Of a stretch of DNA of 64,000 bases, positions 1-64,000 are shown one piece after another; within the stretch, counting starts at the first letter, position 1, and every line of letters starts with the position of its first letter. Source of the stretch: Candidatus Latescibacterota bacterium (GTDB lineage: Bacteria; Latescibacterota; UBA2968; UBA8231); assembly GCA_963422735.1 (NCBI GenBank), contig OY730476.1, positions 4,448,001 to 4,512,000 on the forward strand, given 5' to 3'. The notes under the pieces were generated by a model. The model was not told the origin of the DNA. It worked only from the letters and a program-made list of their open reading frames with translations, and ran no database searches. The position numbers were made by a program, and so were the translations under genes.

Positions 1-453
1 CTCGAACGCGAGTGTCGCGCCCTGCGCTTCGGCGATCGCGACGGCTTCCTCCACAGCCGCGACCATCTCGGCCCATGCGGCCGGCGTGTTGTTGTCGGGA
101 TGGCCGCCCCACAGCGAGTCGGGATTGCGCGTACCCGTGCAGGAAGTGATCAGTTCGGTTCCCAACTTGCCACTCGCAGCGGCTAGCGCGGCGAGCCAGC
201 ACATCCCAGCGCGGCGCTTTTCCAAGTCGGGGTCGATAATATTGAAGGTCCCCGACAGCGCGGCGATCTCAATACCCCGCGTTGCGTGTGCAGCACGAAT
301 GCGCTCGCAATCGACATCCGTCAGGGCCGCCGGATCGATGCCCGCGGCCGTCAAATCGAGTTGCACGGCCTCCAAGCCGGCGGCCTGCACCCCGTCGAGG
401 CTCTCCTCCAGCGTCGGCCGCGCAAAGACCTTGTGGAAAATCCCTAGCTTCAT
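1..453 (-). CDS. Sugar phosphate isomerase/epimerase (xylose isomerase-like TIM barrel), runs off window start
   Basis: Not in the ORF track. Manual translation from the ATG at 453 gives MKLGIFHKVFARPTLEESLDGVQAAGLEAVQL...ALSGTFNIIDPD...ITSCTG...AEAQGATLAFE. It overlaps the upstream stop as ATGA. Confidence 0.85.
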   Translation of the reverse strand, partial: MKLGIFHKVFARPTLEESLDGVQAAGLEAVQLDLTAAGIDPAALTDVDCERIRAAHATRGIEIAALSGTFNIIDPDLEKRRAGMCWLAALAAASGKLGTELITSCTGTRNPDSLWGGHPDNNTPAAWAEMVAAVEEAVAIAEAQGATLAFE

Positions 454-760
454 TTTGCCTCTCCCCAGCTCCGACCGACCCCCGCTTCGACGCGGATCGG
501 CACGCGAAACGGCCGGCCCTTTGCGTCCGCCACGGGCGACTCCATGATCGACGCGATAAGATCGGCATATTCGCAAGCTTTGTCCCGAGGCGCTTCGAAG
601 AGCAATTCGTCATGGACCTGCACGAGCATTCGCGTTTCCGGTGGGAACATGTTGTCTAAGCCTTGCGGCAGATGTCCGCGGCAGTGCCTTGGATCATTGA
701 GTTGAAAGCAGTTCGGACGTTGCCTTCAGGGAATCTCCGCCGCATGTCCGTGCCGGCTCG
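450..760 (-). pseudogene. Family A DNA polymerase C-terminal fragment, frameshifted
   Basis: 450-650 encodes motif C, QVHDELLFE...VEAGVGRSWGEAK. In another frame just upstream: RRRFPEGNVRTAFNSMIQGTAADICRKA*. No N-terminal domains. The 5' boundary is approximate. Confidence 0.8.
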
Positions 761-955
761 TATAAGCGAGCACATCCTTGCGGATCTGCCGCACGTTTTG
801 TCGAGAATCGCCAACCTCGTCTTTTTGCCCAATGACCAGCCACACTAAAAAGCCGCGGAATTTCCCTTCGTCGGTCATGGGACACCTCGTGGTGAGGTTT
901 GCGCCCAGTACTGTATCCCCCAATGAAGCCAAGGCAAGGATCATCTAAAATGTTA

Positions 956-986
956 TTGACACCGCGCGGCAGGCCCCATAAATAAT
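956..986 (+). promoter_or_regulatory. Possible sigma70-type promoter for the 1041 gene
   Basis: TTGACA at 956-961 and AT-rich TAAATAAT about 17 bp downstream; TAAGGAG RBS before the start codon. Confidence 0.45.
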
Positions 987-1040
987 AAGGCCGTTAAGGC
1001 CCCCAATTGTTCTTGGATTACACGAGCGAAAAATTAAGGA

Positions 1041-1610
1041 GTGAACATGACTGCAGCGCGCGAACAACTCGTCTTTTCCGATGCGTTCGACGGTGCTCTT
1101 GATCCCGAGTGGACTTGGCTGCGCGAACATCCCGGCTTTTGGCGCTTGCAGGACGGACTGGAAATTCGCGTCCAACCAGGCGTGGCCGCTACCGTGCAAA
1201 ACGCGCTTTTGCGCCCGGCCCCGAATCGCAGCGAAGGGGCCTGGGCCATAGAAGTGACGGTGTACAACCACACCTACCCCATCCAGCAGTACGAGCAGGC
1301 CGGCATCACTTGGTACCAAAACGGCAAGCCGATCTTCAAGCAAGTCAAGGAACTGATCGACGGCGATCTCTACATTATTCCCGGCCGCAAGGCCATGCTC
1401 ACACAGAGTGTGCGTCTGCGCCTTATTGTCACCGCCGACTCTTGGGAAGCCCGGTACCGGCCCGAGGGCAAGGACCAATTCCACACCGCGGATCGGGGCG
1501 AATTGCCCCCGCCCGGCGACGATCAAGTCAGCATCCAGTGCTACAACGGCCCCGAGAACGCCGAACACTGGATCCGCTTTCGGGACTTTCAGATCAAAAG
1601 ACTAGGCTGA
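1041..1610 (+). CDS. Concanavalin-like beta-sandwich protein (DUF1349 / GH43 C-domain-like)
   Basis: DAFDGALDPEWTWLRE...QYEQAGI pattern; RBS present. Confidence 0.6.
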   Translation: MNMTAAREQLVFSDAFDGALDPEWTWLREHPGFWRLQDGLEIRVQPGVAATVQNALLRPAPNRSEGAWAIEVTVYNHTYPIQQYEQAGITWYQNGKPIFKQVKELIDGDLYIIPGRKAMLTQSVRLRLIVTADSWEARYRPEGKDQFHTADRGELPPPGDDQVSIQCYNGPENAEHWIRFRDFQIKRLG

Positions 1611-1622
1611 CGCCCGCACCTG

Positions 1623-2714
1623 CTAGCGAAACCAGTCGTAATTCAACCCCAACGACCGATCCTGCAACGGCAACCCCACCCGCTCCCCTCCCTGCGCCGC
1701 AGAAACCTTCAACGCTACCTCCACCTCCAACGCTACTCCCACTCGCCGCCCCGAATTCTTCGGCTCCTCCATTTCCCCGGCCAAACACTGCATCACGTCA
1801 TCCACGCAATACACTGCCCCATACGGCACATTGAACTGTGGCGGCGGCCAATCCAGCTCCGCCCCTGTCGGCCCCTGTGGCCCTTCCACCTGCTGCCACA
1901 ACCGCCATCTCTTGCCGTAGTCGAAGACCATCTCCCCGCGCTCGCCGCACAACCGCACCCCCGGTGCTCCCTTGCGGAAATGCACCACCGTCCCGTCCGC
2001 AGCCACTAACATCCCCTGACCGACAAACTCGTCGCTGCCCGATTCCCGCTGTAGCTGATCCCCCGTGCCGACCACCCAAGCCGGAGGCGCGTCGAGGAAG
2101 TACGACCAGTTCTGATGCTGCGCCCCAGCGCTCGGAGCCTCGATCGACACCAGCTCGCCAATCGCCCCTTCTATCAGCAGCGCCTTGGCCCGCGCAAACG
2201 AAGGATGGGTCGTGGTAATCGCCCCGCAGCATAGGGGCACCCCCGCCCCAGCGCAGGTACCCACCATCCGATCAACCTCTTCTAATGTATGCGCCATCGG
2301 CTTTTCGGTGACGATGCCCTTGGCTCCGCACTCAACGGCCAGACAGGTAAAATGCGCACGGTATTTGGTATTGGTACACACCGCGACGATAGCCGGCCGC
2401 TCCTTTTGCAGCATGGCCTCGGCGTCCTCGTAGAGTGCCTCGAGCCCATAGCGCTCGCCATAGGCTTTAAGCCGCTTGGGGTCGCGGTCGGCGGCGATGA
2501 CCGTTTTCACCTCGGGCCGATCCCACAGCGCCTCGGCATACGAGGTGGGGTTGCCCTCGTCGCCGGGGTGGTCGTAGTGGTGGAATGTGCGATGGATGTC
2601 CAAAGGCGGCGTGGGCCGGTCGATATCGTCGATGTCAAAGCGATCCCCAATCCGGCTGGCCAAATCGTAGAGTAGGCCCATCCAGCCTAGGCCGATAACT
2701 GCGGCGCGGTACAT
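1623..2714 (-). CDS. Gfo/Idh/MocA family oxidoreductase
   Basis: RAAVIGLGWMG Rossmann motif and TEKPMA motif. Confidence 0.9.
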   Translation of the reverse strand: MYRAAVIGLGWMGLLYDLASRIGDRFDIDDIDRPTPPLDIHRTFHHYDHPGDEGNPTSYAEALWDRPEVKTVIAADRDPKRLKAYGERYGLEALYEDAEAMLQKERPAIVAVCTNTKYRAHFTCLAVECGAKGIVTEKPMAHTLEEVDRMVGTCAGAGVPLCCGAITTTHPSFARAKALLIEGAIGELVSIEAPSAGAQHQNWSYFLDAPPAWVVGTGDQLQRESGSDEFVGQGMLVAADGTVVHFRKGAPGVRLCGERGEMVFDYGKRWRLWQQVEGPQGPTGAELDWPPPQFNVPYGAVYCVDDVMQCLAGEMEEPKNSGRRVGVALEVEVALKVSAAQGGERVGLPLQDRSLGLNYDWFR

Positions 2715-2738
2715 GAGCAATCTCCTTTATAGTCGAAA

Positions 2739-3587
2739 TCAATCGGCCCGCAACACCGCGTTGTGCGCGGCCAGATCCCAAGTCTCGTTGTACACCAGCG
2801 GCTGGGCCCGTGCGGGCGGATGGCCGGAGGGCTGATTATTGGAATTGAGCAGCTCCAGCCGATCGCGGCCTCGGGGCGCGTCGAGCCACGCCCGCTCCTC
2901 GGGTGCTGCTTGCACCGGACGCCGCAAAATAAACTCCACCCGGTCGCGGCGCGAGAAGGCCGCATGGGCGACGAAGACCCGATGCAAGTCGCGTCCATCC
3001 CAAGTCCCCAAATCCGGCAGCAGTACCGGGCCGGTGCAGACTTGGTATTGGCCATCGGCCGCGTTGAGATTCATGACGTTGATCGGATATTCGAGTTCGA
3101 CCTCAATACCACTCGCCGCGTCTTGGTACACCGAGCGGGCGTTTTGTGCATCGCCGGCAAAGGTCGAGGCCACAATCGCGTCGGCTTCTTCCAGCGCCTC
3201 GGATGCAGGATAGGAGCGGATGTCGATGGTATAATCCTGATACGCATCCGCTAGTGGGCGCGCGCTGCTCACTTCGGGCTCCGTGCTCGGTCGCTGGGCA
3301 ATCGCCGGAATCGAGGAGTGGCTAAAGGCCATCCGCCACTCGCCGCTGGGGATCTGGAACAGGTTTTCGCTGGCAATGGTGTATTCGCTGCGGCAAGGTG
3401 CGCCCAGAAAGAGTTCGGCCAACTCGGCTCCACCGCTGTCGCGCAAAACACAACGGGCCTCTAAGGTGAAACGCACGTGATAGACCTGACCGTGCTCGCC
3501 GACAAAGCCGCCGGGCCACTTGTAATAAGGGTCCGGCTTCGCCGGATGGGCCTCCCACGCAAAGGATGAACGGGGGAAATTGATCAT
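2739..3587 (-). CDS. Hypothetical protein
   Basis: 282-aa ORF with a GGAG RBS, co-oriented with the oxidoreductase; no family recognised. Confidence 0.7.
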   Translation of the reverse strand: MINFPRSSFAWEAHPAKPDPYYKWPGGFVGEHGQVYHVRFTLEARCVLRDSGGAELAELFLGAPCRSEYTIASENLFQIPSGEWRMAFSHSSIPAIAQRPSTEPEVSSARPLADAYQDYTIDIRSYPASEALEEADAIVASTFAGDAQNARSVYQDAASGIEVELEYPINVMNLNAADGQYQVCTGPVLLPDLGTWDGRDLHRVFVAHAAFSRRDRVEFILRRPVQAAPEERAWLDAPRGRDRLELLNSNNQPSGHPPARAQPLVYNETWDLAAHNAVLRAD

Positions 3588-3658
3588 CGCCGTCTCCTGC
3601 CGGGCGACTTGCCCCGGCCGCTATAGGTTCACATATTACTGCGCCAGATTTTGTAGTA

Positions 3659-3854
3659 CGGAATTTCCTAGTGTACGGTTGGGGATTCAGGTTTCATGTA
3701 GGCGGTATCACTCGGCCTGCCCGTAGCCCTCGTCCGGGCCAGCGCGGTCCCCCGCGTCGATGTTCCGGGGCGGTCCCCGCCTCCAAGGGGGCGGATGGGA
3801 CGGACCACGGACCACGGACCACTGATTAAACAGTCCTTATTCTAGGAAAGTCCG
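3659..3854. mobile_element. MITE copy 1 (IS1595/ISNha5-like ends)
   Basis: TIRs CGGAATTTCCTAG / CTAGGAAAGTCCG; flanks TTGTAGTA / TTGTAATA (7/8 match); near-identical to 11775-11983. Confidence 0.85.
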
Positions 3855-3928
3855 TTGTAATATTAAAAAGCATCATTAGGTACAAAATGCCTTTTTCACT
3901 CTCACATTAATAGCCCAAGGAGAATTCC

Positions 3929-4519
3929 ATGACTCGCCCTAATGCGTTCCACTTCGCATGGGTTGCCGCCCTGACGTTCGCCCTTACCGCCGAGGCGACC
4001 TTGGCGGAAACTTACGTGGTCGATGCTGCACACTCTTCGGTCGATTTCAGCATTCGCCATCTCGTCGGCCGCACAAAGGGCCGTTTCGGCGACTTCAGCG
4101 GCACCATCGGCTACGACGCCACCCAGCCCGCAGCCTCCAGCCTCTCCGGCACTATTCAAGTCAAAAGCATCGACACCGGCAACAAACGCCGCGATGGCCA
4201 CCTGAAAAATGCCGACTTCTTCGATGCCGAAACCTATCCCACTATCACCTTCGAATCTACAGAGGTGACCAGCACGGGCGAAAACACCCTCAGCGTGAAG
4301 GGCAAGCTGACCATGCACGGCACCACCAAAGAGGTCACCCTGCCCGTCGAGATCCTCGGCACCGGCACCAATCCGCGGAGTGAAAAGGCGCAGATCGGCC
4401 TAGAAACGAATTTTTCTATACTCTGCTCCGATTACGGAGTCAATAGCTGGGCACGCTTTAGCGCCGTTCTCGGAGACGAAGTAAAAATTCAGGTGTTGAT
4501 CGAGGCCAACGCAGAGTAA
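3929..4519 (+). CDS. YceI family periplasmic lipid/polyisoprenoid-binding protein
   Basis: Signal peptide; YVVDAAHSSVDF, SIDTGNKRRDGHLKNADFFDAETYPTITFES and GKLTMHG motifs. Confidence 0.92.
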   Translation: MTRPNAFHFAWVAALTFALTAEATLAETYVVDAAHSSVDFSIRHLVGRTKGRFGDFSGTIGYDATQPAASSLSGTIQVKSIDTGNKRRDGHLKNADFFDAETYPTITFESTEVTSTGENTLSVKGKLTMHGTTKEVTLPVEILGTGTNPRSEKAQIGLETNFSILCSDYGVNSWARFSAVLGDEVKIQVLIEANAE

Positions 4520-4530
4520 ATCGGAATCAG

Positions 4531-5484
4531 CTAGCCGCGGCCGAACCAGTCGGCCATCCATTCAAAGTACTCGACGAGGAAGGCGTGATTCCCTTCTGGC
4601 TGGCGGACCTCGAAGTGCTCTGGACAGCCCGCCTCTGCATACGCTTGGGAGACGACCGGGATCATATCTTCGACTCCTTCTCGGGGCATGTCTTCGTCCC
4701 GGGTCGGGGCAATCAGGCCGCGACGATTGCGGCGTGGTCGAAATGGCGCAGTAGAAGGGGAATAAAATAATAGGCGCTGTGGCGATCGGCGGCGTGGTGG
4801 ATTACCCGCGCCATGCTGCCCACCCCGGCACAAATCCACGGGGCGCACGCAATCGCGTACCAAGTCGCATTGCCGCCCAGCGACATCCCGGTCAACCCGA
4901 TCCTTGGGGTGGCGGCCAAAAGCCGCGCCCCTTTGAGGGCCTCCTCAACCAATACGCCCATCTGGGCGCGACCATAAGGTGCCAGTAGCTTACTTTCGGT
5001 CGCCCACTCTTCGAGACTGCTGCGCCGCATCTGACACCCTTTGGGGGAAATGGCCCGTTGCAAAGCCCCGGCGCGCCAATTTGCAAGCCCAGCCCATTAG
5101 CCTCTGCTCTAGGCAAAAGCGCGGGTGGGCGATCTCTTCGGCCGTCCCTCCAGTGCCGGGGACGCAGACAATACCAGGCCATTTGCGCGCCGGTTCTTCC
5201 TGCGGCATCGCGAGGATTCCCGGCACGGTCTCACCCAGCGAATTCTCGTATCTCACCTGTATAGTGCAAAGGCTGTCCTCCTCTTGCCGACTCTCTGTGC
5301 TATAGTCGATCGCGGCGGGAATCTCTTCTAAACCGAGCAATTCCACGAGCTTCGAGCGCACAGCAGAGGGGGGATCTCGTCGAGGTAGGCCGGACGGATG
5401 CCCTTGGGAATAATGGAGCGCATGGTCGATTTCCTTGGGGGTTATGGGGATGTGAGCCGCGAAGTTGATGTGAACGCCTGTCAA
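4531..5484 (-). pseudogene. Alpha/beta hydrolase (dienelactone hydrolase / acetylxylan esterase-like), split over three frames
   Basis: Fragments 4990-5484 (GETVPGILAMP..PGIVCVPG), 4713-5063 (IGLTGMSLGG nucleophile elbow) and 4531-4863 (GNHAF). Confidence 0.8.
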
Positions 5485-5544
5485 TCGCTATGCTCATTCT
5501 TTTTGCATACATTGAGCGGCCCGAGGAAACTTGAGGAGCAAACT

Positions 5545-6363
5545 ATGATCAAACTGAGCACAATGGCCCGCCAGACCTTCACTACCACGATTGAGCAGGT
5601 CGTTGAACAAGCCCGCCTTTTGCAGCTAGACGGCGTGGATTTCCATTTGTCGGGCATGGACCGCAGAGTCAAGTATATCAACCACATCAAGAGCCTCTGT
5701 CTCAAACGCGGCTTGAACATTGGCTATGCTGGAGCCGGCAGCTTTGTAGGGCCGGCCGAAGAGCGGGCCGTGCGTTTGCAGCAGGGTCGCGCCGACGTCG
5801 ATACTGCAGCTTTGTTAGGAGCGCAGGTGCTGCGCGTTTTCGCGCGCCACAAGTGGCCGAGTACCGTCGAGGAACAAGAGGCCCTGTGGCACCCGATGAT
5901 CGAGGATTTTCAGGCTATTGCCGACTATGCGGCCCAACGCGGGGTAATGGTGGCCTTGCAGAACCACGACAACGGCAGCTTCGCTATGACTGCGGACCAA
6001 GTGTTGCGCATCCTGCGCGAGACCGAGCGCGACAATTTCAGTTTTCTATTGGATACCGGGCAGTGGCTAGGGGCCATTGGCTCGCATCCGCGCGGCGAGT
6101 TTGATCCGCAGGTCGATTTGTACAAAGACTATTTGGAGCCGACCGCGCCTTTTGCCACGTACGTGCGGGCCAAGATCTACAAGATCGACAGCGGCATTGA
6201 GGAGTTTATCGACTACAGACGCGTGTTAGAAATTCTGCGCGGGGTGGATTTCAACGGCACGATCGGCCTAGTCTTTGAACTAGGCGAGTTCAACAGTTGC
6301 AGCCAAGAGGAATGCATGCGCTTGGCCGTGGCCCATTTGCGCCAAGTGATCGCCGCGAGCTGA
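5545..6363 (+). CDS. Sugar phosphate isomerase/epimerase
   Basis: VALQNH, LLDTG and IDYRRVLEIL...FNG motifs; RBS GAGGAG before ATG 5545. Confidence 0.88.
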   Translation: MIKLSTMARQTFTTTIEQVVEQARLLQLDGVDFHLSGMDRRVKYINHIKSLCLKRGLNIGYAGAGSFVGPAEERAVRLQQGRADVDTAALLGAQVLRVFARHKWPSTVEEQEALWHPMIEDFQAIADYAAQRGVMVALQNHDNGSFAMTADQVLRILRETERDNFSFLLDTGQWLGAIGSHPRGEFDPQVDLYKDYLEPTAPFATYVRAKIYKIDSGIEEFIDYRRVLEILRGVDFNGTIGLVFELGEFNSCSQEECMRLAVAHLRQVIAAS

Positions 6364-6451
6364 TGTAGCATTTCGTCCCTATTCGTGCGCCGCTGACCTT
6401 ATTGTCTTATCTTCGTTGGGCCAACCAGCCAAAGCCGATAAAGGAACAGCC

Positions 6452-7324
6452 ATGTCCGCACTTGATCCCAGTGCCGCCAAGCCCCTCCTCTTTCAACAGA
6501 GCCGCGTCGGCTATGTCGATATAGACGCGGTTGACCTACCCCGGACCAACGCCGCCGGCAAGCCGGTAATTGATCCGACGCCGGAACAGAGGTACTTGTT
6601 CGATACTCAGGGTTGGCTGTTGATACCCGGTCTGCTCAGCGACGGCGAGGTGGAGGAGATGCGGGCCTTTTGCCACCGCTTGCACCAAGCGCCTGAATCG
6701 CTGCCGGAGCCGCAGCGTAGCCCTATTGGTGGCCCTTTGGAAGAATTGACCGACCACCCCTTTATCGTCGGTTTTATGAACGAATTCCTCGCCAATCCCG
6801 ACCTGTCGAGTCAGGACTGCTACGGTTTTCGCATGGAATCAACCAGCCTATGTATGCGTCAGACCGGGGAAGGGGGCTTTGGGCCCCACAACGGCAATGG
6901 CCTGTGGCGCCTGCCCGGCGACGGGCACAACTACCATTGCGTGCCCGGCAAGGTGCGCAGCAGCTTGACTTGCGTGGTGTGGGAATTGAACGAGGTCGAG
7001 GCCAGTGGCGGCGGCACCCTGTTCATCAGCGGCAGCCACAAGGCCGCCTTCCCCCTGCCCGTCGGAGTCCAAAGGCTCGATTCGGACCTTTGGACTCAAT
7101 ACGCGTGTCCGGCCGGCTCCCTGCTCATTTTCGCAGAGAGCACCACCCACACCGCTTTCCCGTGGGGCAGCACTAGGCACGAGCGCTGTGCCATCTTCAG
7201 TCGCTACAATTACGTCGATAGCAAATGGCATAAGTGGCAGCCCCACCCCCAAGCACTCGAAGCCATGCCGCCCAAGCGCCGCACGCTCTTTCGGCCCGTC
7301 CATGTCGAAGGCAATCTGATATAG
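6452..7324 (+). CDS. PhyH-family Fe(II)/2OG dioxygenase (HxG variant)
   Basis: QRYLFDTQGW, ISGSHKA and AGSLLIFAESTTH motifs. Confidence 0.85.
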   Translation: MSALDPSAAKPLLFQQSRVGYVDIDAVDLPRTNAAGKPVIDPTPEQRYLFDTQGWLLIPGLLSDGEVEEMRAFCHRLHQAPESLPEPQRSPIGGPLEELTDHPFIVGFMNEFLANPDLSSQDCYGFRMESTSLCMRQTGEGGFGPHNGNGLWRLPGDGHNYHCVPGKVRSSLTCVVWELNEVEASGGGTLFISGSHKAAFPLPVGVQRLDSDLWTQYACPAGSLLIFAESTTHTAFPWGSTRHERCAIFSRYNYVDSKWHKWQPHPQALEAMPPKRRTLFRPVHVEGNLI

Positions 7325-7372
7325 TACGCGAATCAATTGGCTTCGATCTGGCTGGCTCAAACGAGTACATAG

Positions 7373-7789
7373 CTAGTGGTCATCGCCCGAGTAAATCCAC
7401 ATAGATTGAGCTTCACCAGCCCGTTCAAAACCGAGCTTCTTGTAGAAGTTGATCGCCTCGCCATCCGCAATCAGTATGTGCTGATGAAAGCCTTCATACA
7501 TCGACATGAGTCTTCTCATTAATGCCGATCCAATTCCCCGTCTTTGATAGTCTGGATGAACCAGCAAATGGGGATAGTACACAACTAAATGACCATCAGA
7601 GATCGCATTGCCTAATCCGCTCAGACGATCTCTATCCCAGGCAGTCCATAGCGAATATGAGTTTAGTAGGCCGTTGCGAAGCTCAGTCGGTTTTGCGGCC
7701 GCTGACCAACCATTCGCTACATACAGTTCCCGTATGGCTTCCGGCGAAATATTCCGCGTGTCGCTATAGAAAATTACTGCGCTAGTCAT
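7373..7789 (-). CDS. GNAT family acetyltransferase
   Basis: VHPDYQRRGIG acetyl-CoA motif and FYKKLGF. Confidence 0.92.
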   Translation of the reverse strand: MTSAVIFYSDTRNISPEAIRELYVANGWSAAAKPTELRNGLLNSYSLWTAWDRDRLSGLGNAISDGHLVVYYPHLLVHPDYQRRGIGSALMRRLMSMYEGFHQHILIADGEAINFYKKLGFERAGEAQSMWIYSGDDH

Positions 7790-8088
7790 AGGTCTCCCTC
7801 GTAAACACCCACATAGTGTTCCACTTCGGGAGATGGGTCGTAAAAGTGATGTAACAGCCTACGCCATTCTTGGTACCGTTCAGACTCTCTGAACCCAACA
7901 GTATGATCTTCAAGCGTTTGCCAGTTTACCAGAAGAATGTAGCGTTTGCCTTTTTCAATACACTTCTGTAGCTGATGGGAAACGTAGCCATCCATACTTG
8001 AGATGATCTTTTGCGCCTCGCCAAAAGTAGCTTCAAACTCCTTCGCACGACCGGGTTTAACGTCCAGTATTGCGACCTCTAGAATCAT
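7786..8088 (-). CDS. Antibiotic biosynthesis monooxygenase (ABM) family protein
   Basis: MILEVAILDVKPG...WQTLEDHTVGFRES pattern. Confidence 0.9.
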   Translation of the reverse strand: MILEVAILDVKPGRAKEFEATFGEAQKIISSMDGYVSHQLQKCIEKGKRYILLVNWQTLEDHTVGFRESERYQEWRRLLHHFYDPSPEVEHYVGVYEGDL

Positions 8089-8149
8089 TGTTTAGCTCTG
8101 GGATTTCGCTGAAATGATTTCGACAGAAGCATAGCGTTGCACCGCTTCG

Positions 8150-8440
8150 AACTTTCCTGGCGACTATCTCGCCCCACGCTTCTGCCGCAAACGCCTCTGG
8201 CATCTCTCCCCACATGAGGAATGTGGACTTTAGTTGGGCCAAAACCCATTTGTCCGCTAGCCCGTATTCCACAAGCTGATCAGAGAATTCAGAGTCGCCG
8301 CACAACTCCGAGAGAAAATGAGCGTTTCTCCGCGTGGAGTATGCATACGACGCGGAAACCTTGAGGCTCTCGAACCTTGCCTTGCGGAATAGTCCCGGCT
8401 GGCGACGTCCGCAGTACGGATCCCCACCATTTCGTTGCAT
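8150..8440 (-). pseudogene. C-terminal remnant of a class I SAM methyltransferase
   Basis: NGGDPYCGRR...ARF...WGEMPEAFAAEAWGEIVARK resembles UbiE-like MTase C-termini. No N-terminus; boundaries approximate. Confidence 0.5.
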
Positions 8441-8527
8441 TAGCTGGATAACAACAGAATGCCGATTCATTTGTCTTATGCTTATTGGTGCAGGCAATTG
8501 ACGGCGCAGCTTGTCCGCATCTTTTCG

Positions 8528-9232
8528 TTAGCCAATTTCTGTCGGCACCATGCAACCGTAGTAAAAGAACTGTCCGGTTCTTCCAACTGAGCCACTCCAG
8601 CCAAGATCGCGTAATTGCCGTTCCAATTGCTCCGGATCGTGGAATACTTTTACGATGTTAAAAATCCGACCATCGTTCAGCTTCCTTTCCACTACGCCGG
8701 AATCGTCGATTGCAGCGTGATCTCGTTGCGTTGCCAGACCATCTATAAAAAAAGCGCTACCTCCCGGCTTTAGGGCGGCGCGAATCATCTCCCAGAACCG
8801 ATCGAATTGCTGTGCCGGAACATGCGACAGCCAAAAACCAAAAAAGACAAAATCATACTTTTCGGTTGGCCACCACTCGAAAAGGTCTGCCACTACATAC
8901 CGCACAGAAGCATTACCGGTCTTGGTGCGATTGATCTCAATCGTCTCGGGAGAAGCATCTATAGCCGTCAGGCCAGCGGCATCGTGCGCCAGACATGCTG
9001 TCCACAATCCCGTACCGCAAGCAAGCTCAAGACACTTGCCGAACGGCCTCTCCCGCTCAAGTGCCGATCGCAAAATGCCCAATTCTGCACGCCATTGGGT
9101 GTTGCGCTCGTCGCCCTGGTCGTATCGCCCTTGGCGCAAATGCCACTCGTCATACTCGGCAGCTCGCGCCCGGTAATAGGCGGCTTGTTCCTTCAGAATT
9201 GATTTGTCAGCCGACTTTTTGTCGAAGTTCAA
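8528..9232 (-). CDS. Class I SAM-dependent methyltransferase
   Basis: LELACGTG motif I, FWLSHVP and ALKPGG. Confidence 0.9.
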   Translation of the reverse strand: MNFDKKSADKSILKEQAAYYRARAAEYDEWHLRQGRYDQGDERNTQWRAELGILRSALERERPFGKCLELACGTGLWTACLAHDAAGLTAIDASPETIEINRTKTGNASVRYVVADLFEWWPTEKYDFVFFGFWLSHVPAQQFDRFWEMIRAALKPGGSAFFIDGLATQRDHAAIDDSGVVERKLNDGRIFNIVKVFHDPEQLERQLRDLGWSGSVGRTGQFFYYGCMVPTEIG

Positions 9233-9662
9233 AATTTCCTACTCGTTTGCGATTCAATCTCCAGTGGCTGCTTGATCCGCCTCTCTAGTTCCAGCAGATC
9301 CAATCGACCGTCCGGCACATCCTTTTCCATAGTTCCATCTCTGCCGGCGTCCGCGACACCTGAATACCGTCCTTTGAAATGGCCATGCGAGAATGTGTAA
9401 TACGTCCCTCGCCGATAACCTGAAAAAGTGCTGCCGCATCGCCTCTAGCACCTCCGACCGATCCACCACATTATACGCTGGACTTGCTCCGTCTCCCCCT
9501 ACACCTGCCAGCGAACCGGGCATCCACAAAAAACAGAGGGCGGTTGCGAGCCTTAAACTCCAATGGGTTGCAAGCTTGTCATAACCTATATCCCGTCTGC
9601 ATAAAAGGTTCGATCTATGGGCCTTTGGACGCGCAGAGCGTCAAAACGACATGGCAAGATTC

Positions 9663-10448
9663 CTATTGCAGGAGCTTGCCGGGAATGCGCGAGCCGGGAT
9701 ATTCCTTTTTCGGGTCGCGCTCGGCGATGATAGCTGGTACTTCGTCGGTCCAATAGGCGGGTACAGTCTCCGGGCGCCGGTGCCAAGCCAGCACCAACGT
9801 GCGACGCTGGTCGGTCTGGTTGCGATGCGCCGAGTGCAGAACGCGGGCGTCGGCCAGCACCAAGTCGCCGGCCTTGACGCAGACATCGATTTGGTCCGGG
9901 TGATCGCTGAACATGGTCGGGTGGTCTTCTTCTATGAAACGCGCCCCTTGCTCGTGGGCCGGAACCATTTCGTCGTGCAGAAGAATGCGCTTGTGATGGG
10001 TGCCGGGGATGACTTTGAGGCAGCCGTTCTCCGGCGCGGTATCGCTCAAGTAGTAGGACACAAAAATGATCTGCGGCCACGGCGAACAGCTCAAGGGATC
10101 GTTCCACTGCATCCAGTCTTGGTGCCAATACAGGGCCGGTTCGCCAGGGTCTTTGGTCAGGAGGATGATCCCGCCCGTGCTGGCAAAGTCGCCTAGGCTC
10201 ATCTGTTCGAGGGCGCGGCGCGTGGGAGGCCAGTCGAGCAATTTCTGGATGGTCGGGTTGTCCTCCCCGCGTGCGGTGACGTGCTGGCCTTGGTACTTGA
10301 AGTCGGGCGGCGGCACCCAGTCCTCCATCATGCGCTCGGTCTCGTCGCGCAATTCCCGTAAGAATTCGTCGCTGAGAATGTTATCGACGACGCAGAATCC
10401 GTCGCGCAGTAGCTGTTGGCGTTTTTCTATGGCTTCTTCGGGAGTCAT
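9663..10448 (-). CDS. PhyH-family Fe(II)/2OG dioxygenase
   Basis: Canonical WHQD, NGCLKVIPGTH, VLHSAH and RR. Confidence 0.92.
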   Translation of the reverse strand: MTPEEAIEKRQQLLRDGFCVVDNILSDEFLRELRDETERMMEDWVPPPDFKYQGQHVTARGEDNPTIQKLLDWPPTRRALEQMSLGDFASTGGIILLTKDPGEPALYWHQDWMQWNDPLSCSPWPQIIFVSYYLSDTAPENGCLKVIPGTHHKRILLHDEMVPAHEQGARFIEEDHPTMFSDHPDQIDVCVKAGDLVLADARVLHSAHRNQTDQRRTLVLAWHRRPETVPAYWTDEVPAIIAERDPKKEYPGSRIPGKLLQ

Positions 10449-10482
10449 TGCAAACCTCGTCGAAAGGTGTGGGGTCAGAGCT

Positions 10483-10935
10483 TCAATTCTGATAGGGCCC
10501 GGTGCGGCCTCCGGTCAAGGCGCGGTCAAAGCTAGGGCGCAGCAGTTTGGTTAAAACGGGCGGTAGTTCGCCCCGCTGCGCTTTGAGTGCCCATAGCGAC
10601 GGCACGGCATGGGGTGGTTGCACCAAGCCAGTGCGATCGTCCGCTTTTTTGTACGCGTACAGGGAACACCAGCAGGTCGGCCGGTCCGCCCCCTTCGGAG
10701 CCACGCCGTGAGCTCCGTGCGACAGGCAGCAGACAACCGAGCCGGGGGGCAGTTCGAGGTGTTCGATGGTCAGCGGCTTCCCAGTGATAGGGTGGACGCG
10801 CCCCTTGAGCCAACCAGCTTCGATCTCCTCGTCGGTGGCCCCTCGGCAGTTGTCCGGGTCTAGGTATTGCAGCGTTTCGAAATCGTTCATGGATATAATG
10901 AGGCGGGGGCGGTAAAATCCCGGAAATTGTATCAA
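10483..10935 (-). pseudogene. PhyH-like C-terminal fragment
   Basis: LELPPGSVVCCLSHGAHGV resembles the distal His strand. The N-terminus is absent and abuts mobile-element debris. Confidence 0.55.
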
Positions 10936-11069
10936 CGGTCTCCAATATAGCCAGACCTATCGCACGCCTCAATGAGGCCGGGGCGGGGACGCCCCGATGA
11001 TCGCCTGTACGACCTGCCTTTCCAGAAATTGTCGACAGATCTCACACGGCTCGTCAAAACCCGCTGTGC

Positions 11070-11250
11070 TTACGGGATAACTTCAAAGCCCATCTGTAGG
11101 AAGTGATGGTCTAATGTCAATGCTCGGCGAATTCGCAGTTCTCGCATGAGAACAAAGCTGCAGCAGTCGGTGAAGGAGAATTCCTTATCCCGATAGCCGA
11201 AGAAGAGGGACCGCGCCCATTCTCTTCGCGTTTCATCAATGGACTCGATC
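11070..11250 (-). pseudogene. VapC/PIN toxin C-terminal fragment
   Basis: DKEFSFTDCCSFVLMRELRIRRALTLDHHFLQMGF; the PIN N-terminus is missing. Confidence 0.75.
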
Positions 11251-11345
11251 CGCCGTCGAGCCGAGCCGTCGAGTTGCTGCCACCTATTGCGAATCGACAC
11301 AGGTCGGATGGTTGTTTCGGCCCTGCTTGTGACGGGCTCGCTCAT

Positions 11346-11627
11346 TCAGCGCGTCGAGGGCTTGATTCCAGCGCCGATCAGGTCCCAAGGCGGAAAATCA
11401 AGTGGCAGCATCCGCCACGGGATAGTGCCCTTGACGACATAGAAGATCGCACTGACCACATCGCATTTGGCCCATTTGCCGGGGTTGCCCCAAGGGTCGG
11501 GACGCTCGAAAGACGCCGCGATCTGAGCCCACTCCCGATCGGTCAAGTCGCTGGATTTCCATTATCTCTCTATGCAAAAGATCAATGCCGATATTCATAT
11601 TCTTTTTAGCGGAGATAGGCACAGCCT
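11346..11627 (-). mobile_element. IS5-family transposase N-terminal remnant with probable left end
   Basis: DLTDREWAQI...VVSAIFYVVKGTIPWRMLPLDFPPW (DUF4096-like), then truncated. Confidence 0.8.
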
Positions 11628-11628
11628 T

Positions 11629-11757
11629 AGGAGCGTTCTTAAACCCCCCTCGGGCTGCTTTGCGAGGCTGTCGAGTGGCTCATAGGGCGAGACGCCCTCG
11701 GTCCTAGATACTTTGAGCTGAGCGAGAGACCGAAACCCTAGTTTTAAGAACGCTTCT
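11629..11757. mobile_element. Small TIR element (~130 bp MITE-like)
   Basis: AGGAGCGTTCTTAAAC and TTTTAAGAACGCTTCT form a 14/16 inverted repeat; no ORF inside. Confidence 0.6.
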
Positions 11758-11774
11758 CAAGCGATATAACTTAA

Positions 11775-11983
11775 CGGAATTTCCTAGTGTACGGTTGGGC
11801 ATTCCGGTTTCATGTAGGCGGTATCACTCGGCCTGCCCGTAGCCCTCGTCCGGGCTAGCGCGGTCCCCCGCGTCAATGTTCCGAGGCCCGTCGCCGGGTA
11901 CCCGCCGCCAAGGGGGCGGATGGGACTAACCACTAACCACTAACCACTAACCACTGATTAAACAGTCCTTCTAGGAAAGTCCG
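11775..11983. mobile_element. MITE copy 2 (IS1595/ISNha5-like ends)
   Basis: Same TIRs as copy 1; perfect 8-bp TSD TAACTTAA at 11767-11774 and 11984-11991. Confidence 0.9.
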
Positions 11984-11993
11984 TAACTTAATT

Positions 11994-12206
11994 TCAGTGG
12001 TCCAACCTGCTACGGCTCTTACATCGGCCTGTAAGTGCATTGACAACAGAGGATTTCCCACTATTTACAGGACCGTAGAGTGATATAACTAATTTTTTTG
12101 ATCTCCTCGAATTCCTCGCTTTTTTCGCAAAAGATTCCTCGACTGCTTTTTTATGTCCCTCGACATCGGGTTCATCGGATTCAAATGCGTCGTTTACTTT
12201 GGCCAC
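11994..12206 (-). pseudogene. Truncated P-loop GTPase N-terminus (Era-like)
   Basis: ISLYGPVNSGKSSVVNALTG Walker A, with a stop shortly after, next to the MITE. Confidence 0.65.
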
Positions 12207-12275
12207 TATACTCTCTCCTTACTGGAAATAACGAAATCTGTCGTTGGATGCTCAATGTACACAAAGAATCATCCC

Positions 12276-12737
12276 CTAAGCCGATATATCGAGCAGGGCC
12301 TCTTCGTCGGCCAAAGCGTAGCCCTGTTCCAGCAGGTCGGCGAGGGTTGTGCGCGATAAAATTTGATCAACGGCCTGCTGCACTTGCCTCCATAGTGCGC
12401 GAACCGAACACGCAGTGAGCGAGTGCGTGCAGCAATCCGCGCTGCCGGCGAAGTGATCGCAGAAGTCGTCGTCGAAGAGGCGACCGCCCAGCGTGGCGAG
12501 CGCGTCGGCCACGGCGATTTGGTGGGGGGGCCTAGCGAGGGCGTAGCCGCCTTGCTGGCCGCGGGCACTTGCCACAAACCCGCCTTGCCGGAGAATGCGC
12601 AAGAGCTTGGCGACGTTGTGATGCGTGATCCCCTCGGCTTGGCTGATTTCCGGGATGGTCAGGCTGCGGCCGGGGGTTTGGCGCGCTAGTTGCAACAGGC
12701 AGCGCAGGCCGTATTCTTCGCGCGAGCTGAGTTTCAT
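12276..12737 (-). CDS. Rrf2 family regulator (IscR/SufR-like)
   Basis: YGLRCL and RGQQGGYALAR motifs, Cys cluster C..CC..C; last gene of the suf operon. Confidence 0.92.
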   Translation of the reverse strand: MKLSSREEYGLRCLLQLARQTPGRSLTIPEISQAEGITHHNVAKLLRILRQGGFVASARGQQGGYALARPPHQIAVADALATLGGRLFDDDFCDHFAGSADCCTHSLTACSVRALWRQVQQAVDQILSRTTLADLLEQGYALADEEALLDISA

Positions 12738-12738
12738 A

Positions 12739-13077
12739 TTACATCATGCCTAGTTCGAGTTTCGCCCCCTCGGTCATCATGTCTATCGTCCACGGCGGAT
12801 CCCACACGACCTCGACCGAAGCCGTGGCGAGGCCCGGGACATGGGCCTTGATTTTGTGCTCGATTTCCGGCGGTAACGTGCCGGCCACCGGACAGGCGGG
12901 CGAGGTCAAGGTCATGGTCACGTGGACGTCCTGCGAGTCGCTGACCTCGATTTCGTAGATCAGGCCGAGGGCAAAAATATCGACCGGAATCTCGGGGTCG
13001 TAGCAGGTTTTGAGCACGGCCACCACTTTGGCCTCGGTAGAATTAGGGGGAAAGGTTTTTTCGTGCAACAGTTCCAT
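12739..13077 (-). CDS. sufT: SufT / DUF59 Fe-S assembly protein
   Basis: DPEIPVDI..LGLIY, TLTSPACP and VWDPPW. Confidence 0.92.
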   Translation of the reverse strand: MELLHEKTFPPNSTEAKVVAVLKTCYDPEIPVDIFALGLIYEIEVSDSQDVHVTMTLTSPACPVAGTLPPEIEHKIKAHVPGLATASVEVVWDPPWTIDMMTEGAKLELGMM

Positions 13078-13090
13078 AGAGGACTCCTTT

Positions 13091-13190
13091 TTAGTGATCA
13101 GTGGTTAGTGGTTAGTGATCAGTGGTTAGTGGCCACCCCCTCTAGGTAGGGTGCGGGGAACTGATCACTGATCACTGATCACTGATCACT
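13091..13190. repeat. Inverted heptamer tandem repeats forming a hairpin
   Basis: (TYAGTGR)x6 at 13091-13132, a 27-nt core, then (ACTGATC)x4 at 13160-13187. Confidence 0.85.
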
Positions 13191-13193
13191 ATT

Positions 13194-13646
13194 CTATTCG
13201 GTGGATGTGGGGGACGGGTCTTGTTCTATGGCCGCTTTGGCAGTGTGCCAAGCGAGGGTCGCGCACTTGACGCGCATGGGAAACTCGCGCACCCCAGCGA
13301 AAACGGCCATCTTGCCCAAAGCCCCGGTGTCGACGGGAGCGTCCGGTTGTGCGGTCACCATCTGCTGGAACTGCTCAAACAGCTCGACCGCCGCGTCGGG
13401 ATGCTTGCCCTTGATGGCGGTGGTCATCAGCGAAGCTGAGGCTTTAGAAATGGCGCAACCCGACCCCTCAAAGCGTATGTCGGCAATCCGCTCGTCGGCC
13501 ATGTGGAGATAGATGTGCAGGTGATCGCCGCACAGGGGATTGTAGCCCTCTTGCATGCGATTGGCCTCGGGCAGCTTGCCGAAGTTGCGTGGATTTTTGT
13601 TGTGATCGAGGATGATCTGCTGGTACAGTTCGCGAAGCTCTGTCAT
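13194..13646 (-). CDS. sufU: SufU Fe-S scaffold / sulfur transfer protein
   Basis: NPLCGD, GCAISKASAS and RVKCATL. Confidence 0.95.
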   Translation of the reverse strand: MTELRELYQQIILDHNKNPRNFGKLPEANRMQEGYNPLCGDHLHIYLHMADERIADIRFEGSGCAISKASASLMTTAIKGKHPDAAVELFEQFQQMVTAQPDAPVDTGALGKMAVFAGVREFPMRVKCATLAWHTAKAAIEQDPSPTSTE

Positions 13647-13689
13647 TGTCGAAGTACCTCGTTGATGTTGTATAAACCCCTACCACTCC

Positions 13690-14919
13690 TCACCCTTCAA
13701 ACACCTTCTTGACCTTGTGTACCGCCGAGACTAGCGCATCAATTTCCGCGTGCGTGTTGTAAAAAGCCAACGAGGCACGCACCGTCGCCGGCACTTGGTA
13801 AAACTGCATGGTCGGCTGGGCGCAGTGGTGGCCGGCGCGTACGGCAATACCCTCGGCGTCGAGGACGGTGCCTATGTCGTGTGGGTGGATGTCGCCGAGC
13901 GTGAAGGAGAGGACGGCCACGCGCTCGCGGGCCGTGCCAATCAGGCGCAAGCCCGGGATGGCGGCGAGGGATGCGTCTGCGTACGCGAGCAAGTCGGCCT
14001 CGTACGCGGCGATTTGCTCTCTTCCTACGGAGTTGACGTAATCAATGGCGGCCTCCAAGCCAATACCGCCGGCGATGTGCGGCGTGCCAGCTTCAAACCG
14101 AGCCGGTGGGGGAGCATACGTGGTGCCGGCAAAGCTCACCTTCTCGATCATGGAACCACCGCTTTCATAGGGCGGCATGGCGTTTAAAAGGGCCTGCTTG
14201 CCGTAGAGTACGCCAATGCCGGTGGGGCCGAAGAGCTTGTGGCCGGAAAAGGCATAGAAGTCGCAGTCGAGGTCCTGCACGTCCACCGGCAGGTGAGGCA
14301 CTCCTTGCGCTCCATCGACGACGACGACCGCGCCGTATTGATGGGCCAAGGCGGCGATTTCCTTCACCGGCAGAATGGTGCCGAGGGCGTTGGAAGCATG
14401 GGCGACGGACACGATGCGGGTGCGCTCGGACAGCAGGCACTCGTATTCGTCGAAGAGGAACTCGCCCGTCGCGCTGATGGGTACTACCCGCAGGCGTGCG
14501 CCCTTTTCTTCGCACAGCATTTGCCACGGCACGATGTTGGAGTGGTGCTCTAGCTGCGAGACGATGATCTCGTCGTCAGGACCTACCTGCGGCCGACCGT
14601 AGCTGTGGGCGACGAGATTGAGCGCCTCGGTGGTGCCGCGCACGAAGACGACCTCGCTGCTCTCGCGGGCGTTGATAAACTGGCCGACTCGGCCGCGCGC
14701 TCGCTCGTACGCAAAGGTCGCCTGCTGGCTGAGGAAGTGGACGCCACGGTGGATGTTGGAGTTTTCGCGGGCGTAGTAGCGCTGGAGCGCGTAGAGGACC
14801 GTCAGCGGCTTTTGGGTGGTCGCGCCGTTGTCGAAATAGACCAGATCCTTGCCGCGAATTTTCTCGCCGAGTACGGGGAAGTCGCGGCGGATCTTGGCTA
14901 TGTCAAAGGAAGCGGTCAC
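13690..14919 (-). CDS. sufS: Cysteine desulfurase SufS
   Basis: YFDNGATTQKP, SGHKLFGPTG and RAGHHCAQP. Confidence 0.96.
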   Translation of the reverse strand: MTASFDIAKIRRDFPVLGEKIRGKDLVYFDNGATTQKPLTVLYALQRYYARENSNIHRGVHFLSQQATFAYERARGRVGQFINARESSEVVFVRGTTEALNLVAHSYGRPQVGPDDEIIVSQLEHHSNIVPWQMLCEEKGARLRVVPISATGEFLFDEYECLLSERTRIVSVAHASNALGTILPVKEIAALAHQYGAVVVVDGAQGVPHLPVDVQDLDCDFYAFSGHKLFGPTGIGVLYGKQALLNAMPPYESGGSMIEKVSFAGTTYAPPPARFEAGTPHIAGGIGLEAAIDYVNSVGREQIAAYEADLLAYADASLAAIPGLRLIGTARERVAVLSFTLGDIHPHDIGTVLDAEGIAVRAGHHCAQPTMQFYQVPATVRASLAFYNTHAEIDALVSAVHKVKKVFEG

Positions 14920-16208
14920 GAAGCAACTCCGGCGGCGGCTTGGTCCAGCCGGCGGTCTACTAGCCGGTCGAGTTGGTCTTTAAGGGTGGGGACGCGCACG
15001 CGGTTGAGCACCTCCCCAGCAAAGGCCCGCGTCAGTACCCGGACGGCCTCGCGGTGGCCGATGCCACGGGAACGCAAGTAAAAGAGGGCGTCTTCGTCGA
15101 GCTGGCCGATGGTGGCTCCGTGCGAACACTTGACGTCGTCGGCGTAGATTTCGAGCTGGGGCTTGGTGCTGATTTGCGCCGTCTCCGAGAGCAGGAGATT
15201 TTGGTTGGCTTGATAGGCATCGGTTTTTTGCGCGGCTTGGTGAACGTGGATTTTACCGCGGAAGACGCCGGTGGCGCGGCCACCGAGGATGCCCTTGTAG
15301 AACTCATGGCTCTGGCAGTGAGGCTCGGCGTGTTCGATGAGCGTGTGATTATCCACGTGTTGTGCCCCGTCCTCGATGTAGAGGCCGTTGAGAGTGGAGT
15401 CAACGCCTTCGCCCTCTAGGACAGTGTGGACGTGGTGGCGCGTCAAGTGTCCCCCCAAGGTGATGGAAGTCGAGCGGAATTGGGCGGCGCGTTCCTCGCG
15501 GACGTGGGTCGCCGCGACGTGGAAGGCGGCGGCGGACTCGCGCTGGACTCGGTAGTGGTCGAGCACGGCGTTGGGGCCGACGAAGAATTCGCTGACGCTG
15601 TTGGTCAGATACGGTTCTGCCTCTAAGCCGACGTAACTTTCGACTAGGGTCGCTTGGGCGTTGGCTTCGGCGACCACGAGGACGCGCGGATGGGAGACGA
15701 CGTTGGCGCGTCGGCCCGTGGAGACAAACAGCAAGTGGATGGGCTGCTCGACGATGGTGCCCCGAGGCAGATAGACGACCGCGCCGTCTTGCAAGAAGGC
15801 GGTATTGAGCGCGGTAAATGCCTCGTCCTCGGTGGTGGCGGCTTGGCCTAGGGAGTTCAAGAATAGATCGCCGTTTGAGGCGATGGCTTCGCCCAGGCTC
15901 TCGACGCGCACACCGGCGGGCAGACGGTTGAGCTGGGAATGCGCGAGGGCAAAGTGGCCATCGACAAAGACCAGCCCGTTGAGGCCGTAGCGGTAGTCGT
16001 CGAGAGGAGCCGGCACCGTCGTGGACGCGGCTAGCTCAAAATTGATCCGAGCCAGCGGGGCGATGTTAGTAAAAGCCCACTCCTCGTCTTTGGTTGTGGG
16101 AAAGCCACAAGCGGCAAAGTGCTCAATAGCCCTTTGACGCAGCGGCAGCAGTGCGCCTGTGACGACGAGGTCGTTAAAGTAGGACTGATAATGGGCGACG
16201 CCGTTCAT
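14916..16208 (-). CDS. sufD: Fe-S assembly protein SufD
   Basis: [33 protein letters not shown]. Confidence 0.95.
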
Positions 16209-16954
16209 GCCGCTTGCTCCTTGACCCAATCGTAGCCCTTTTCCTCTAGCGTCAGCGCCAATTCTTTGCCGCCCGATTGGGCAATGCGCCCCTCGTAGAG
16301 CACGTGGACGAAGTCCGGGACTATGTAGTTGAGAAGACGCTGGTAGTGAGTGACGACGACGACCGCCTTGTCTGGGGCGTGGAGTTGGTTGACGCCTTGA
16401 GCGACGATCCGCAGCGCGTCGATGTCGAGGCCGGAGTCGGTCTCGTCGAGAATCGAGAGCTTGGGTTCCAACACGGCCATTTGCAAAATTTCGTGGCGCT
16501 TTTTCTCGCCGCCGGAAAAGCCTTCGTTGACCGACCGCTTGAGGAAGCTCTCGTCCATTTCCACCAAGGCGAGTTTTTCGCGGATTAGGCCAAGGAAATC
16601 GATGGCGTCGAGCTCCTCCTCACCGCGTTGCTTGCGGATTTCGTTGTAGCTTTGGTGGAGGAAATACGTGGAGTTGACGCCGGGGATTTCCACCGGGTAC
16701 TGAAAGGCGAGGAAGAGCCCGGCACACGCCCTCTCTTCTGGCGCGAGTTCGAGCAAATCCCGGCCGCAGTACGCGACCGACCCTTCGGTAATGTCGTAGC
16801 CTTCGCGGCCCGCGAGGACTTGGGCGAGGGTGCTTTTGCCCGAGCCGTTAGGGCCCATAATGGCGTGGATTTCGCCGGGTTCTACTTGCAGGTTGACACC
16901 GCGCAGGATGGGGGTGTCTTCAACGGCGACGTGGAGGTTTTCGATGTGGAGCAT
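16205..16954 (-). CDS. sufC: Fe-S assembly ATPase SufC
   Basis: [20 protein letters not shown] and [13 protein letters not shown]. Confidence 0.96.
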
Positions 16955-16997
16955 AGTGCGCTTTCGGTTGGGGTTGTAATGCTATGGGTGTATTGGA

Positions 16998-17372
16998 CTA
17001 CAGCAGATTTCGGTTGGTTTCGGGTTGCCAAGCGAGGATGATAGCGGCCTCCAACTCGCGGGTTTCTTCTTCGCTTTCGGTGAATGTTACCGAGAACTCT
17101 ACTAGATCGGGGAACATGCGGAGCTGGCGTCGCAGTTCGGGATTAGCCTCGTTCGCCAAGTGCTCCAGGAGACGGCGACGGACGCAAGTTATGGACATGC
17201 CGATGTAGAGTCGTTCGTGGGCATCTTCTATTTCATCGGGTAGCCACAGGGCATATAGGCCACAACAGTCCTTCGGTAGCGTTTGCACCTCTTCCCGGTT
17301 GAATGGGCGCAGGTTCTTTTCTAACTGATACTTCTTGGCGAACAAATTATTGGAATAGCTGACCCTGTGCAT
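16998..17372 (-). CDS. GIY-YIG nuclease-like protein
   Basis: GLYAL...LYIGMS...RRRLLEH...ELE...PETN; probable start MHRVSY at 17372. Confidence 0.75.
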   Translation of the reverse strand: MHRVSYSNNLFAKKYQLEKNLRPFNREEVQTLPKDCCGLYALWLPDEIEDAHERLYIGMSITCVRRRLLEHLANEANPELRRQLRMFPDLVEFSVTFTESEEETRELEAAIILAWQPETNRNLL

Positions 17373-17580
17373 CTTCTTTCGTCCTTGAGAGGGCAGAAAG
17401 GATGTCTTGCCACGCGGAGACGAGATTGTTGAAGAGTACCGCATTTTGTGAGTCGCCTTTGCGATCGTAGTGATTGTAGAGAATACGCGCCAGTCGCTCG
17501 ACGGATTCGACATTGCCATCCATGGCCCGGGCGACATACGCCGCTCCTTCAATGCCGTCGCCGTGCTCGCGATTGAGGTA
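17347..17580 (-). pseudogene. C-terminal tail of a DUF1156-type DNA methyltransferase
   Basis: Frame absent from the ORF track: YLNREHGDGIEGAAYVARAMDGNVESVERLARILYNHYDRKGDSQNAVLFNNLVSAWQDI...QGQLFQ*. Recognised by eye. Confidence 0.6.
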
Positions 17581-18637
17581 TCACTCCCCACAGGGTGTTA
17601 AGCGGATCGCCGTTTGGGGTTTTGGCTGCATCAGTGGGCGAAAGATACGTGCCGTCGAGCACGGCGACGCGGGCCTGAACACCAGTGCTTGAGGCCAGCC
17701 CGGCTTCTTCTACAATGCCGTGTATCTCGTTGTGGGTCTGCTCGGATTGGCCATTTTCGCTCGGATTGGTCAAGGCGTCGGTGCTATTCACTAGATGATA
17801 GAGCGCGATGAGGCTGTGAGTCTTACCGCCACCAAAGCCCGTTTTGGTCTGGATAACCGGATCGCCCCCGTTGCCACTGAGCCGCTTCAGGGTGTTCACT
17901 AGCAGGGTGCGAATGCCCGGGGTGATGTACGTATGGTTGAAGAAGCTGACCGGATTGCCGTACTGAGTCGCGTCGGCACGGCCGTCGTGGACCTGTTGGA
18001 GATCAGCGGCGAACTCGGCCTCTTGAAAGGTGCCTAGAGCCACATCAGGATTGGGACGGATGACCGTCCGCCAAGGAGCGAGATCGGTGGTTAGAGGGGA
18101 TGGTGGCGTTTCAGGTTGGCTCTTGGCAGGTGCCGCTGGTGCGGCCGTATCGCGTTGGCTAGAAGGGCTGGCGAGTTGGTCTCTGATCGCTTCTACAGTC
18201 TGCTTCTGCTGCGGCGCATTGATTTTGCCGAGTACATCGGCAATGTGAAACAGGTGGGTTCTGGCAAACTCAAAGTCTATGTCCTGTGGGCCAGGATGAG
18301 CCGCTTTATCTCGTGATTCCTTTATCAGCCATAGCGCATTCTGGATGCCCCTCTCGTCTCCGAACGGCTGTTGGAAAAACTCGTTCCATTTCCTGCCGAT
18401 GAGGTGAGGAAAATCGCCAATATCTATTGAGGCTTCTACATCGTTCCCGTTCTTATTCAGATTCTGGCTGAACTGCTTGGCCTGTCGGTCATTTAGAGCG
18501 TTGCGTATCACATCTTCGACCTGCTGGCCCCGAGCTTTCTTTAGAGAGCGGACAATAAACGGGCGCATGGCGTCGCGGTAGATGTCCAGTGCCTCGTTGA
18601 GCGCGTCTCTGTTTGGTCGGTCTATCGTCGTATTCAC
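17549..18637 (-). pseudogene. Swt1-like HEPN fused to a truncated DUF499 ATPase
   Basis: HEPN RDKAAH (Rx4H); DUF499 motifs PWRTVIRP, EFAADL, TGFGGGKTHSLIALYHL and TLWG, then an abrupt end. Confidence 0.85.
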
Positions 18638-18685
18638 GGACTTACCCTTCGGGCCATCGACAGTAGTGTAGGCTCGTAGCCTTAT

Positions 18686-20149
<1,464 letters not shown>

Positions 20150-20169
20150 GTTGGCTCCTTGTATACAAG

Positions 20170-20201
20170 AACGTAGGAATCTGTACAAAAAAGTCAAGTT
20201 T
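20170..20201 (-). promoter_or_regulatory. Putative suf promoter and possible Rrf2 site
   Basis: Minus strand TTGACT-16 nt-TACGTT; AAACTTGACT resembles an IscR type-1 half site. Confidence 0.5.
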
Positions 20202-20217
20202 CAGGACGGGGCGGCGG

Positions 20218-21117
20218 CTAGCCCATTTTTTTGCGTTGCGCCAAGTAGCGCGATAGGGCCACGTCAAAGGGGGTTGCCGTATCGAGCAGGGCGTAGTCGA
20301 TGCCGGCCTCGGCGCACCCGAATCGATAGGTCTGGACCAGATCGTCCATCAGCGCGCGGTATTCGTGCTGGATGTGCCAGGGCTGGGTGGTGAGGGTTTG
20401 GTCTGGGTCTTCGAGGTCGTAGAAGCGAGTCTGATCGCGGAAGGCGAAGTCGCGCTCGCGGGGGTCGAGTAGGTGGAAGACGATCACTTCGTGCTGCAGG
20501 TGGCGGAAGTGGCGCAGCCCTTCGAGGACTTGGTCGGGCGCGTCGAGCAGGTCGGAGAGCACGATGACGAGGCCGCGGCGGCGGATGCGCTCGGCGAGAT
20601 CGTGGAAGGCCGGGGCCATGTGCGTCTCGCTGTGGGGTCTCGCTTGGTCGATGGTCTTGAGGAGCACTTGGAGGTGACTTTGCACCGAGCGCGGCGGCAC
20701 GTACGCCTCGATTTGGTGGTGATAGAGCAACAGGCCGGCCGCGTCGCGCTGCTTGAGCATGAGGTACGCCAGTGCGGCTGCTAAAGAGGCCGCGTAGCGA
20801 AATTTGCTCAACGGTGCGCCAGCCGCAAAATCCATGGAGCCGGACACGTCGAGCAGCAGATAGGCTTTGAGGTTGGTTTCCTCCTCGTACTGTTTGACGT
20901 ACAGGCGGCCGGACTTGGCATAAGCTTTCCAATCGAGGTCGCGCAGGGGGTCGCCCGGCAGGTAGGGACGGTGCTCAGAGAATTCGACCGAGAAGCCGTG
21001 GTATGGGCTGCGATGCAGGCCGGTGATAAAGCCCTCGACCACAAGGCGCGCAATCAGGTCGAGGCGCGCGAGGCGCGAGATGGTTTCCGGGCGGAGGTAG
21101 GAGACGGCTTCGCTCAC
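20218..21117 (-). CDS. DUF58 (vWA-like) MoxR partner
   Basis: GLHRSPYHGFSVEFSEHRPY.PGD, DWKAYAK and LLDVSGSM. Confidence 0.93.
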   Translation of the reverse strand: MSEAVSYLRPETISRLARLDLIARLVVEGFITGLHRSPYHGFSVEFSEHRPYLPGDPLRDLDWKAYAKSGRLYVKQYEEETNLKAYLLLDVSGSMDFAAGAPLSKFRYAASLAAALAYLMLKQRDAAGLLLYHHQIEAYVPPRSVQSHLQVLLKTIDQARPHSETHMAPAFHDLAERIRRRGLVIVLSDLLDAPDQVLEGLRHFRHLQHEVIVFHLLDPRERDFAFRDQTRFYDLEDPDQTLTTQPWHIQHEYRALMDDLVQTYRFGCAEAGIDYALLDTATPFDVALSRYLAQRKKMG

Positions 21118-21118
21118 G

Positions 21119-22108
21119 TCAGGATTCTGGCTCCACGTCGGCGAGCAGGCGCTGGATCAGGCCGACCGCGCTGATGTTTTGCGCTTCGGCGTGGAAGTTG
21201 ACGACCATGCGGTGGCGCATCACCGGCAGAGCCACGGCACGGATGTCCTCGATAGCGACTGAATGCCGGCCGGCGAGGATGGCCCGCGCCTTGGCCGCTA
21301 AGACCAAGTACTGGGAAGCGCGCGGGCCGGCACCCCAGCTAACCATTTCGCGGATGTAATCCGGTGCTTGGGCGTCTCCGGGCCGGGAGGAGCGCACCAG
21401 CGAGACAGCGTAGCGGACGCAGTGATCGGCCACGGGCACTCGGCGCACGAGCTGTTGTAATTCGACGATCTGCTCGGCATCGACGACCTGGCGGACGGTG
21501 GCTTGGGCGACGCTGGTGGTGGCACGGACGATGTCCTCTTCCTCGCGATCACTCGGATAGTCGATCCACAGCTCAAAGATAAAGCGGTCGAGTTGGGCTT
21601 CGGGCAGGGGGTAGGTTCCCTCCTGCTCGATGGGATTTTGCGTGGCGAGCACGAAGAACGGCTCGCTGAGCTGCATGGTCTCGCCGGCCGCAGTGACCGC
21701 GTGTTCCTGCATGGCTTGGAGCAGGGCGGCTTGGGTTTTGGGGGGCGTACGATTGATTTCGTCGGCGAGGATGACGTTGGCAAACAGGGGCCCGCGGATG
21801 AAGCGAAATGCCTTGCGGCCGGTGTCGATATCCTCTTCGAGTACCTCGGTACCGGTGATGTCCGAGGGCATCAGATCCGGGGTGAATTGGATGCGGCCAA
21901 AGGAGAGCTCGAGCGTGTGTGCGAGGGTTTGGATGAGCGTAGTTTTGGCCAGGCCGGGTACGCCTACGAGCAGGCAATGGCCGCCGGAGAGCAAGGCTAT
22001 GAGCAGTTCCTCGACGATTTGCTTCTGGCCGATAACTACTTGGCCGACCTCGCCGTAGATGCGGTCCCTGATTTGGCCGAGCTGGGCTACGGCCTCGGTG
22101 TCTGACAT
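21119..22108 (-). CDS. moxR: MoxR family AAA+ ATPase
   Basis: GVPGLAKT, RIQFTPDLMPSD, DEINR and ATQNPIEQEGTYPLPEAQLDRF. Confidence 0.96.
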   Translation of the reverse strand: MSDTEAVAQLGQIRDRIYGEVGQVVIGQKQIVEELLIALLSGGHCLLVGVPGLAKTTLIQTLAHTLELSFGRIQFTPDLMPSDITGTEVLEEDIDTGRKAFRFIRGPLFANVILADEINRTPPKTQAALLQAMQEHAVTAAGETMQLSEPFFVLATQNPIEQEGTYPLPEAQLDRFIFELWIDYPSDREEEDIVRATTSVAQATVRQVVDAEQIVELQQLVRRVPVADHCVRYAVSLVRSSRPGDAQAPDYIREMVSWGAGPRASQYLVLAAKARAILAGRHSVAIEDIRAVALPVMRHRMVVNFHAEAQNISAVGLIQRLLADVEPES

Positions 22109-22254
22109 GTACTTCCTTTCAGGACAATGGGTTGGTGAGTCGGCAGAAGGTATGGGCCGAGGGCCGGCTTGGCCAAACAGCCCGGACACTTAGAGGTTTG
22201 GGCTGTTTTATTATCGCCCGGACGTAGAATCACGATGCACTCCTCTACTATATC

Positions 22255-22305
22255 ATCCCTGAAATATCAACTGTGGCATACTGTGGGATATGATATTTCA
22301 GGGAT
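22255..22305. repeat. Perfect 15-bp inverted repeat with a directly repeated loop
   Basis: ATCCCTGAAATATCA-21 nt-TGATATTTCAGGGAT. Confidence 0.85.
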
Positions 22306-22325
22306 CGATCAGCGCAAGTAGGTCG

Positions 22326-22678
22326 TTATGGTATTCCTCTGTTGGCCTCAAGAAAGTAACCACTCCGCTTTCTCAATAGTCGTTTGTGACGTTCAGTCGA
22401 AATAGACCCTATAGAGCCCAGTACGCGATGACGCGGTGACACAGCGAGAAAGCCGAGTCGAATCAGAGATTTTGAGCGCAGACCACTCGACTTGAAATCC
22501 GCGTCAGCAGGAGAAATAATTTCGTCAAATTCCTCGACATACTGACGGGACTGCGTGCTTACACCGCAAAAAGCGTATCTCGATAGAACGGCATCTCCCG
22601 TAGAAAAATGGCAGGTCTGTCCTTTAGCTCCCCATCGGCCTGAGGTACTGGTGTAATAACGACGTCACCTTCCCTCAT
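22326..22678 (-). pseudogene. PemK/MazF toxin, 1-nt frameshift
   Basis: MREGDVVITPVPQADGELKDRPA, then in a shifted frame CGVSTQ..DFKSSGL..SLIRLGFL..IGSIS. The shift falls near a T5 run at about 22570. Confidence 0.8.
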
Positions 22679-22919
22679 AGTCGGGAGTCACCTCTTTGAG
22701 CAACTCCGCTGAATACTCAGGTTCGTTCTCGCCGTAGGTGTCTTTTAGTCTTTGACCAGATAAACGCAGCCAAGCTGCATACTCACTGTCAGATTCTCGT
22801 CTTGGTAGAATAGTGACTATCAGTTTCGCATTCAGTTTCGCATTCGGTTCTAGGTCAAATGGCTCATCCAAGCAAATGCGCTCTCCATCAAAATGGGCGG
22901 GCACAGCTGTCATGGGCAT
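22665..22919 (-). CDS. Putative antitoxin partner of the MazF pseudogene
   Basis: AHFDGERICLDEP...W..LS...YGENEPEY; strong RBS; overlaps the toxin start; carries a 12-nt NAKL duplication. Confidence 0.7.
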   Translation of the reverse strand: MPMTAVPAHFDGERICLDEPFDLEPNAKLNAKLIVTILPRRESDSEYAAWLRLSGQRLKDTYGENEPEYSAELLKEVTPDYEGR

Positions 22920-23017
22920 AGTCAATTCCTCCTTTGAGAAAGCGGTTTCACAGCAGTTCCCTTTCCCCCGTTTGGGTCTTGCGAACTTTTTTGGCTGCCG
23001 AAAAACACACATTGTTC

Positions 23018-23248
23018 CTATCGCCTATTCCAGATTGCTTCTGCGATATTCCGGTTGATGCCCGCCTGAAGCTAGATCGAGCTCAATGTGCCTTGAGGAA
23101 TACTGCGCTTGTTTCGCGGCACGACAACTACGCGATTGTGGCCTCCGTATTCTCCCGCGAAAATGTCTTCCTTGCCGCGCCTAGCGAGTTGTATGCCGAT
23201 CTGGTTTAATATCCAAGCTACATCCCTGCTGGATAGGTTCTTAGGCAT
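23018..23248 (-). pseudogene. HicA-like toxin with an in-frame TAG
   Basis: MPKNLSSRDVAWIL...VVVPRNKRSIPQGTLSSI*LQAGI; stop at 23072-23074. Confidence 0.7.
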
Positions 23249-23519
23249 GTTCGAGTGCCAGCGGGATCGCCTTAAAAGATTGCTCAGAAACCTCGTCCCC
23301 AGAAAATAGGAATTCTTTAAGCTCGTTTATGGGTACAGGCCGATAGATTTCGTCTCGGCGATTCTCAGCAATCATGTACTCAAGATAGGCTTCCGCCGCG
23401 TCTCTCAAGCCTTCCAGCGTTTCTTTTTTATTTTTTCCGCAAGAGGCAATATCCAGCTCGACGCACAGCGAGGCGTACTGATTGCCTTCTTTTTTTATTA
23501 AACAGGTAAGCGGTTTCAC
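23241..23519 (-). CDS. HicB-like antitoxin
   Basis: IKKEGNQYASLCVELDIASCG...EAYLE; GTG start with an AAGGAG RBS. Confidence 0.8.
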   Translation of the reverse strand: MKPLTCLIKKEGNQYASLCVELDIASCGKNKKETLEGLRDAAEAYLEYMIAENRRDEIYRPVPINELKEFLFSGDEVSEQSFKAIPLALEHA

Positions 23520-23557
23520 GGCAGACTCCTTTCCCTTGCAAAATACCATCTTTGCAC

Positions 23558-24817
23558 TCAGGTCTTGCGCTCCTTTTTCTTCGCCGCCGGGAAGAGTACG
23601 TTGTTTAAGATCAGCCGGTAGCCGGGCGAATTGGGATGCAGGGTGAGGTTGGTCGGCGGGTCGTGGACGTGGTGCCTGTGGTCTTCTGGGTCGTGGCCGG
23701 CGTAGAAGGTGAAGGTCCCCTTGCCGACGCGGCCGTGGATGTACTTGACACTGTCGGTGCCTTCTTCTTGACCGAGGAGGATGACCGAGTCTTTGATCAG
23801 CGACTGGCGAAAGGCCGTGGTCTGGCCGAGGAAGCCATCGACGATGTTGGTGTGGCACTGGGTGAGCATCGTCGGCACTGGGTCGTATTTGGCGGAAAAC
23901 TCGAACAGCGTGAAATACTCGGCCTCGGCCGTGCGAACTCGGCGCATGTTGTTCGGCGTGGTGTCGATGTTTGAGAATTCGTACACGAGCGGGTTGGTTT
24001 CGAGCACAAAGTTCTCAAAGGCCACGGTGCGGCTGAAGTCGAGCTTGGCTTGGGCGTTGGGGTCGGCTCCGTCGCCATCGAAGACCGCGTGACATATATC
24101 CACGGCGAGGGCAGTAAGGGCGATATCAAAGGTGTCGGTGGCCGAGCACATGGCGAAGAGGAAGCCGCCCGCCGCCATGTACTCGTAGATCTTGACGACC
24201 ACGGCCTTCTTTTGCTCGGAGACTTTGGCGTAGCCGAGACGGTGTGCCATCTGCTCGTACGCGGCTTGCTGTTCGCGGTACCAACCCTGATTGCTGTAGG
24301 AACCGTAGAACTTGCCGTACTGGCCGGTGAAGTCCTCGTGGTGCAGGTGCAGCCAATCGTAGTTGTCGAGTGCGCCTTGGAGCACCTCGTCGTCCCAGAT
24401 TTTTTCGTAGTCGATTTGGGCGTATTCCAAGGCAAGGGTCACTGCGTCGTCCCAAGGCTGTTTGTTGGGCGGTGTGTACACGGCGATCTTCGGCACCTTT
24501 TCCAAGCGCACGACTTCCATGTTGGACTCGTCAATCTCCGCGTAGATCTGGGCGGCTTGGGCCTCGGAGATGTGCTCGGTGCTGACGCCTCGGAGGATGG
24601 CTTCGCTGGCGATGAGGGCGTGTGCTTCGACGAGGAACGCGCCGCCTCGATAGTTGAGCAGCCACTCGACCGGAATGCCGCGCTCCAAGGTCCAGAAAGC
24701 GAGGCCATAGGCCCGGAGATGGTCGCGCTGGGCAGTGTCCATGGGCACGATAAGCCGCTCGGCACGAACCGGGAGGAGGGCGAGAGTGCAAAGGGCTAGG
24801 GCAAAGAGAATGGGCAT
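23558..24817 (-). CDS. Conserved exported FCB protein (often labelled 'asparagine synthetase B'; glutamine amidotransferase-like)
   Basis: WLLNYRGG, PWDDAVTL, DWLHLHHEDFTGQYGKF, AMCSATD and GHDPED; signal peptide. Confidence 0.8.
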   Translation of the reverse strand: MPILFALALCTLALLPVRAERLIVPMDTAQRDHLRAYGLAFWTLERGIPVEWLLNYRGGAFLVEAHALIASEAILRGVSTEHISEAQAAQIYAEIDESNMEVVRLEKVPKIAVYTPPNKQPWDDAVTLALEYAQIDYEKIWDDEVLQGALDNYDWLHLHHEDFTGQYGKFYGSYSNQGWYREQQAAYEQMAHRLGYAKVSEQKKAVVVKIYEYMAAGGFLFAMCSATDTFDIALTALAVDICHAVFDGDGADPNAQAKLDFSRTVAFENFVLETNPLVYEFSNIDTTPNNMRRVRTAEAEYFTLFEFSAKYDPVPTMLTQCHTNIVDGFLGQTTAFRQSLIKDSVILLGQEEGTDSVKYIHGRVGKGTFTFYAGHDPEDHRHHVHDPPTNLTLHPNSPGYRLILNNVLFPAAKKKERKT

Positions 24818-24821
24818 GGAA

Positions 24822-25661
24822 TCAGCCGCTTTCGCGCAGGTGGCGGAGTCGCTCGATGCGCAGGCGCGTCTCTGGGGCGCGGGCGTCGTGCGGGTGTTGG
24901 AGGAGCGCGGTCTCGCAGGTTAAGAGGGCCTGCTCAACCGCGCCTTGGCGCTCGTAGAGCGCGGCGAGGCCGAGATGGGCGGCGACGATGCGTTCGCCTT
25001 GGGGGAAGTGGGCGATTTGGTGCTGGTACAGGGCCATGGCCTCGTCAAGACGACCTTGTTTCGCACGCAGCTCAGCGCGAACGAACAGGCTCCACTCTAC
25101 GAGGCCCGGCTCGGCGCGATCTTCGAGGTCGGCCCATTGCTTCTCGGCCGCTTCGTTCTGTCCTTGTCGCTCTAGAAGCTGGGCGCGACTGAGATCGGCG
25201 AGGCCAGCGGACGCTGCGTACTCTTCGCAGACGGCGAGCAGGGCGAGGACATCGTTGGCAAAGGCATGGCCCGGGTCGGCAGCACCCAGCGCGGCCAAGG
25301 CGGCTGTAGCTCTGGCAAAGTCGCCGCGGAAGTAGAGCAGTTCGGCGCGGTGGTAGCGGGCCGCGTACGCAGCCGGGCCGCCGCGCTTTTCCAAGTCCGC
25401 CCAAAAGCTATCGGCGCGGTCTAGGTCGCCGAGGCGCAAGCTGCACTCGGCGATTAGCATCAGGGCCGGTGCGGTCCACGGCCCGCGCTGCGGTGCTTCG
25501 ATCACCGCTTGCAAGGCGGTGCAAGCACCCTGTGCGTCATTCTCCATTAACAGGCGCGCTTGCTCGACTTGCGCTTGCAGAGCCTGCCCCGTGCTCGACG
25601 CGGGGGCGGCGGCGGTCGCGCTCCACAGGCCGAGGGTACCGATGAGGGCGGGGATCTTCAC
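24822..25661 (-). CDS. Exported TPR-repeat protein
   Basis: TPR helices; the GTG start overlaps the upstream stop (GTGA). Confidence 0.8.
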   Translation of the reverse strand: MKIPALIGTLGLWSATAAAPASSTGQALQAQVEQARLLMENDAQGACTALQAVIEAPQRGPWTAPALMLIAECSLRLGDLDRADSFWADLEKRGGPAAYAARYHRAELLYFRGDFARATAALAALGAADPGHAFANDVLALLAVCEEYAASAGLADLSRAQLLERQGQNEAAEKQWADLEDRAEPGLVEWSLFVRAELRAKQGRLDEAMALYQHQIAHFPQGERIVAAHLGLAALYERQGAVEQALLTCETALLQHPHDARAPETRLRIERLRHLRESG

Positions 25662-28600
25662 GGGGCTTCGTGCGCTTGCAGGTCTTGGTAGATTTGGTCG
25701 TAGTAGCGCCGGAGCAAGGCGCGGTACTCCTCGGGATAGGGGCCGGCGAGAGCTTGGCGCAGGGCTTCGCGCCACAGGTCGGGCGTCTGCTCGCGATCTG
25801 CGGGCCGGGCAGTCGGGCCGGCGTAGGGCTGGTCGGTAGCCGTGATGCTGCGCCGCTTTTCATCGAAGCCGCGGCTGTGGATGGAGCGGCTGGCGTCGAG
25901 CATGCGCTGGTAGATGCGCTCCTGATTTTGCCGCGTGCGCTGGTTGAGCCGCCCCTGCTGCAAGTCGGCGAGCACGTCCCGCATCTCTTCCCGTATGGCT
26001 TGCACCCGCTGTTGCGCCCCTCGGTGCCCGCGCAGCGAGCGGCTGATCTCGTCGATCGCCTGCATGAGGCCCTGCTGTTGGGCACTGAGGCGCGCGATTT
26101 GCCGCTGTTGTGCAGGGCCTGGCATCTGGCCCATGGCCTGCTCGGAGGCTTGGTTGAGCTGGCTCTGCTGCTCGGAGAGGCCGAGTAGCTGCTGCATGGC
26201 CTCGGCAAAGGCCGAAGGGGTCTGCGCCTTGGCGAGGTTGTCGAGGCTCTCGCGCAGGAGCAGAACGGTCTCGTTGAGATAGCGCATGGCCTTCTTCTGG
26301 GGATTGCGCGCCCCCTGTGCGTTGCGCTGGCCGAGGCGCTGGGCCGCGTCGTGCATCTGGCGCAGGGCGTAGCCGATGGTTGCGCTCAGATTGGGGGTGA
26401 GGGCCAAGGTGCGCTGGCCCACGGCGGCGATGCGCTCCACGACCTGACTGGTGCCTTGCAGGAGCGCGAATTGGTCTTGGGCGCGGGTGTCGGTAAACAG
26501 GCTCTCTTGGCGTTGGGATAGCTGGACGAGGTCGCGCATGGCGCGGCGCAACTCGCGGCTGAGTTCGTCCTTTTCTTCGGCGAGGTACTCGTCTTGAAGC
26601 TGCTGCAAGTCCGCAGCTATCGAGTCGAGGTCTGTGGCCAGAGCCTGCCCGGTCTGCTGGGCCGCGCCCTCGGATTTGGCCCGCATCTGGCGCACCATCT
26701 GGCGCATCCGCTCGGAAAGTGCCTTGCCCTCTATGTCCTCGGCGCGGTGCGCTAGCTGCTCGGCGAGCGCGGAGTTTTGCTCGGCCGTGGAGGTGCTCAA
26801 TTCTTGGAGTTGCTCGGCGAGCCGCTCGGTGTCGCGCTGCAAACTGCCTTCCTGTAGCTGCTGGCGTAGGCCGCTTTGGCCGGCCGCAAGCTCGCGGTTG
26901 ATCTGGCTCTGGCGGCGGGCTAGTTCCGCGGCTTGCTCGACGATGGCGCGAAGCTGCTGCTCGGTCCGCACCTGTTCGAGCAGGGCAATGGTGCGGTCGA
27001 GCCGTTGCTGGAAGGCTTGCTGGTCTTCGTTAAAGCGCTTGAGGGCGTCGGCGAGGGCTTGGGGGTCTGGGTTGCTAGCGGCTTTTTGTAGGTCGGCGAG
27101 GGCCTGCTGCATTTCGGGAGTGGCGATGTCCCCCATGAGCTCGCGGATGTGGTCGAGCTTGTCGAGCAGCTCTTCGGTGCCTGTGTCCTCGGCCTTCATG
27201 GAATCGATGGTTTTCTCCAATGTAGCTGCGAGCTCCTCTACGGCGCGGGTGCGCTCGACTTCGGCCTCAAGCGTCGCTTCGAGTTCCTTCTTTTGCTCCC
27301 AGCTCAACTCCTCGCTTTTGAGCAGCTCGCGGCGCACCCGCTCAACATACGCTTGATGAGCCTGTCCTTCGGCTTCGAGTTCCTCCAAGGAGGATAGTTG
27401 TTCGCCTTGGGCTTGGTCGGCCTCTGAGTAGAGTTCGTACAGGGAGGGGTAGCGCAGCGCGTACTGGCGGCTCTGGCCCTTTTGCGGGCCGAACACTTGG
27501 TTGTTGTCGAGGGCCTCTAGGTGGTAGTAGATGCGGTCTTCGGGCAAGAGGTTGGCGGCTGATAGGTCCCAGATGTGGCTGACGAGCACCTCGCGCTGAG
27601 GGCTGATGGGCAAAGCTCGGTGCTGTTCGGGGCCGTTGTTGACTCGATAGACCAAGGCAATTTTCTCGACGGAAAAGTCGTCACTGGCCTCGGCCTTGAG
27701 CAGCACCTTGAGGGACTCGGGCAGATCGCTGTCGCGGCCGGGATCGACGAGGGCCACTTCCGGCTCTTGGTCTTCGCGCACTTGGATGGTGTAGCGGATG
27801 GGGTCGCGGTTGTGTGCGCCCTTGCCATCGACGAGGGCGATATGGTACGCACCCGTGCGCTCGATTTGGAAGGCGACGCGGGCGGTCGCGCCGTCGAGTT
27901 GGGCGGGTATCGACAAAGTATCGTCAAGGACCAAGGCGGCCTTGGACAGGGGCTTGTTGGCCGCGATTTCTAGGGCGACGCGGGTGCCGGGCAAGCCCTG
28001 TATGTCGCCGCCTTCCTCTTCGATGCGGTCGGGCAGCCGGCTGTAAGCAGGGTACTGGTAGTGCAGGCGCAAGCGCTTGACGGCCGGAGGGTCAATGACG
28101 AGCACTTCGTATTCGGGCGAGCGGTCGTCGCCGACCGCGATGGCGTAGCGGAAGGACTGCTGGACTTGGGGGAAGGTATAAGCGACGGAGTCGGCGCGAT
28201 CAACCACGAGCTCTTCGATCTGGTAGGGTGCTTCTGTGCGCGGGCGGCGCACGATGCGGGCGCGGCGCGGCTTGTCACCGGCAAAATGCACTTGCAGGGT
28301 GGCGTCTTCGCCCTTGATGACTTCGAGGTCGCCAGGTCGGACGGTGATTAGGGTGCGCGGGGGTCGCTCGTATGCGGTAAGGGGATGAGCGCAGCGTTGG
28401 GCGGCTTGGGCGAGGTCGTCGCCAAACAGTGCGCCGCAGAGGAGCGCGACGGCAGCTACGCCGCCAAGTAGGCGCAGGTAGGTACGCAGTGGATCGCGGT
28501 CGAGGATTTTGGACGGATCGACGGTGTGCAAGAGCGCGGCGGCCCGTTCGCTCGCAGCCGCAAGGAGCGCGGGCGAGTGAAGGGTTGGGTCTGCGTCGGA

Positions 28601-28930
28601 TAACTCTAGCGCGCTAATCAGCCGCTGTTGGAGCGGGGGGCAGCGCCTTTCGACGAAGAGGGCGAAGCGGTGCCGCGAGAGGAGAACGGGCATGTGCTGC
28701 CGCAGGGCAAACGCCAGCACCCCCCCGGTACCCAAAAGTGCCAAGACGCCCCAGCCCGTGCGCCAAGGCGGCGAGAGGAAGAACAGGGCTTCGAGCAGCA
28801 CCCACAGCAGGGCGAGGCCCAGCCCGGCGGCTAGGCACAGGGCTACTCCGGAGCCGAGGGCGAGGACTAGGGCGCGGCGGCGCAGGGTGGCTAGACGTAC
28901 GCGAAGGGGTGAGAGTGAGCTATGGTCCAT
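25658..28930 (-). CDS. DUF4175-like membrane protein with Ig domains and a long coiled coil
   Basis: N-terminal TM helices, beta domains (ASDDF..YYHLEALDNN), Q/E-rich coiled coil and YPEEYRALLRRYY terminus. Confidence 0.85.
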   Translation of the reverse strand: MDHSSLSPLRVRLATLRRRALVLALGSGVALCLAAGLGLALLWVLLEALFFLSPPWRTGWGVLALLGTGGVLAFALRQHMPVLLSRHRFALFVERRCPPLQQRLISALELSDADPTLHSPALLAAASERAAALLHTVDPSKILDRDPLRTYLRLLGGVAAVALLCGALFGDDLAQAAQRCAHPLTAYERPPRTLITVRPGDLEVIKGEDATLQVHFAGDKPRRARIVRRPRTEAPYQIEELVVDRADSVAYTFPQVQQSFRYAIAVGDDRSPEYEVLVIDPPAVKRLRLHYQYPAYSRLPDRIEEEGGDIQGLPGTRVALEIAANKPLSKAALVLDDTLSIPAQLDGATARVAFQIERTGAYHIALVDGKGAHNRDPIRYTIQVREDQEPEVALVDPGRDSDLPESLKVLLKAEASDDFSVEKIALVYRVNNGPEQHRALPISPQREVLVSHIWDLSAANLLPEDRIYYHLEALDNNQVFGPQKGQSRQYALRYPSLYELYSEADQAQGEQLSSLEELEAEGQAHQAYVERVRRELLKSEELSWEQKKELEATLEAEVERTRAVEELAATLEKTIDSMKAEDTGTEELLDKLDHIRELMGDIATPEMQQALADLQKAASNPDPQALADALKRFNEDQQAFQQRLDRTIALLEQVRTEQQLRAIVEQAAELARRQSQINRELAAGQSGLRQQLQEGSLQRDTERLAEQLQELSTSTAEQNSALAEQLAHRAEDIEGKALSERMRQMVRQMRAKSEGAAQQTGQALATDLDSIAADLQQLQDEYLAEEKDELSRELRRAMRDLVQLSQRQESLFTDTRAQDQFALLQGTSQVVERIAAVGQRTLALTPNLSATIGYALRQMHDAAQRLGQRNAQGARNPQKKAMRYLNETVLLLRESLDNLAKAQTPSAFAEAMQQLLGLSEQQSQLNQASEQAMGQMPGPAQQRQIARLSAQQQGLMQAIDEISRSLRGHRGAQQRVQAIREEMRDVLADLQQGRLNQRTRQNQERIYQRMLDASRSIHSRGFDEKRRSITATDQPYAGPTARPADREQTPDLWREALRQALAGPYPEEYRALLRRYYDQIYQDLQAHEAP

Positions 28931-29042
28931 AGGGATTAGGCTTGGGATCGCTGTATAGATGTTGCGGTGCGGAGCATGGTTCCGCGTAGCATAGCAGGAG
29001 ATAAAGTTAGCCTAGGGGTGCCCCCGCCGCCAGACGGCTAGG

Positions 29043-30995
29043 TTACCAACTCATTACGTAATTGCCGCTAGTGCCGTTCAAGTAGTCGATAAAGTACCAC
29101 ACCCCGGCGGTGACGAACTGGCCGAGGATCAGGCCCAGAAAGAAGGGCTTGGTCTTCAGATAGAGCCGGGGACCGCCGTATTTCATCACTACTGTCTTGA
29201 GCAACCAGGCCAAAAAGACGCTGAAGAACATGGTGCCGAAGACGGCGCTGATGGGAAAGCCGAGGGGATGGAAAGGCCACCATAAAAATCGCTGCCGCGC
29301 CAGCATGAGTAGCCCCATAACCCCGGCACCAATTCCCGTGTAGCCCCAGTTGGCCCAATTGGGACCCGTGGGAGCGGCAATGCGGGCGGCGGCATTGTCA
29401 AAGGGATAGCGGGCGGCTCCGCCAAAAAAGAACTGGTCGGTATTGATGCCGCCGTAGCGATAGGCTAGGTCGATAATGGCCCAGATCGATGCCCCCAGCG
29501 TCGCGACAATGGCCACCAGCATGGCCCAAAAGACCAGCCGACGGCCTTTGGAGATGGTCTCTTCGACCAGCTTGAGGCCGTTGGCGCAGGAGGCCATGAC
29601 AAAGGTGAGAATGTCCGAGGCCCAGACATAGGTAAAGGCCAAGGCGACGGTGCCAGTGGAGCCTAGGGCGCGGGTGCCAAAGCCGGCGGCGACGAAGTCC
29701 GAGGCGATCATGGGGGCAAAGATGAAGGCCACCCCCCCTTCGGCGACCACGCGGGTGATGCCGATGAAGAGTAAGAAAGCGAGGATCAGGTAGATCGGCG
29801 TGATCCAGGCCGGCAGCCCCGATTTCCACAGCCAGACGCCCATGAATGCAAGGCTACCCAACAGCAGGAAGAAGGCGGTCCGGTAGGAGAGGATCTCATC
29901 TTTGTCGTCGACTTTGGGATTGAGGCCCAGGGCCTTGCCGACGACGGCCTTCAAGTGTCCCCGAGCAGTCCACAGACCAAAGAGCACCAGCACTAGAATA
30001 GCGCCAAAGCCCTGATGCACGACAATGGAGCCGGTATAGGCGCTGTACACGCCGAGGACGGGATCTATGATCTGGAAGCCCAGGATGTTGAAAAGGCCCT
30101 GCTGCATGGTATTGAGCAGATAGAAGAAACACAGGCCAAAAGCGATATCCGGGTTGACGAAATAGGAGAATCCGATCATTTGGAAACTAATGCGCAACGG
30201 AATGTGGATGGTGTCGCGGAAAAGAGATACCGAGGTGTCGAGACTGACCGTGGGCACAAAGGGGAAATAGTGGTTGAGGCCGTTGAGGCTTTGCAGGATG
30301 GCCGGCAGAGCAAAGCCGACCCACATGAGTGGATTGCGGAAGAAGGGCTTGAGCAGTGAGCGGCTGTCCTCATCCCCCTGGATCATGGACAGCGGTACCT
30401 GCACCAAAGGGAAAATCAGGCGCTCGCGCTCAACCCATTGGCGGCGCAGAATGACCATGGAAGTGATCATGGCCAGATAGAGCGCCAAAATAAAAGGCAA
30501 CCAGTAGGCCAGCGGCCGGAGCCACAAATTCCAAGGTATAGCTTGGCCTTGGGGAGCCCCTTCGTAGAAGTGTTGGATGCGGGTGAAGTCGTGATGCGGA
30601 ATTATCCAGTCCGGCACATAGGGTAGGACTAGTTCGTTCCAGTTGTTCTCGGGGGTGGCATAGTAGATCAGGCTGGTGATATCGGGTAGCAAGAAGGCGG
30701 TCAGGCCCCATTCGGGGATGGAGGTGGCGACGATCCACATGATGTAGATCAAGGCCAGCTCGGCCCGGTTCAGCATCCACGAGCGGCGCACGATCCCCAG
30801 GAGGGAATTGCCGCAGAGAATTAGAAAAAAAAAGAGGATGATGGCCGCCGGCGTATTGAAGTAGGAGGCGATGCGCGAGCCGTGCAGCACCATGTTGCAG
30901 TAGGGGATGCCCATACCAATGGCCCAAGCACCGGCCGCGCCGACGAGGAGGGCGCGGAGGCCGGGCCTCTGTGAGGTAGATGAAGTCGCGGTCAA
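29043..30995 (-). CDS. DUF6785/DUF6784-type polytopic membrane protein (putative peptide transporter)
   Basis: RRQWVERERLIFPL, WWPFHPLG, KYGG and PFFLGLILG; many TM helices. Confidence 0.8.
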   Translation of the reverse strand: MTATSSTSQRPGLRALLVGAAGAWAIGMGIPYCNMVLHGSRIASYFNTPAAIILFFFLILCGNSLLGIVRRSWMLNRAELALIYIMWIVATSIPEWGLTAFLLPDITSLIYYATPENNWNELVLPYVPDWIIPHHDFTRIQHFYEGAPQGQAIPWNLWLRPLAYWLPFILALYLAMITSMVILRRQWVERERLIFPLVQVPLSMIQGDEDSRSLLKPFFRNPLMWVGFALPAILQSLNGLNHYFPFVPTVSLDTSVSLFRDTIHIPLRISFQMIGFSYFVNPDIAFGLCFFYLLNTMQQGLFNILGFQIIDPVLGVYSAYTGSIVVHQGFGAILVLVLFGLWTARGHLKAVVGKALGLNPKVDDKDEILSYRTAFFLLLGSLAFMGVWLWKSGLPAWITPIYLILAFLLFIGITRVVAEGGVAFIFAPMIASDFVAAGFGTRALGSTGTVALAFTYVWASDILTFVMASCANGLKLVEETISKGRRLVFWAMLVAIVATLGASIWAIIDLAYRYGGINTDQFFFGGAARYPFDNAAARIAAPTGPNWANWGYTGIGAGVMGLLMLARQRFLWWPFHPLGFPISAVFGTMFFSVFLAWLLKTVVMKYGGPRLYLKTKPFFLGLILGQFVTAGVWYFIDYLNGTSGNYVMSW

Positions 30996-31055
30996 GGGAT
31001 GGGTTGGGGGTCAGGGGACGGCTGCATGGGGAGCTATATTGGCGGGGTGGCGATG

Positions 31056-34000
31056 TCAGTACACCACCCCGATCAGGCGCGTCTCGCTGGTGTGGGACGC
31101 AGAGGCTGCATCTACGTCGGCGTCTATCTTACACAGATACGCCCCCGGCGGCACGAGTTGCCCGTCGTCGTCGCGGCCGTTCCAAGTGAATACCTGTTCC
31201 CCAAAGCCTTGCCGACTCCCGCTCCACACGGAGTGCCCGGCCAAGTCGAAGATGCGCACCTGGATGGTGCGCTCAGCATTGAGGTTGCCGAGCGCAAAGC
31301 GGATGTGGGCTTGATCGTTGGTGCCGTCGCCATTGGGGGTAAAAGGGTTCGGCGCGATGGCGAACCCCTGTACGACGCGGTCGGACAAGGGCACGGAGAT
31401 GCTCAGGGCCGTACTAGGCGTCAGGGTCGTGGCGTCTCCCGGATCGACTTGCTGATAGGTATCGGGAAAAGCCGAATCGCGGATTGCGGCATCTACAGTG
31501 GTGCCATTGAGCAGCACCGAGGCGTGGAAGCGCACCCTCACCAACTCGCCGGCTGCAGCGATGGACCCTTGCTGGCTCTGGGGCAGGGCGTTGTACGCGG
31601 CTTGAGTCAATGGATTCCCCTCGCGGTCAAAAGGGAATTCTCCGCCTTTACCTATCAGTCGGCGAAAGTAGCGAATCTCGCCTTGGAGCGAATCGGCCAA
31701 GCTCCGGTATGCGAACTCCTCTACGGCCTCTAAGTTGCGGCCCCGCAAGGCGAAGTAGAGGATGTCGCCCTGCTCCTCGATCGGTAGGCCGAGATAGGTC
31801 AGCTCGTTGAGTATGCGACCGTCGCCATCTACGGGCACCTGCTCGTCCTCTTCTGTCACGACCCGATAATAGGTGCGGGTGTCGTCATCTGCGGCCTGCA
31901 AGGCCACCTTTTCGGGTAGGAGCAACCGCAGGCCGGTGTTGGCGTCCGCCGGGAAGATCTTCAGGGAATCGCCAGTGGCCGCATCAACCAGCACATCCGC
32001 GCCGGAGGCGGAGAAAAGGCGACGGGGTTGGCCACGGTCAAAATCTTCCTCTCGGCCGAGAGCCACGTCGGCAATGGAGAGTGCCTCTATGGGCGCGGCG
32101 TCCAGCAGGATCTCGTCAAAGCGTCGGCTGGGCGGCCCCCCGGGCTGGTGCTCCACAAAGGTGGGATTGAGGTAAAGCGCGAACTCGCGCGTTTCCCGCG
32201 GCTCGACCGTATTGGGCCAGATTTCGGCAACGGTCCGGTGCGCCACTGGGGGCAGGAATTCCACGGCGATGGACCGTAGGCTGGCTGCTACGTCGGGCGA
32301 GGTGGAAAGCAGCCGTGCTTGGAGCTGCAAGAAGCGGCGCGGACTGGGGGAGGTCACGAGCTGGTCCGAGCGGGTATAGTGCTGGCTCCAGCTACTCCAG
32401 CCGCCGCCGGGTTGCAGACTATTCATGATCGGCCCCTTAAAACTGGTCGGCAGGTTTGTGTACTCGGTTTCGGTTTTGGGGTCGCCGCCGTTGCCGTAGT
32501 ACTCGACGATTTCCACGAGGCGATCGCCGGTGCGCGTGCGGATCTGCACATCGACCCGTTCTGAGTCCGGCAAATCGGCCTCCCATTCGATGTGGCCGAG
32601 AATGACCGAGCCGGGCAGCTTGATCATCGGCGAGGTGAGTGTGACCTCAGAGGGGTAGCCCTCGCCGAATAGCTGCACCTCGCGGATGCGGTCGCCGGTG
32701 TTGTACCCGCCAGCGCGCCCTACTTGGCTAGTGAATATCTGGCTGGTGAGGTAGCGCACTTGCTCGAGCTTTTCAAACTCGCTCTCCACAGTGCCGCCGT
32801 TTTGGCGATGCATCTCGCGCCACTTTAGGCTGCCGTTGGAATCCCGGGTGCCATCGGAGATGCGGACGACCATTTCGTCCACTCCGCTGATGCTACCAAC
32901 CATGCGGAAGTAGTTGAGCCAGAAGCGCGCCCCTAGGTCGAGGGTCATAATGCCGCGTTCTTCAAAGCGAGGGTCAGGCGACCAGACGAATTGGAGGAAG
33001 TTGCTCTCGTAGCGACCGTCGAACCCGGGCAGGCCGCCGAAGGTGCCAGTCAGTTCGACGCTGCCGCCGCCACCGATGACGTCGAGGGCGATGTTGTCGC
33101 CTTGGGTCCACACTTCTACGGCCGCTAGGCGAGGCCGCTCGCGTCGGTAGTGGACGAGGCGACCGCGGCGTTCGGGAGCGACGTCCTCGTATATGCTGCG
33201 GACGACTTTGGTCTCAGTGCCAGCCGCGTTGACGATGTGGTAGTCGATGCCACCCTGTTCGTCGAGCGGCAGGGCCGCGAACTCGGCTTCGGTCACGACC
33301 GCAAACTTGTCTAGTTTGCTATCGGTGACTGCGATGCGGAGGATGTGGAGTTGCTGGTAAATACCCTCGTCGTCCGGGTCGAGGTTGAACTCCACCGAGG
33401 TTTGGTCTTCGACCGGGGCAATAGTGCGGTCTATGAGCGACAAAGCCGCACCCCGCGCGTCCGAGGCCGTTCCGAGCAAGCGAACTTGGCGGAAAGGCTC
33501 GCCCTTGTTGGGATCTAGGAAGCGCAGCACCACCTTGGCGATTGGGACTAGCCGGCCCAAGTCGATATCGACGGTCCAATTTTCGAGCGAGTGGTTGTGG
33601 TATTCGACGCGGCGATCACCCGGAGCGGCTGCTTCGTACGCGGCTTCATCTACCCGCCGCTCTAGTCCATCGTCACCTTTGACAAAAAAGTAGATAGGCC
33701 CTTTGGCAGCCGGCGCGAGGCCGTTGTATTCGGTGCGGGATACTAAGGTGGTGGGTTCCCAGTAGGTCGTGGGGTCCGCGTCGAGAATGGCTGAGGCGGT
33801 TTCGACGCTAGTGCCGGCTTGGCGGATGCCGCCGTGATAGTAGTACCAGATAATCGGATCGCCGACCTCGATGTTCTTCTTTTTGTTGGCCTTTAGATAG
33901 ACGATTGGCTCCCCAGCCACGGTGGCCGGGGCCGTGCGGATGTTGAGTGGTATGGGGCGGTCGGCGCGATTTAATTCCTTGGCCAGCTTGTCGTATGCAC

Positions 34001-34262
34001 TCTGGTTGCCGATCAGGGTCTGGAAGCGATCGAGGTCTATTATGGCGTCGGTCGCTTGGCCGATGCGGCGCGGAGAGAGCGCGTGGGTCTGGGGATCGAT
34101 ATGCACGGCGTGTTTGGGCCGCGTCCAGTGCTCCCATTGCGCGGCGCGATTTATAGCCACGCCGTCGGCGGTTAGCTCAAACCCCTCTTGTGCTTCCGCT
34201 TGGCTCAAGAAAAGGAGCAACGGCAGGCTCCAGCGTTGGATGGTCATGGGGATTCGCTCCAA
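31056..34262 (-). CDS. Large exported protein with C-terminal FlgD-Ig domain (paralog A)
   Basis: Signal peptide; PNPFTPNGDG.ND and WNGRDDDG..VPPGAY. Confidence 0.85.
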   Translation of the reverse strand: MERIPMTIQRWSLPLLLFLSQAEAQEGFELTADGVAINRAAQWEHWTRPKHAVHIDPQTHALSPRRIGQATDAIIDLDRFQTLIGNQSAYDKLAKELNRADRPIPLNIRTAPATVAGEPIVYLKANKKKNIEVGDPIIWYYYHGGIRQAGTSVETASAILDADPTTYWEPTTLVSRTEYNGLAPAAKGPIYFFVKGDDGLERRVDEAAYEAAAPGDRRVEYHNHSLENWTVDIDLGRLVPIAKVVLRFLDPNKGEPFRQVRLLGTASDARGAALSLIDRTIAPVEDQTSVEFNLDPDDEGIYQQLHILRIAVTDSKLDKFAVVTEAEFAALPLDEQGGIDYHIVNAAGTETKVVRSIYEDVAPERRGRLVHYRRERPRLAAVEVWTQGDNIALDVIGGGGSVELTGTFGGLPGFDGRYESNFLQFVWSPDPRFEERGIMTLDLGARFWLNYFRMVGSISGVDEMVVRISDGTRDSNGSLKWREMHRQNGGTVESEFEKLEQVRYLTSQIFTSQVGRAGGYNTGDRIREVQLFGEGYPSEVTLTSPMIKLPGSVILGHIEWEADLPDSERVDVQIRTRTGDRLVEIVEYYGNGGDPKTETEYTNLPTSFKGPIMNSLQPGGGWSSWSQHYTRSDQLVTSPSPRRFLQLQARLLSTSPDVAASLRSIAVEFLPPVAHRTVAEIWPNTVEPRETREFALYLNPTFVEHQPGGPPSRRFDEILLDAAPIEALSIADVALGREEDFDRGQPRRLFSASGADVLVDAATGDSLKIFPADANTGLRLLLPEKVALQAADDDTRTYYRVVTEEDEQVPVDGDGRILNELTYLGLPIEEQGDILYFALRGRNLEAVEEFAYRSLADSLQGEIRYFRRLIGKGGEFPFDREGNPLTQAAYNALPQSQQGSIAAAGELVRVRFHASVLLNGTTVDAAIRDSAFPDTYQQVDPGDATTLTPSTALSISVPLSDRVVQGFAIAPNPFTPNGDGTNDQAHIRFALGNLNAERTIQVRIFDLAGHSVWSGSRQGFGEQVFTWNGRDDDGQLVPPGAYLCKIDADVDAASASHTSETRLIGVVY

Positions 34263-34266
34263 GGTT

Positions 34267-35931
34267 TCACTCGCGCTGTACTAGGCTGGCTAGCAGCGAA
34301 TCGGGTAGAGCGGTGACGAGCTGCTCGGCGGATATGTCGATTTCGTCGCGATATTTTTCCCGCAGCGATGCAATCCATTGGTCAAAGCGCGCTTGTTCGG
34401 CCTGATGCGCCAGGGCCGCCCGCGCCCGTTGCTGTGAGTGCTGTGGCTGCTCTGGGCGGGCAGGATCGGTGCGGATCACCACGAACAAGGCAAACCCTTC
34501 GCGGGTTCGCACTGGGCCGTTTAGGACGCCGACCTCGGCCCGTTGCAGGGCGCGCCAGAGCTGGGGATACGGGATGCTGTTGTAGCGGTGCATGCAGACG
34601 AGGCCGTCGGTGCGCCGTGGCCGCAGCGGAAAACCGCGGGCCTTGGCTAGGGCGACCAAATCCTCTTGGCCCGTCAAAGTGTCTTTGAGCTGCTGCGCCT
34701 CTTGCAGATTGGGCGCAATCAACTCGTCAAAGCAGATGGACTCCGGGATGGTGAATCGTTCGGGATGCGCGGCGATATAGTGATCGACATCGGCTGTGGC
34801 TACGGTGACTGAGTCGCTTACTTGGCGTTGATACACCGCTTTGAGCAGCAATTCTTCGTCGGCTTTAGCCAAATGCGCTGCGGCTTCTGGCTCTTGGTGA
34901 TAGCCCGCCTTTTCGGCCGCGTCGGCCAAAACGAGTTCCGGCAGGATAGTGCGGCGCGCAAAGGCCGCAATGGTCGCGCTGTCTTGCAGTACCTCTGGAC
35001 GCGTTATCCGATGCTTCTTCAGAACTTCTAAATATTCTTCGGTAGAAACCTGACCGCTGGCGTAAGCGAACAGAGGCGCATTCGCTCGCGATGGCAGGGC
35101 GGCTAGCCCCTGCGCGGTCAAATGCCAGCCCAATTCATAGGCGAGGAGCTCGACCTGCTGCCGCTCGACCTGCTGCCTCTTGGCTTTGGCTAGCTCTTGG
35201 GCGAGCAAGTCCCGCTGGCTATCGACCTCTATTTGGCGATCCTCTATAAAGCGCACCAAGTGAAATCGTCGGCCTAAGGGCAACGGCTCGGATACGACGC
35301 CCGTCGGCTGGTGATCGAATACGACCTCTGGAACCCCAAGGCGGCTGGCCATGGAGCGACTGACAAAGCCGATCCGACTGCGCTGGGCGGCCGCGCGCGG
35401 GTCGAGCGTGTGTTGGGCAGAGAGTTCGGCAAAGGAAGCACCGGCTGCGAGCTGGCGCTGGATCGCTTGGGCTTCGGCCTTCGTCTGGACCAAAATGGCC
35501 GTCATGAGCCGCTCGCGTCCGAGGTCTTGTTCTTCAAAAAAGTGAGCGATGTCCGCGTCCGCAACTTGCGCCTGGGGATGGAGATCGCGCTTTCGGTACA
35601 GGTTCGCCAGATAGGTGCGCCGCTGGAGTCGCTGCTCAACCCACACAGCCGGCTCACGTTCTAGTCCTATTTCGCGCGCTTGGCGCAGCATGAGTTGGCG
35701 GTCGATCAGAGTCTGCAAGTAGTCCTGCCGCGCCGCTTGCCCCTGTTGGGCCGGACGTAGCCCCGGCAATACGTTTAACGCAAATTGGCGTAGCTCTGCA
35801 CTCGTGATGGTCACATCGCCGACTAGGGCTACTGGCGGCGCATCTTGCTGGCTGCATGCGACCGACAAAACCAACGCCGCCCACGCAGCGGCGCATCTGC
35901 GCCGCAAAACATTTCTGCTTAGAGTATCCAT
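34267..35931 (-). CDS. SurA/PrsA-like lipoprotein with two parvulin (PpiC) domains
   Basis: Lipobox SVAC, SurA N-domain, GASFAELSAQHTLD and a second rotamase-like domain. Confidence 0.85.
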   Translation of the reverse strand: MDTLSRNVLRRRCAAAWAALVLSVACSQQDAPPVALVGDVTITSAELRQFALNVLPGLRPAQQGQAARQDYLQTLIDRQLMLRQAREIGLEREPAVWVEQRLQRRTYLANLYRKRDLHPQAQVADADIAHFFEEQDLGRERLMTAILVQTKAEAQAIQRQLAAGASFAELSAQHTLDPRAAAQRSRIGFVSRSMASRLGVPEVVFDHQPTGVVSEPLPLGRRFHLVRFIEDRQIEVDSQRDLLAQELAKAKRQQVERQQVELLAYELGWHLTAQGLAALPSRANAPLFAYASGQVSTEEYLEVLKKHRITRPEVLQDSATIAAFARRTILPELVLADAAEKAGYHQEPEAAAHLAKADEELLLKAVYQRQVSDSVTVATADVDHYIAAHPERFTIPESICFDELIAPNLQEAQQLKDTLTGQEDLVALAKARGFPLRPRRTDGLVCMHRYNSIPYPQLWRALQRAEVGVLNGPVRTREGFALFVVIRTDPARPEQPQHSQQRARAALAHQAEQARFDQWIASLREKYRDEIDISAEQLVTALPDSLLASLVQRE

Positions 35932-35979
35932 AATTACGTTGCATTATATAAAGAAACATTTGTTTAAGGAAATGCCGTC

Positions 35980-37722
35980 ATGCACTTTGGCATCCGGTTT
36001 TTGACTTCACACCCCATCTGGATAGCGGCGTTGGTGCTGGCGTGCTACGCCAATACTTTGGGCAACGGCTTTGTTTTCGACGACTCGGCGTATCTCGCTA
36101 GCGAAGCGGTGCGTGCGCTGGCCCTGGGCGATCTTTTTGGCGCTAGCTGGATGGGGCTGGAGCTGTACCGACCGCTCACCTTGCTCTCGCTTGGGCTCGA
36201 TTGCCAGCTCTTCGGGGAAGCTCCTTGGGGTTATCATCTAACCAATGTCCTGTTGCACGCGGTCAATAGCCTGCTTCTGTACGCATTGGCCCGAGACCTG
36301 CTCGGCGAGGATCGCGCCGCGCTGTGGGCCGCCTTGCTGTACGCGAGTCATCCCCTCCAGACCGAAGTGGTAGCTTGGATTTCGGCGCGGGGCGATTTGC
36401 TGGCCAGCCTGTTGTCGTTGAGTGCTTTTCTAGCGCATCGGCGGCGGCGCGCACTAGCCTATTTGCTGTACGCGGGAGCCTGCCTGTCGAAGGAGACGGC
36501 GATGGTTTTGCCGGTCGCACTTTTCTTGGCGGACTCACGGGGGGGAGCAGCGGCTTGGAGCAAGCGGCACTGGGGATATGGGGTGGCCCTGCTGGGCGTC
36601 TTAGCGTTGCGTTGGATCGCGTTGGCCGACGCCCCTGCTGGGCCGGTCTCTACCAATTTTTTGGCCGGCCTCGGCCCGTGGCAGCGGCTCGGCACGGCCG
36701 TGGCCATTCTGCCGCGCTACTTGCTGCTGATCGCCGCGCCGCTGTACCTGTCGGCGGATTATTCATATACATCGATCCCCCCGGTGACGTCGCCTTGGGA
36801 CGGGTGGTTTGTTGCGGGCTTGGCCTGTGCGGCCGCATTGGTCGCGCTGCCTTGGGTGGCGCGTTCGCGCTTTCTCGTCTTTGCCAGCGCGTTCTTTGGC
36901 GCGTGCCTGCTGCCGGTGGCCAATCTGTTTTTCCTCGCGCCCAGCGGCATGGCCGAGCGTTATTTGCACTTGGCCATGATCCCGGTGGCCCTGACTTGGG
37001 GTTGGGCTGGGCAGTGCTGGCTGCGGAAAAGCCCGGGACAGCAGCACCTAGTTTGGGCGGTGGCATTGTGCGCGGTGGTGCTGGGCGGTGCGCGCACCAT
37101 CGTCCGCAACCGAGATTGGCACAGCGATGCCCGCTTGTTTGCCGCCGTCTTGACGCACTATCCAGACAACGCCCGCGCCCACGACAATCTCGCGTTTGCG
37201 TACTATCAGCAGGGGCAATACGCGCGCGCTTTCCACCACTACCAGCAGGCGGTGGCCATCCAGCCGACCCGGCTGCGAGCGCATTTTAACCTCGGAATAC
37301 TGCACAGCGCGGCGCGGCGCTACGAGGAGGCGATCGCGTCCTTCAAGACTGCACTGGCCCTGCATCCCACTCACGTTGAAACGCATTTCAATCTCGGCCT
37401 GACCTACCAGAAAGCTAGGCGTTACGAGGAAGCTATAGGACACTATGGTATGGTGCTGAGTTTGGCACCGCACCATCTGAAAGCACACTACAATTTAGGC
37501 CGCGCCTACGAGCGCGTCGGCCGCACAGAGGCTGCCATCCGGCAATACACCGCGCTCGTGGCGCTAGACACCAAGACCGCTAAGGCGTATTACCGCTTGG
37601 GCGAGCTGTACCGTCGCCAACAGCGCCACGAGGAAATGGCCGCTGCTTGGACTACCTTGCTGCGCCTCGACCCGACGCACCGCGAGGCCGAGCGCATTCG
37701 TCAGGCACTGGACGAGAAGTAG
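35980..37722 (+). CDS. TMTC-like GT-C glycosyltransferase with C-terminal TPRs
   Basis: FVFDD, YRPL, HLTNVLLH, HPLQTEVVAWISARGD, SKE, LSADY, AERYL and RNRDW, followed by TPRs. Confidence 0.88.
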   Translation: MHFGIRFLTSHPIWIAALVLACYANTLGNGFVFDDSAYLASEAVRALALGDLFGASWMGLELYRPLTLLSLGLDCQLFGEAPWGYHLTNVLLHAVNSLLLYALARDLLGEDRAALWAALLYASHPLQTEVVAWISARGDLLASLLSLSAFLAHRRRRALAYLLYAGACLSKETAMVLPVALFLADSRGGAAAWSKRHWGYGVALLGVLALRWIALADAPAGPVSTNFLAGLGPWQRLGTAVAILPRYLLLIAAPLYLSADYSYTSIPPVTSPWDGWFVAGLACAAALVALPWVARSRFLVFASAFFGACLLPVANLFFLAPSGMAERYLHLAMIPVALTWGWAGQCWLRKSPGQQHLVWAVALCAVVLGGARTIVRNRDWHSDARLFAAVLTHYPDNARAHDNLAFAYYQQGQYARAFHHYQQAVAIQPTRLRAHFNLGILHSAARRYEEAIASFKTALALHPTHVETHFNLGLTYQKARRYEEAIGHYGMVLSLAPHHLKAHYNLGRAYERVGRTEAAIRQYTALVALDTKTAKAYYRLGELYRRQQRHEEMAAAWTTLLRLDPTHREAERIRQALDEK

Positions 37723-37799
37723 GTAACATCTTTGATAACAAGGAGTTACCGACTTATACAATGGAGACTGTGAGCGCGGCGGTACAAGGAAAAAGATGC

Positions 37800-37828
37800 T
37801 TGACTTTCAATAGTGTTGGGAGTACCTT
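37800..37828 (+). promoter_or_regulatory. Sigma70-type promoter
   Basis: TTGACT-17 nt-TACCTT upstream of 37872. Confidence 0.55.
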
Positions 37829-37871
37829 GAGGCGTGATATACCTAAGTACTCGTTCTATCCACGCTAATTT

Positions 37872-38792
37872 ATGAAGGAGATGGAGATGCACAAAACGTT
37901 AGTAAGTGCCTTACTCGCCGCGGTGATTGCGCTACCGGCTCTGGCTCATTTTCCTCCTGGCGAACTCCTGTTCGCGGTGCAGTTCCCAGATGAAAATATA
38001 CCGGTCATCGACGGCAATCACGCCGATTGGGCGGCCGTGCCGCAGATCCCCTACGAAGTAGGCAACGACAAGTACTCGGATTCGGTGTACAGTAAGTTGC
38101 GCGGCGAAATCGACGTCAGCGATCTGAGTGTGCGGCAGATTGTCGGCTGGAACGACAATACCAATCTGCTCTATTTCATGGCCGAGGTCTTCGACAATGT
38201 CCACACCCGCGACGCCGAAGAGCCGAATGCTTGGTGGTCCGACGACGCTTGGGAAATTTACGTGTCGCCGACGCATCCTGAAGTTGAGGGCGGCGGTGGC
38301 CATGCCCCCGGGCAGGAAGGCGGCATCCTCAAGGTGGGGTACAACTGGTCCATGCCGCCGACGGCGGGCGCGTGGGGCGGGTACAATCCCCCATTTGATT
38401 GGGTCCTCGATCCGGACAACAACGACGCTTGGAAGTTCGCGTACACGTTTGAAGGAGAAGAGTTCGGCGAGAGCACGTATTTCTACGAGGCTTGGATTCG
38501 GCCCTTTGACTTCATTCCCGACGATGGCGACCGCGAGGCCGCAGAAGAGACGGATCTCGAAGAAGGCCAGATCATCGCCATTAGCTGGACCTTCGGCGAC
38601 TTCGACATTGAAGGCGGGGCCGTTCTCGAAGACTATCAGGGCTTCTGGTCGGTATCGCCCAATGGCTGCTGCCGCGCCGACAACGACATGGTCATGAGCG
38701 AGCTCGACGACGCCATCGACTGGGGAACCGCTCCCGCCACAGCCGTTGAATCTAGCACTTGGGGACGCATCAAGACCGAGTTTAATCACTAG
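37872..38792 (+). CDS. Acidic exported CBM9/DOMON-like protein with a TWGRIK tail
   Basis: Signal peptide; IDGNHADW, VGWND..LYF and DDAWEIY; ends TAVESSTWGRIKTEFNH. Confidence 0.8.
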   Translation: MKEMEMHKTLVSALLAAVIALPALAHFPPGELLFAVQFPDENIPVIDGNHADWAAVPQIPYEVGNDKYSDSVYSKLRGEIDVSDLSVRQIVGWNDNTNLLYFMAEVFDNVHTRDAEEPNAWWSDDAWEIYVSPTHPEVEGGGGHAPGQEGGILKVGYNWSMPPTAGAWGGYNPPFDWVLDPDNNDAWKFAYTFEGEEFGESTYFYEAWIRPFDFIPDDGDREAAEETDLEEGQIIAISWTFGDFDIEGGAVLEDYQGFWSVSPNGCCRADNDMVMSELDDAIDWGTAPATAVESSTWGRIKTEFNH

Positions 38793-38830
38793 GTCCTGCT
38801 GGCTCGACCCGGCATTCGGTTTAGATGTAC

Positions 38831-38867
38831 AGGCGATGGGCTTGGCTAGCTCATCGCCTTATTTTTT
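38831..38867 (+). terminator. Rho-independent terminator
   Basis: AGGCGATGGGCT-loop-AGCTCATCGCCT followed by TATTTTTT. Confidence 0.8.
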
Positions 38868-38940
38868 AAGGAGCCATCTCAAAACCAAATGTAAACGATG
38901 AGACGGATGCCGGAGATGTCTGTAGAGGAAGTAGAGCGCG

Positions 38941-39387
38941 GTGAAAAAAGTTTATATTGAGACGACGATCGTCAGCTACCTTACGGCCAAGCCATCGAAA
39001 AATGTCTTGGCCGCGGCTTGGCAAGAACTTACAAGGGAATGGTGGGACCGTCGGCGTACTCACTTTGATTTGTTTACTTCTGAGCTGGTCCGAGCCGAGT
39101 CCTATAAAGGTGATGCGGCAGCCGCTCATCGGCGACTGAATTTCCTCGAGGGAATACCTATACTCGCAACGACAGATTCTGCAGTTGAGTTCGCCCGAAG
39201 AATGATAAAGGAAGGCCCCTACCGGAAAAAGCAATAGATGATGCGCTTCATATCGCGATCTCTGCTGTTCATCGATAACGCCGAGATGAAACCAAGTATC
39301 CGCGAACTTTGTATGCTGTATAGCCATTACTATCCAGAGATTTGCACTCCACAAGAACTTATGGGAGAAGGTTTAGATGAAAAATGA
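38941..39387 (+). pseudogene. PIN-domain toxin, frameshifted
   Basis: KVYIETTIVSYL..., then LPEKAIDDALHIAISAVH in a shifted frame, loss of the LLTWN segment, and ICTPQELM. Confidence 0.8.
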
Positions 39388-39553
39388 AATAGAAATAATT
39401 GAAGGCGTATGGAAAGCAAAAGACGAACTAGCTCGGCAATTTGAATACGATCTTGATCGCTTGGCAACAGCATTGCGACAGAAAGAGCAGGAGCATGGGT
39501 TTAAGGTTGTTGATTTCTCCCAAACTCCTCAGCCTACAGATTCGCAGATATAA
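39377..39553 (+). CDS. Small putative antitoxin of the PIN module
   Basis: MKNEIEIIEGVWKAKDELARQFEYDLDRL...; 58 aa, below the ORF-track cut-off; overlaps the PIN end. Confidence 0.6.
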   Translation: MKNEIEIIEGVWKAKDELARQFEYDLDRLATALRQKEQEHGFKVVDFSQTPQPTDSQI

Positions 39554-39576
39554 AAAATGCCTTCAAGGAGCCCGGT

Positions 39577-42285
39577 ATGAGATCGCCTTTTTTTGTTGCG
39601 TCTCTATTTTGCCTCCTAGCCGGCGCGGCCACAGCCCAAGACTACGGCAGTCGGCTGGGCGTCCAGCGCGGCGGCAGGACCACGTTCGAGCCGCAGGGTT
39701 CGGGCGTTCTTTTTGATGCGATAGATCCCGCGCTAAAAAAGTGGTACATCCCGCAGGAACTCTTCAACGAGTACCGCTGGCGGCAGTGGGCGTATTCCAA
39801 TTACGCCCGCACACCGTACCAGCGCTACGTCGATGTGGCGTTGGAGGGCAGCTACTTCTACGACTTCTTCGGCAATTTTGTCAATCGCGGCTGGCTCATC
39901 TACAACAATAGCCAGAGCCAGCCCTTGCAGCGCGGCAACGAATTGTTCAAGGACAACCGCTTTGGCACTTGGTTTAACAGCCTGCTGATCGCCTCGGATT
40001 CCATCGGCGAGTACCACTACGCCCTCACTATTGGCAACGGCATCCGCACGACCCTGACGCCCATGACCTTTTCCAAGCCCGATTTCGACGGGGTTCAGTT
40101 CGACTTAGCCACGGACAAATACTTGCTCACTTTCCTGTATTCGCGGCTGAGCGAATCGGGTGGCTCGGGCACGAATGTAGAAGGCATCAACCGCACCAAT
40201 AATACCACGCTGATGGGAGGGCGCACCACCGTTCAAGTGGGAGATTTTACCACGCTGGGTTTCAACTTCGTCAATGCCCACCAGTCGAATACGCTCACCG
40301 ACGGCTTTGGCGGCAATCCCCTCGCGGGCGAACTGACCGTGGATCAGAAGAACGAAGCCATCTCTTGGATCGAAATTTTGCTCAGCGACGACTCGCCGGC
40401 CGATGGCGAGGGTGGCGCGGCGTTTTTCAGTGCCGGCTCGGACATCGTCATTACCTATTTGGACGGCAGCGTGGACCGCGGCAAGGAGATTGGGTTTGAA
40501 CCAGTCGTTGAAGGCGGCTTCCCGCAGGAGGGCTTTATCTCGGCCGACGGCAACGAGCAAATCCGCCTGCGCTACGATTTCAACAGCACGGATTTTTTGT
40601 TAGTCGCGTCGCAGGACAAATCGCAGATTCGCAAAGTCCAGTTCGACTTAGTGCTGGGCAACGACTACAAAGTGCAAGCCACGTCCAACCGCCAAACCGG
40701 CCGCAGCAACGACCCCATCTTCCTGCTGGTCGCACGGGCTACGGGCAACGTCAAGGACAACACCAATCTGCGGGTCGTCTCGTTTGAGTACGGCCTGCCC
40801 ACTGCGACGCAGATATTTGGGTTTACGCTCGCGTTGGAAGATGTCAAGGGCTTCCACTTGTACGGAGAGTGGGACAACAGCCGCACGTATCGCAAGTATC
40901 CCTATCCAAGCGCCGACCAAGGCAATACCGATCACAGCACCTCGTCGGGTACGTCCGAGAAGCCCTCGGCGGACGCCTTCATGCTCAACCTGTGGAAGCG
41001 CGCCTCTCCGTACTTCTTTTTTGCCGAGGCATTCCACATGGATCCGGATTATGCCACTTCGACATACATCAGCGAGCAGGACGGCTTCATCGACTACAAC
41101 TCCGGTTATTTTGCCGACCACAACCCAGGTAGCAACGAACGGTTCTTGGTGGAATTCGTCGAGGACAACGACGATCAAGACCGCATCCCGGATTGGGGCC
41201 GCAACGACGCCCTGTCGGTAGATCGCGCAGTCTTTCCGGGTTGGGACGAGAACAACGACTTCATTCCGGACTTCAACCAAAACGACAACGGTCGCGTTAT
41301 CAACCTAATCCCGGACTACGAAGAGCCTTTCCTCCGCCAACACGTAGATCGACCCGAATTTCTCTACGGCATTGACGCCAACAACAACGGCTGGGTCGAT
41401 CGTTTTGAAAACGACAATGAACCGGACTTTCCCTACAAGCGCGATCGCCGCGGCTTCAACGTGTATGCTGGAGTCAACATCACCCCGGCAATCCGCGCGA
41501 CCGTCGGGCATTTGCGCGAGGAGCGGATTACCTCAGACCAGCGCAACCGCGCCACATACGGCGTGCTAACCGTCGATGTGGATCATCCGAATTGGGGGCG
41601 GCTCAAGGTGATGGAAGTGCTCAAAAGCACAGCGGACGACATTCCGGACAACCTAATCCAGTGGGACAACCGCAACACGCTGCGCGACTCCCGCAACGTG
41701 GAAGTGCTGGACCCGCTGTTGGCACGCGACGCGCTCAACAATTCGCTGTACATCGGCCACACGTACGCGCCGCTAGAGGATTTGACGATTAAAAATTCGC
41801 TCAAATACGACCTGTGGCACCAGCGTCTCGGCCAAACGGCGCGCACCCAGTTCGGCTTGGACGAAGATGAGTTGTTCTTTGGCGTTATCAACAAGGCCGA
41901 TTATCTTGTCGAGCTGTCGCGCCTGCGGGTGCTGCCGAGATGGAAAAGCGAATACCGCCGCCAGACCTACGACCTGTTTACCAAGGACAATCGCGAAGAG
42001 CTGGCCGAGATATTTGGCGTAGTAGTAGAGCTGCCCGTGATGCGTCGCACGACTATAGCGACCGGCGTTGAATACGTGCTGTTTCGGGATCTGGAGGCCG
42101 AGATCAACAACTTCCAGTCCTTCATTACGGCGGGCCAAGTCACCAATGTGGCCGAATATCAGGGCTACGTGCTGACCACGCAGGTAGGCCTGAAGTTCGA
42201 CGCGCGCGACTTTGAAGATCCGGACATTAAAACTCGCACTGTGACGGAAGGCTTTATCACGGTGTACGCCGGCTTGGGTATCTAG
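39577..42285 (+). CDS. Large exported protein, probable outer-membrane beta-barrel with Asp-rich Ca-binding loops
   Basis: Signal peptide; amphipathic strands; DNDDQDRIPD, DENNDFIPD and DANNNGWVD; ends FITVYAGLGI. Confidence 0.7.
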   Translation: MRSPFFVASLFCLLAGAATAQDYGSRLGVQRGGRTTFEPQGSGVLFDAIDPALKKWYIPQELFNEYRWRQWAYSNYARTPYQRYVDVALEGSYFYDFFGNFVNRGWLIYNNSQSQPLQRGNELFKDNRFGTWFNSLLIASDSIGEYHYALTIGNGIRTTLTPMTFSKPDFDGVQFDLATDKYLLTFLYSRLSESGGSGTNVEGINRTNNTTLMGGRTTVQVGDFTTLGFNFVNAHQSNTLTDGFGGNPLAGELTVDQKNEAISWIEILLSDDSPADGEGGAAFFSAGSDIVITYLDGSVDRGKEIGFEPVVEGGFPQEGFISADGNEQIRLRYDFNSTDFLLVASQDKSQIRKVQFDLVLGNDYKVQATSNRQTGRSNDPIFLLVARATGNVKDNTNLRVVSFEYGLPTATQIFGFTLALEDVKGFHLYGEWDNSRTYRKYPYPSADQGNTDHSTSSGTSEKPSADAFMLNLWKRASPYFFFAEAFHMDPDYATSTYISEQDGFIDYNSGYFADHNPGSNERFLVEFVEDNDDQDRIPDWGRNDALSVDRAVFPGWDENNDFIPDFNQNDNGRVINLIPDYEEPFLRQHVDRPEFLYGIDANNNGWVDRFENDNEPDFPYKRDRRGFNVYAGVNITPAIRATVGHLREERITSDQRNRATYGVLTVDVDHPNWGRLKVMEVLKSTADDIPDNLIQWDNRNTLRDSRNVEVLDPLLARDALNNSLYIGHTYAPLEDLTIKNSLKYDLWHQRLGQTARTQFGLDEDELFFGVINKADYLVELSRLRVLPRWKSEYRRQTYDLFTKDNREELAEIFGVVVELPVMRRTTIATGVEYVLFRDLEAEINNFQSFITAGQVTNVAEYQGYVLTTQVGLKFDARDFEDPDIKTRTVTEGFITVYAGLGI

Positions 42286-42289
42286 GGCG

Positions 42290-44491
42290 GTGGGAAGACT
42301 CGCGCTCGTCTGGGGCGCGGCTTTTGCGCTGCGGCTGTTGTACATTTTCCAGAGTCAGCGCAGCCCGTTCTACGATTTCCCCCTCGTCGATGCCAAGACT
42401 TATACTCAAACGGCCGCGGCGATGGCCCTCGGCCATTTCGGCGATCAGCCCTTTTGGCAACCACCGCTCTATCCGCATTTTCTCGGCGCGCTCTACGCGC
42501 TTTTTGAGCCGAGTTTTACCCTGCCGCGCCTAGTCCAAGCTGCGCTGGGGGCCACGTTGTGCTTGCTGATTTTCCGCTTGGGGCGCGTCTTTTCGCCTGC
42601 TGTAGGCTATCTGGCGGCCGGGCTAGCCGCTTGCTACGGGCCTTTCATTTTTTTTGAGGCCGAGTTGCTGCCGCCGGCCCTCGCGCTGGTGCTAAACCTG
42701 CTCGCGCTATGGGCACTGTTGTGGGCGGCCGAGGGGCGACCGCAGCGGCTGCTGCTACCCGGGTTCCTCTTGGGTCTTTCCGCGCTGTGCGTGGCTAATG
42801 TGCTGGCGTTTGTGCCGGTAGCTGCGCTGTGGTTGGTATGGGTGCGTCGCGGCCGGTTCGTGGGGGTGGCCGTGCTGTGGTTGGGAACCGCTTTGGCCCT
42901 CGCGCCGGTCACCCTGCGCAATTACTATGTGAGCGGCGATTGGGTGCTTATTTCGTACAACGCAGGTCTCAATTTTTACATTGGCAACAACGCCCAATAC
43001 GATGAGACTGTGGCGATCCAGCCAGGGCCGGCGTGGTTGGAATTAACCGCGCGGCCGCGCGTGGAGGCCGGCGCGAGGCAGCCTTCGGCCCAATCCCGCT
43101 TTTTCTTTGCCGAGGCTTGGGATTTTATTCGCCAGCAGCCTTTTGCCTACCTGAAGCTGCTCCTGTACAAATTGTATCTGTTTTGGCATGGCGACGAGAT
43201 TGGCCGCAATCAGGACCTGTACTTTGCCCGCCAGTACGCGCCGTTGCTACAAGTGCTTTTGTGGAAGTACGGCGTGGCATTCCCCTTTGGGCTGCTGGCA
43301 CCGCTCTCGCTGGTGGGGCTGGGCCTGAGCTGTCGGAATGGCTTGCTGCGCCGCCCCGAACCCCTGTTGCTCGCATTATTCGCTGGCGCGTACATGCTGA
43401 CGGTGGTGGCTTTTTTCATTAGCGCGCGCTATCGCCTGCCCGCGATTCCCATTCTACTGATTTTTGCCGCATATGGTGGCCGGGAGCTCTACCTACTGTG
43501 GCGACGGGGAGCGCACCGCGACCTACTCGTCGGCTGCGGTGCCGCATTCCTGTTGGCTGTTGCGTGTAACTTTCGGATGGGGGCGATGAATGTGGAGGGC
43601 GACGCCCACACGCACTATCGATTGGGCTATGTGTACGAAAAAAAGGGTCTGACCATCAATGCGATGGCCGCTTATGAGCAAGCACTGACGCTCGACCCGG
43701 ACATCAAGTGGGCGCATTTCAACTTGGCCTCTTTGTATGCCCGAAGCGGCGAATACAACCGGGCTATTGCTGCATACGGCGAATGTATCCGCCGCTTTCC
43801 CGAAGCGGTGCGGGCGCGTCTGGCGCTGGGAAACGTCTATTTGCGAACCGGTCGCTACCCCGAAGCGATCGCTGCATACGAGGGCTTGTTAGATGCCAAG
43901 GATGTGGACGCGGCGGATCTCTACGGGCGGCTCGGCTATGCCCACGCCCAGTTGGGGCAATTGGAGCAAGCCGCGGCCGCGTATGAGGAGCTCGCAGCCG
44001 CCAAACCGGATTCGCTTCAGGCGCGCTTTCAGTTGGGCGAGCTATACGAGCGGCTGGAACGCTTGGACGCAGCCCGCGCCGAATATCGGCAGATCCTGGC
44101 GGCGGATTCGCTGCAGGCTACGGTGCGCTACCGCTTGGCCCGCTTGCTCTTCTTCGCCGACCAAGCCGGAGAGGCCAAGGCCCATTTGCTGCAAGTGATT
44201 GCCCGCAACCCGGACGCGATCGATGCCCGATTTCTATTGGCCACCCAGTATATTGTCGAGCACAGAGCCGCCGCCGCCATGGAACAGGTACAGGCCATTT
44301 TGGCCGTTCAGCCAGAGCACTATCAGGGCAACCGCTTGGCCGGCCATTTGTACATGGTCTTGGGGGATACGCTCAAAGGGGTGCAGCACTTAGAGCAGTT
44401 TACCGAGTACTATCAGGAGGGGCGCTCGGCGGAGATTTTTGAGCAACTTAAAGAGCAGTGGGAAGAGCGATTGAAGGGAGCTGTGCGCTAA
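42290..44491 (+). CDS. GT-C (PMT_2/ArnT-like) glycosyltransferase with C-terminal TPRs
   Basis: VDAKTY, QPPLYP.FL, NAGLNFYIGNN and ARYRLP, followed by TPRs. Confidence 0.88.
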   Translation: MGRLALVWGAAFALRLLYIFQSQRSPFYDFPLVDAKTYTQTAAAMALGHFGDQPFWQPPLYPHFLGALYALFEPSFTLPRLVQAALGATLCLLIFRLGRVFSPAVGYLAAGLAACYGPFIFFEAELLPPALALVLNLLALWALLWAAEGRPQRLLLPGFLLGLSALCVANVLAFVPVAALWLVWVRRGRFVGVAVLWLGTALALAPVTLRNYYVSGDWVLISYNAGLNFYIGNNAQYDETVAIQPGPAWLELTARPRVEAGARQPSAQSRFFFAEAWDFIRQQPFAYLKLLLYKLYLFWHGDEIGRNQDLYFARQYAPLLQVLLWKYGVAFPFGLLAPLSLVGLGLSCRNGLLRRPEPLLLALFAGAYMLTVVAFFISARYRLPAIPILLIFAAYGGRELYLLWRRGAHRDLLVGCGAAFLLAVACNFRMGAMNVEGDAHTHYRLGYVYEKKGLTINAMAAYEQALTLDPDIKWAHFNLASLYARSGEYNRAIAAYGECIRRFPEAVRARLALGNVYLRTGRYPEAIAAYEGLLDAKDVDAADLYGRLGYAHAQLGQLEQAAAAYEELAAAKPDSLQARFQLGELYERLERLDAARAEYRQILAADSLQATVRYRLARLLFFADQAGEAKAHLLQVIARNPDAIDARFLLATQYIVEHRAAAAMEQVQAILAVQPEHYQGNRLAGHLYMVLGDTLKGVQHLEQFTEYYQEGRSAEIFEQLKEQWEERLKGAVR

Positions 44492-44498
44492 CCTTCCC

Positions 44499-47177
44499 TC
44501 AATACGCCACGCCTACCGTGCGCACCCTACTCGTCTGACGCGCATCGCCATCTACGGAGAGCGACACCAAGTACAGCCCCGGCGGTACCCGATTGCCGTC
44601 GGCGTCGCGCCCATCCCAAGACAGACCGTCGTAGTGACCGCTCAGATCCGTTCCTGAGTAGAGCGACTTTACGAGGCGGCCAGACAGGTCGAGGACATGC
44701 ACTTCGACGGAGGTGGGTCGGGTCACCGCGAGGATGTCGTAGCCGATGGTCGCGGCGTCGTTGATGTCGTCGCCATTGGGGGTGAACACACTCGGCTCGA
44801 TGGCAAAGGAGCTGAACAGGTTGCCCTTGTTGATGTCTGGACTTAACACGGTGATTCCAGAGGCCGTGGGCAGGTCGCCTTCCCCCAAGAAGTCGGCGTT
44901 GCCCGCGGAGATGCGCTGGATGCTGCCGGCCTGCGACGACAGCACGGCCTGCCCGCGGAACAAGGTACTGTACAGCAGCACGCGCCCGCGGAACTTGATT
45001 TTTAGCAGCATCTGGCCGCCGTTGGCGGGTCGGGTGATTTGAGGAAAGCGCACGATCGCGTTGCGCTCGGTCACCGCTTGAATGACAAAGGAGCCGCCGT
45101 CCGCCGACTCTACGGCATAGGGCAGGGCGTGTTGGGTGCCGTCGAGTGTCTGTACCACGGCTTGGCCATTGGGAGCAGTCTCGATGTCGGCGTTTAGAAC
45201 CTGCTCGGCGACTAGGCGGTCGGGCAGTTCCCATATTTCGATCTGGTCGATGCCCAGCACTCGGTTAGAGGTTAGCAGTTCAAAGGTGTCGAACCCTTTG
45301 ACCCCGTCGAACTCCATTTTGGCGCGCACTGCATACGTGAAATCCACCGATTCAAAGACTTCCACCTCCCGCGGGAAGATCTCGGCGACGAGTTCCTCGG
45401 CAATCGGCGGCAGCAAGTATTCGATGGATAGCTGTTCCAATGCCTTCGTCGCGTTGATTTCGCTGTTGAGGAAATCGACAGAAAACTGGATGTAGCGACG
45501 CGGCCCCGGTGACAAAACCGGTGTGCCGCCCTCCCGTTCCCCCCCTTGGTGGGGCGACGACCAAGGGCTCCAGTTTTGTAGGTCCTCCGCGATTTCCCCC
45601 TTGCCCCAAACCTGCGGGGGCACGGCTTCGAGATCCGGCACGAGATCGAGGTATTCGTCGCGTGCGAGTTGTTCGCCCGGATGGTCTATGGAGGAGGCAA
45701 GCTGGTCATCTGACACGCGCTGCACGTTGCCGCGCTTGTAGAGTACCGGGGTTGGGTCGGTGCCCGTGCGAGTGCGGACGATGATCTCGGAGATGTCGCT
45801 GGCACCCCCTAGCTGGCGCAAGGGTTCGCTGGCCGTTGGCTCGGTGCTTTGCTGGCGGCCCGGCAGCACGGTCGCGCCGCAGTGGGTCTGGAAGCACTCG
45901 TACACGTTGGTGTAGCCTTGGTTCGCGGTAAAACGCGCCGTTGGAGCGCAGTCGCCGTAGTCGCTTGGGATGGCGTTGGTCGTGGTGAATACCGCGGATT
46001 CGACGCGGCAGGTACTGGCTTGGGGAGTGGGTCCGGTTAAATTGCTGCGGGTGCGCAAATCCACGGTTTTTTCGCGCCAGCTTACATTCCCCCAAGTGGC
46101 CGGTGCGCCCAAGTCGTACACGTGGGAGATGTAGCGGCTAGTGCCGATAAAGCCCTCGCCGAAGACCTCGAACTCGTCGATCTCATAGGGAAAGGAGGAC
46201 GTGGATTTGAGCCGCACAAAGCGCGCGGTCTGGGCGGGGTCAATCAACACTTCCACTACCGATTCTTCGTTGCTCGAGGTCTTCAGCAGCATCTCGAAGT
46301 CGTCGAGTTGGGGCACGAGGCGTCCGGTGCCGTCTAAGACGAGATTTTGCCCATTGTGGGCAAGCAACTCGAACTGGCGGATAAAGTCCGTCTGAAAGGG
46401 ATATTGGGGTGCGCTCTGCACGGTGTTGCGCGGATAGAAGCGGATGCGGTTGATGCCAATGGGGCTGCCGAGGTCGAGGACGATAAAGGTGCCTAAGGCC
46501 CCGAAGGTGCCCTTGCGGGCGAACGCATCTTCGGCTCCACCCGGCTCGATTAGCTCCAGCAGGGTCGCCTCCAGCGTAGATGCGGGCACGTCCTTGATGG
46601 CCGGTGCCGCAATGCCGCCGCCCCACCCGAGCGCGTGCAGGGCCACGTTCTCACCGCGGACGACGTGATCCGGGCTCAACAAGACCGGCAGGATGAGCGG
46701 ATCGACGCCTGCCGAGTACACCGACTCTAGTGCGGTGGCGACCCGCGCAACCGCTTCATCGAGGGGAATATCGTCTGCAAAATCAATGCGAATCAGGGAG
46801 AGTCCCTCGCGCTGGGCAGGCGTGATCGTCGTTGCCCCCGGCAGGGACGAGACTGCGTCTAGCAGCTTTTCTTCGGCTAGGGCCAGTTCTCCAGCGAGCA
46901 GTTCGGGCGGTGCTTGGATGAGGGTCTTGATCTGTACTTGGGGGCTTACCACCGCTAGATTGGACAGGTCAATGACGTTGCCCGGTACATTGCCGACCTC
47001 AGTGAAGAACCGGCTGACTTTGTATTCGGCAGGGAGCGGCTGCACGGCTGCGCCGAAGGTCTGCCCGGCCCAAGAGACGTTGCCGTTGTTGCCTACCCTC
47101 AGGGTATCGAGTGCCGGCAGGTCGGTGCCGAGTGCCAGTGCCCCCCAGAGGGTGGCCAACATGAGCCGATAAGGCAT
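44499..47177 (-). CDS. Large exported protein with C-terminal FlgD-Ig domain (paralog B)
   Basis: Signal peptide; DLG..INRIRFYPR, FTPNGDDIND and WDGRDADG.RVPPGLY. Confidence 0.85.
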   Translation of the reverse strand: MPYRLMLATLWGALALGTDLPALDTLRVGNNGNVSWAGQTFGAAVQPLPAEYKVSRFFTEVGNVPGNVIDLSNLAVVSPQVQIKTLIQAPPELLAGELALAEEKLLDAVSSLPGATTITPAQREGLSLIRIDFADDIPLDEAVARVATALESVYSAGVDPLILPVLLSPDHVVRGENVALHALGWGGGIAAPAIKDVPASTLEATLLELIEPGGAEDAFARKGTFGALGTFIVLDLGSPIGINRIRFYPRNTVQSAPQYPFQTDFIRQFELLAHNGQNLVLDGTGRLVPQLDDFEMLLKTSSNEESVVEVLIDPAQTARFVRLKSTSSFPYEIDEFEVFGEGFIGTSRYISHVYDLGAPATWGNVSWREKTVDLRTRSNLTGPTPQASTCRVESAVFTTTNAIPSDYGDCAPTARFTANQGYTNVYECFQTHCGATVLPGRQQSTEPTASEPLRQLGGASDISEIIVRTRTGTDPTPVLYKRGNVQRVSDDQLASSIDHPGEQLARDEYLDLVPDLEAVPPQVWGKGEIAEDLQNWSPWSSPHQGGEREGGTPVLSPGPRRYIQFSVDFLNSEINATKALEQLSIEYLLPPIAEELVAEIFPREVEVFESVDFTYAVRAKMEFDGVKGFDTFELLTSNRVLGIDQIEIWELPDRLVAEQVLNADIETAPNGQAVVQTLDGTQHALPYAVESADGGSFVIQAVTERNAIVRFPQITRPANGGQMLLKIKFRGRVLLYSTLFRGQAVLSSQAGSIQRISAGNADFLGEGDLPTASGITVLSPDINKGNLFSSFAIEPSVFTPNGDDINDAATIGYDILAVTRPTSVEVHVLDLSGRLVKSLYSGTDLSGHYDGLSWDGRDADGNRVPPGLYLVSLSVDGDARQTSRVRTVGVAY

Positions 47178-47298
47178 AAAAACCTGCCTGTTAGGAATGA
47201 ACATGCTAATATAAAACCTAGCCCAAAGAGTGCATAGCGGGTTTTTTTTTAGTATGTTGCATCCCCGCCCTCCACCCCTTAAAAGTCGAGGTCGAGAT

Positions 47299-49431
47299 AT
47301 GCTCTTTGTTGGTCTTTTGCTCGGCGTGCTGGTCGCCTCGCCGGCCCTCGCTTTCAACGCGTACAAACTCGGAGGCGAGGACGGCAATGCTTGGATGGCG
47401 GCCCTGTCCTTTGAGCCGGGCCACTACGCGGTGCTCGACAGCGCAGGCGCGCCGCTTGAGATGCGCCCGGTGGCTTCCAATATCGCCTATGCCACTTGGG
47501 AAGACACGCTCAACGAGATCGTCGATGCGGACGATGGGCAGTGGATGCGCCCGTTTTTCGTGCCGCCGGATCTGAACTTGGCGCACCCCGAGGTCCGCAC
47601 TCGCATCGCCCGCGGTATTTCCAACAACATCACCACCAGCGGAAGCTGCAGCGACATCTCTACCCAATTGGTGCAGGTTGCCCCCATGTTCGACGGCGAT
47701 CCCAACACGGCGGCGTTTTTCAACGTCAGCACTAGTGCAAGCAGCGGGATCCAGAGTCGGTTGTACGTGCAAAATTCGATTGTCGAGCTGGGTGTTAATT
47801 ATCCTATCAATCGCATCCGCTTCTACCCGCGACTGGGCACTACCAACCCCAAAATCGACGAACTGCTCGCGTTGATGGGAGAGCCGCGCTTGGCCAAGGA
47901 AGACTTGGCCGAGGAGGATTTCACCGAAAACTTTCTACCGTGGTACGAGGTCTCGGCGGCCAATAGCTCCAACAACTTTGCTTCCCACTGCTATTTGAGC
48001 ACCCCCGAAAACCGCTGGTTCACCCGGATAAGCAGCACCCGCGTGGACGCGCCCAACGACTCGCGACTACTTACCCTGAGCAAGGAAACCGAAAATTTGG
48101 ATCCAATCGTCGATATCCGCTTCCCAACCGAGCAGTTCCAGTGGGTGGCCGTGCGTTCGCTCAATCCGATTGAAAACTGGGAGATCGCCGAATTTGAGAT
48201 CTTTGGCGAAGGCTTTGTCGAACGCGCCGTGTACACCACGACCGTGCTCGACTTTGGTAATCCCATGGCGTGGGGCAAGATCCGCTGGGACGGCGCGTTC
48301 GAGGAGGGGTCTAGTGTGATTATTCGCACTCGCTCGGGTAGCGACCCAGACCCCAATTTGTACTGGGTGCCGAGCAATATAGAAGGCGAGCCGACGCAGC
48401 TAATCCGCAAGGAGTTTGAACGCGCCGATTTGTCCGTGCGCTTTACGACCCTCGACGAAGAAAACTGGAGCTTCTGGTCGGCACCCTACGCGCTGATGGC
48501 TGGTCAGCGCGACTCTACTCTAGAGGCGGCAGAGTGGGCAGACGGCACCCCAATTCTCTCGCCCGGCCCCGAACGCTATTTGCAAATCCAGGTCATCTTC
48601 CTGTCGAGCCTGCACCAGGCTGGCGCACTGCGCGAGCTAGAAATTCAGTTCGCGCCGCCGGCGGCCTTAGAGGTCGTCGGGGAGATTTGGCCGCAGGACG
48701 TCTCGCGCAGCGGGAGCACGAACTTCACCTATAGCGTGCGCCCGACCTTTGCTCCAGGCGACACGGGCTTTGATCGGCTGGAAATTTTCACCCTGACCCG
48801 CGCCGAGGCCGTACATGCCGTGCGCGTTGATGGCGTCGCCTTGGACAGCGACTTTCCGGTCGAAATCCACGACGACCGCATCGTCGTGGCCCTGCCCAAG
48901 CTGGCGGGCACGAACGACACGTACAAGCTCATCGAGGTGGAGTTCGCCGCCCACGTGGTGCGCTATGGAACCCAGTACCAAGGCTGGGTCTTCGACAGCG
49001 AGAGAGACGGCGTCAAACAGCTCATTGACCCTGGGGACGCCAACATTGACTTTCCGGGCAACGCCCTCGGGGTGCGCACCGACGAGCTGGGCGCGAATCC
49101 GCTGACGCAAGTTCGCGTCGCGCCCAATCCATTCACCCCCAATGGCGATGGCCTTAACGACGCGGCCGAATTCCGCTTTCAGCTACACGACGTGTCGGTG
49201 CAGCGTGCGCTCACCGTGGGCATCTTCGATCTGGCTGGCCGGCCGGTGCGCCAGCTAAGGCATTTAAGCGCGATTCGCGGCTTGTTCGACCGCGGAGCAG
49301 CCGTGCCGGTGTGGGATGGACGCGACGACGCGGGCCAACAGGTGCCTCCGGGCCACTATATCTATCGCATCTCACTGGACACAGATGCAGAGACCGCGAG
49401 TCGGGTTGGCACTATCTCGCTCGTCTATTGA
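47299..49431 (+). CDS. Large exported protein with C-terminal FlgD-Ig domain (paralog C)
   Basis: Signal peptide ALA; INRIRFYPR, PNPFTPNGDGLND and WDGRDDAG..VPPG.Y. Confidence 0.85.
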   Translation: MLFVGLLLGVLVASPALAFNAYKLGGEDGNAWMAALSFEPGHYAVLDSAGAPLEMRPVASNIAYATWEDTLNEIVDADDGQWMRPFFVPPDLNLAHPEVRTRIARGISNNITTSGSCSDISTQLVQVAPMFDGDPNTAAFFNVSTSASSGIQSRLYVQNSIVELGVNYPINRIRFYPRLGTTNPKIDELLALMGEPRLAKEDLAEEDFTENFLPWYEVSAANSSNNFASHCYLSTPENRWFTRISSTRVDAPNDSRLLTLSKETENLDPIVDIRFPTEQFQWVAVRSLNPIENWEIAEFEIFGEGFVERAVYTTTVLDFGNPMAWGKIRWDGAFEEGSSVIIRTRSGSDPDPNLYWVPSNIEGEPTQLIRKEFERADLSVRFTTLDEENWSFWSAPYALMAGQRDSTLEAAEWADGTPILSPGPERYLQIQVIFLSSLHQAGALRELEIQFAPPAALEVVGEIWPQDVSRSGSTNFTYSVRPTFAPGDTGFDRLEIFTLTRAEAVHAVRVDGVALDSDFPVEIHDDRIVVALPKLAGTNDTYKLIEVEFAAHVVRYGTQYQGWVFDSERDGVKQLIDPGDANIDFPGNALGVRTDELGANPLTQVRVAPNPFTPNGDGLNDAAEFRFQLHDVSVQRALTVGIFDLAGRPVRQLRHLSAIRGLFDRGAAVPVWDGRDDAGQQVPPGHYIYRISLDTDAETASRVGTISLVY

Positions 49432-49436
49432 TTCAG

Positions 49437-51263
49437 ATGTACTGGGGAAGGGGTGCGCTGTGGTGGGTCGCTTGGGCCGGTCTGCTGCCGGCGTGTAAGC
49501 CGGCCGACGCGCCCGTCGTCGCCGAGGTTGGTCCGCACCGGATTGAGGCTGACGAGCTGCGCGCTTACGTCGCGCAGCTTCCAGCCGAAGACCTTGGTCT
49601 GTTGGACGCAGTCCGGCCCCCAGATGCGGCGGTTAGACGCCAATATCTCCAGCTAATCATAGATCGCTATTTGTTGCTGTCGGAGGCCCGCACTCAGGGC
49701 TTGGACAGTACGCAGCTATCCGCAGAAGAGATCCGCACCTATTACCAAGACCAGTATCCAGCCGCCTTGATGGAGGGCGAGCGCGGGGCTTTGTTGGCGA
49801 CCTTGCGAGAACAGCACGGCCACGAGGTGCGCGTCTATCCCAAGCCGCTAAAACGGGCATTGCCGGATTCATTGCTGGCGCGCAAGGCCCAGCAGTGGGG
49901 AGTGCTGTTGAGCCAGCGCGGGGGAACTTTCCTCAAGCAGGGTCGCCACCGCAAGGCCCTCGCCGTGCTGGAAAGAGCAGTCGCGCATGCTCCCGGCCTC
50001 GCGCAGACGCATTTCTACCTAGGTTTGGCCCATGCTCGCTTGGAAGAAAACGAGCAGGCCGCATCTGCGTTTGAACGCGCCGTGGCTCTTGCGCCGGAAG
50101 AGGCAGACTTTCACTACGCATTGGGCACCACCTTGCAGATGCGGCATCAGTACGAGGGCGCGGCGGCCTGTTTTCAGCGGGCTATTGAACGGAGCGCGGA
50201 CCAACCCCACTACCACTTTCGCCTCGGAGAGGTTCGTCGATCTTTAGCTAACTTTGAGGAGGCATTGACCGCGTACGGTGCGGTGCTCGAATTGCAACCC
50301 GACCACGCCGGAGCCTTGTACCGGCGCAGCGACTTGCTGGCTCGCAGTGGCGATTTGGCTGCAGCTGCGGCCGGGTTTAAAAGGGTCTTAGATTTGGCAC
50401 CGGAGAACGCGGCGGCCCTCGTCGATTTGGCCGGCGTCTATACCAAGCAGCAGCGTCATCCTGAAGCGGTCGCGGCCTTGGAACGCGCTCTTGAGTTAAA
50501 TCCGGTAGAGCACAGTATCTATTACCTGTTGAGCTTGGCATACGCGCAGGTGGGGCAGCCGGATCAAGCTGCGGCAGCCGCAGCCGAATTCCAGTCGCTG
50601 AGTGCGGCGGACCGCCACTACAAGGAGGGGCTACGCAATGCCAATCGCGGCTCTTGGGATCGCGCCGTTGACCTGCTAGTCCGTGCCGTGGCGGCTGATT
50701 CCTCCCACGTGCTAGCGCATATTCGCTTGGGCATGGTCTATCTGTATCAAGACGCGCCCACGCAAGGCATCTCGGTCCTCAAACGCGCGCTCGTGCTGGC
50801 TCCGGGCCATCTGGAGGTTCACTGCCTGTTAGGCGAGGCATACGCAGCTAGCGGCCAGCCGGACTCTGCTCGCCATTTTTTTAACCGAGCGCTTGGTGTG
50901 GATTCTATTTCCGTGCGGGCGCATTGCGGCTCGGCCAAGGTGGCGTACCAAGACGGCGACCCACAGGCCGCGGTGATCGCCAGCCAACGCGCCTTGGCCA
51001 TCGACCCCGATCACCGCGACAGCCACTATTTGCTCGGGTTAGCGCACGTGCAATTGGGGCAGTCGCGCAAGGCTTGGCGCAGCTTTCAGGCGTGTATTGA
51101 GATCGATCCCGGCGATGTGGAAGCTCTTTACAGACAGGGCTTGCTGTTGGTGCGCCACGGCTCGGTGGACGAAGCCCGGCGCGCCTTTGTCAGGATCTTG
51201 CAACGCGATCCCAATCACGTGGAGGCGCGACAACAGTTGGCGCTATTGGAGCGGGAGCAATGA
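49437..51263 (+). CDS. Lipoprotein with a SurA-like chaperone core fused to a TPR array
   Basis: Lipobox LPAC; N-region resembles the N- and C-termini of 34267-35931; roughly a dozen TPRs. Confidence 0.8.
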   Translation: MYWGRGALWWVAWAGLLPACKPADAPVVAEVGPHRIEADELRAYVAQLPAEDLGLLDAVRPPDAAVRRQYLQLIIDRYLLLSEARTQGLDSTQLSAEEIRTYYQDQYPAALMEGERGALLATLREQHGHEVRVYPKPLKRALPDSLLARKAQQWGVLLSQRGGTFLKQGRHRKALAVLERAVAHAPGLAQTHFYLGLAHARLEENEQAASAFERAVALAPEEADFHYALGTTLQMRHQYEGAAACFQRAIERSADQPHYHFRLGEVRRSLANFEEALTAYGAVLELQPDHAGALYRRSDLLARSGDLAAAAAGFKRVLDLAPENAAALVDLAGVYTKQQRHPEAVAALERALELNPVEHSIYYLLSLAYAQVGQPDQAAAAAAEFQSLSAADRHYKEGLRNANRGSWDRAVDLLVRAVAADSSHVLAHIRLGMVYLYQDAPTQGISVLKRALVLAPGHLEVHCLLGEAYAASGQPDSARHFFNRALGVDSISVRAHCGSAKVAYQDGDPQAAVIASQRALAIDPDHRDSHYLLGLAHVQLGQSRKAWRSFQACIEIDPGDVEALYRQGLLLVRHGSVDEARRAFVRILQRDPNHVEARQQLALLEREQ

Positions 51264-51272
51264 ATGGACGCT

Positions 51273-52928
51273 TTAACGGTTTGGTTCTTCCACCACCAAA
51301 AGCTGATTTGCGGTCACATCCTCTAAGTGCTGTGTGCGGCCCGAAGGCCAGTGGATTTCGATTCGCTCGGCTGTGGTGTTCGCGCCTAAGCCGAAGTGGA
51401 CGCGCCCGTCGCTGTGCGAAAGGAAGCTGCCCCCGCTGACCCGCTCGGCGATCTGTTCGACTTCGCCGCTGACCACGGAAATCCGCGCCCCGATGCCATC
51501 GCGATTGGATGCGGTACCGATTAACAGCAGGCTCAGCCAGTTGCGCTGATTACCACCGTCGTTGCGCAGTAGTTGCGGCGGCCCGTCGAGGTTGAAGACC
51601 AAAACATCTACATCGCCATCGTTGTCGTAGTCCCCCTTGGCAGCACCGCGGCTGACGGCGGGGCGGCTCACGTCCCCGGCTGCGACTTCTGCAAAGCGGT
51701 AGGCACCGGCTGGCCCCTGATTGGCGAAAAGCTGGTTGGGTTCGGCGTAACCATCGGGCGCAAGGTGCCGAATTTGGGGATAGACGTGGCCGTTGGCGAC
51801 GAATAGGTCTTGGTCTTGGTCGTTGTCGTAATCGAGGAAACAGGTGCCAAAGGCCAAGTGGGGCAGGCTCGGCTCGGCGAGGCCGGCTTCGGCGCTGGTC
51901 ACAACAAAGGTACCGTCGCTGCGATTGCGGTAGAGAGTATTGTAATCGTCCTCAAAATGGGTCACCAGAAAATCGCCAAACCCGTCGCGGTCATAATCCC
52001 CATAGGCAATGCCCATGCCGGCCTGCGCCAACCCCTCGGTACTGAGGGCCACACCCGCCGCAACGCCAATATCGCGGAAGGTGCCGCCCTCATTGCGGTA
52101 GAGGAAGTTGGGCGCGGAGTCGTTGGCCACGTAGAGATCGGGGTCGCCGTCTTGGTCGTAGTCGCAAAAAAGGGCGCCGAGTCCGTAGGTCGGCTCTGCT
52201 TGTTCGACATGGGCTTGGCGGGTGACATTGCGAAAGGTGCCATCGCCTTCGTTGCGGTAGAGGGCGTCTTGTGCGCCGGGGAGGCCGAGCGGCCCGGCGA
52301 ACACGAGAACTCCCTTCCACATTCCGCCCCGAGGCGGCACACGCTCGGGCGCGAAGTGTAGGTACTGGGCTACGTACAGATCAAGGTCGCCATCCCCGTC
52401 GTAGTCGCCGAAGCTAGCACCCGTGCTCCAGCCCGCCAGATTGACGCCGGCGACCTGGCCGACATCGTGGAATCGGCTATTGCCCTCGTTCCGGTAGAAG
52501 ATGTTGGGGCCGTAATTGGTCACATATAGATCGAGGTCGCCGTCTTGGTCGTAGTCGGCCGCCGCGCAGCCCATGCCCCAACCCGCATCGCCGACCCCGG
52601 CCGTGCGGGTATAGTTTTCGAAGGTGCCATCGCCCATGTTGCGGTAGAGGGCGTTGGTCGGGGCCGCGGCCGAGTCGGGATAGCCTTCCAGCCGCGAGCC
52701 GTTGACCAAGTAGATGTCGAGCCAGCCATCCCCGTTGTAGTCGAGAAATGCGCCACCGCCGCCCTTGGATTCGAGGATGTAGTTTTTGACCCGGCTGCCC
52801 GAGTACATACGGAAATCCAAGCCGTGCGCTGCGGTAACGTCGGTGAAGCGCACAGAGGTGAGGTCTGGTGTGGGGACGCAGGCTGCCAAGGCCAGCAGGG
52901 CGCAGTAGGCGCAAGTGCTAGGGCGCAT
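51273..52928 (-). CDS. CRTAC1 family (FG-GAP repeats + ASPIC/UnbV) lipoprotein
   Basis: Repeated DYD.DGD.DL motifs; SNRDGIGARI, VHFGLG and WPSG. Confidence 0.92.
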   Translation of the reverse strand: MRPSTCAYCALLALAACVPTPDLTSVRFTDVTAAHGLDFRMYSGSRVKNYILESKGGGGAFLDYNGDGWLDIYLVNGSRLEGYPDSAAAPTNALYRNMGDGTFENYTRTAGVGDAGWGMGCAAADYDQDGDLDLYVTNYGPNIFYRNEGNSRFHDVGQVAGVNLAGWSTGASFGDYDGDGDLDLYVAQYLHFAPERVPPRGGMWKGVLVFAGPLGLPGAQDALYRNEGDGTFRNVTRQAHVEQAEPTYGLGALFCDYDQDGDPDLYVANDSAPNFLYRNEGGTFRDIGVAAGVALSTEGLAQAGMGIAYGDYDRDGFGDFLVTHFEDDYNTLYRNRSDGTFVVTSAEAGLAEPSLPHLAFGTCFLDYDNDQDQDLFVANGHVYPQIRHLAPDGYAEPNQLFANQGPAGAYRFAEVAAGDVSRPAVSRGAAKGDYDNDGDVDVLVFNLDGPPQLLRNDGGNQRNWLSLLLIGTASNRDGIGARISVVSGEVEQIAERVSGGSFLSHSDGRVHFGLGANTTAERIEIHWPSGRTQHLEDVTANQLLVVEEPNR

Positions 52929-53694
52929 GGGAACGGGCGCAGCGGAAGCCGATATAGGGGCTGCGTTCTACGGGCAAAACCTCAAAGCGGTTGATGCTGC
53001 GCAGCACCGGTTTTGGGTTGATCCACGAGCCGCCGCGCAGGACCTTGAAGCGGCCGGCCTCAGCTCCTTGCGGGTCTTTGTTCGGAGCCATGGCGTAGTA
53101 GTTCGCGTTGTACCAATCGGCACACCATTCCCAGACGTTGCCGGCCATGTCGAGCGCACCGTACGGGCTGGCTCCTGCTGGAAAGGAGCCGACTGGTGCT
53201 AGCCCGGCATAGCCGTCTTCCGGTCCCCAGAGATTGGCGCGGCCCACCGCAAAAGCCGCGCCCCAAGGCCAGAGCCGGCCGTCGCTGCCGCGCGCGCTTT
53301 TTTCCCACTCGGCTTCGGTGGGAAGCCGTCCGCCGCGCCAAGCGCAATACGCTTGGGCGTCTTGCCAGCTAACATAGACGACCGGATGGCTTGGATCGAC
53401 TGCTGCGCCGGGGCCGTGGGGCTGACGCCAGCTAAGGTCGTCGGCCTTTTCAGCCCCGAATTTTTCTGCCTCCGTCTGGTAGCCTGTGGCCGCGACAAAG
53501 GCGGCGAAGCGGGCATTGGTGACCTCGTAGCGGTCGATAGAAAAGGTGCTCAGATAGACTTGGCGGCTGGGTTTTTCGTCGGTGGCTCGCGGGTGATCGA
53601 TGCCCATGGTGAAGGGACCGGCTGGCACGACGACCTCGTCGGCAGCAACAGGTGCCGCCAGTAGCAGGGCCGATAGGATGCGCGAAATCCGCAT
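52918..53694 (-). CDS. Formylglycine-generating enzyme family (SUMF1/FGE-sulfatase domain)
   Basis: RLPTEAEWEK, DMAGNVWEW, RGGSW and GFRC; lacks the catalytic CxxxxC. Confidence 0.92.
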   Translation of the reverse strand: MRISRILSALLLAAPVAADEVVVPAGPFTMGIDHPRATDEKPSRQVYLSTFSIDRYEVTNARFAAFVAATGYQTEAEKFGAEKADDLSWRQPHGPGAAVDPSHPVVYVSWQDAQAYCAWRGGRLPTEAEWEKSARGSDGRLWPWGAAFAVGRANLWGPEDGYAGLAPVGSFPAGASPYGALDMAGNVWEWCADWYNANYYAMAPNKDPQGAEAGRFKVLRGGSWINPKPVLRSINRFEVLPVERSPYIGFRCARSHAP

Positions 53695-53712
53695 ACGCGG
53701 CTGAGGGTGTGG

Positions 53713-55386
53713 CTAGCCCTTCTGTATCCGCGCCCAAGTATCGCGCAAGGTGACGGTGCGGTTGAAGACGGGTGCTTCCGGCGCGTGGTCTTCGCGGTCG
53801 GCGCAGAAGTAGCCGAGCCGCTCAAACTGGCAGGAGTCCCCCGGGGCCATGTCGGCGAGGGATGGCTCTAGATAGCAAGGGTTGAGGATTTTGAGCGAAT
53901 CCGGGTTGAGGTTGTCCAGCCAAGTGCCTTCAGGCGGGGCTTCGAGCGGTTTTTCGACCTTGAAGAGCCGGTCGTAGAGCCGCACCTCGGCTGGAACCGC
54001 GTGGGGAGCTGAGACCCAATGCAGGGTGGCCTTGACCTTGCGGCCATCGGGTGCATTGCCGCCGCGAGTGGCCGGGTCGTACGTGCAGCGCAGCTCGACG
54101 ACCGCGCCATTGTCGTCTTTGATGACCTCAGTACAGGTGATGAAATAGGCGTAGCGCAGCCGGATTTCGCGGCCCGGGGCGAGGCGAAAGAACTTGCGCG
54201 GCGGGTCTTCCATAAAATCCTCGCGCTCGATGTAGAGGTGCCGCGAAAAAGGGATGGAGCGGGTGCCGGCGCTTTCGTCTTCCGGATTGTTGATAGCCGT
54301 TAGCATCTCGCTTTGCCCCTTCGGGTAGTTTTCAATGACGACTTTGAGCGGATTGAGCACGGCCATGCGCCGGGGCGCGGTCTTGTTGAGCTGGTCGCGG
54401 ATGCAGTATTCGAGGAGGGAGATGTCGATGTTGTTGCCGCGGCGAGCGATGCCGGCTTCGGCCCAGAAGCGGCGGATGGCTTCGGGCGGGCAGCCCAAGC
54501 GGCGCAGGCCGCGCAAGGTGCAGAGCCGAGGGTCGTCCCAGCCGGCCACCAGCTTTTGCTCGATGAGTAGCCGGATGTATCGCTTGGACAGCACGGTGTA
54601 CGCGATGTTGCCGCGGGCAAACTCGATTTGGCGCGAGGGGAAGATGCCGAGCTGTTGGATGAACCAATCGTACAAGGGCCGGTTGTTGATGAATTCGTCC
54701 GAACACAGCGAGTGCGTTACGCCCTCAATGGAGTCGCTCTGGCCATGAGCCCAGTCGTATAGCGGATAGATACACCAAGCGTTGCCGGTGCGGTGGTGGG
54801 TGGTGTGCATGATGCGGTACACGACCGGATCGCGCAGGTTGATATTGGGCGCGGCCATGTCGATTTTGGCGCGCAATACGCGAGCACCATCGGGGAATGC
54901 GCCGTCTTTCATAAGCGCGAAGAGGCGGAGGTTTTCCTCGACGGAGCGGTCGCGGTACGGGCTGTTTTGGCCCGGCTCGGTGAGCGAGCCGCGATTTTCT
55001 CGGATCTCGTCCGCGGTCTGGTCATCCACGTACGCCAAGCCCTTTTCGATGAGCACGACGGCCCATTCGTAGAGCTGGCCAAAGTAATCGGAAGCGTAGT
55101 GCGGCTGCGGCCCCCAATCGTAGCCGAGCCAGCGAATGTCCTCCTGCATGGAGTCCACGTATTCTTGCTCTTCGCGCGTGGGGTTGGTGTCGTCGTAGCG
55201 GAGGTTGCACTGGCCTCCGTAGTCCGCGGCAATGCCAAAGTTGATCCAGATGGCCTTGGCGCTGCCGATGTGCAGGTACGCGTTAGGCTCTGGTGGGAAG
55301 CGGGTAATGACTCTATCGTAGCGGCCGCTTTTGAGGTCGGCGTCGATGGCTTCGCGGATGAAGTCGCGGTTTTTGTCCGTGCTCAT
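53713..55386 (-). CDS. glnS: Glutamine--tRNA ligase
   Basis: [26 protein letters not shown] and QFERLGYF. Confidence 0.95.
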
Positions 55387-55451
55387 GGTTCCTCTGTGGC
55401 TGTTTGCAGCGTAGCAAATAATAGGATAGGGCAAATAGTCTCAGCGGCAAG

Positions 55452-56408
55452 TTACCCGCTCTTGCGCTTCCACCCGCTCGTCTTCCAATGCCCTCCTTGC
55501 CGCTTAAAGCCAGATTCCTTAGGCGGCAGCAAGCTGCGCAGGTGTTGGCCGCCAAAAGCAAAGCCCTCTAGGCCGGGAAAGCCGCGGTCCTCGTTTTCGA
55601 CGCATAGCACGTAGTCGTAGCCCGATTCCCACAGCGCGCCGATGATGGTGCTCCAGTTGATCTGGCCGCGGCCGGGGACGCGGTATTGCCACCACCAGTT
55701 GCCGATGATGCCTTGGCGGTAGAGCATCCGTTGGCTAATCTCGCAGTCCTTGACATCGGCGTAGTACCAATGGCCGGCAAAGTCGCGGATGACATCTTCG
55801 ACCGGTAGGATGTGCATCCACAGCCAGTGCGAAGGGTCGCAGGACAGGCCGAGGTGATCCGAGGGCACGGCGTCGAGAATTTTTTCCCACATCTCTGGGT
55901 TGCAGCCTATTTGGCCCATGCGCACGGCCACGTCGAGTGCGAGCCGGACCTTGCTGTCTGCGGCTGCTTGCACCACAGGCTCGAACATGGCTTGGAAGCG
56001 GTCAACTAGTTCGGCGGAGCGGTCGCTGGGATTGCCGGGTTCCGAGGAGAACATGCCGTAGAACTGGCCGTTGCGCACGGGAGCGCCGCTGCTGGTGACG
56101 ACGACTGGGCAGGAGAGGGCGCGGGCCGACGCAATGGCCTTGAGCAGTTTGGCTTGGGCAGCACGGGCCTGTTCGCGGTCGTCGTCGAGCAGGTTGTGGT
56201 GCGCGGTGAGGGCGGCGAGGTACAGACCGCGCTGGCGCAAGGTCTCCAGCACGGAGTCCGGCCCAACCGATAGAATGTGGTCCGAGTCGAGCGCACCGGA
56301 GTCGTTCAGGCGCACGCAGTCGAAATCGTGCTCCCGCGCCCAACGGGCGCATTCGTCGAGGCTCCAATTGTTCGCACCGCCGGCACGGGTCATAAAACTT
56401 ATATCCAC
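55452..56408 (-). CDS. Sugar phosphate isomerase/epimerase
   Basis: DPSHW.W, DVKD, RVPGRGQINW and VENED. Confidence 0.88.
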   Translation of the reverse strand: MDISFMTRAGGANNWSLDECARWAREHDFDCVRLNDSGALDSDHILSVGPDSVLETLRQRGLYLAALTAHHNLLDDDREQARAAQAKLLKAIASARALSCPVVVTSSGAPVRNGQFYGMFSSEPGNPSDRSAELVDRFQAMFEPVVQAAADSKVRLALDVAVRMGQIGCNPEMWEKILDAVPSDHLGLSCDPSHWLWMHILPVEDVIRDFAGHWYYADVKDCEISQRMLYRQGIIGNWWWQYRVPGRGQINWSTIIGALWESGYDYVLCVENEDRGFPGLEGFAFGGQHLRSLLPPKESGFKRQGGHWKTSGWKRKSG

Positions 56409-56485
56409 GAGCGAATCTCCTCCGCTTGAAATCGCGTGTCTTATGATTAGATTTTTGTACTCACTTCAAAAAAGAAAGCAATCTC

Positions 56486-57712
56486 ATGGTACATCTCAAC
56501 GATCACTACCTCAAGCTCAAAGCCGGGTACCTCTTTCCAGAAATCGCCCGCCGGGTCGATGCATTTGCCGCCGCTCACCCCCAAGCCGATGTGATCCGCT
56601 TGGGGATCGGCGACGTGGTCAAGGGCTTACCGCGGCCGATCGTCGATGCGATGAAAGAGGCCGTCGAGGAAATGGCCCACGACGACACCTTACAGGGCTA
56701 TCCGCCCGATCAAGGCCAGGAATTTTTGCGCGCAGTCATTGCCGAGCACGACTTTGGCGCGTGCGGTGTGCAGATTCACAGCGATGAGATTTTTGTCTCC
56801 GACGGATCCAAATGCGACTCGGGCAATGTGCAAGAAATTTTCGCCGACGATTGCGTAGTCGCGCTGACCGATCCGGTCTATCCAGTGTACTGCGATTCCA
56901 ATGTCATGGCCGGCCGCACCGGCCCAGCCGATGCGAGCGGTTCGTACGCCGGCTTGATCTACATGCCGTGTACGGCCGCCAATGCCTTCATCCCGCACCT
57001 GCCTGCAGGCCATGTCGATCTGATCTACTTGTGCTCGCCTAACAACCCTACGGGCGCGGTGATGACCCGCGACGCTTTGGCCCGCTGGATTGAATACGCC
57101 CGGCGGGAACAGGCCGTCATTCTATTTGACGCAGCCTACGAGAGCTACATCACCGATCCGTCAATCCCGCACTCCATCTACGAGGTCGAAGGCGGTCGGG
57201 AAGTGGCCATCGAGTTCCGCAGTTTTTCCAAGAACGCTGGCTTTACCGGCCTGCGCTGCGGGTACACTGTGGTGCCGAAGGATCTCAAGGGCCGCGCCGC
57301 CTCGGGCGAGGAAGTGGATTTGCATCGGCTGTGGGCACGGCGGCACTCGACCAAGTTCAACGGCGTGGCGTATCCGGTGCAGCGCGCCGCGGCGGCCGCG
57401 TACTCGTCGGCTGGCCAGCAAGGCATCGCCGAGCGCGTTGCGTTCTACATGGAAAATGCCGCGATCATGCGCCAGCAGTTGGGAGCGGCCGGGCTCACCG
57501 TGTACGGGGGCGAACACGCTCCCTATTTGTGGGTGGCCACGCCCGACGGGCAGGACAGTTGGACCTACTTCGACTACTTGCTCGACAAGGCCTACATCGT
57601 CGGTACGCCGGGTGCGGGTTTTGGCGCGGCTGGCGAGGGCTACTTGCGCCTGTCGGCCTTCAATCACCGCGACCGGATCGAAGAGGCCATGGAGCGGATT
57701 AGCCAGATCTAG
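56486..57712 (+). CDS. dapL: LL-diaminopimelate aminotransferase
   Basis: [21 protein letters not shown] and [12 protein letters not shown]. Confidence 0.95.
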
Positions 57713-57784
57713 GTCCGCGTCTCATCTTTCCTTATTGTCGCGGCTGGCTTGCGAAAATTCTGTTAAAAAATGGTTACATATATA

Positions 57785-57843
57785 TTGACGGATCGCCAGC
57801 GATTTATTAGATTACGTAGGTATTAATTAAATTTTATATAAAA
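57785..57843 (+). promoter_or_regulatory. Sigma70 promoter with a downstream AT palindrome (candidate operator)
   Basis: TTGACG-17 nt-TAGATT; palindrome TTTTATATAAAA at 57832-57843. Confidence 0.65.
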
Positions 57844-57856
57844 AATAAATAATCCC

Positions 57857-58066
57857 ATGCCAACCAAAGATCAGAGTCGCCGGGCCAAGGTGCGGACCTT
57901 TTCGGCGCCCGATAGGGATCACGAGATGCTCGACGCGATTGCCCGCTATCACGGCAGCAGCAAGAGTGCCATGATAGCCGGCCTCATTCGCAAGGAGTTT
58001 TGGCGCATTTTTCCCAACGGCACCGAGACCATCCTCCCCGACGAAGGAGCACAAGTCAAGCCATGA
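57857..58066 (+). CDS. Small ribbon-helix-helix (CopG-like) DNA-binding protein
   Basis: VRTFS strand, EMLDAIARYHG and SKSAMIAGLIRKE helices; ATGA overlap with nadA. Confidence 0.75.
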   Translation: MPTKDQSRRAKVRTFSAPDRDHEMLDAIARYHGSSKSAMIAGLIRKEFWRIFPNGTETILPDEGAQVKP

Positions 58067-59049
58067 CCTACTCAGAGACGCTTGCCCCAGCCGCTGGGCA
58101 GTACCACAGCGACCTGCCAGCCGAGGAGATCATCGCCCAGATCGACCGCTTGCGCCGCGAGAAAAACGCGGTCATCCTCGCGCACAACTACCAGATCCCG
58201 CCGATCCAAGACTTGGCCGACTTCACGGGCGATTCGCTCGGGCTATCAGTAGAAGCTGCCAAGGCGGATGCCGAGCGCATCGTTTTTTGCGGCGTGCATT
58301 TCATGGCCGAGTCGGCCAAAATCCTCAGCCCCGACAAGCAGGTGTTCTTGCCCCATTTAGGCGCGGGCTGTTCGCTGGCCGACTCCATCACCCCCGAAAG
58401 CCTCGACGATTGGAAAGCGGACTATCCCGATCACGCGGTGGTGACGTATGTCAACTCCACAGCCGAGGTGAAGGCCGAGTCCGACATCTGCTGCACCTCG
58501 GCCAACGCCGTATCGGTGGTGCGCAGCCTCGATAGCGACAAGATCCTCTTTACGCCTGATCGCAACTTGGGTCGCTGGGTGGCCGAGCAGGTGCCGGAGA
58601 AAGAGGTCGTCGTGTACGACGGCGCTTGCCCAACGCACGATGTGCTGCGCGCCGCCAGCGTCGAGCTCACCCGCACTGAGTTTCCCGAGGCCGTTATCAT
58701 CGCGCATCCAGAATGCCGCGAGGACGTGGTCGAGATAGCACACGAAGTGTGCTCGACCACGGGGATGCTCAAGGCCGTGGAAAAGTACCCCGAGGCCAAG
58801 AGCTTCATCATCGCCACGGAAAACGGCATGTTGCACCAGCTTAGGCAGCGCTTCCCGCACCAAGAGTTCGTAGCGGCCGACGGCTGCATTGGCTGCCGGC
58901 TGCACTGTCCCTACATGAAGATCACCGACCTGCAAGACGTGTACTTTTCGCTGCTCTACGAGCGCTACGAAATCAAGCTAGACGACGAGGTGATTGCCGG
59001 GGCGCGGCGGGCGTTGGAGCGGATGATGGCCGTGCCACGGGACAATTGA
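58063..59049 (+). CDS. nadA: Quinolinate synthase
   Basis: ILAHNYQ, FCGVHFMAE, GCSLAD, YVNS, CPTH, AHPEC and CPYMK. Confidence 0.96.
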   Translation: MTYSETLAPAAGQYHSDLPAEEIIAQIDRLRREKNAVILAHNYQIPPIQDLADFTGDSLGLSVEAAKADAERIVFCGVHFMAESAKILSPDKQVFLPHLGAGCSLADSITPESLDDWKADYPDHAVVTYVNSTAEVKAESDICCTSANAVSVVRSLDSDKILFTPDRNLGRWVAEQVPEKEVVVYDGACPTHDVLRAASVELTRTEFPEAVIIAHPECREDVVEIAHEVCSTTGMLKAVEKYPEAKSFIIATENGMLHQLRQRFPHQEFVAADGCIGCRLHCPYMKITDLQDVYFSLLYERYEIKLDDEVIAGARRALERMMAVPRDN

Positions 59050-59061
59050 GCTTTTTTTGGC

Positions 59062-59840
59062 ATAAAGAAAAGAGCACCGAGGAACAGGACGCTCACTTGT
59101 GACGGCGACGAAATCGAGGCTCTTGCGCACGACTTGCTAGTGCTGACCGAGCCGGCGGCACTGGAGCAAATCGCCGATAGAATTATTCACGGGGATGCCT
59201 TCCGCGTCCTTTCCTTATTGCCTACCTGCTTCGCCGATCTCCTCATTCTCGACCCTCCCTACAATCTCACAAAAAATTACAACGGGCACTTATTTCAAGA
59301 AAAAGAGAAAGGCGCGTACGCCGCTTGGTTTGAGGAGTTGGTCTCGCTCCTCAAGCCGACCTTAAAGCCGGATGCAACCGTTTATGTCTGCGCCGACTGG
59401 AAGACGTCACTGCTGGTTGCCCCCGTTCTCGAAAAGCACTTCTGCGTTCACAATCGGATTATTTGGGAGCGAGAAAAAGGGCGCGGCGCGAAATCGAACT
59501 GGAAAAACGACAGCGAAGACATTTGGTTCTGCACTGTGGGATCGACCTATTACTTTGATGTAGAGGCGGTAAAGCTGAAGCGGAAAGTCATTGCTCCATA
59601 TCGAGTCCGATTTTGGGAAGCGGCACCACGGCGGTGGTAGCGCACAAGCTCGGACGCTCGTTCTGCGAGATTGAATTGAAAGGGGAATACTGCTATTGGA
59701 GCCAAAAGCGATTGAAGCGGACCCTTGCCGATCCAGCGATTCAGGGATATGCCGATGGCGTGTTTTGGGAGCGAAATAGCCTGAACGATCAGCCGCAGCA
59801 ATCGGCCGCTTCTATTGAACAAGAAAAATTACTGTTGTGA
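59062..59840 (+). pseudogene. N4/N6 DNA methyltransferase (beta class), disrupted
   Basis: RAPRNRTL N-terminus preceded by ATA rather than ATG; DPPYN; deletion/frameshift near 59600 before LGSGTT. Confidence 0.85.
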
Positions 59841-60400
59841 AATCTATTTCTTACTACGATGGCAGTTACTCGAAAATTGCCAATAAGATAAAGGACTGTA
59901 TTAACAGTGCCCCAGAGTTTCTTTCGCCGGCGACAGCCGACAGCACAAGAGCTGTGGGTGATGCGTTAGAGGTGCTTATTGCCGATAAATTCGGTGATTT
60001 CTTAGGAAGGTGGTGTGCAGAATACTCGAGTGATTTTGCGCGTAGAGCTATGGCTGATTTGGCCTTTACAGACAAGGAGGGCTTCTATTCAGTCGTCGAT
60101 GTAAAAACTCATCGGAAGGACACCAAATTTAACATGCCCAATGTTACATCGGTCGAACGGCTGGCGCGGTTCTACGAATCTGATCAGAATATCTTTGCTC
60201 TGATAATGATTAAATATGCAGTTGAAGGCACGAAAGTTACTGTTACTGAATTTCTCGATTGGAATTGTCTGACGGTTGATGCCTTGGGATGGGACAGATT
60301 CAAATGAGCAACTCCAATGTCATAAACCTTCGAGACGGATATTCCAGAAAGTCGTGGATGCTCGAACTATGCGAAACGATGCGCTTTTTCGAAGAGCATC
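59837..60400 (+). pseudogene. Type II restriction endonuclease, frameshifted
   Basis: ADLAF.D...VDVKT (PD-D/ExK-like); frameshift after ALGW; coupled to the MTase; 3' end approximate. Confidence 0.65.
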
Positions 60401-61332
60401 TGCTGGATCGATTGGACGTCTTTCGCATCTCCCGTTCCGCATTCTGAATTCAACCTCTGTAGTGCGGCTTGATGAAATTCGGGCGCGATCTCAAAGCCTA
60501 TGAAGTGCCTATTGAGTCGCCGCGTGGCAACAGCCGTAGTGCCGCTACCCATGAACGGATCCAATACTACTTGGCCCTCTTGCGTTGTGAGCTTGATCAA
60601 GAACTCGATGAGCTTCAGCGGCTTCTGGGCCTCGTGAATTTTTTGTTCGCCCTTTTGGAAACCAAACGCCAAGAGATTTGTTGGGGTCGCGCCATGGCTC
60701 TGACACGCTTCTATGTTCATGGCTCCTACGCCTTGCTCAAGGATGTTGTCGGCAATAGTTCCGCCGATCTTATAGGGTTTTACGAACCAAGCAATCGGCT
60801 CATATAACGGTGCGAGGTTCCCCAAACGCCAGCCGCGCCACGCTTTGGCTTCTGCTTCTAACCCACGCCTCGCAAAGACAATGCTCACCCTTTGCGCTCG
60901 ATGATGCGCCGACTCTTTCTGCCAAGCGAGCATGTCCTTGAGAAGGAAACCGCTGTCTTCAAAAGCGTTGACGGCGCGGTGGATGGTGCGGCGGGCGCCG
61001 AAAACGAAGAGCGATGCGCCGCACTTCATTTTTGGCAAAAGCCGCTCAATCCAGCTTTGACACCACTGCTGATACTCTCGTCCAATATTCCTATCGGCCT
61101 GCGACCAGCCATTGATGGGCTTGCCTCGCCTCTTAAAGGCCGACTTCCCAGCCTGCGCGGGCGACTGCCCCAACAGCGCCGAGTTCGTATTGTCGTGTAA
61201 GACATCCCAGTCATCTAGGCTGATTCCATAGGGAATGTCCGACAAGAAAAGTTCAATGCTGTTGTCGGCCAAGCGCGAAATGTGATCCCGGCAGTCGCCG
61301 CGTATGATTTTGTCCAAGTACTCCTCGTTCAT
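60367..61332 (-). CDS. HindIII-like adenine DNA methyltransferase (intact)
   Basis: SDIPYGI, HEAQKP and LDPFMGSGTT; next to the HindIII-like nuclease. Confidence 0.88.
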   Translation of the reverse strand: MNEEYLDKIIRGDCRDHISRLADNSIELFLSDIPYGISLDDWDVLHDNTNSALLGQSPAQAGKSAFKRRGKPINGWSQADRNIGREYQQWCQSWIERLLPKMKCGASLFVFGARRTIHRAVNAFEDSGFLLKDMLAWQKESAHHRAQRVSIVFARRGLEAEAKAWRGWRLGNLAPLYEPIAWFVKPYKIGGTIADNILEQGVGAMNIEACQSHGATPTNLLAFGFQKGEQKIHEAQKPLKLIEFLIKLTTQEGQVVLDPFMGSGTTAVATRRLNRHFIGFEIAPEFHQAALQRLNSECGTGDAKDVQSIQQMLFEKAHRFA

Positions 61333-61344
61333 GCCGCCTCCAAG

Positions 61345-62241
61345 TCAAGGGTGCCGTTTTTGGCAACGGATTGAACCTTTTGAACCTTGTTGTCGAGTGT
61401 CCTCCACTTTAGCACCTCCTTCTATCGCGTCAGCGCGCGATAATCTCATAATTCGCTCTCGCTCCGCAGCGAGAAAAGTAAGTGCTTCTTCTTTCGAGAT
61501 AAGTATGGCCTCGTTTGATGCGAGTTTCTCATCCCGCCATATTGCACTGATTACTCCGTCAAAATCCAAAAATATGCGGTTTACTGTCTGCCAGTAGCTA
61601 GCTGCATTCGTTGACTAATTCATCGCTTCGACCGTTCTAAACATCTCGTGAACCAACTCCAATACCTTGTTCTGTGTTGATTCTTGGGCATAACGAACAA
61701 GCACGGCTAGATGTGCATAAGTCGCAATACAAACAGATCTATCAGCGGCCTGTTTATATATCTGACTTGCTCGAGAGGGCAATTGATATACCGGACAAAC
61801 AAGCATCGCATAGGGCTTCCCATGCTTCCAGTTATCCATTGCTTGTACCTTGAAATCTTTCTGATTCTTCGCTGTGCAGCTCAGTCTAAATACTTTTGCA
61901 TCAGCGACAAAACTGTAGTCGTCAGTGACGCACTCAACATCAGCTACATTCGCTCGCTCCTTGAGAACCTGGCTCGTAAACCCCATTGCACTATATGCTG
62001 TATGAATCACAACATCAGTGTACTTAGAGTACAGTTTCTCTTAGCTAGTATCGTGCCCATAGTGCTCCGGGATTGCACCACATAAACGCAGATGTCCAAG
62101 CAGGGAGTCAATACCTTGTGCTTGGACTTCCTGCGCTAGCTCTTGCTCAATCCTTGCGGCATCAACGCCAAAATCGCCACTTAGACGACTCATCTCGTCG
62201 ATCCAGTACTTTCGGTTCTCCACTTGTTCTTTGGTAATCAC
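61345..62241 (-). pseudogene. HindIII-family restriction endonuclease with nonsense mutations
   Basis: GAIPE.YGHDTS*EKLYSKY, VADAKVFRLS.TAKNQKDFKV; in-frame stops at 62041 and 61615. Confidence 0.88.
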
Positions 62242-62312
62242 CGCAACTCCATTGTGTGTCCGTTGCTCGTCTTGCGTCTTGTGGATTTACGTCCCTCTCC
62301 TGCTACCAGCCG

Positions 62313-63626
62313 CTACAAATAGCTATTGACGATATTTTCTAGCATTTCCTCGCGGCCGCTGCGCTTTTCCGGCTCGCCGTGCTGATGGACGTATGCTGCT
62401 AGCTCGGCGAAGTTGGTCTCGCCGCGCATGATCTTTTCGCCGATGCCGCTGCGGTACGAGGCGTAGCGCGCTTCCACAAAGGCGTCGAGTGCGCCGTCGT
62501 CGATGATGCGCTGGGCCAGCGTCAGCCCGCGGGCAAACGAGTCCATGCCGCCGATGTGGGCGTGGAAGAGATCCTCCAAGTCGCAGGATCCGCGCCGCAC
62601 CTTGGCGTCGAAGTTGATGCCGCCGGGCGCGATGCCGCCTTGTTTGAGAATCACCAACATGGCGTGAGTGGTGGAGTAGAGGTCGGTGGGAAATTGGTCG
62701 GTGTCCCAGCCGAGCAGGTAATCGCCGCGGTTGGCGTCAATGCTGCCCAGTTTGCTCTCGGCTGAGGCGAGCTGAAGGTCGTGTTCAAAGGTGTGGCCGG
62801 CTAGGGTGGCGTGATTGGCTTCGATGTTGAGTTTGAACTCGTCCAACAGGTCGTATTTGCGGAGGAAGCTCAAGACCGTGGCCGCGTCGTAGTCGTACTG
62901 ATGCTTAGTCGGCTCTTTGGGCTTGGGCTCCACGAGCAAGGTGCCGGTAAAGCCGATCGCCTTTTTGTGTTCGACGGCCATCTGCAAGAAGCGTGCGAGT
63001 TGGTCCTGCTCGTGGGCCATGTTGGTGTTGAGCAGGCTGGAGTACCCCTCGCGCCCACCCCAAAACACGTAGTTGGCTCCTCCGAGCCGATGCGTGCATT
63101 CCATGGCCTTCTCGATCTGCGCTGCGGCCCAGGCGAAGACGTGGGCGTCGGGGTTGGTGGCGGCCCCGTGGGTAAAGCGCGCGTGCGAGAAACAGTTGGA
63201 CGTGCCCCAGAGCAAGCGGACGCCTGTGTCGGCTTGCAATTGCTCGGCCAGCCCCACGATGTGGTCGAGGCGGTCGTTGCTCTCTTTGAGGGTCTCGCCT
63301 TCGGGCGCGATGTCGCGGTCGTGCCAGCAGTAGAAAGGCGCGCCGAGTTTGGTGATGAACTCAAAGGCCGCGTGCAAAGTGTCCTCGGCGCGCTGCATGG
63401 AGTCGGTGGCGCGGTCCCAAGGCCGGTCGTACACCGGAGTTGGGCCAAAGGGATCAATGCCCCCGCCCTTAAAGCTGTGCCAAAAGGCCACGGAGAAGCG
63501 CAAGTGCTCGGCCATAGTCTTGTCGCCGACCATCGCCTCGGCGTCGTAGTGCTTGAAGGCTAGAGGATTTTTCGAGTCTAGGCCTTCGTACGCAATTTTT
63601 TCGATGCCCTTAAAAAATTCGCTCAT
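62313..63626 (-). CDS. xylA: Xylose isomerase (class II)
   Basis: WHDRD, WGGREGY, EPKPKEP, NIEANHA and GWDTDQF. Confidence 0.96.
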
Positions 63627-63655
63627 GGTTTGCCCTTTCTGAGTTATGCGGTGGG

Positions 63656-64000
63656 TTATAGGAAATTCAACAGGTCCAGTGGCTCGGCGAGCAAGGCGAG
63701 GGCACCGCTTTGACGCAGTTCGTCTGCAGAGCGAAAGCCCCACGTGGCCCCCAAGGCGTACATGCCAGCCCGCGCGGCAGTCTGCATATCCGTGTCTGTG
63801 TCGCCCAAGTAGAGGCAGTTCTCCGGGCTGAAGCCGAGGGTGGCGGCGATGTGCAGGGCCGCGGCTGGGTCGGGCTTGCGCGGGACATCGGGCTGGGCTC
63901 CGCAGACCGGGTAAAAGGACCAGTGCGGCAGCAGCGCATCCACGGCGAGGCGCGTAAAGGCTTGGGGCTTATTGGAGAGGATGGCCATGGGTATGCCGTG
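63656..64000 (-). CDS. HAD family phosphatase (Gph-like), 5' end outside the window
   Basis: LSNK, RKPDP, YLGDT..D and GATWGFR. Confidence 0.9.

Follow-up and report, generated by a model that had tools for sequence, protein, structure and literature searches.

A duplicated outer-membrane gene cassette of Latescibacterota that may deliver T9SS cargo to its own barrel

Gene content of the locus

What does a run of envelope genes about 25 kb long build at the surface of its cell? The question is raised by positions 29043..53694 of the window (the whole 64,000-nucleotide stretch of DNA analysed here), which belongs to the 4.95-Mb genome of an uncultured Latescibacterota bacterium. A first-pass annotation had proposed either a new system that exports, folds and glycosylates surface proteins or a Sus-like uptake complex feeding a DUF6785 membrane protein. 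The envelope genes on which it drew were all real open reading frames (ORFs) at their coordinates, and neither flagellar nor T9SS core genes were found among the window ORFs scanned, as it had stated.

Three genes encode secreted proteins, par, whose proposed paralogy held, with 30-41% identity across the C-terminal halves: parA (31056..34262, minus strand; 1068 aa, multiple beta-sandwiches), parB (44499..47204, minus strand, within ORF 44499-47387; about 892-901 aa) and parC (47299..49431, plus strand, within ORF 47230-49431). The true start of parB is probably M62 or M71 (47204 or 47177), directly upstream of the signal peptide, and that of parC is probably 47299, giving a product of 710 aa. 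At its C-terminus, parA matched both CHU_C (39.2 bits; cut-off 27) and FlgD_ig (25.7 bits). The tail of parB matched FlgD_ig (35.1 bits) and scored 23.6 bits with CHU_C by hmmscan and 28.5 bits in the genome search, and parC matched CHU_C with 32.6 bits. With the NCBIfam type-B model TIGR04131, the three proteins scored 22.8 (parA), 17.7 and 24.6 bits, all below the cut-off of 35. The profile matches suggest that the tails are type-B-like T9SS CTDs of the Pfam CHU_C class. The AF2 model of parC was all-beta (pLDDT 86), with predicted discoidin/F5_8-type-C-like, beta-sandwich and type-B-like CTD domains, and its fold matches were PorU, complement MG domains and adhesin Ig/Fn3 arrays. The family profile, which retrieved 2621 representatives at E<=1e-3, matched F5/8-type-C/CBM32-like chains (E 6e-7 to 1e-3) and FlgD (2e-10).

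The product of 39577..42285 (plus strand), the 902-aa protein o902, had no sequence match in Pfam, NCBIfam or PDB. Besides a signal peptide, its features are an N-terminal stretch of about 115 aa that is conserved and rich in aromatic residues, a beta-sandwich inserted at residues ~255-390, and an Asp/Asn-rich loop (~495-620). Its AF2 model (pLDDT 64, pTM 0.67) contained about 24 long strands, and the top fold matches were all outer-membrane barrels: MtrB (E 2e-9), then SlpA, FimD and LptD by Foldseek, and FhaC, TamA, BamA and LptD by VIA (Z 9-14), with BcsC, a PgaA-type porin and PelB also present at Z 10-12.6. The Foldseek TM-scores were 0.15-0.3, and the VIA Z-values did not separate one barrel from another. 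Model and fold matches agree with the earlier suggestion of a barrel, and we consider o902 a predicted large outer-membrane beta-barrel of roughly 24 strands from an undescribed family.

Upstream of the barrel lies a gene for a tailed, CBM9/DOMON-like secreted protein (37872..38792, plus strand). Its CBM9_1 score fell just short of the cut-off (22.4 vs 23.4 bits), whereas its paralogues reached 38-65 bits. The protein ends in ...STWGRIKTEFNH, and the C-terminal tail 'TAVE-x3-SWGxIK' was kept in 22 of its 23 paralogues in the same genome and, without exception, in the 40 homologues found in other MAGs. Within its sub-family, His26 (the predicted mature N-terminus), His111 and Tyr203 were invariant together. 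A terminator-like GC hairpin with a T-run, read from the sequence at approximately 38832..38867 (plus strand), directly follows the gene. Between this hairpin and the ribosome-binding site of the barrel gene there is a segment of about 695 bp (38867..39561), bordered by a direct repeat of 8 bp, AAGGAGCC, and single-copy in the genome. It is missing from relatives, in that 38866 and 39562 are contiguous in the contigs from runs X17 and X20, and at nine other loci the CBM9-like gene and the barrel gene were separated by 59-146 nt. A 162-aa ORF inside it had neither a Pfam match nor a paralogue in the genome.

The peptidyl-prolyl isomerase (PPIase) lipoprotein (34267..35931, minus strand) lies 4 bp from parA, and parA lies 60 bp from the last gene of the same operon, which encodes the 650-aa DUF6785+DUF6784 protein (29043..30995, minus strand; 429 and 95 bits). 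The PPIase has a lipobox-like signal, Pfam matches to Rotamase and Rotamase_2, and a weak match to SurA_N_3 (20.2 bits). Its profile matched Cbf2 over residues 32-267 (3rfw, E 4e-20) and HP0175 over residues 288-536 (3e-18), and also SurA (2e-16). These matches point to a cassette-specific tandem chaperone of the PrsA/PEB4/HP0175 type, each module comprising a chaperone domain and a parvulin domain. The dedicated folding role that the first-pass annotation had assigned to this protein is thus plausible. A second probable lipoprotein is encoded by 49437..51263 (plus strand; ORF 49311-51263). It has about 13 TPR repeats, a lipobox-like LPAC and a SurA_N-like N-terminus that is 42% identical to residues 16-91 of the PPIase. 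Its true start is probably 49437, and with that start it is spaced 5 bp from parC. The DUF6785 protein, with about 12-15 hydrophobic segments in its hydropathy profile, is a probable inner-membrane permease. In one Atlas cluster, 11% of the members carried OPT, a finding we record as a lead only; a search at E<=10 gave no OPT match.

Two genes encode GT-C glycosyltransferases with C-terminal TPR regions. GT-C1 (35980..37722, plus strand) is TMTC-like, with PMT_2 at 41 bits (cut-off 26.1), TMTC_DUF1736 at 21.7 bits (cut-off 27) and TPR at residues 377-570, and was also found in the orthologous loci L023-L032. GT-C2 (42290..44491, plus strand; PMT_2 40 bits, TPR 434-716) starts 4 bp after the barrel gene. 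Two further genes are peripheral to the cassette. The CRTAC1-like FG-GAP/ASPIC-UnbV protein (51273..52928, minus strand; FG-GAP_3 183 bits, UnbV_ASPIC 78 bits) has 42 paralogues, of which 55% have a TPR gene within five genes vs 6% expected, and belongs to a recurrent module pairing TPR with CRTAC. The small secreted FGE-sulfatase-domain protein (52918..53694, minus strand; 235 bits) is the best match of the genome to the GldK model, yet its 65 bits are well under the cut-off of 350.

A cassette repeated within the genome and conserved across MAGs

The locus had been taken for a single system. It is instead one of about 26 paralogous cassettes, the number of clusters in which a barrel gene is combined with another core family. 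Genome-wide, we labelled 85 par ORFs, 37 o902 paralogues, 24 PPIases (mean identity 25%, mostly with a lipobox Cys), 36 DUF6785 ORFs (42 Pfam matches, 30 ORFs longer than 600 aa) and 14 CBM9-like ORFs, the last with 8-9 diverged members in addition (14-23). The four core families make up 6.8% of the genome, and the cassette families together 6.8-11%.

Gene clustering exceeded chance by far. Within five genes, a par gene was found near 95% of barrel genes, compared with 17% under random placement, and the corresponding values for proximity to a barrel were 86% vs 7% for CBM9-like genes and 67% vs 8% for PPIase genes. The identity matrix of the barrels correlated with those of their neighbours, for the PPIase with r=0.43 (16 pairs) and for the CBM9-like protein with r=0.64 (11 pairs), values that none of 2000 permutations reached in either case. 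The cassettes therefore diverge en bloc. Among tailed proteins, the type-A model TIGR04183 was passed by 45 ORFs, 39 of them non-par and only eight within 10 kb of a barrel, whereas CHU_C was passed by 74 ORFs, including 65 par and 54 within 10 kb of a barrel. The two CTD classes are distinct, and the one that adjoins barrels is CHU_C, not type-A.

In other Latescibacterota MAGs, the order PPIase-par-barrel-GT-C-par-par-barrel-CBM9-like was kept in 69 loci, with median same-strand gaps within operons of -4 to 22 nt. Par was present in all 69, GT-C in 60, PPIase in 51 and CBM9-like in 41; these loci are those closest to the barrel of the window, so its sub-type is over-represented in the counts. 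The families are not scattered, and the notion of a lineage-specific envelope module was borne out. Barrel and GT-C genes formed 56 same-strand adjacent pairs (median gap 7.5 nt), and GT-C2 is a conserved partner of the barrel in the cassette sub-type of the window. Across the genome, however, only 11% of barrels have a GT-C gene within five genes. For DUF6785, 36% of copies lie within five genes of a par gene vs 16% expected, and the neighbours of the remaining 64% are heterogeneous. We read the locus as one copy of a Latescibacterota-specific, massively duplicated outer-membrane cassette. Its core joins one or two large barrels to two to four secreted par proteins, along with a chaperone lipoprotein and a small tailed protein of CBM9-like type; in the window's sub-type, we count the GT-C/TPR enzymes and DUF6785 as accessories to it.

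Export route and rival explanations

The T9SS genes that the first-pass annotation had pointed to were present in part. Elsewhere in the genome are a 2140-aa ORF with SprA_N (84 bits) and a PorU gene (632 bits, above the cut-off) adjoining a PorV-like gene (152 bits). PorP_SprF had no match in the whole genome, and the GldK, GldL, GldM and GldN models (PorK/L/M/N) had no convincing match, which leaves a functional Bacteroidota-type T9SS putative in this genome. Among 121 genomes of the phylum, the barrel was found in 71, par in 70 and PorU above the cut-off in 71; tallied from the tables, barrel and PorU occurred together in 66, PorU alone in five, the barrel alone in five and neither in 45, a pattern resting on few independent contrasts, chiefly in families f2-f4 and f8. 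Because SprA, PorU and a PorV-like protein are available and the tails fit the Pfam type-B CTD model, the new export pathway that had been proposed is not needed.

We tentatively favour, at somewhat less than an even chance, the reading that the region is a T9SS cargo cassette with a cognate novel barrel analogous to PorP/SprF and its own PrsA/SurA-like chaperone. To judge from their signal peptides, the par proteins would cross the inner membrane by Sec, and the cognate chaperone lipoprotein would hold them, the barrel or both in an export-competent state in the periplasm. Their CTD class and the phyletic co-occurrence with PorU suggest exit through the SprA translocon of the genome, after which, by analogy and gene linkage, the neighbouring barrel would receive them and retain them on the surface in the manner of PorP/SprF. 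The roughly 26 diverged cassettes would then give about 26 surface complexes differing in ligand specificity, probably for glycans, with a possible role in adhesion or uptake. The GT-C/TPR enzyme of the window's sub-type probably modifies some periplasmic component and, given its gene adjacency, may glycosylate it, and the DUF6785 permease in the operon hints at uptake of captured material. The cassette layout may be how Latescibacterota assemble surface machines that bind ligands. The barrel, some three times as large as PorP/SprF, belongs to no sequence family that they detectably share, so that analogy is functional only. Against the cargo reading stand the NCBIfam type-B scores below the cut-off and the failure of parB with CHU_C by hmmscan.

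The DUF6785 linkage, together with ExbB-ExbD-ExbD genes inside two diverged cassettes and flanking genes for sulfatases, enolase-superfamily dehydratases, PhyH dioxygenases, peptidases and ABC/SSF transporters, would suit an uptake machine no less well. The barrel would then act as the channel through which a captured polymer or oligomer is imported, par and the CBM9-like protein as SusE/F-like surface binders and DUF6785 as the inner-membrane transporter, and the 26 or so cassettes would serve different substrates. The binding-type domains of the CBM9-like proteins and the discoidin/CBM32-like region of par are consistent with this PUL-like arrangement, and the high paralogue number of the cassettes recalls PUL repertoires; DUF6785 also recurs in the par operon of orthologous loci. 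However, Pfam gave no match for the barrel, whether to Plug, to TonB-dependent receptors or to anything else, and a scan of 143 of the 152 unlabelled proteins in the neighbourhoods gave no glycoside hydrolase or lyase family. Nor could a TonB-like gene be recognised in the cassettes, where a 250-aa lipoprotein that recurs beside ExbD does not resemble TonB. DUF6785, mostly remote from par, is only loosely linked; the Sus-like variant of the first-pass annotation may still apply. We regard this reading as doubtful, though the strongest of the alternatives. Less probable still is a self-contained pathway in which cargo folded by the PPIases is exported by the barrel and has its beta-sandwiches O-glycosylated by the two GT-C/TPR enzymes. 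The kept barrel-GT-C adjacency, the TMTC-like profile of GT-C1, the genuine chaperone and the undetected PorK/L/M/N all speak for it. The presence of SprA, PorU and a PorV-like protein, with true PorU co-occurring phylum-wide with the cassette families, points instead to T9SS export, and a GT-C gene near so few barrels of the genome means that glycosylation cannot be the core function.

TPR-plus-barrel pairs act in the export of cellulose, PNAG, Pel and alginate, and the barrel here is nearly translationally coupled to a TPR-bearing membrane glycosyltransferase and matches BcsC, a PgaA-type porin and PelB in fold. GT-C/TPR and barrel might thus form a trans-envelope route for an envelope glycopolymer, with par as an accessory. 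These fold matches, however, were no better than those to dozens of unrelated barrels, GT-C is absent from most cassettes, no synthase, polymerase or flippase gene was seen in them, and some 26 polysaccharide exporters in one genome would be implausible; we give this last explanation very little weight.

Comparison with known systems

The cassette chaperone resembles PrsA, PEB4 (Cbf2), HP0175 and SurA, in that Cbf2 and HP0175 match its profile over their full length, and SurA and PrsA in their parvulin domains. It differs in carrying two modules in one lipoprotein and in having 24 cassette-tied paralogues rather than one housekeeping gene. Similarly, both GT-C genes share with the TMTC/PMT O-mannosyltransferases a PMT_2 region followed by TPR, and their candidate substrates next door are predicted beta-sandwich proteins; the DUF1736 match of GT-C1 is nevertheless below the cut-off, and the enzyme occurs only in a single sub-type of cassette. 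The best Foldseek matches of o902 belong to LptD-LptE, MtrB-MtrA/C and FimD, each of which is encoded beside a partner and a periplasmic helper, as is o902. Barrels of the LptD/MtrB/FimD type have 24-26 strands and a size similar to that of o902, but they have no sequence relationship to it, and cytochromes, pilins and Lpt genes are absent nearby.

Like the PULs of Bacteroidota (SusC/SusD), the cassettes occur in many diverged copies that combine an outer-membrane barrel with surface beta-sandwich/CBM proteins, have catabolic and transport genes nearby, and in some copies include an inner-membrane permease. Unlike in PULs, the barrel bears no signature of a TonB-dependent receptor or a Plug, SusD-like genes and glycoside hydrolase families are missing from the cassettes, and the surface proteins carry T9SS-type CTDs, not lipid anchors.

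The closest parallel to the preferred cargo reading is found in the T9SS of Bacteroidota. PMC9143113 and PMC12618676 describe a linkage between type-B cargo genes and cognate PorP/SprF barrels, which bind or shuttle the cargo, and 12 type-B substrates are reported in F. johnsoniae, compared with about 26 cassette copies in the present genome, where PorK/L/M/N were undetected. As in SprB-SprF and PG1035-PorP, a CHU_C-class cargo gene adjoins an outer-membrane barrel gene, and the genome holds a separate type-A CTD class along with SprA, PorU and a PorV-like protein. Unlike PorP/SprF, o902 has about 900 aa and roughly 24 predicted strands and does not match PorP_SprF, and unlike SprB-SprF, each cassette provides two to four cargo genes per barrel together with its own PrsA/SurA-like lipoprotein and CBM9-like tailed protein.

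Gene content of the cassette

An ORF listing and Pfam/NCBIfam scans recovered every gene named in the first-pass annotation at its expected place, and the gaps of 4, 60 and 5 bp that it claimed hold. The cassette lies downstream of a MoxR/DUF58/.../DUF4175 operon (20218-28930), and the GlnRS gene lies further downstream (Pfam scan). It begins on the minus strand with a DUF6785+DUF6784 gene (29043-30995; Pfam), parA (31056-34262; CHU_C) and the gene of a two-parvulin lipoprotein, PPIase (34267-35931; Rotamase and Rotamase_2). The plus strand then carries GT-C1 (35980-37722; PMT_2 and TPR by Pfam), a gene whose CBM9-like product ends in ...STWGRIKTEFNH (37872-38792; weak CBM9_1 match), the gene of o902, a 902-aa product without any family (39577-42285; the barrel gene below), and GT-C2 (42290-44491; again PMT_2 and TPR by Pfam). 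The ORF of parB (44499-47387, minus strand) has its likely true start at 47204 or 47177, and that of parC (47230-49431, plus strand) at 47299. A TPR protein with an N-terminus like that of PPIase follows on the plus strand (ORF 49311-51263; likely true start 49437), and the cassette closes on the minus strand with a CRTAC1-like FG-GAP/ASPIC protein (51273-52928) and an FGE-sulfatase-domain protein (52918-53694). The secreted multi-beta-sandwich proteins parA, parB and parC are indeed paralogues, with 30-41% identity across their C-terminal halves. Two ORFs without relatives were treated as non-genes: a 162-aa ORF at 38866-39354 on the minus strand, also without a Pfam match, and an antisense 285-aa ORF at 37932-38789. 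An Rfam scan of the window gave no match.

About 695 bp (38867-39561) separate a terminator-like hairpin 3' of the CBM9-like gene from the ribosome-binding site of the barrel gene. This stretch is bounded by an 8-bp direct repeat, AAGGAGCC, and occurs in one copy in the genome. Contigs of relatives that lack it join 38866 directly to 39562, and it looks like an insertion with target duplication, or else a deletion in the relatives. Elsewhere in the window, two genes at 16998-18637 with weak GIY-YIG (E 6e-4, below cut-off) and HEPN_Swt1 matches lie between the gene of a sufC-like ABC ATPase and an upstream SufB/D gene, interrupting an otherwise ordinary suf operon (13690-20197).

Four metatranscriptomic libraries from two studies (X17-X20; 'sponge metagenome' is the label of X17 and X20) gave contigs that align with parts of 31056-49675. 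At 90-95% identity, these contigs belong to relatives and not to the window's strain. They span the CBM9-like gene, the barrel gene, the start of GT-C2, parB and parC, with DNA carry-over possible, and they cannot rank expression. In both X17 and X20, one contig connects the CBM9-like gene with the barrel gene and skips 38867-39561.

A multi-copy, co-diverging cassette

Over the whole 4.95-Mb genome, ORFs were called by a simple longest-ORF rule and searched by blastp with the window proteins, so that starts and counts are approximate. The labelled ORFs comprised 85 par, 37 o902, 24 PPIase and 14 CBM9-like copies, with 8-9 additional diverged CBM9-like copies, as well as 36 DUF6785 (30 of them >600 aa; 42 matches by Pfam's model), 42 CRTAC-like, 27 TPR, 15 GT-C and 6 FGE. 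Of the genome, the four core families make up 6.8%; DUF6785 raises this share to 8.0%, and all nine labelled families together reach 11%. A barrel with at least one other core family occurs in 26 clusters, usually in the order 'par par par barrel (barrel) PPIase' or 'PPIase par barrel GT-C par par barrel CBM9-like'.

Linkage was measured as the share of genes with the partner family at most five genes away, compared with 200 random placements. Barrel genes lay near par in 95% of cases (17% expected), CBM9-like genes near a barrel in 86% (7%), PPIase genes near a barrel in 67% (8%) and DUF6785 genes near par in 36% (16%). A GT-C gene was found within the same distance of only 11% of the barrels. 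CRTAC genes lay near TPR genes in 55% of cases versus 6% expected, which marks the two as a separate module. The identity matrix of the barrels correlated with that of the neighbouring PPIases (r=0.43) and of the neighbouring CBM9-like proteins (r=0.64), and 0 of 2000 permutations reached either value; for DUF6785, with 6 pairs only, r was 0.64 and 94 of 2000 permutations reached it. Such correlations are the pattern to be expected from en-bloc duplication with joint divergence.

Two diverged cassettes on contig C1 of the genome, L099 (C1:1252982-1258627) and L106 (C1:2316006-2316835), have ExbD-ExbD genes near the barrel gene. L099 has, in addition, genes for ExbB, a ~1090-aa TPR/YfiO-like protein, a recurrent ~250-aa lipoprotein and a PPIase; given its ExbB/ExbD genes, this cassette type would have a proton-motive-force motor. 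The lipoprotein beside ExbD was considered as TonB and rejected, as ten sequences had neither a Pro-rich linker nor a TonB_C match. The recurrent cassette-linked lipoprotein family (~240-300 aa) occupies ten loci of the genome (for example C1:2558278-2558991 and C1:3735767-3736492), with the conserved stretches 'NPYTFGDW' and 'FTVF..V.N..YPKV', and five members scanned gave no Pfam match. Glycoside hydrolase families were absent from the 143 of 152 unlabelled cassette neighbours that were scanned. The other nine consist of four window ORFs scanned separately and five members of the 250-aa lipoprotein family, five other members of which gave no match in the scan.

A one-genome-per-species scan returned at least 648 stretches encoding barrel relatives, and 69 loci were retained, whose source MAGs are Latescibacterota or carry the labels Gemmatimonadota, Woeseia or 'uncultured'. 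These are the loci most similar to the window's barrel, so the GT-C-bearing sub-type is over-represented in the following counts: labelled against the families of the window's genome, all 69 contained par, 60 a GT-C gene, 51 a PPIase gene, 41 a CBM9-like gene and 21 a DUF6785 gene. The first-pass annotation had grouped these families into one system, and across the 69 loci they do co-occur, in the recurring order (DUF6785) PPIase par barrel GT-C par par barrel CBM9-like and with short median same-strand gaps (barrel-to-GT-C 7.5 nt, PPIase-to-par 16.5, par-to-barrel 17.5, GT-C-to-par -4). The orthologous loci L023-L032 share the rearranged gene order of the window.

Profile searches of 121 sampled genomes of the phylum matched the barrel in 71 and par in 70, with the same pattern over families (f1 40/40, f2 0/29, f3 0/13, f4 0/2, f8 1/5; others nearly all positive). 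PorU passed its cut-off in 71 of the 121. It occurred together with the barrel in 66 genomes and alone in 5; 5 genomes, mostly incomplete or fragmented assemblies, had the barrel only, and 45 had neither. Kinship among the genomes reduces this co-occurrence to a few contrasts rather than 121. Families f2-f4 (44 genomes, labelled 'same class' as the window's genome) are missing the barrel, par and a true PorU alike, and have solely a PorU-like match of 225-280 bits in ORFs of ~1900 aa. All three are present in more distant families of the phylum, a pattern that suggests joint loss or joint acquisition.

The predicted barrel, its candidate cargo and accessory proteins

The product of 39577-42285, previously called a probable beta-barrel, carries a signal peptide. 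Its AF2 model (36 homologues; pLDDT 64, pTM 0.67) is of moderate confidence and has ~24 antiparallel strands of 10-17 residues each, at 136-238, 398-488 and 624-899, with a beta-sandwich inserted at ~255-390 and an Asp/Asn-rich, low-confidence loop at ~495-620. Residues 22-135 form a conserved aromatic-rich N-terminal stretch, the fold of which is not confident in the model. All Foldseek matches listed at E<=1e-3 were membrane barrels, led by MtrB (E 2e-9) and followed by SlpA, FimD, LptD and SprA, at TM-scores of 0.15-0.3 only. An exhaustive VIA search gave 50 rows (Z 8.9-14), again all membrane barrels, from many families with none prominent. The model and these matches agree with the earlier call and support o902 as a predicted outer-membrane beta-barrel by fold class, with no family assignable. 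Pfam, NCBIfam (E<=0.01) and PDB profile-sequence searches with o902 gave no match. The PorP/SprF model (PF11751) matched neither the barrel nor anything else in the genome, the control genomes being silent as well. No Plug or receptor-barrel match of a SusC-like TonB-dependent transporter was found in o902 (Pfam/NCBIfam, E<=0.01), and SusC itself (5t3r_D; Z 11.4) was one barrel among many in the VIA search. Complex prediction of PPIase residues 27-554 with barrel residues 22-135 scored 0.01.

We examined the par tails with profiles of C-terminal domains (CTDs) of type IX secretion (T9SS) cargo. By hmmscan, CHU_C (PF13585; Pfam gathering threshold 27 bits) scored 39.2 in parA, 32.6 in parC and 23.6 in parB, the last reaching 28.5 bits in a six-frame genome search, and NCBIfam TIGR04131 (cut-off 35 bits) stayed below cut-off in parA (22.8), parB (17.7) and parC (24.6). 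CHU_C was passed by 74 ORFs of the genome; 65 of them are par, and 54 of the 74 have a barrel no more than 10 kb away. The type-A model TIGR04183 was passed by 45 ORFs, 39 of them outside the par family, and 8 of the 45 have a barrel at that distance; the two lists share 12 ORFs. As judged from these profiles, the genome holds two CTD classes, and the one tied to the barrel is type-B-like. The family of par has 2621 representatives at E<=1e-3, with a conserved core at ~260-710 of parC, and its profile matched F5/8-type-C/CBM32-like domains (E 6e-7 to 1e-3) and FlgD Ig domains (2e-10). Against PDB sequences, parA matched FlgD only (E 0.015). AF2 models parC (pLDDT 86) as a series of beta-sandwich domains, and the fold matches of par were PorU, complement MG domains and adhesin Ig/Fn3 arrays. 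A catalytic fold in par was rejected, Foldseek giving only beta-sandwich arrays, PorU and galactose-oxidase N-domains.

The first-pass annotation had seen no T9SS core genes in the window. Genes for a translocon, a sortase and a possible shuttle are present elsewhere in this 95% complete genome: a 2140-aa open frame at C1:2397761 matches SprA_N at 84.3 bits (cut-off 27), PorU scored 632 bits (cut-off 420), and an ORF adjoining PorU is PorV-like at 152 bits, under the cut-off of 250. There was no convincing match to PorKLMN: models of GldL, GldM and GldN (PorL/M/N) were without a match in this genome and in the control genomes too, and the best GldK matches, at <=65 bits against a cut-off of 350, fell on small FGE-domain paralogues. 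GldK/L/M/N and PorP/SprF are either too diverged for the models or missing from a reduced T9SS of the phylum. Two papers on Bacteroidota describe genetic linkage between type-B cargo and its cognate PorP/SprF barrel; the barrel binds or shuttles that cargo and sets where it ends up (PMC9143113, PMC12618676). Five conserved motifs of the type-B CTD are needed for secretion (PMC12618676). The FGE-fold lipoprotein GldK of Bacteroidota is described as disulfide-bonded to the PorP-like SprF (PMC12635249). By analogy, the FGE-domain proteins might be counterparts of GldK, as a lead only.

Paralogues of the FGE-domain protein at 52918-53694 lie at C1:2606939, C1:4765826 and C1:2418902. Three of the six labelled copies have par at most five genes away, and two have the SWGxIK tail described below.

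In PPIase, Rotamase scored 45 bits and Rotamase_2 44 bits, with SurA_N_3 (20.2) under its cut-off of 27.2. A profile of 33 homologues aligned residues 32-267 with whole Cbf2/PEB4-like chains and 288-537 with whole HP0175, which makes the protein a tandem chaperone-parvulin; SurA and PrsA were also matched (PDB). In most of the 24 paralogues, acidic residues follow a lipobox cysteine. PMT_2 scored 41.0 bits in GT-C1 and 40.0 in GT-C2 (cut-off 26.1), and both contain multiple TPR families. The TMTC domain DUF1736 reached 21.7 bits (cut-off 27), in GT-C1 only. Near its N-terminus GT-C1 has an 'FVFDD' stretch, which may be the catalytic acidic loop-1 motif. DUF6785 is a polytopic membrane protein without a PDB match (phmmer). 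Its identity as OPT (PF03169) was rejected, seven paralogues giving no match at E<=10, and the sole functional hint comes from one archaeal Atlas cluster, 11% of whose members carry OPT. Five of the 30 full-length DUF6785 genes (for example at C1:1238275-1244863, C1:4743774-4751181 and C1:3361337-3368151) have a membrane protein of ~1470-1610 aa at most three genes away, directly adjacent in four; two of these five proteins were scanned and contain Peptidase_M28 and FtsX-like permease domains. One DUF6785 lies inside a fused open frame of 2094 aa (C1:1561688-1567972).

The window's CBM9-like protein scored 22.4 bits for CBM9 (PF06452/PF16011), under the threshold of 23.4, and paralogues in other cassettes scored 38.3, 45 and 65. 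CBM9_1 is found on 13-94% of Atlas cluster members, and a profile of the CBM9-like family gave a chance-level row only against the PDB (E 0.47). The tail 'TAVE-x3-(S/T)WGx(I/V)K-x2-F' (38750-38792), with no membrane helix after it, is kept in 22 of the 23 CBM9-like paralogues of the genome and in 40/40 homologues from other MAGs, occurs on ~38 ORFs genome-wide and has no Pfam or NCBIfam model. W[GA]x[IVL]K within the last 25 residues was found in 44 of 4815 ORFs, where ~4 were expected: the CBM9-like family, two FGE-domain proteins, and fasciclin-like and other small secreted proteins. Of 63 homologues, 57 carry His26 (37947-37949; predicted mature +1 after AxA cleavage) and 44 carry His111 (38202-38204), which never occurs without His26. 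In the window-type, GT-C-bearing sub-family, Tyr203 (38478-38480) is invariant alongside both. We take this pattern to be reminiscent of histidine-brace metal sites; no LPMO profile of Pfam matched the protein. An N-terminal His as a family-wide feature was rejected, being found in only ~16 of the 23 paralogues, and is kept as a sub-family lead.

Candidate functions of the cassette

Latescibacterota are a widespread, uncultured phylum of the FCB group. The finding exceeds the window: it is a phylum-specific, highly amplified, T9SS-linked surface cassette, multi-copy, conserved and co-diverging, which joins a predicted outer-membrane barrel of a new family to type-B-like CTD cargo and a cassette-specific chaperone. 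This one kind of cassette takes up 7-11% of the genome's DNA, around a central barrel that has no family name. The reading that we favour, tentatively and at a little short of an even chance for all its steps together, is that the barrel would receive and hold the neighbouring par proteins after their export by the T9SS, and that the resulting complexes would bind ligands.

The first-pass annotation had offered two interpretations, which the results support in part, its observations having stood. One, a Sus-like complex feeding DUF6785, corresponds to an uptake machine like a polysaccharide utilisation locus (PUL). DUF6785 in the cassette, ExbD-ExbD in two diverged cassettes (with ExbB in L099) and catabolic and transporter neighbours speak for uptake, but there is no Plug/TonB signature and there are no hydrolase families among the neighbours scanned, and we consider this unlikely. 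The other, a self-contained pathway of export, folding and glycosylation, is to be set beside T9SS parts encoded elsewhere and GT-C genes near few barrels of the genome, and appears very improbable. The same GT-C genes might serve a glycopolymer exporter, which we regard as the most far-fetched of these possibilities.

A wider proposal, quite doubtful when taken whole, is that Latescibacterota have a T9SS-dependent counterpart of the PUL, all parts of which (barrels, SWGxIK tag, metal-site protein) are undescribed. The ~900-aa barrels would be cargo-specific receivers or anchors, perhaps import pores, for type-B-like CTD proteins, and 'TAVE-x3-SWGxIK', as a new C-terminal tag for docking or sorting, would recruit small proteins to these same complexes. 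In the GT-C sub-type, the His+His+Tyr set on a CBM9/DOMON fold might form a copper or other metal site, supplying oxidative chemistry that replaces the missing glycoside hydrolases.

In the accessible text of the literature searched (DUF6785; Latescibacter with type IX secretion or FlgD; WGxIK; PMC4454575), we found no earlier account of these cassettes, and a genomic study of Latescibacterota ascribes outer-membrane traffic to 'non-specific porins' (PMC4454575). Either the favoured reading or uptake gives a testable context for the barrel, par, DUF6785/6784 and the SWGxIK-tailed CBM9-like proteins. If the barrels receive type-B-like T9SS cargo, the cassette would be a model for the diversification of T9SS cargo specificity, and the Bacteroidota rule of cargo plus cognate barrel would reach another phylum with a different barrel. 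If the cassettes are uptake machines, they would mean that the PUL principle arose a second time, independently.
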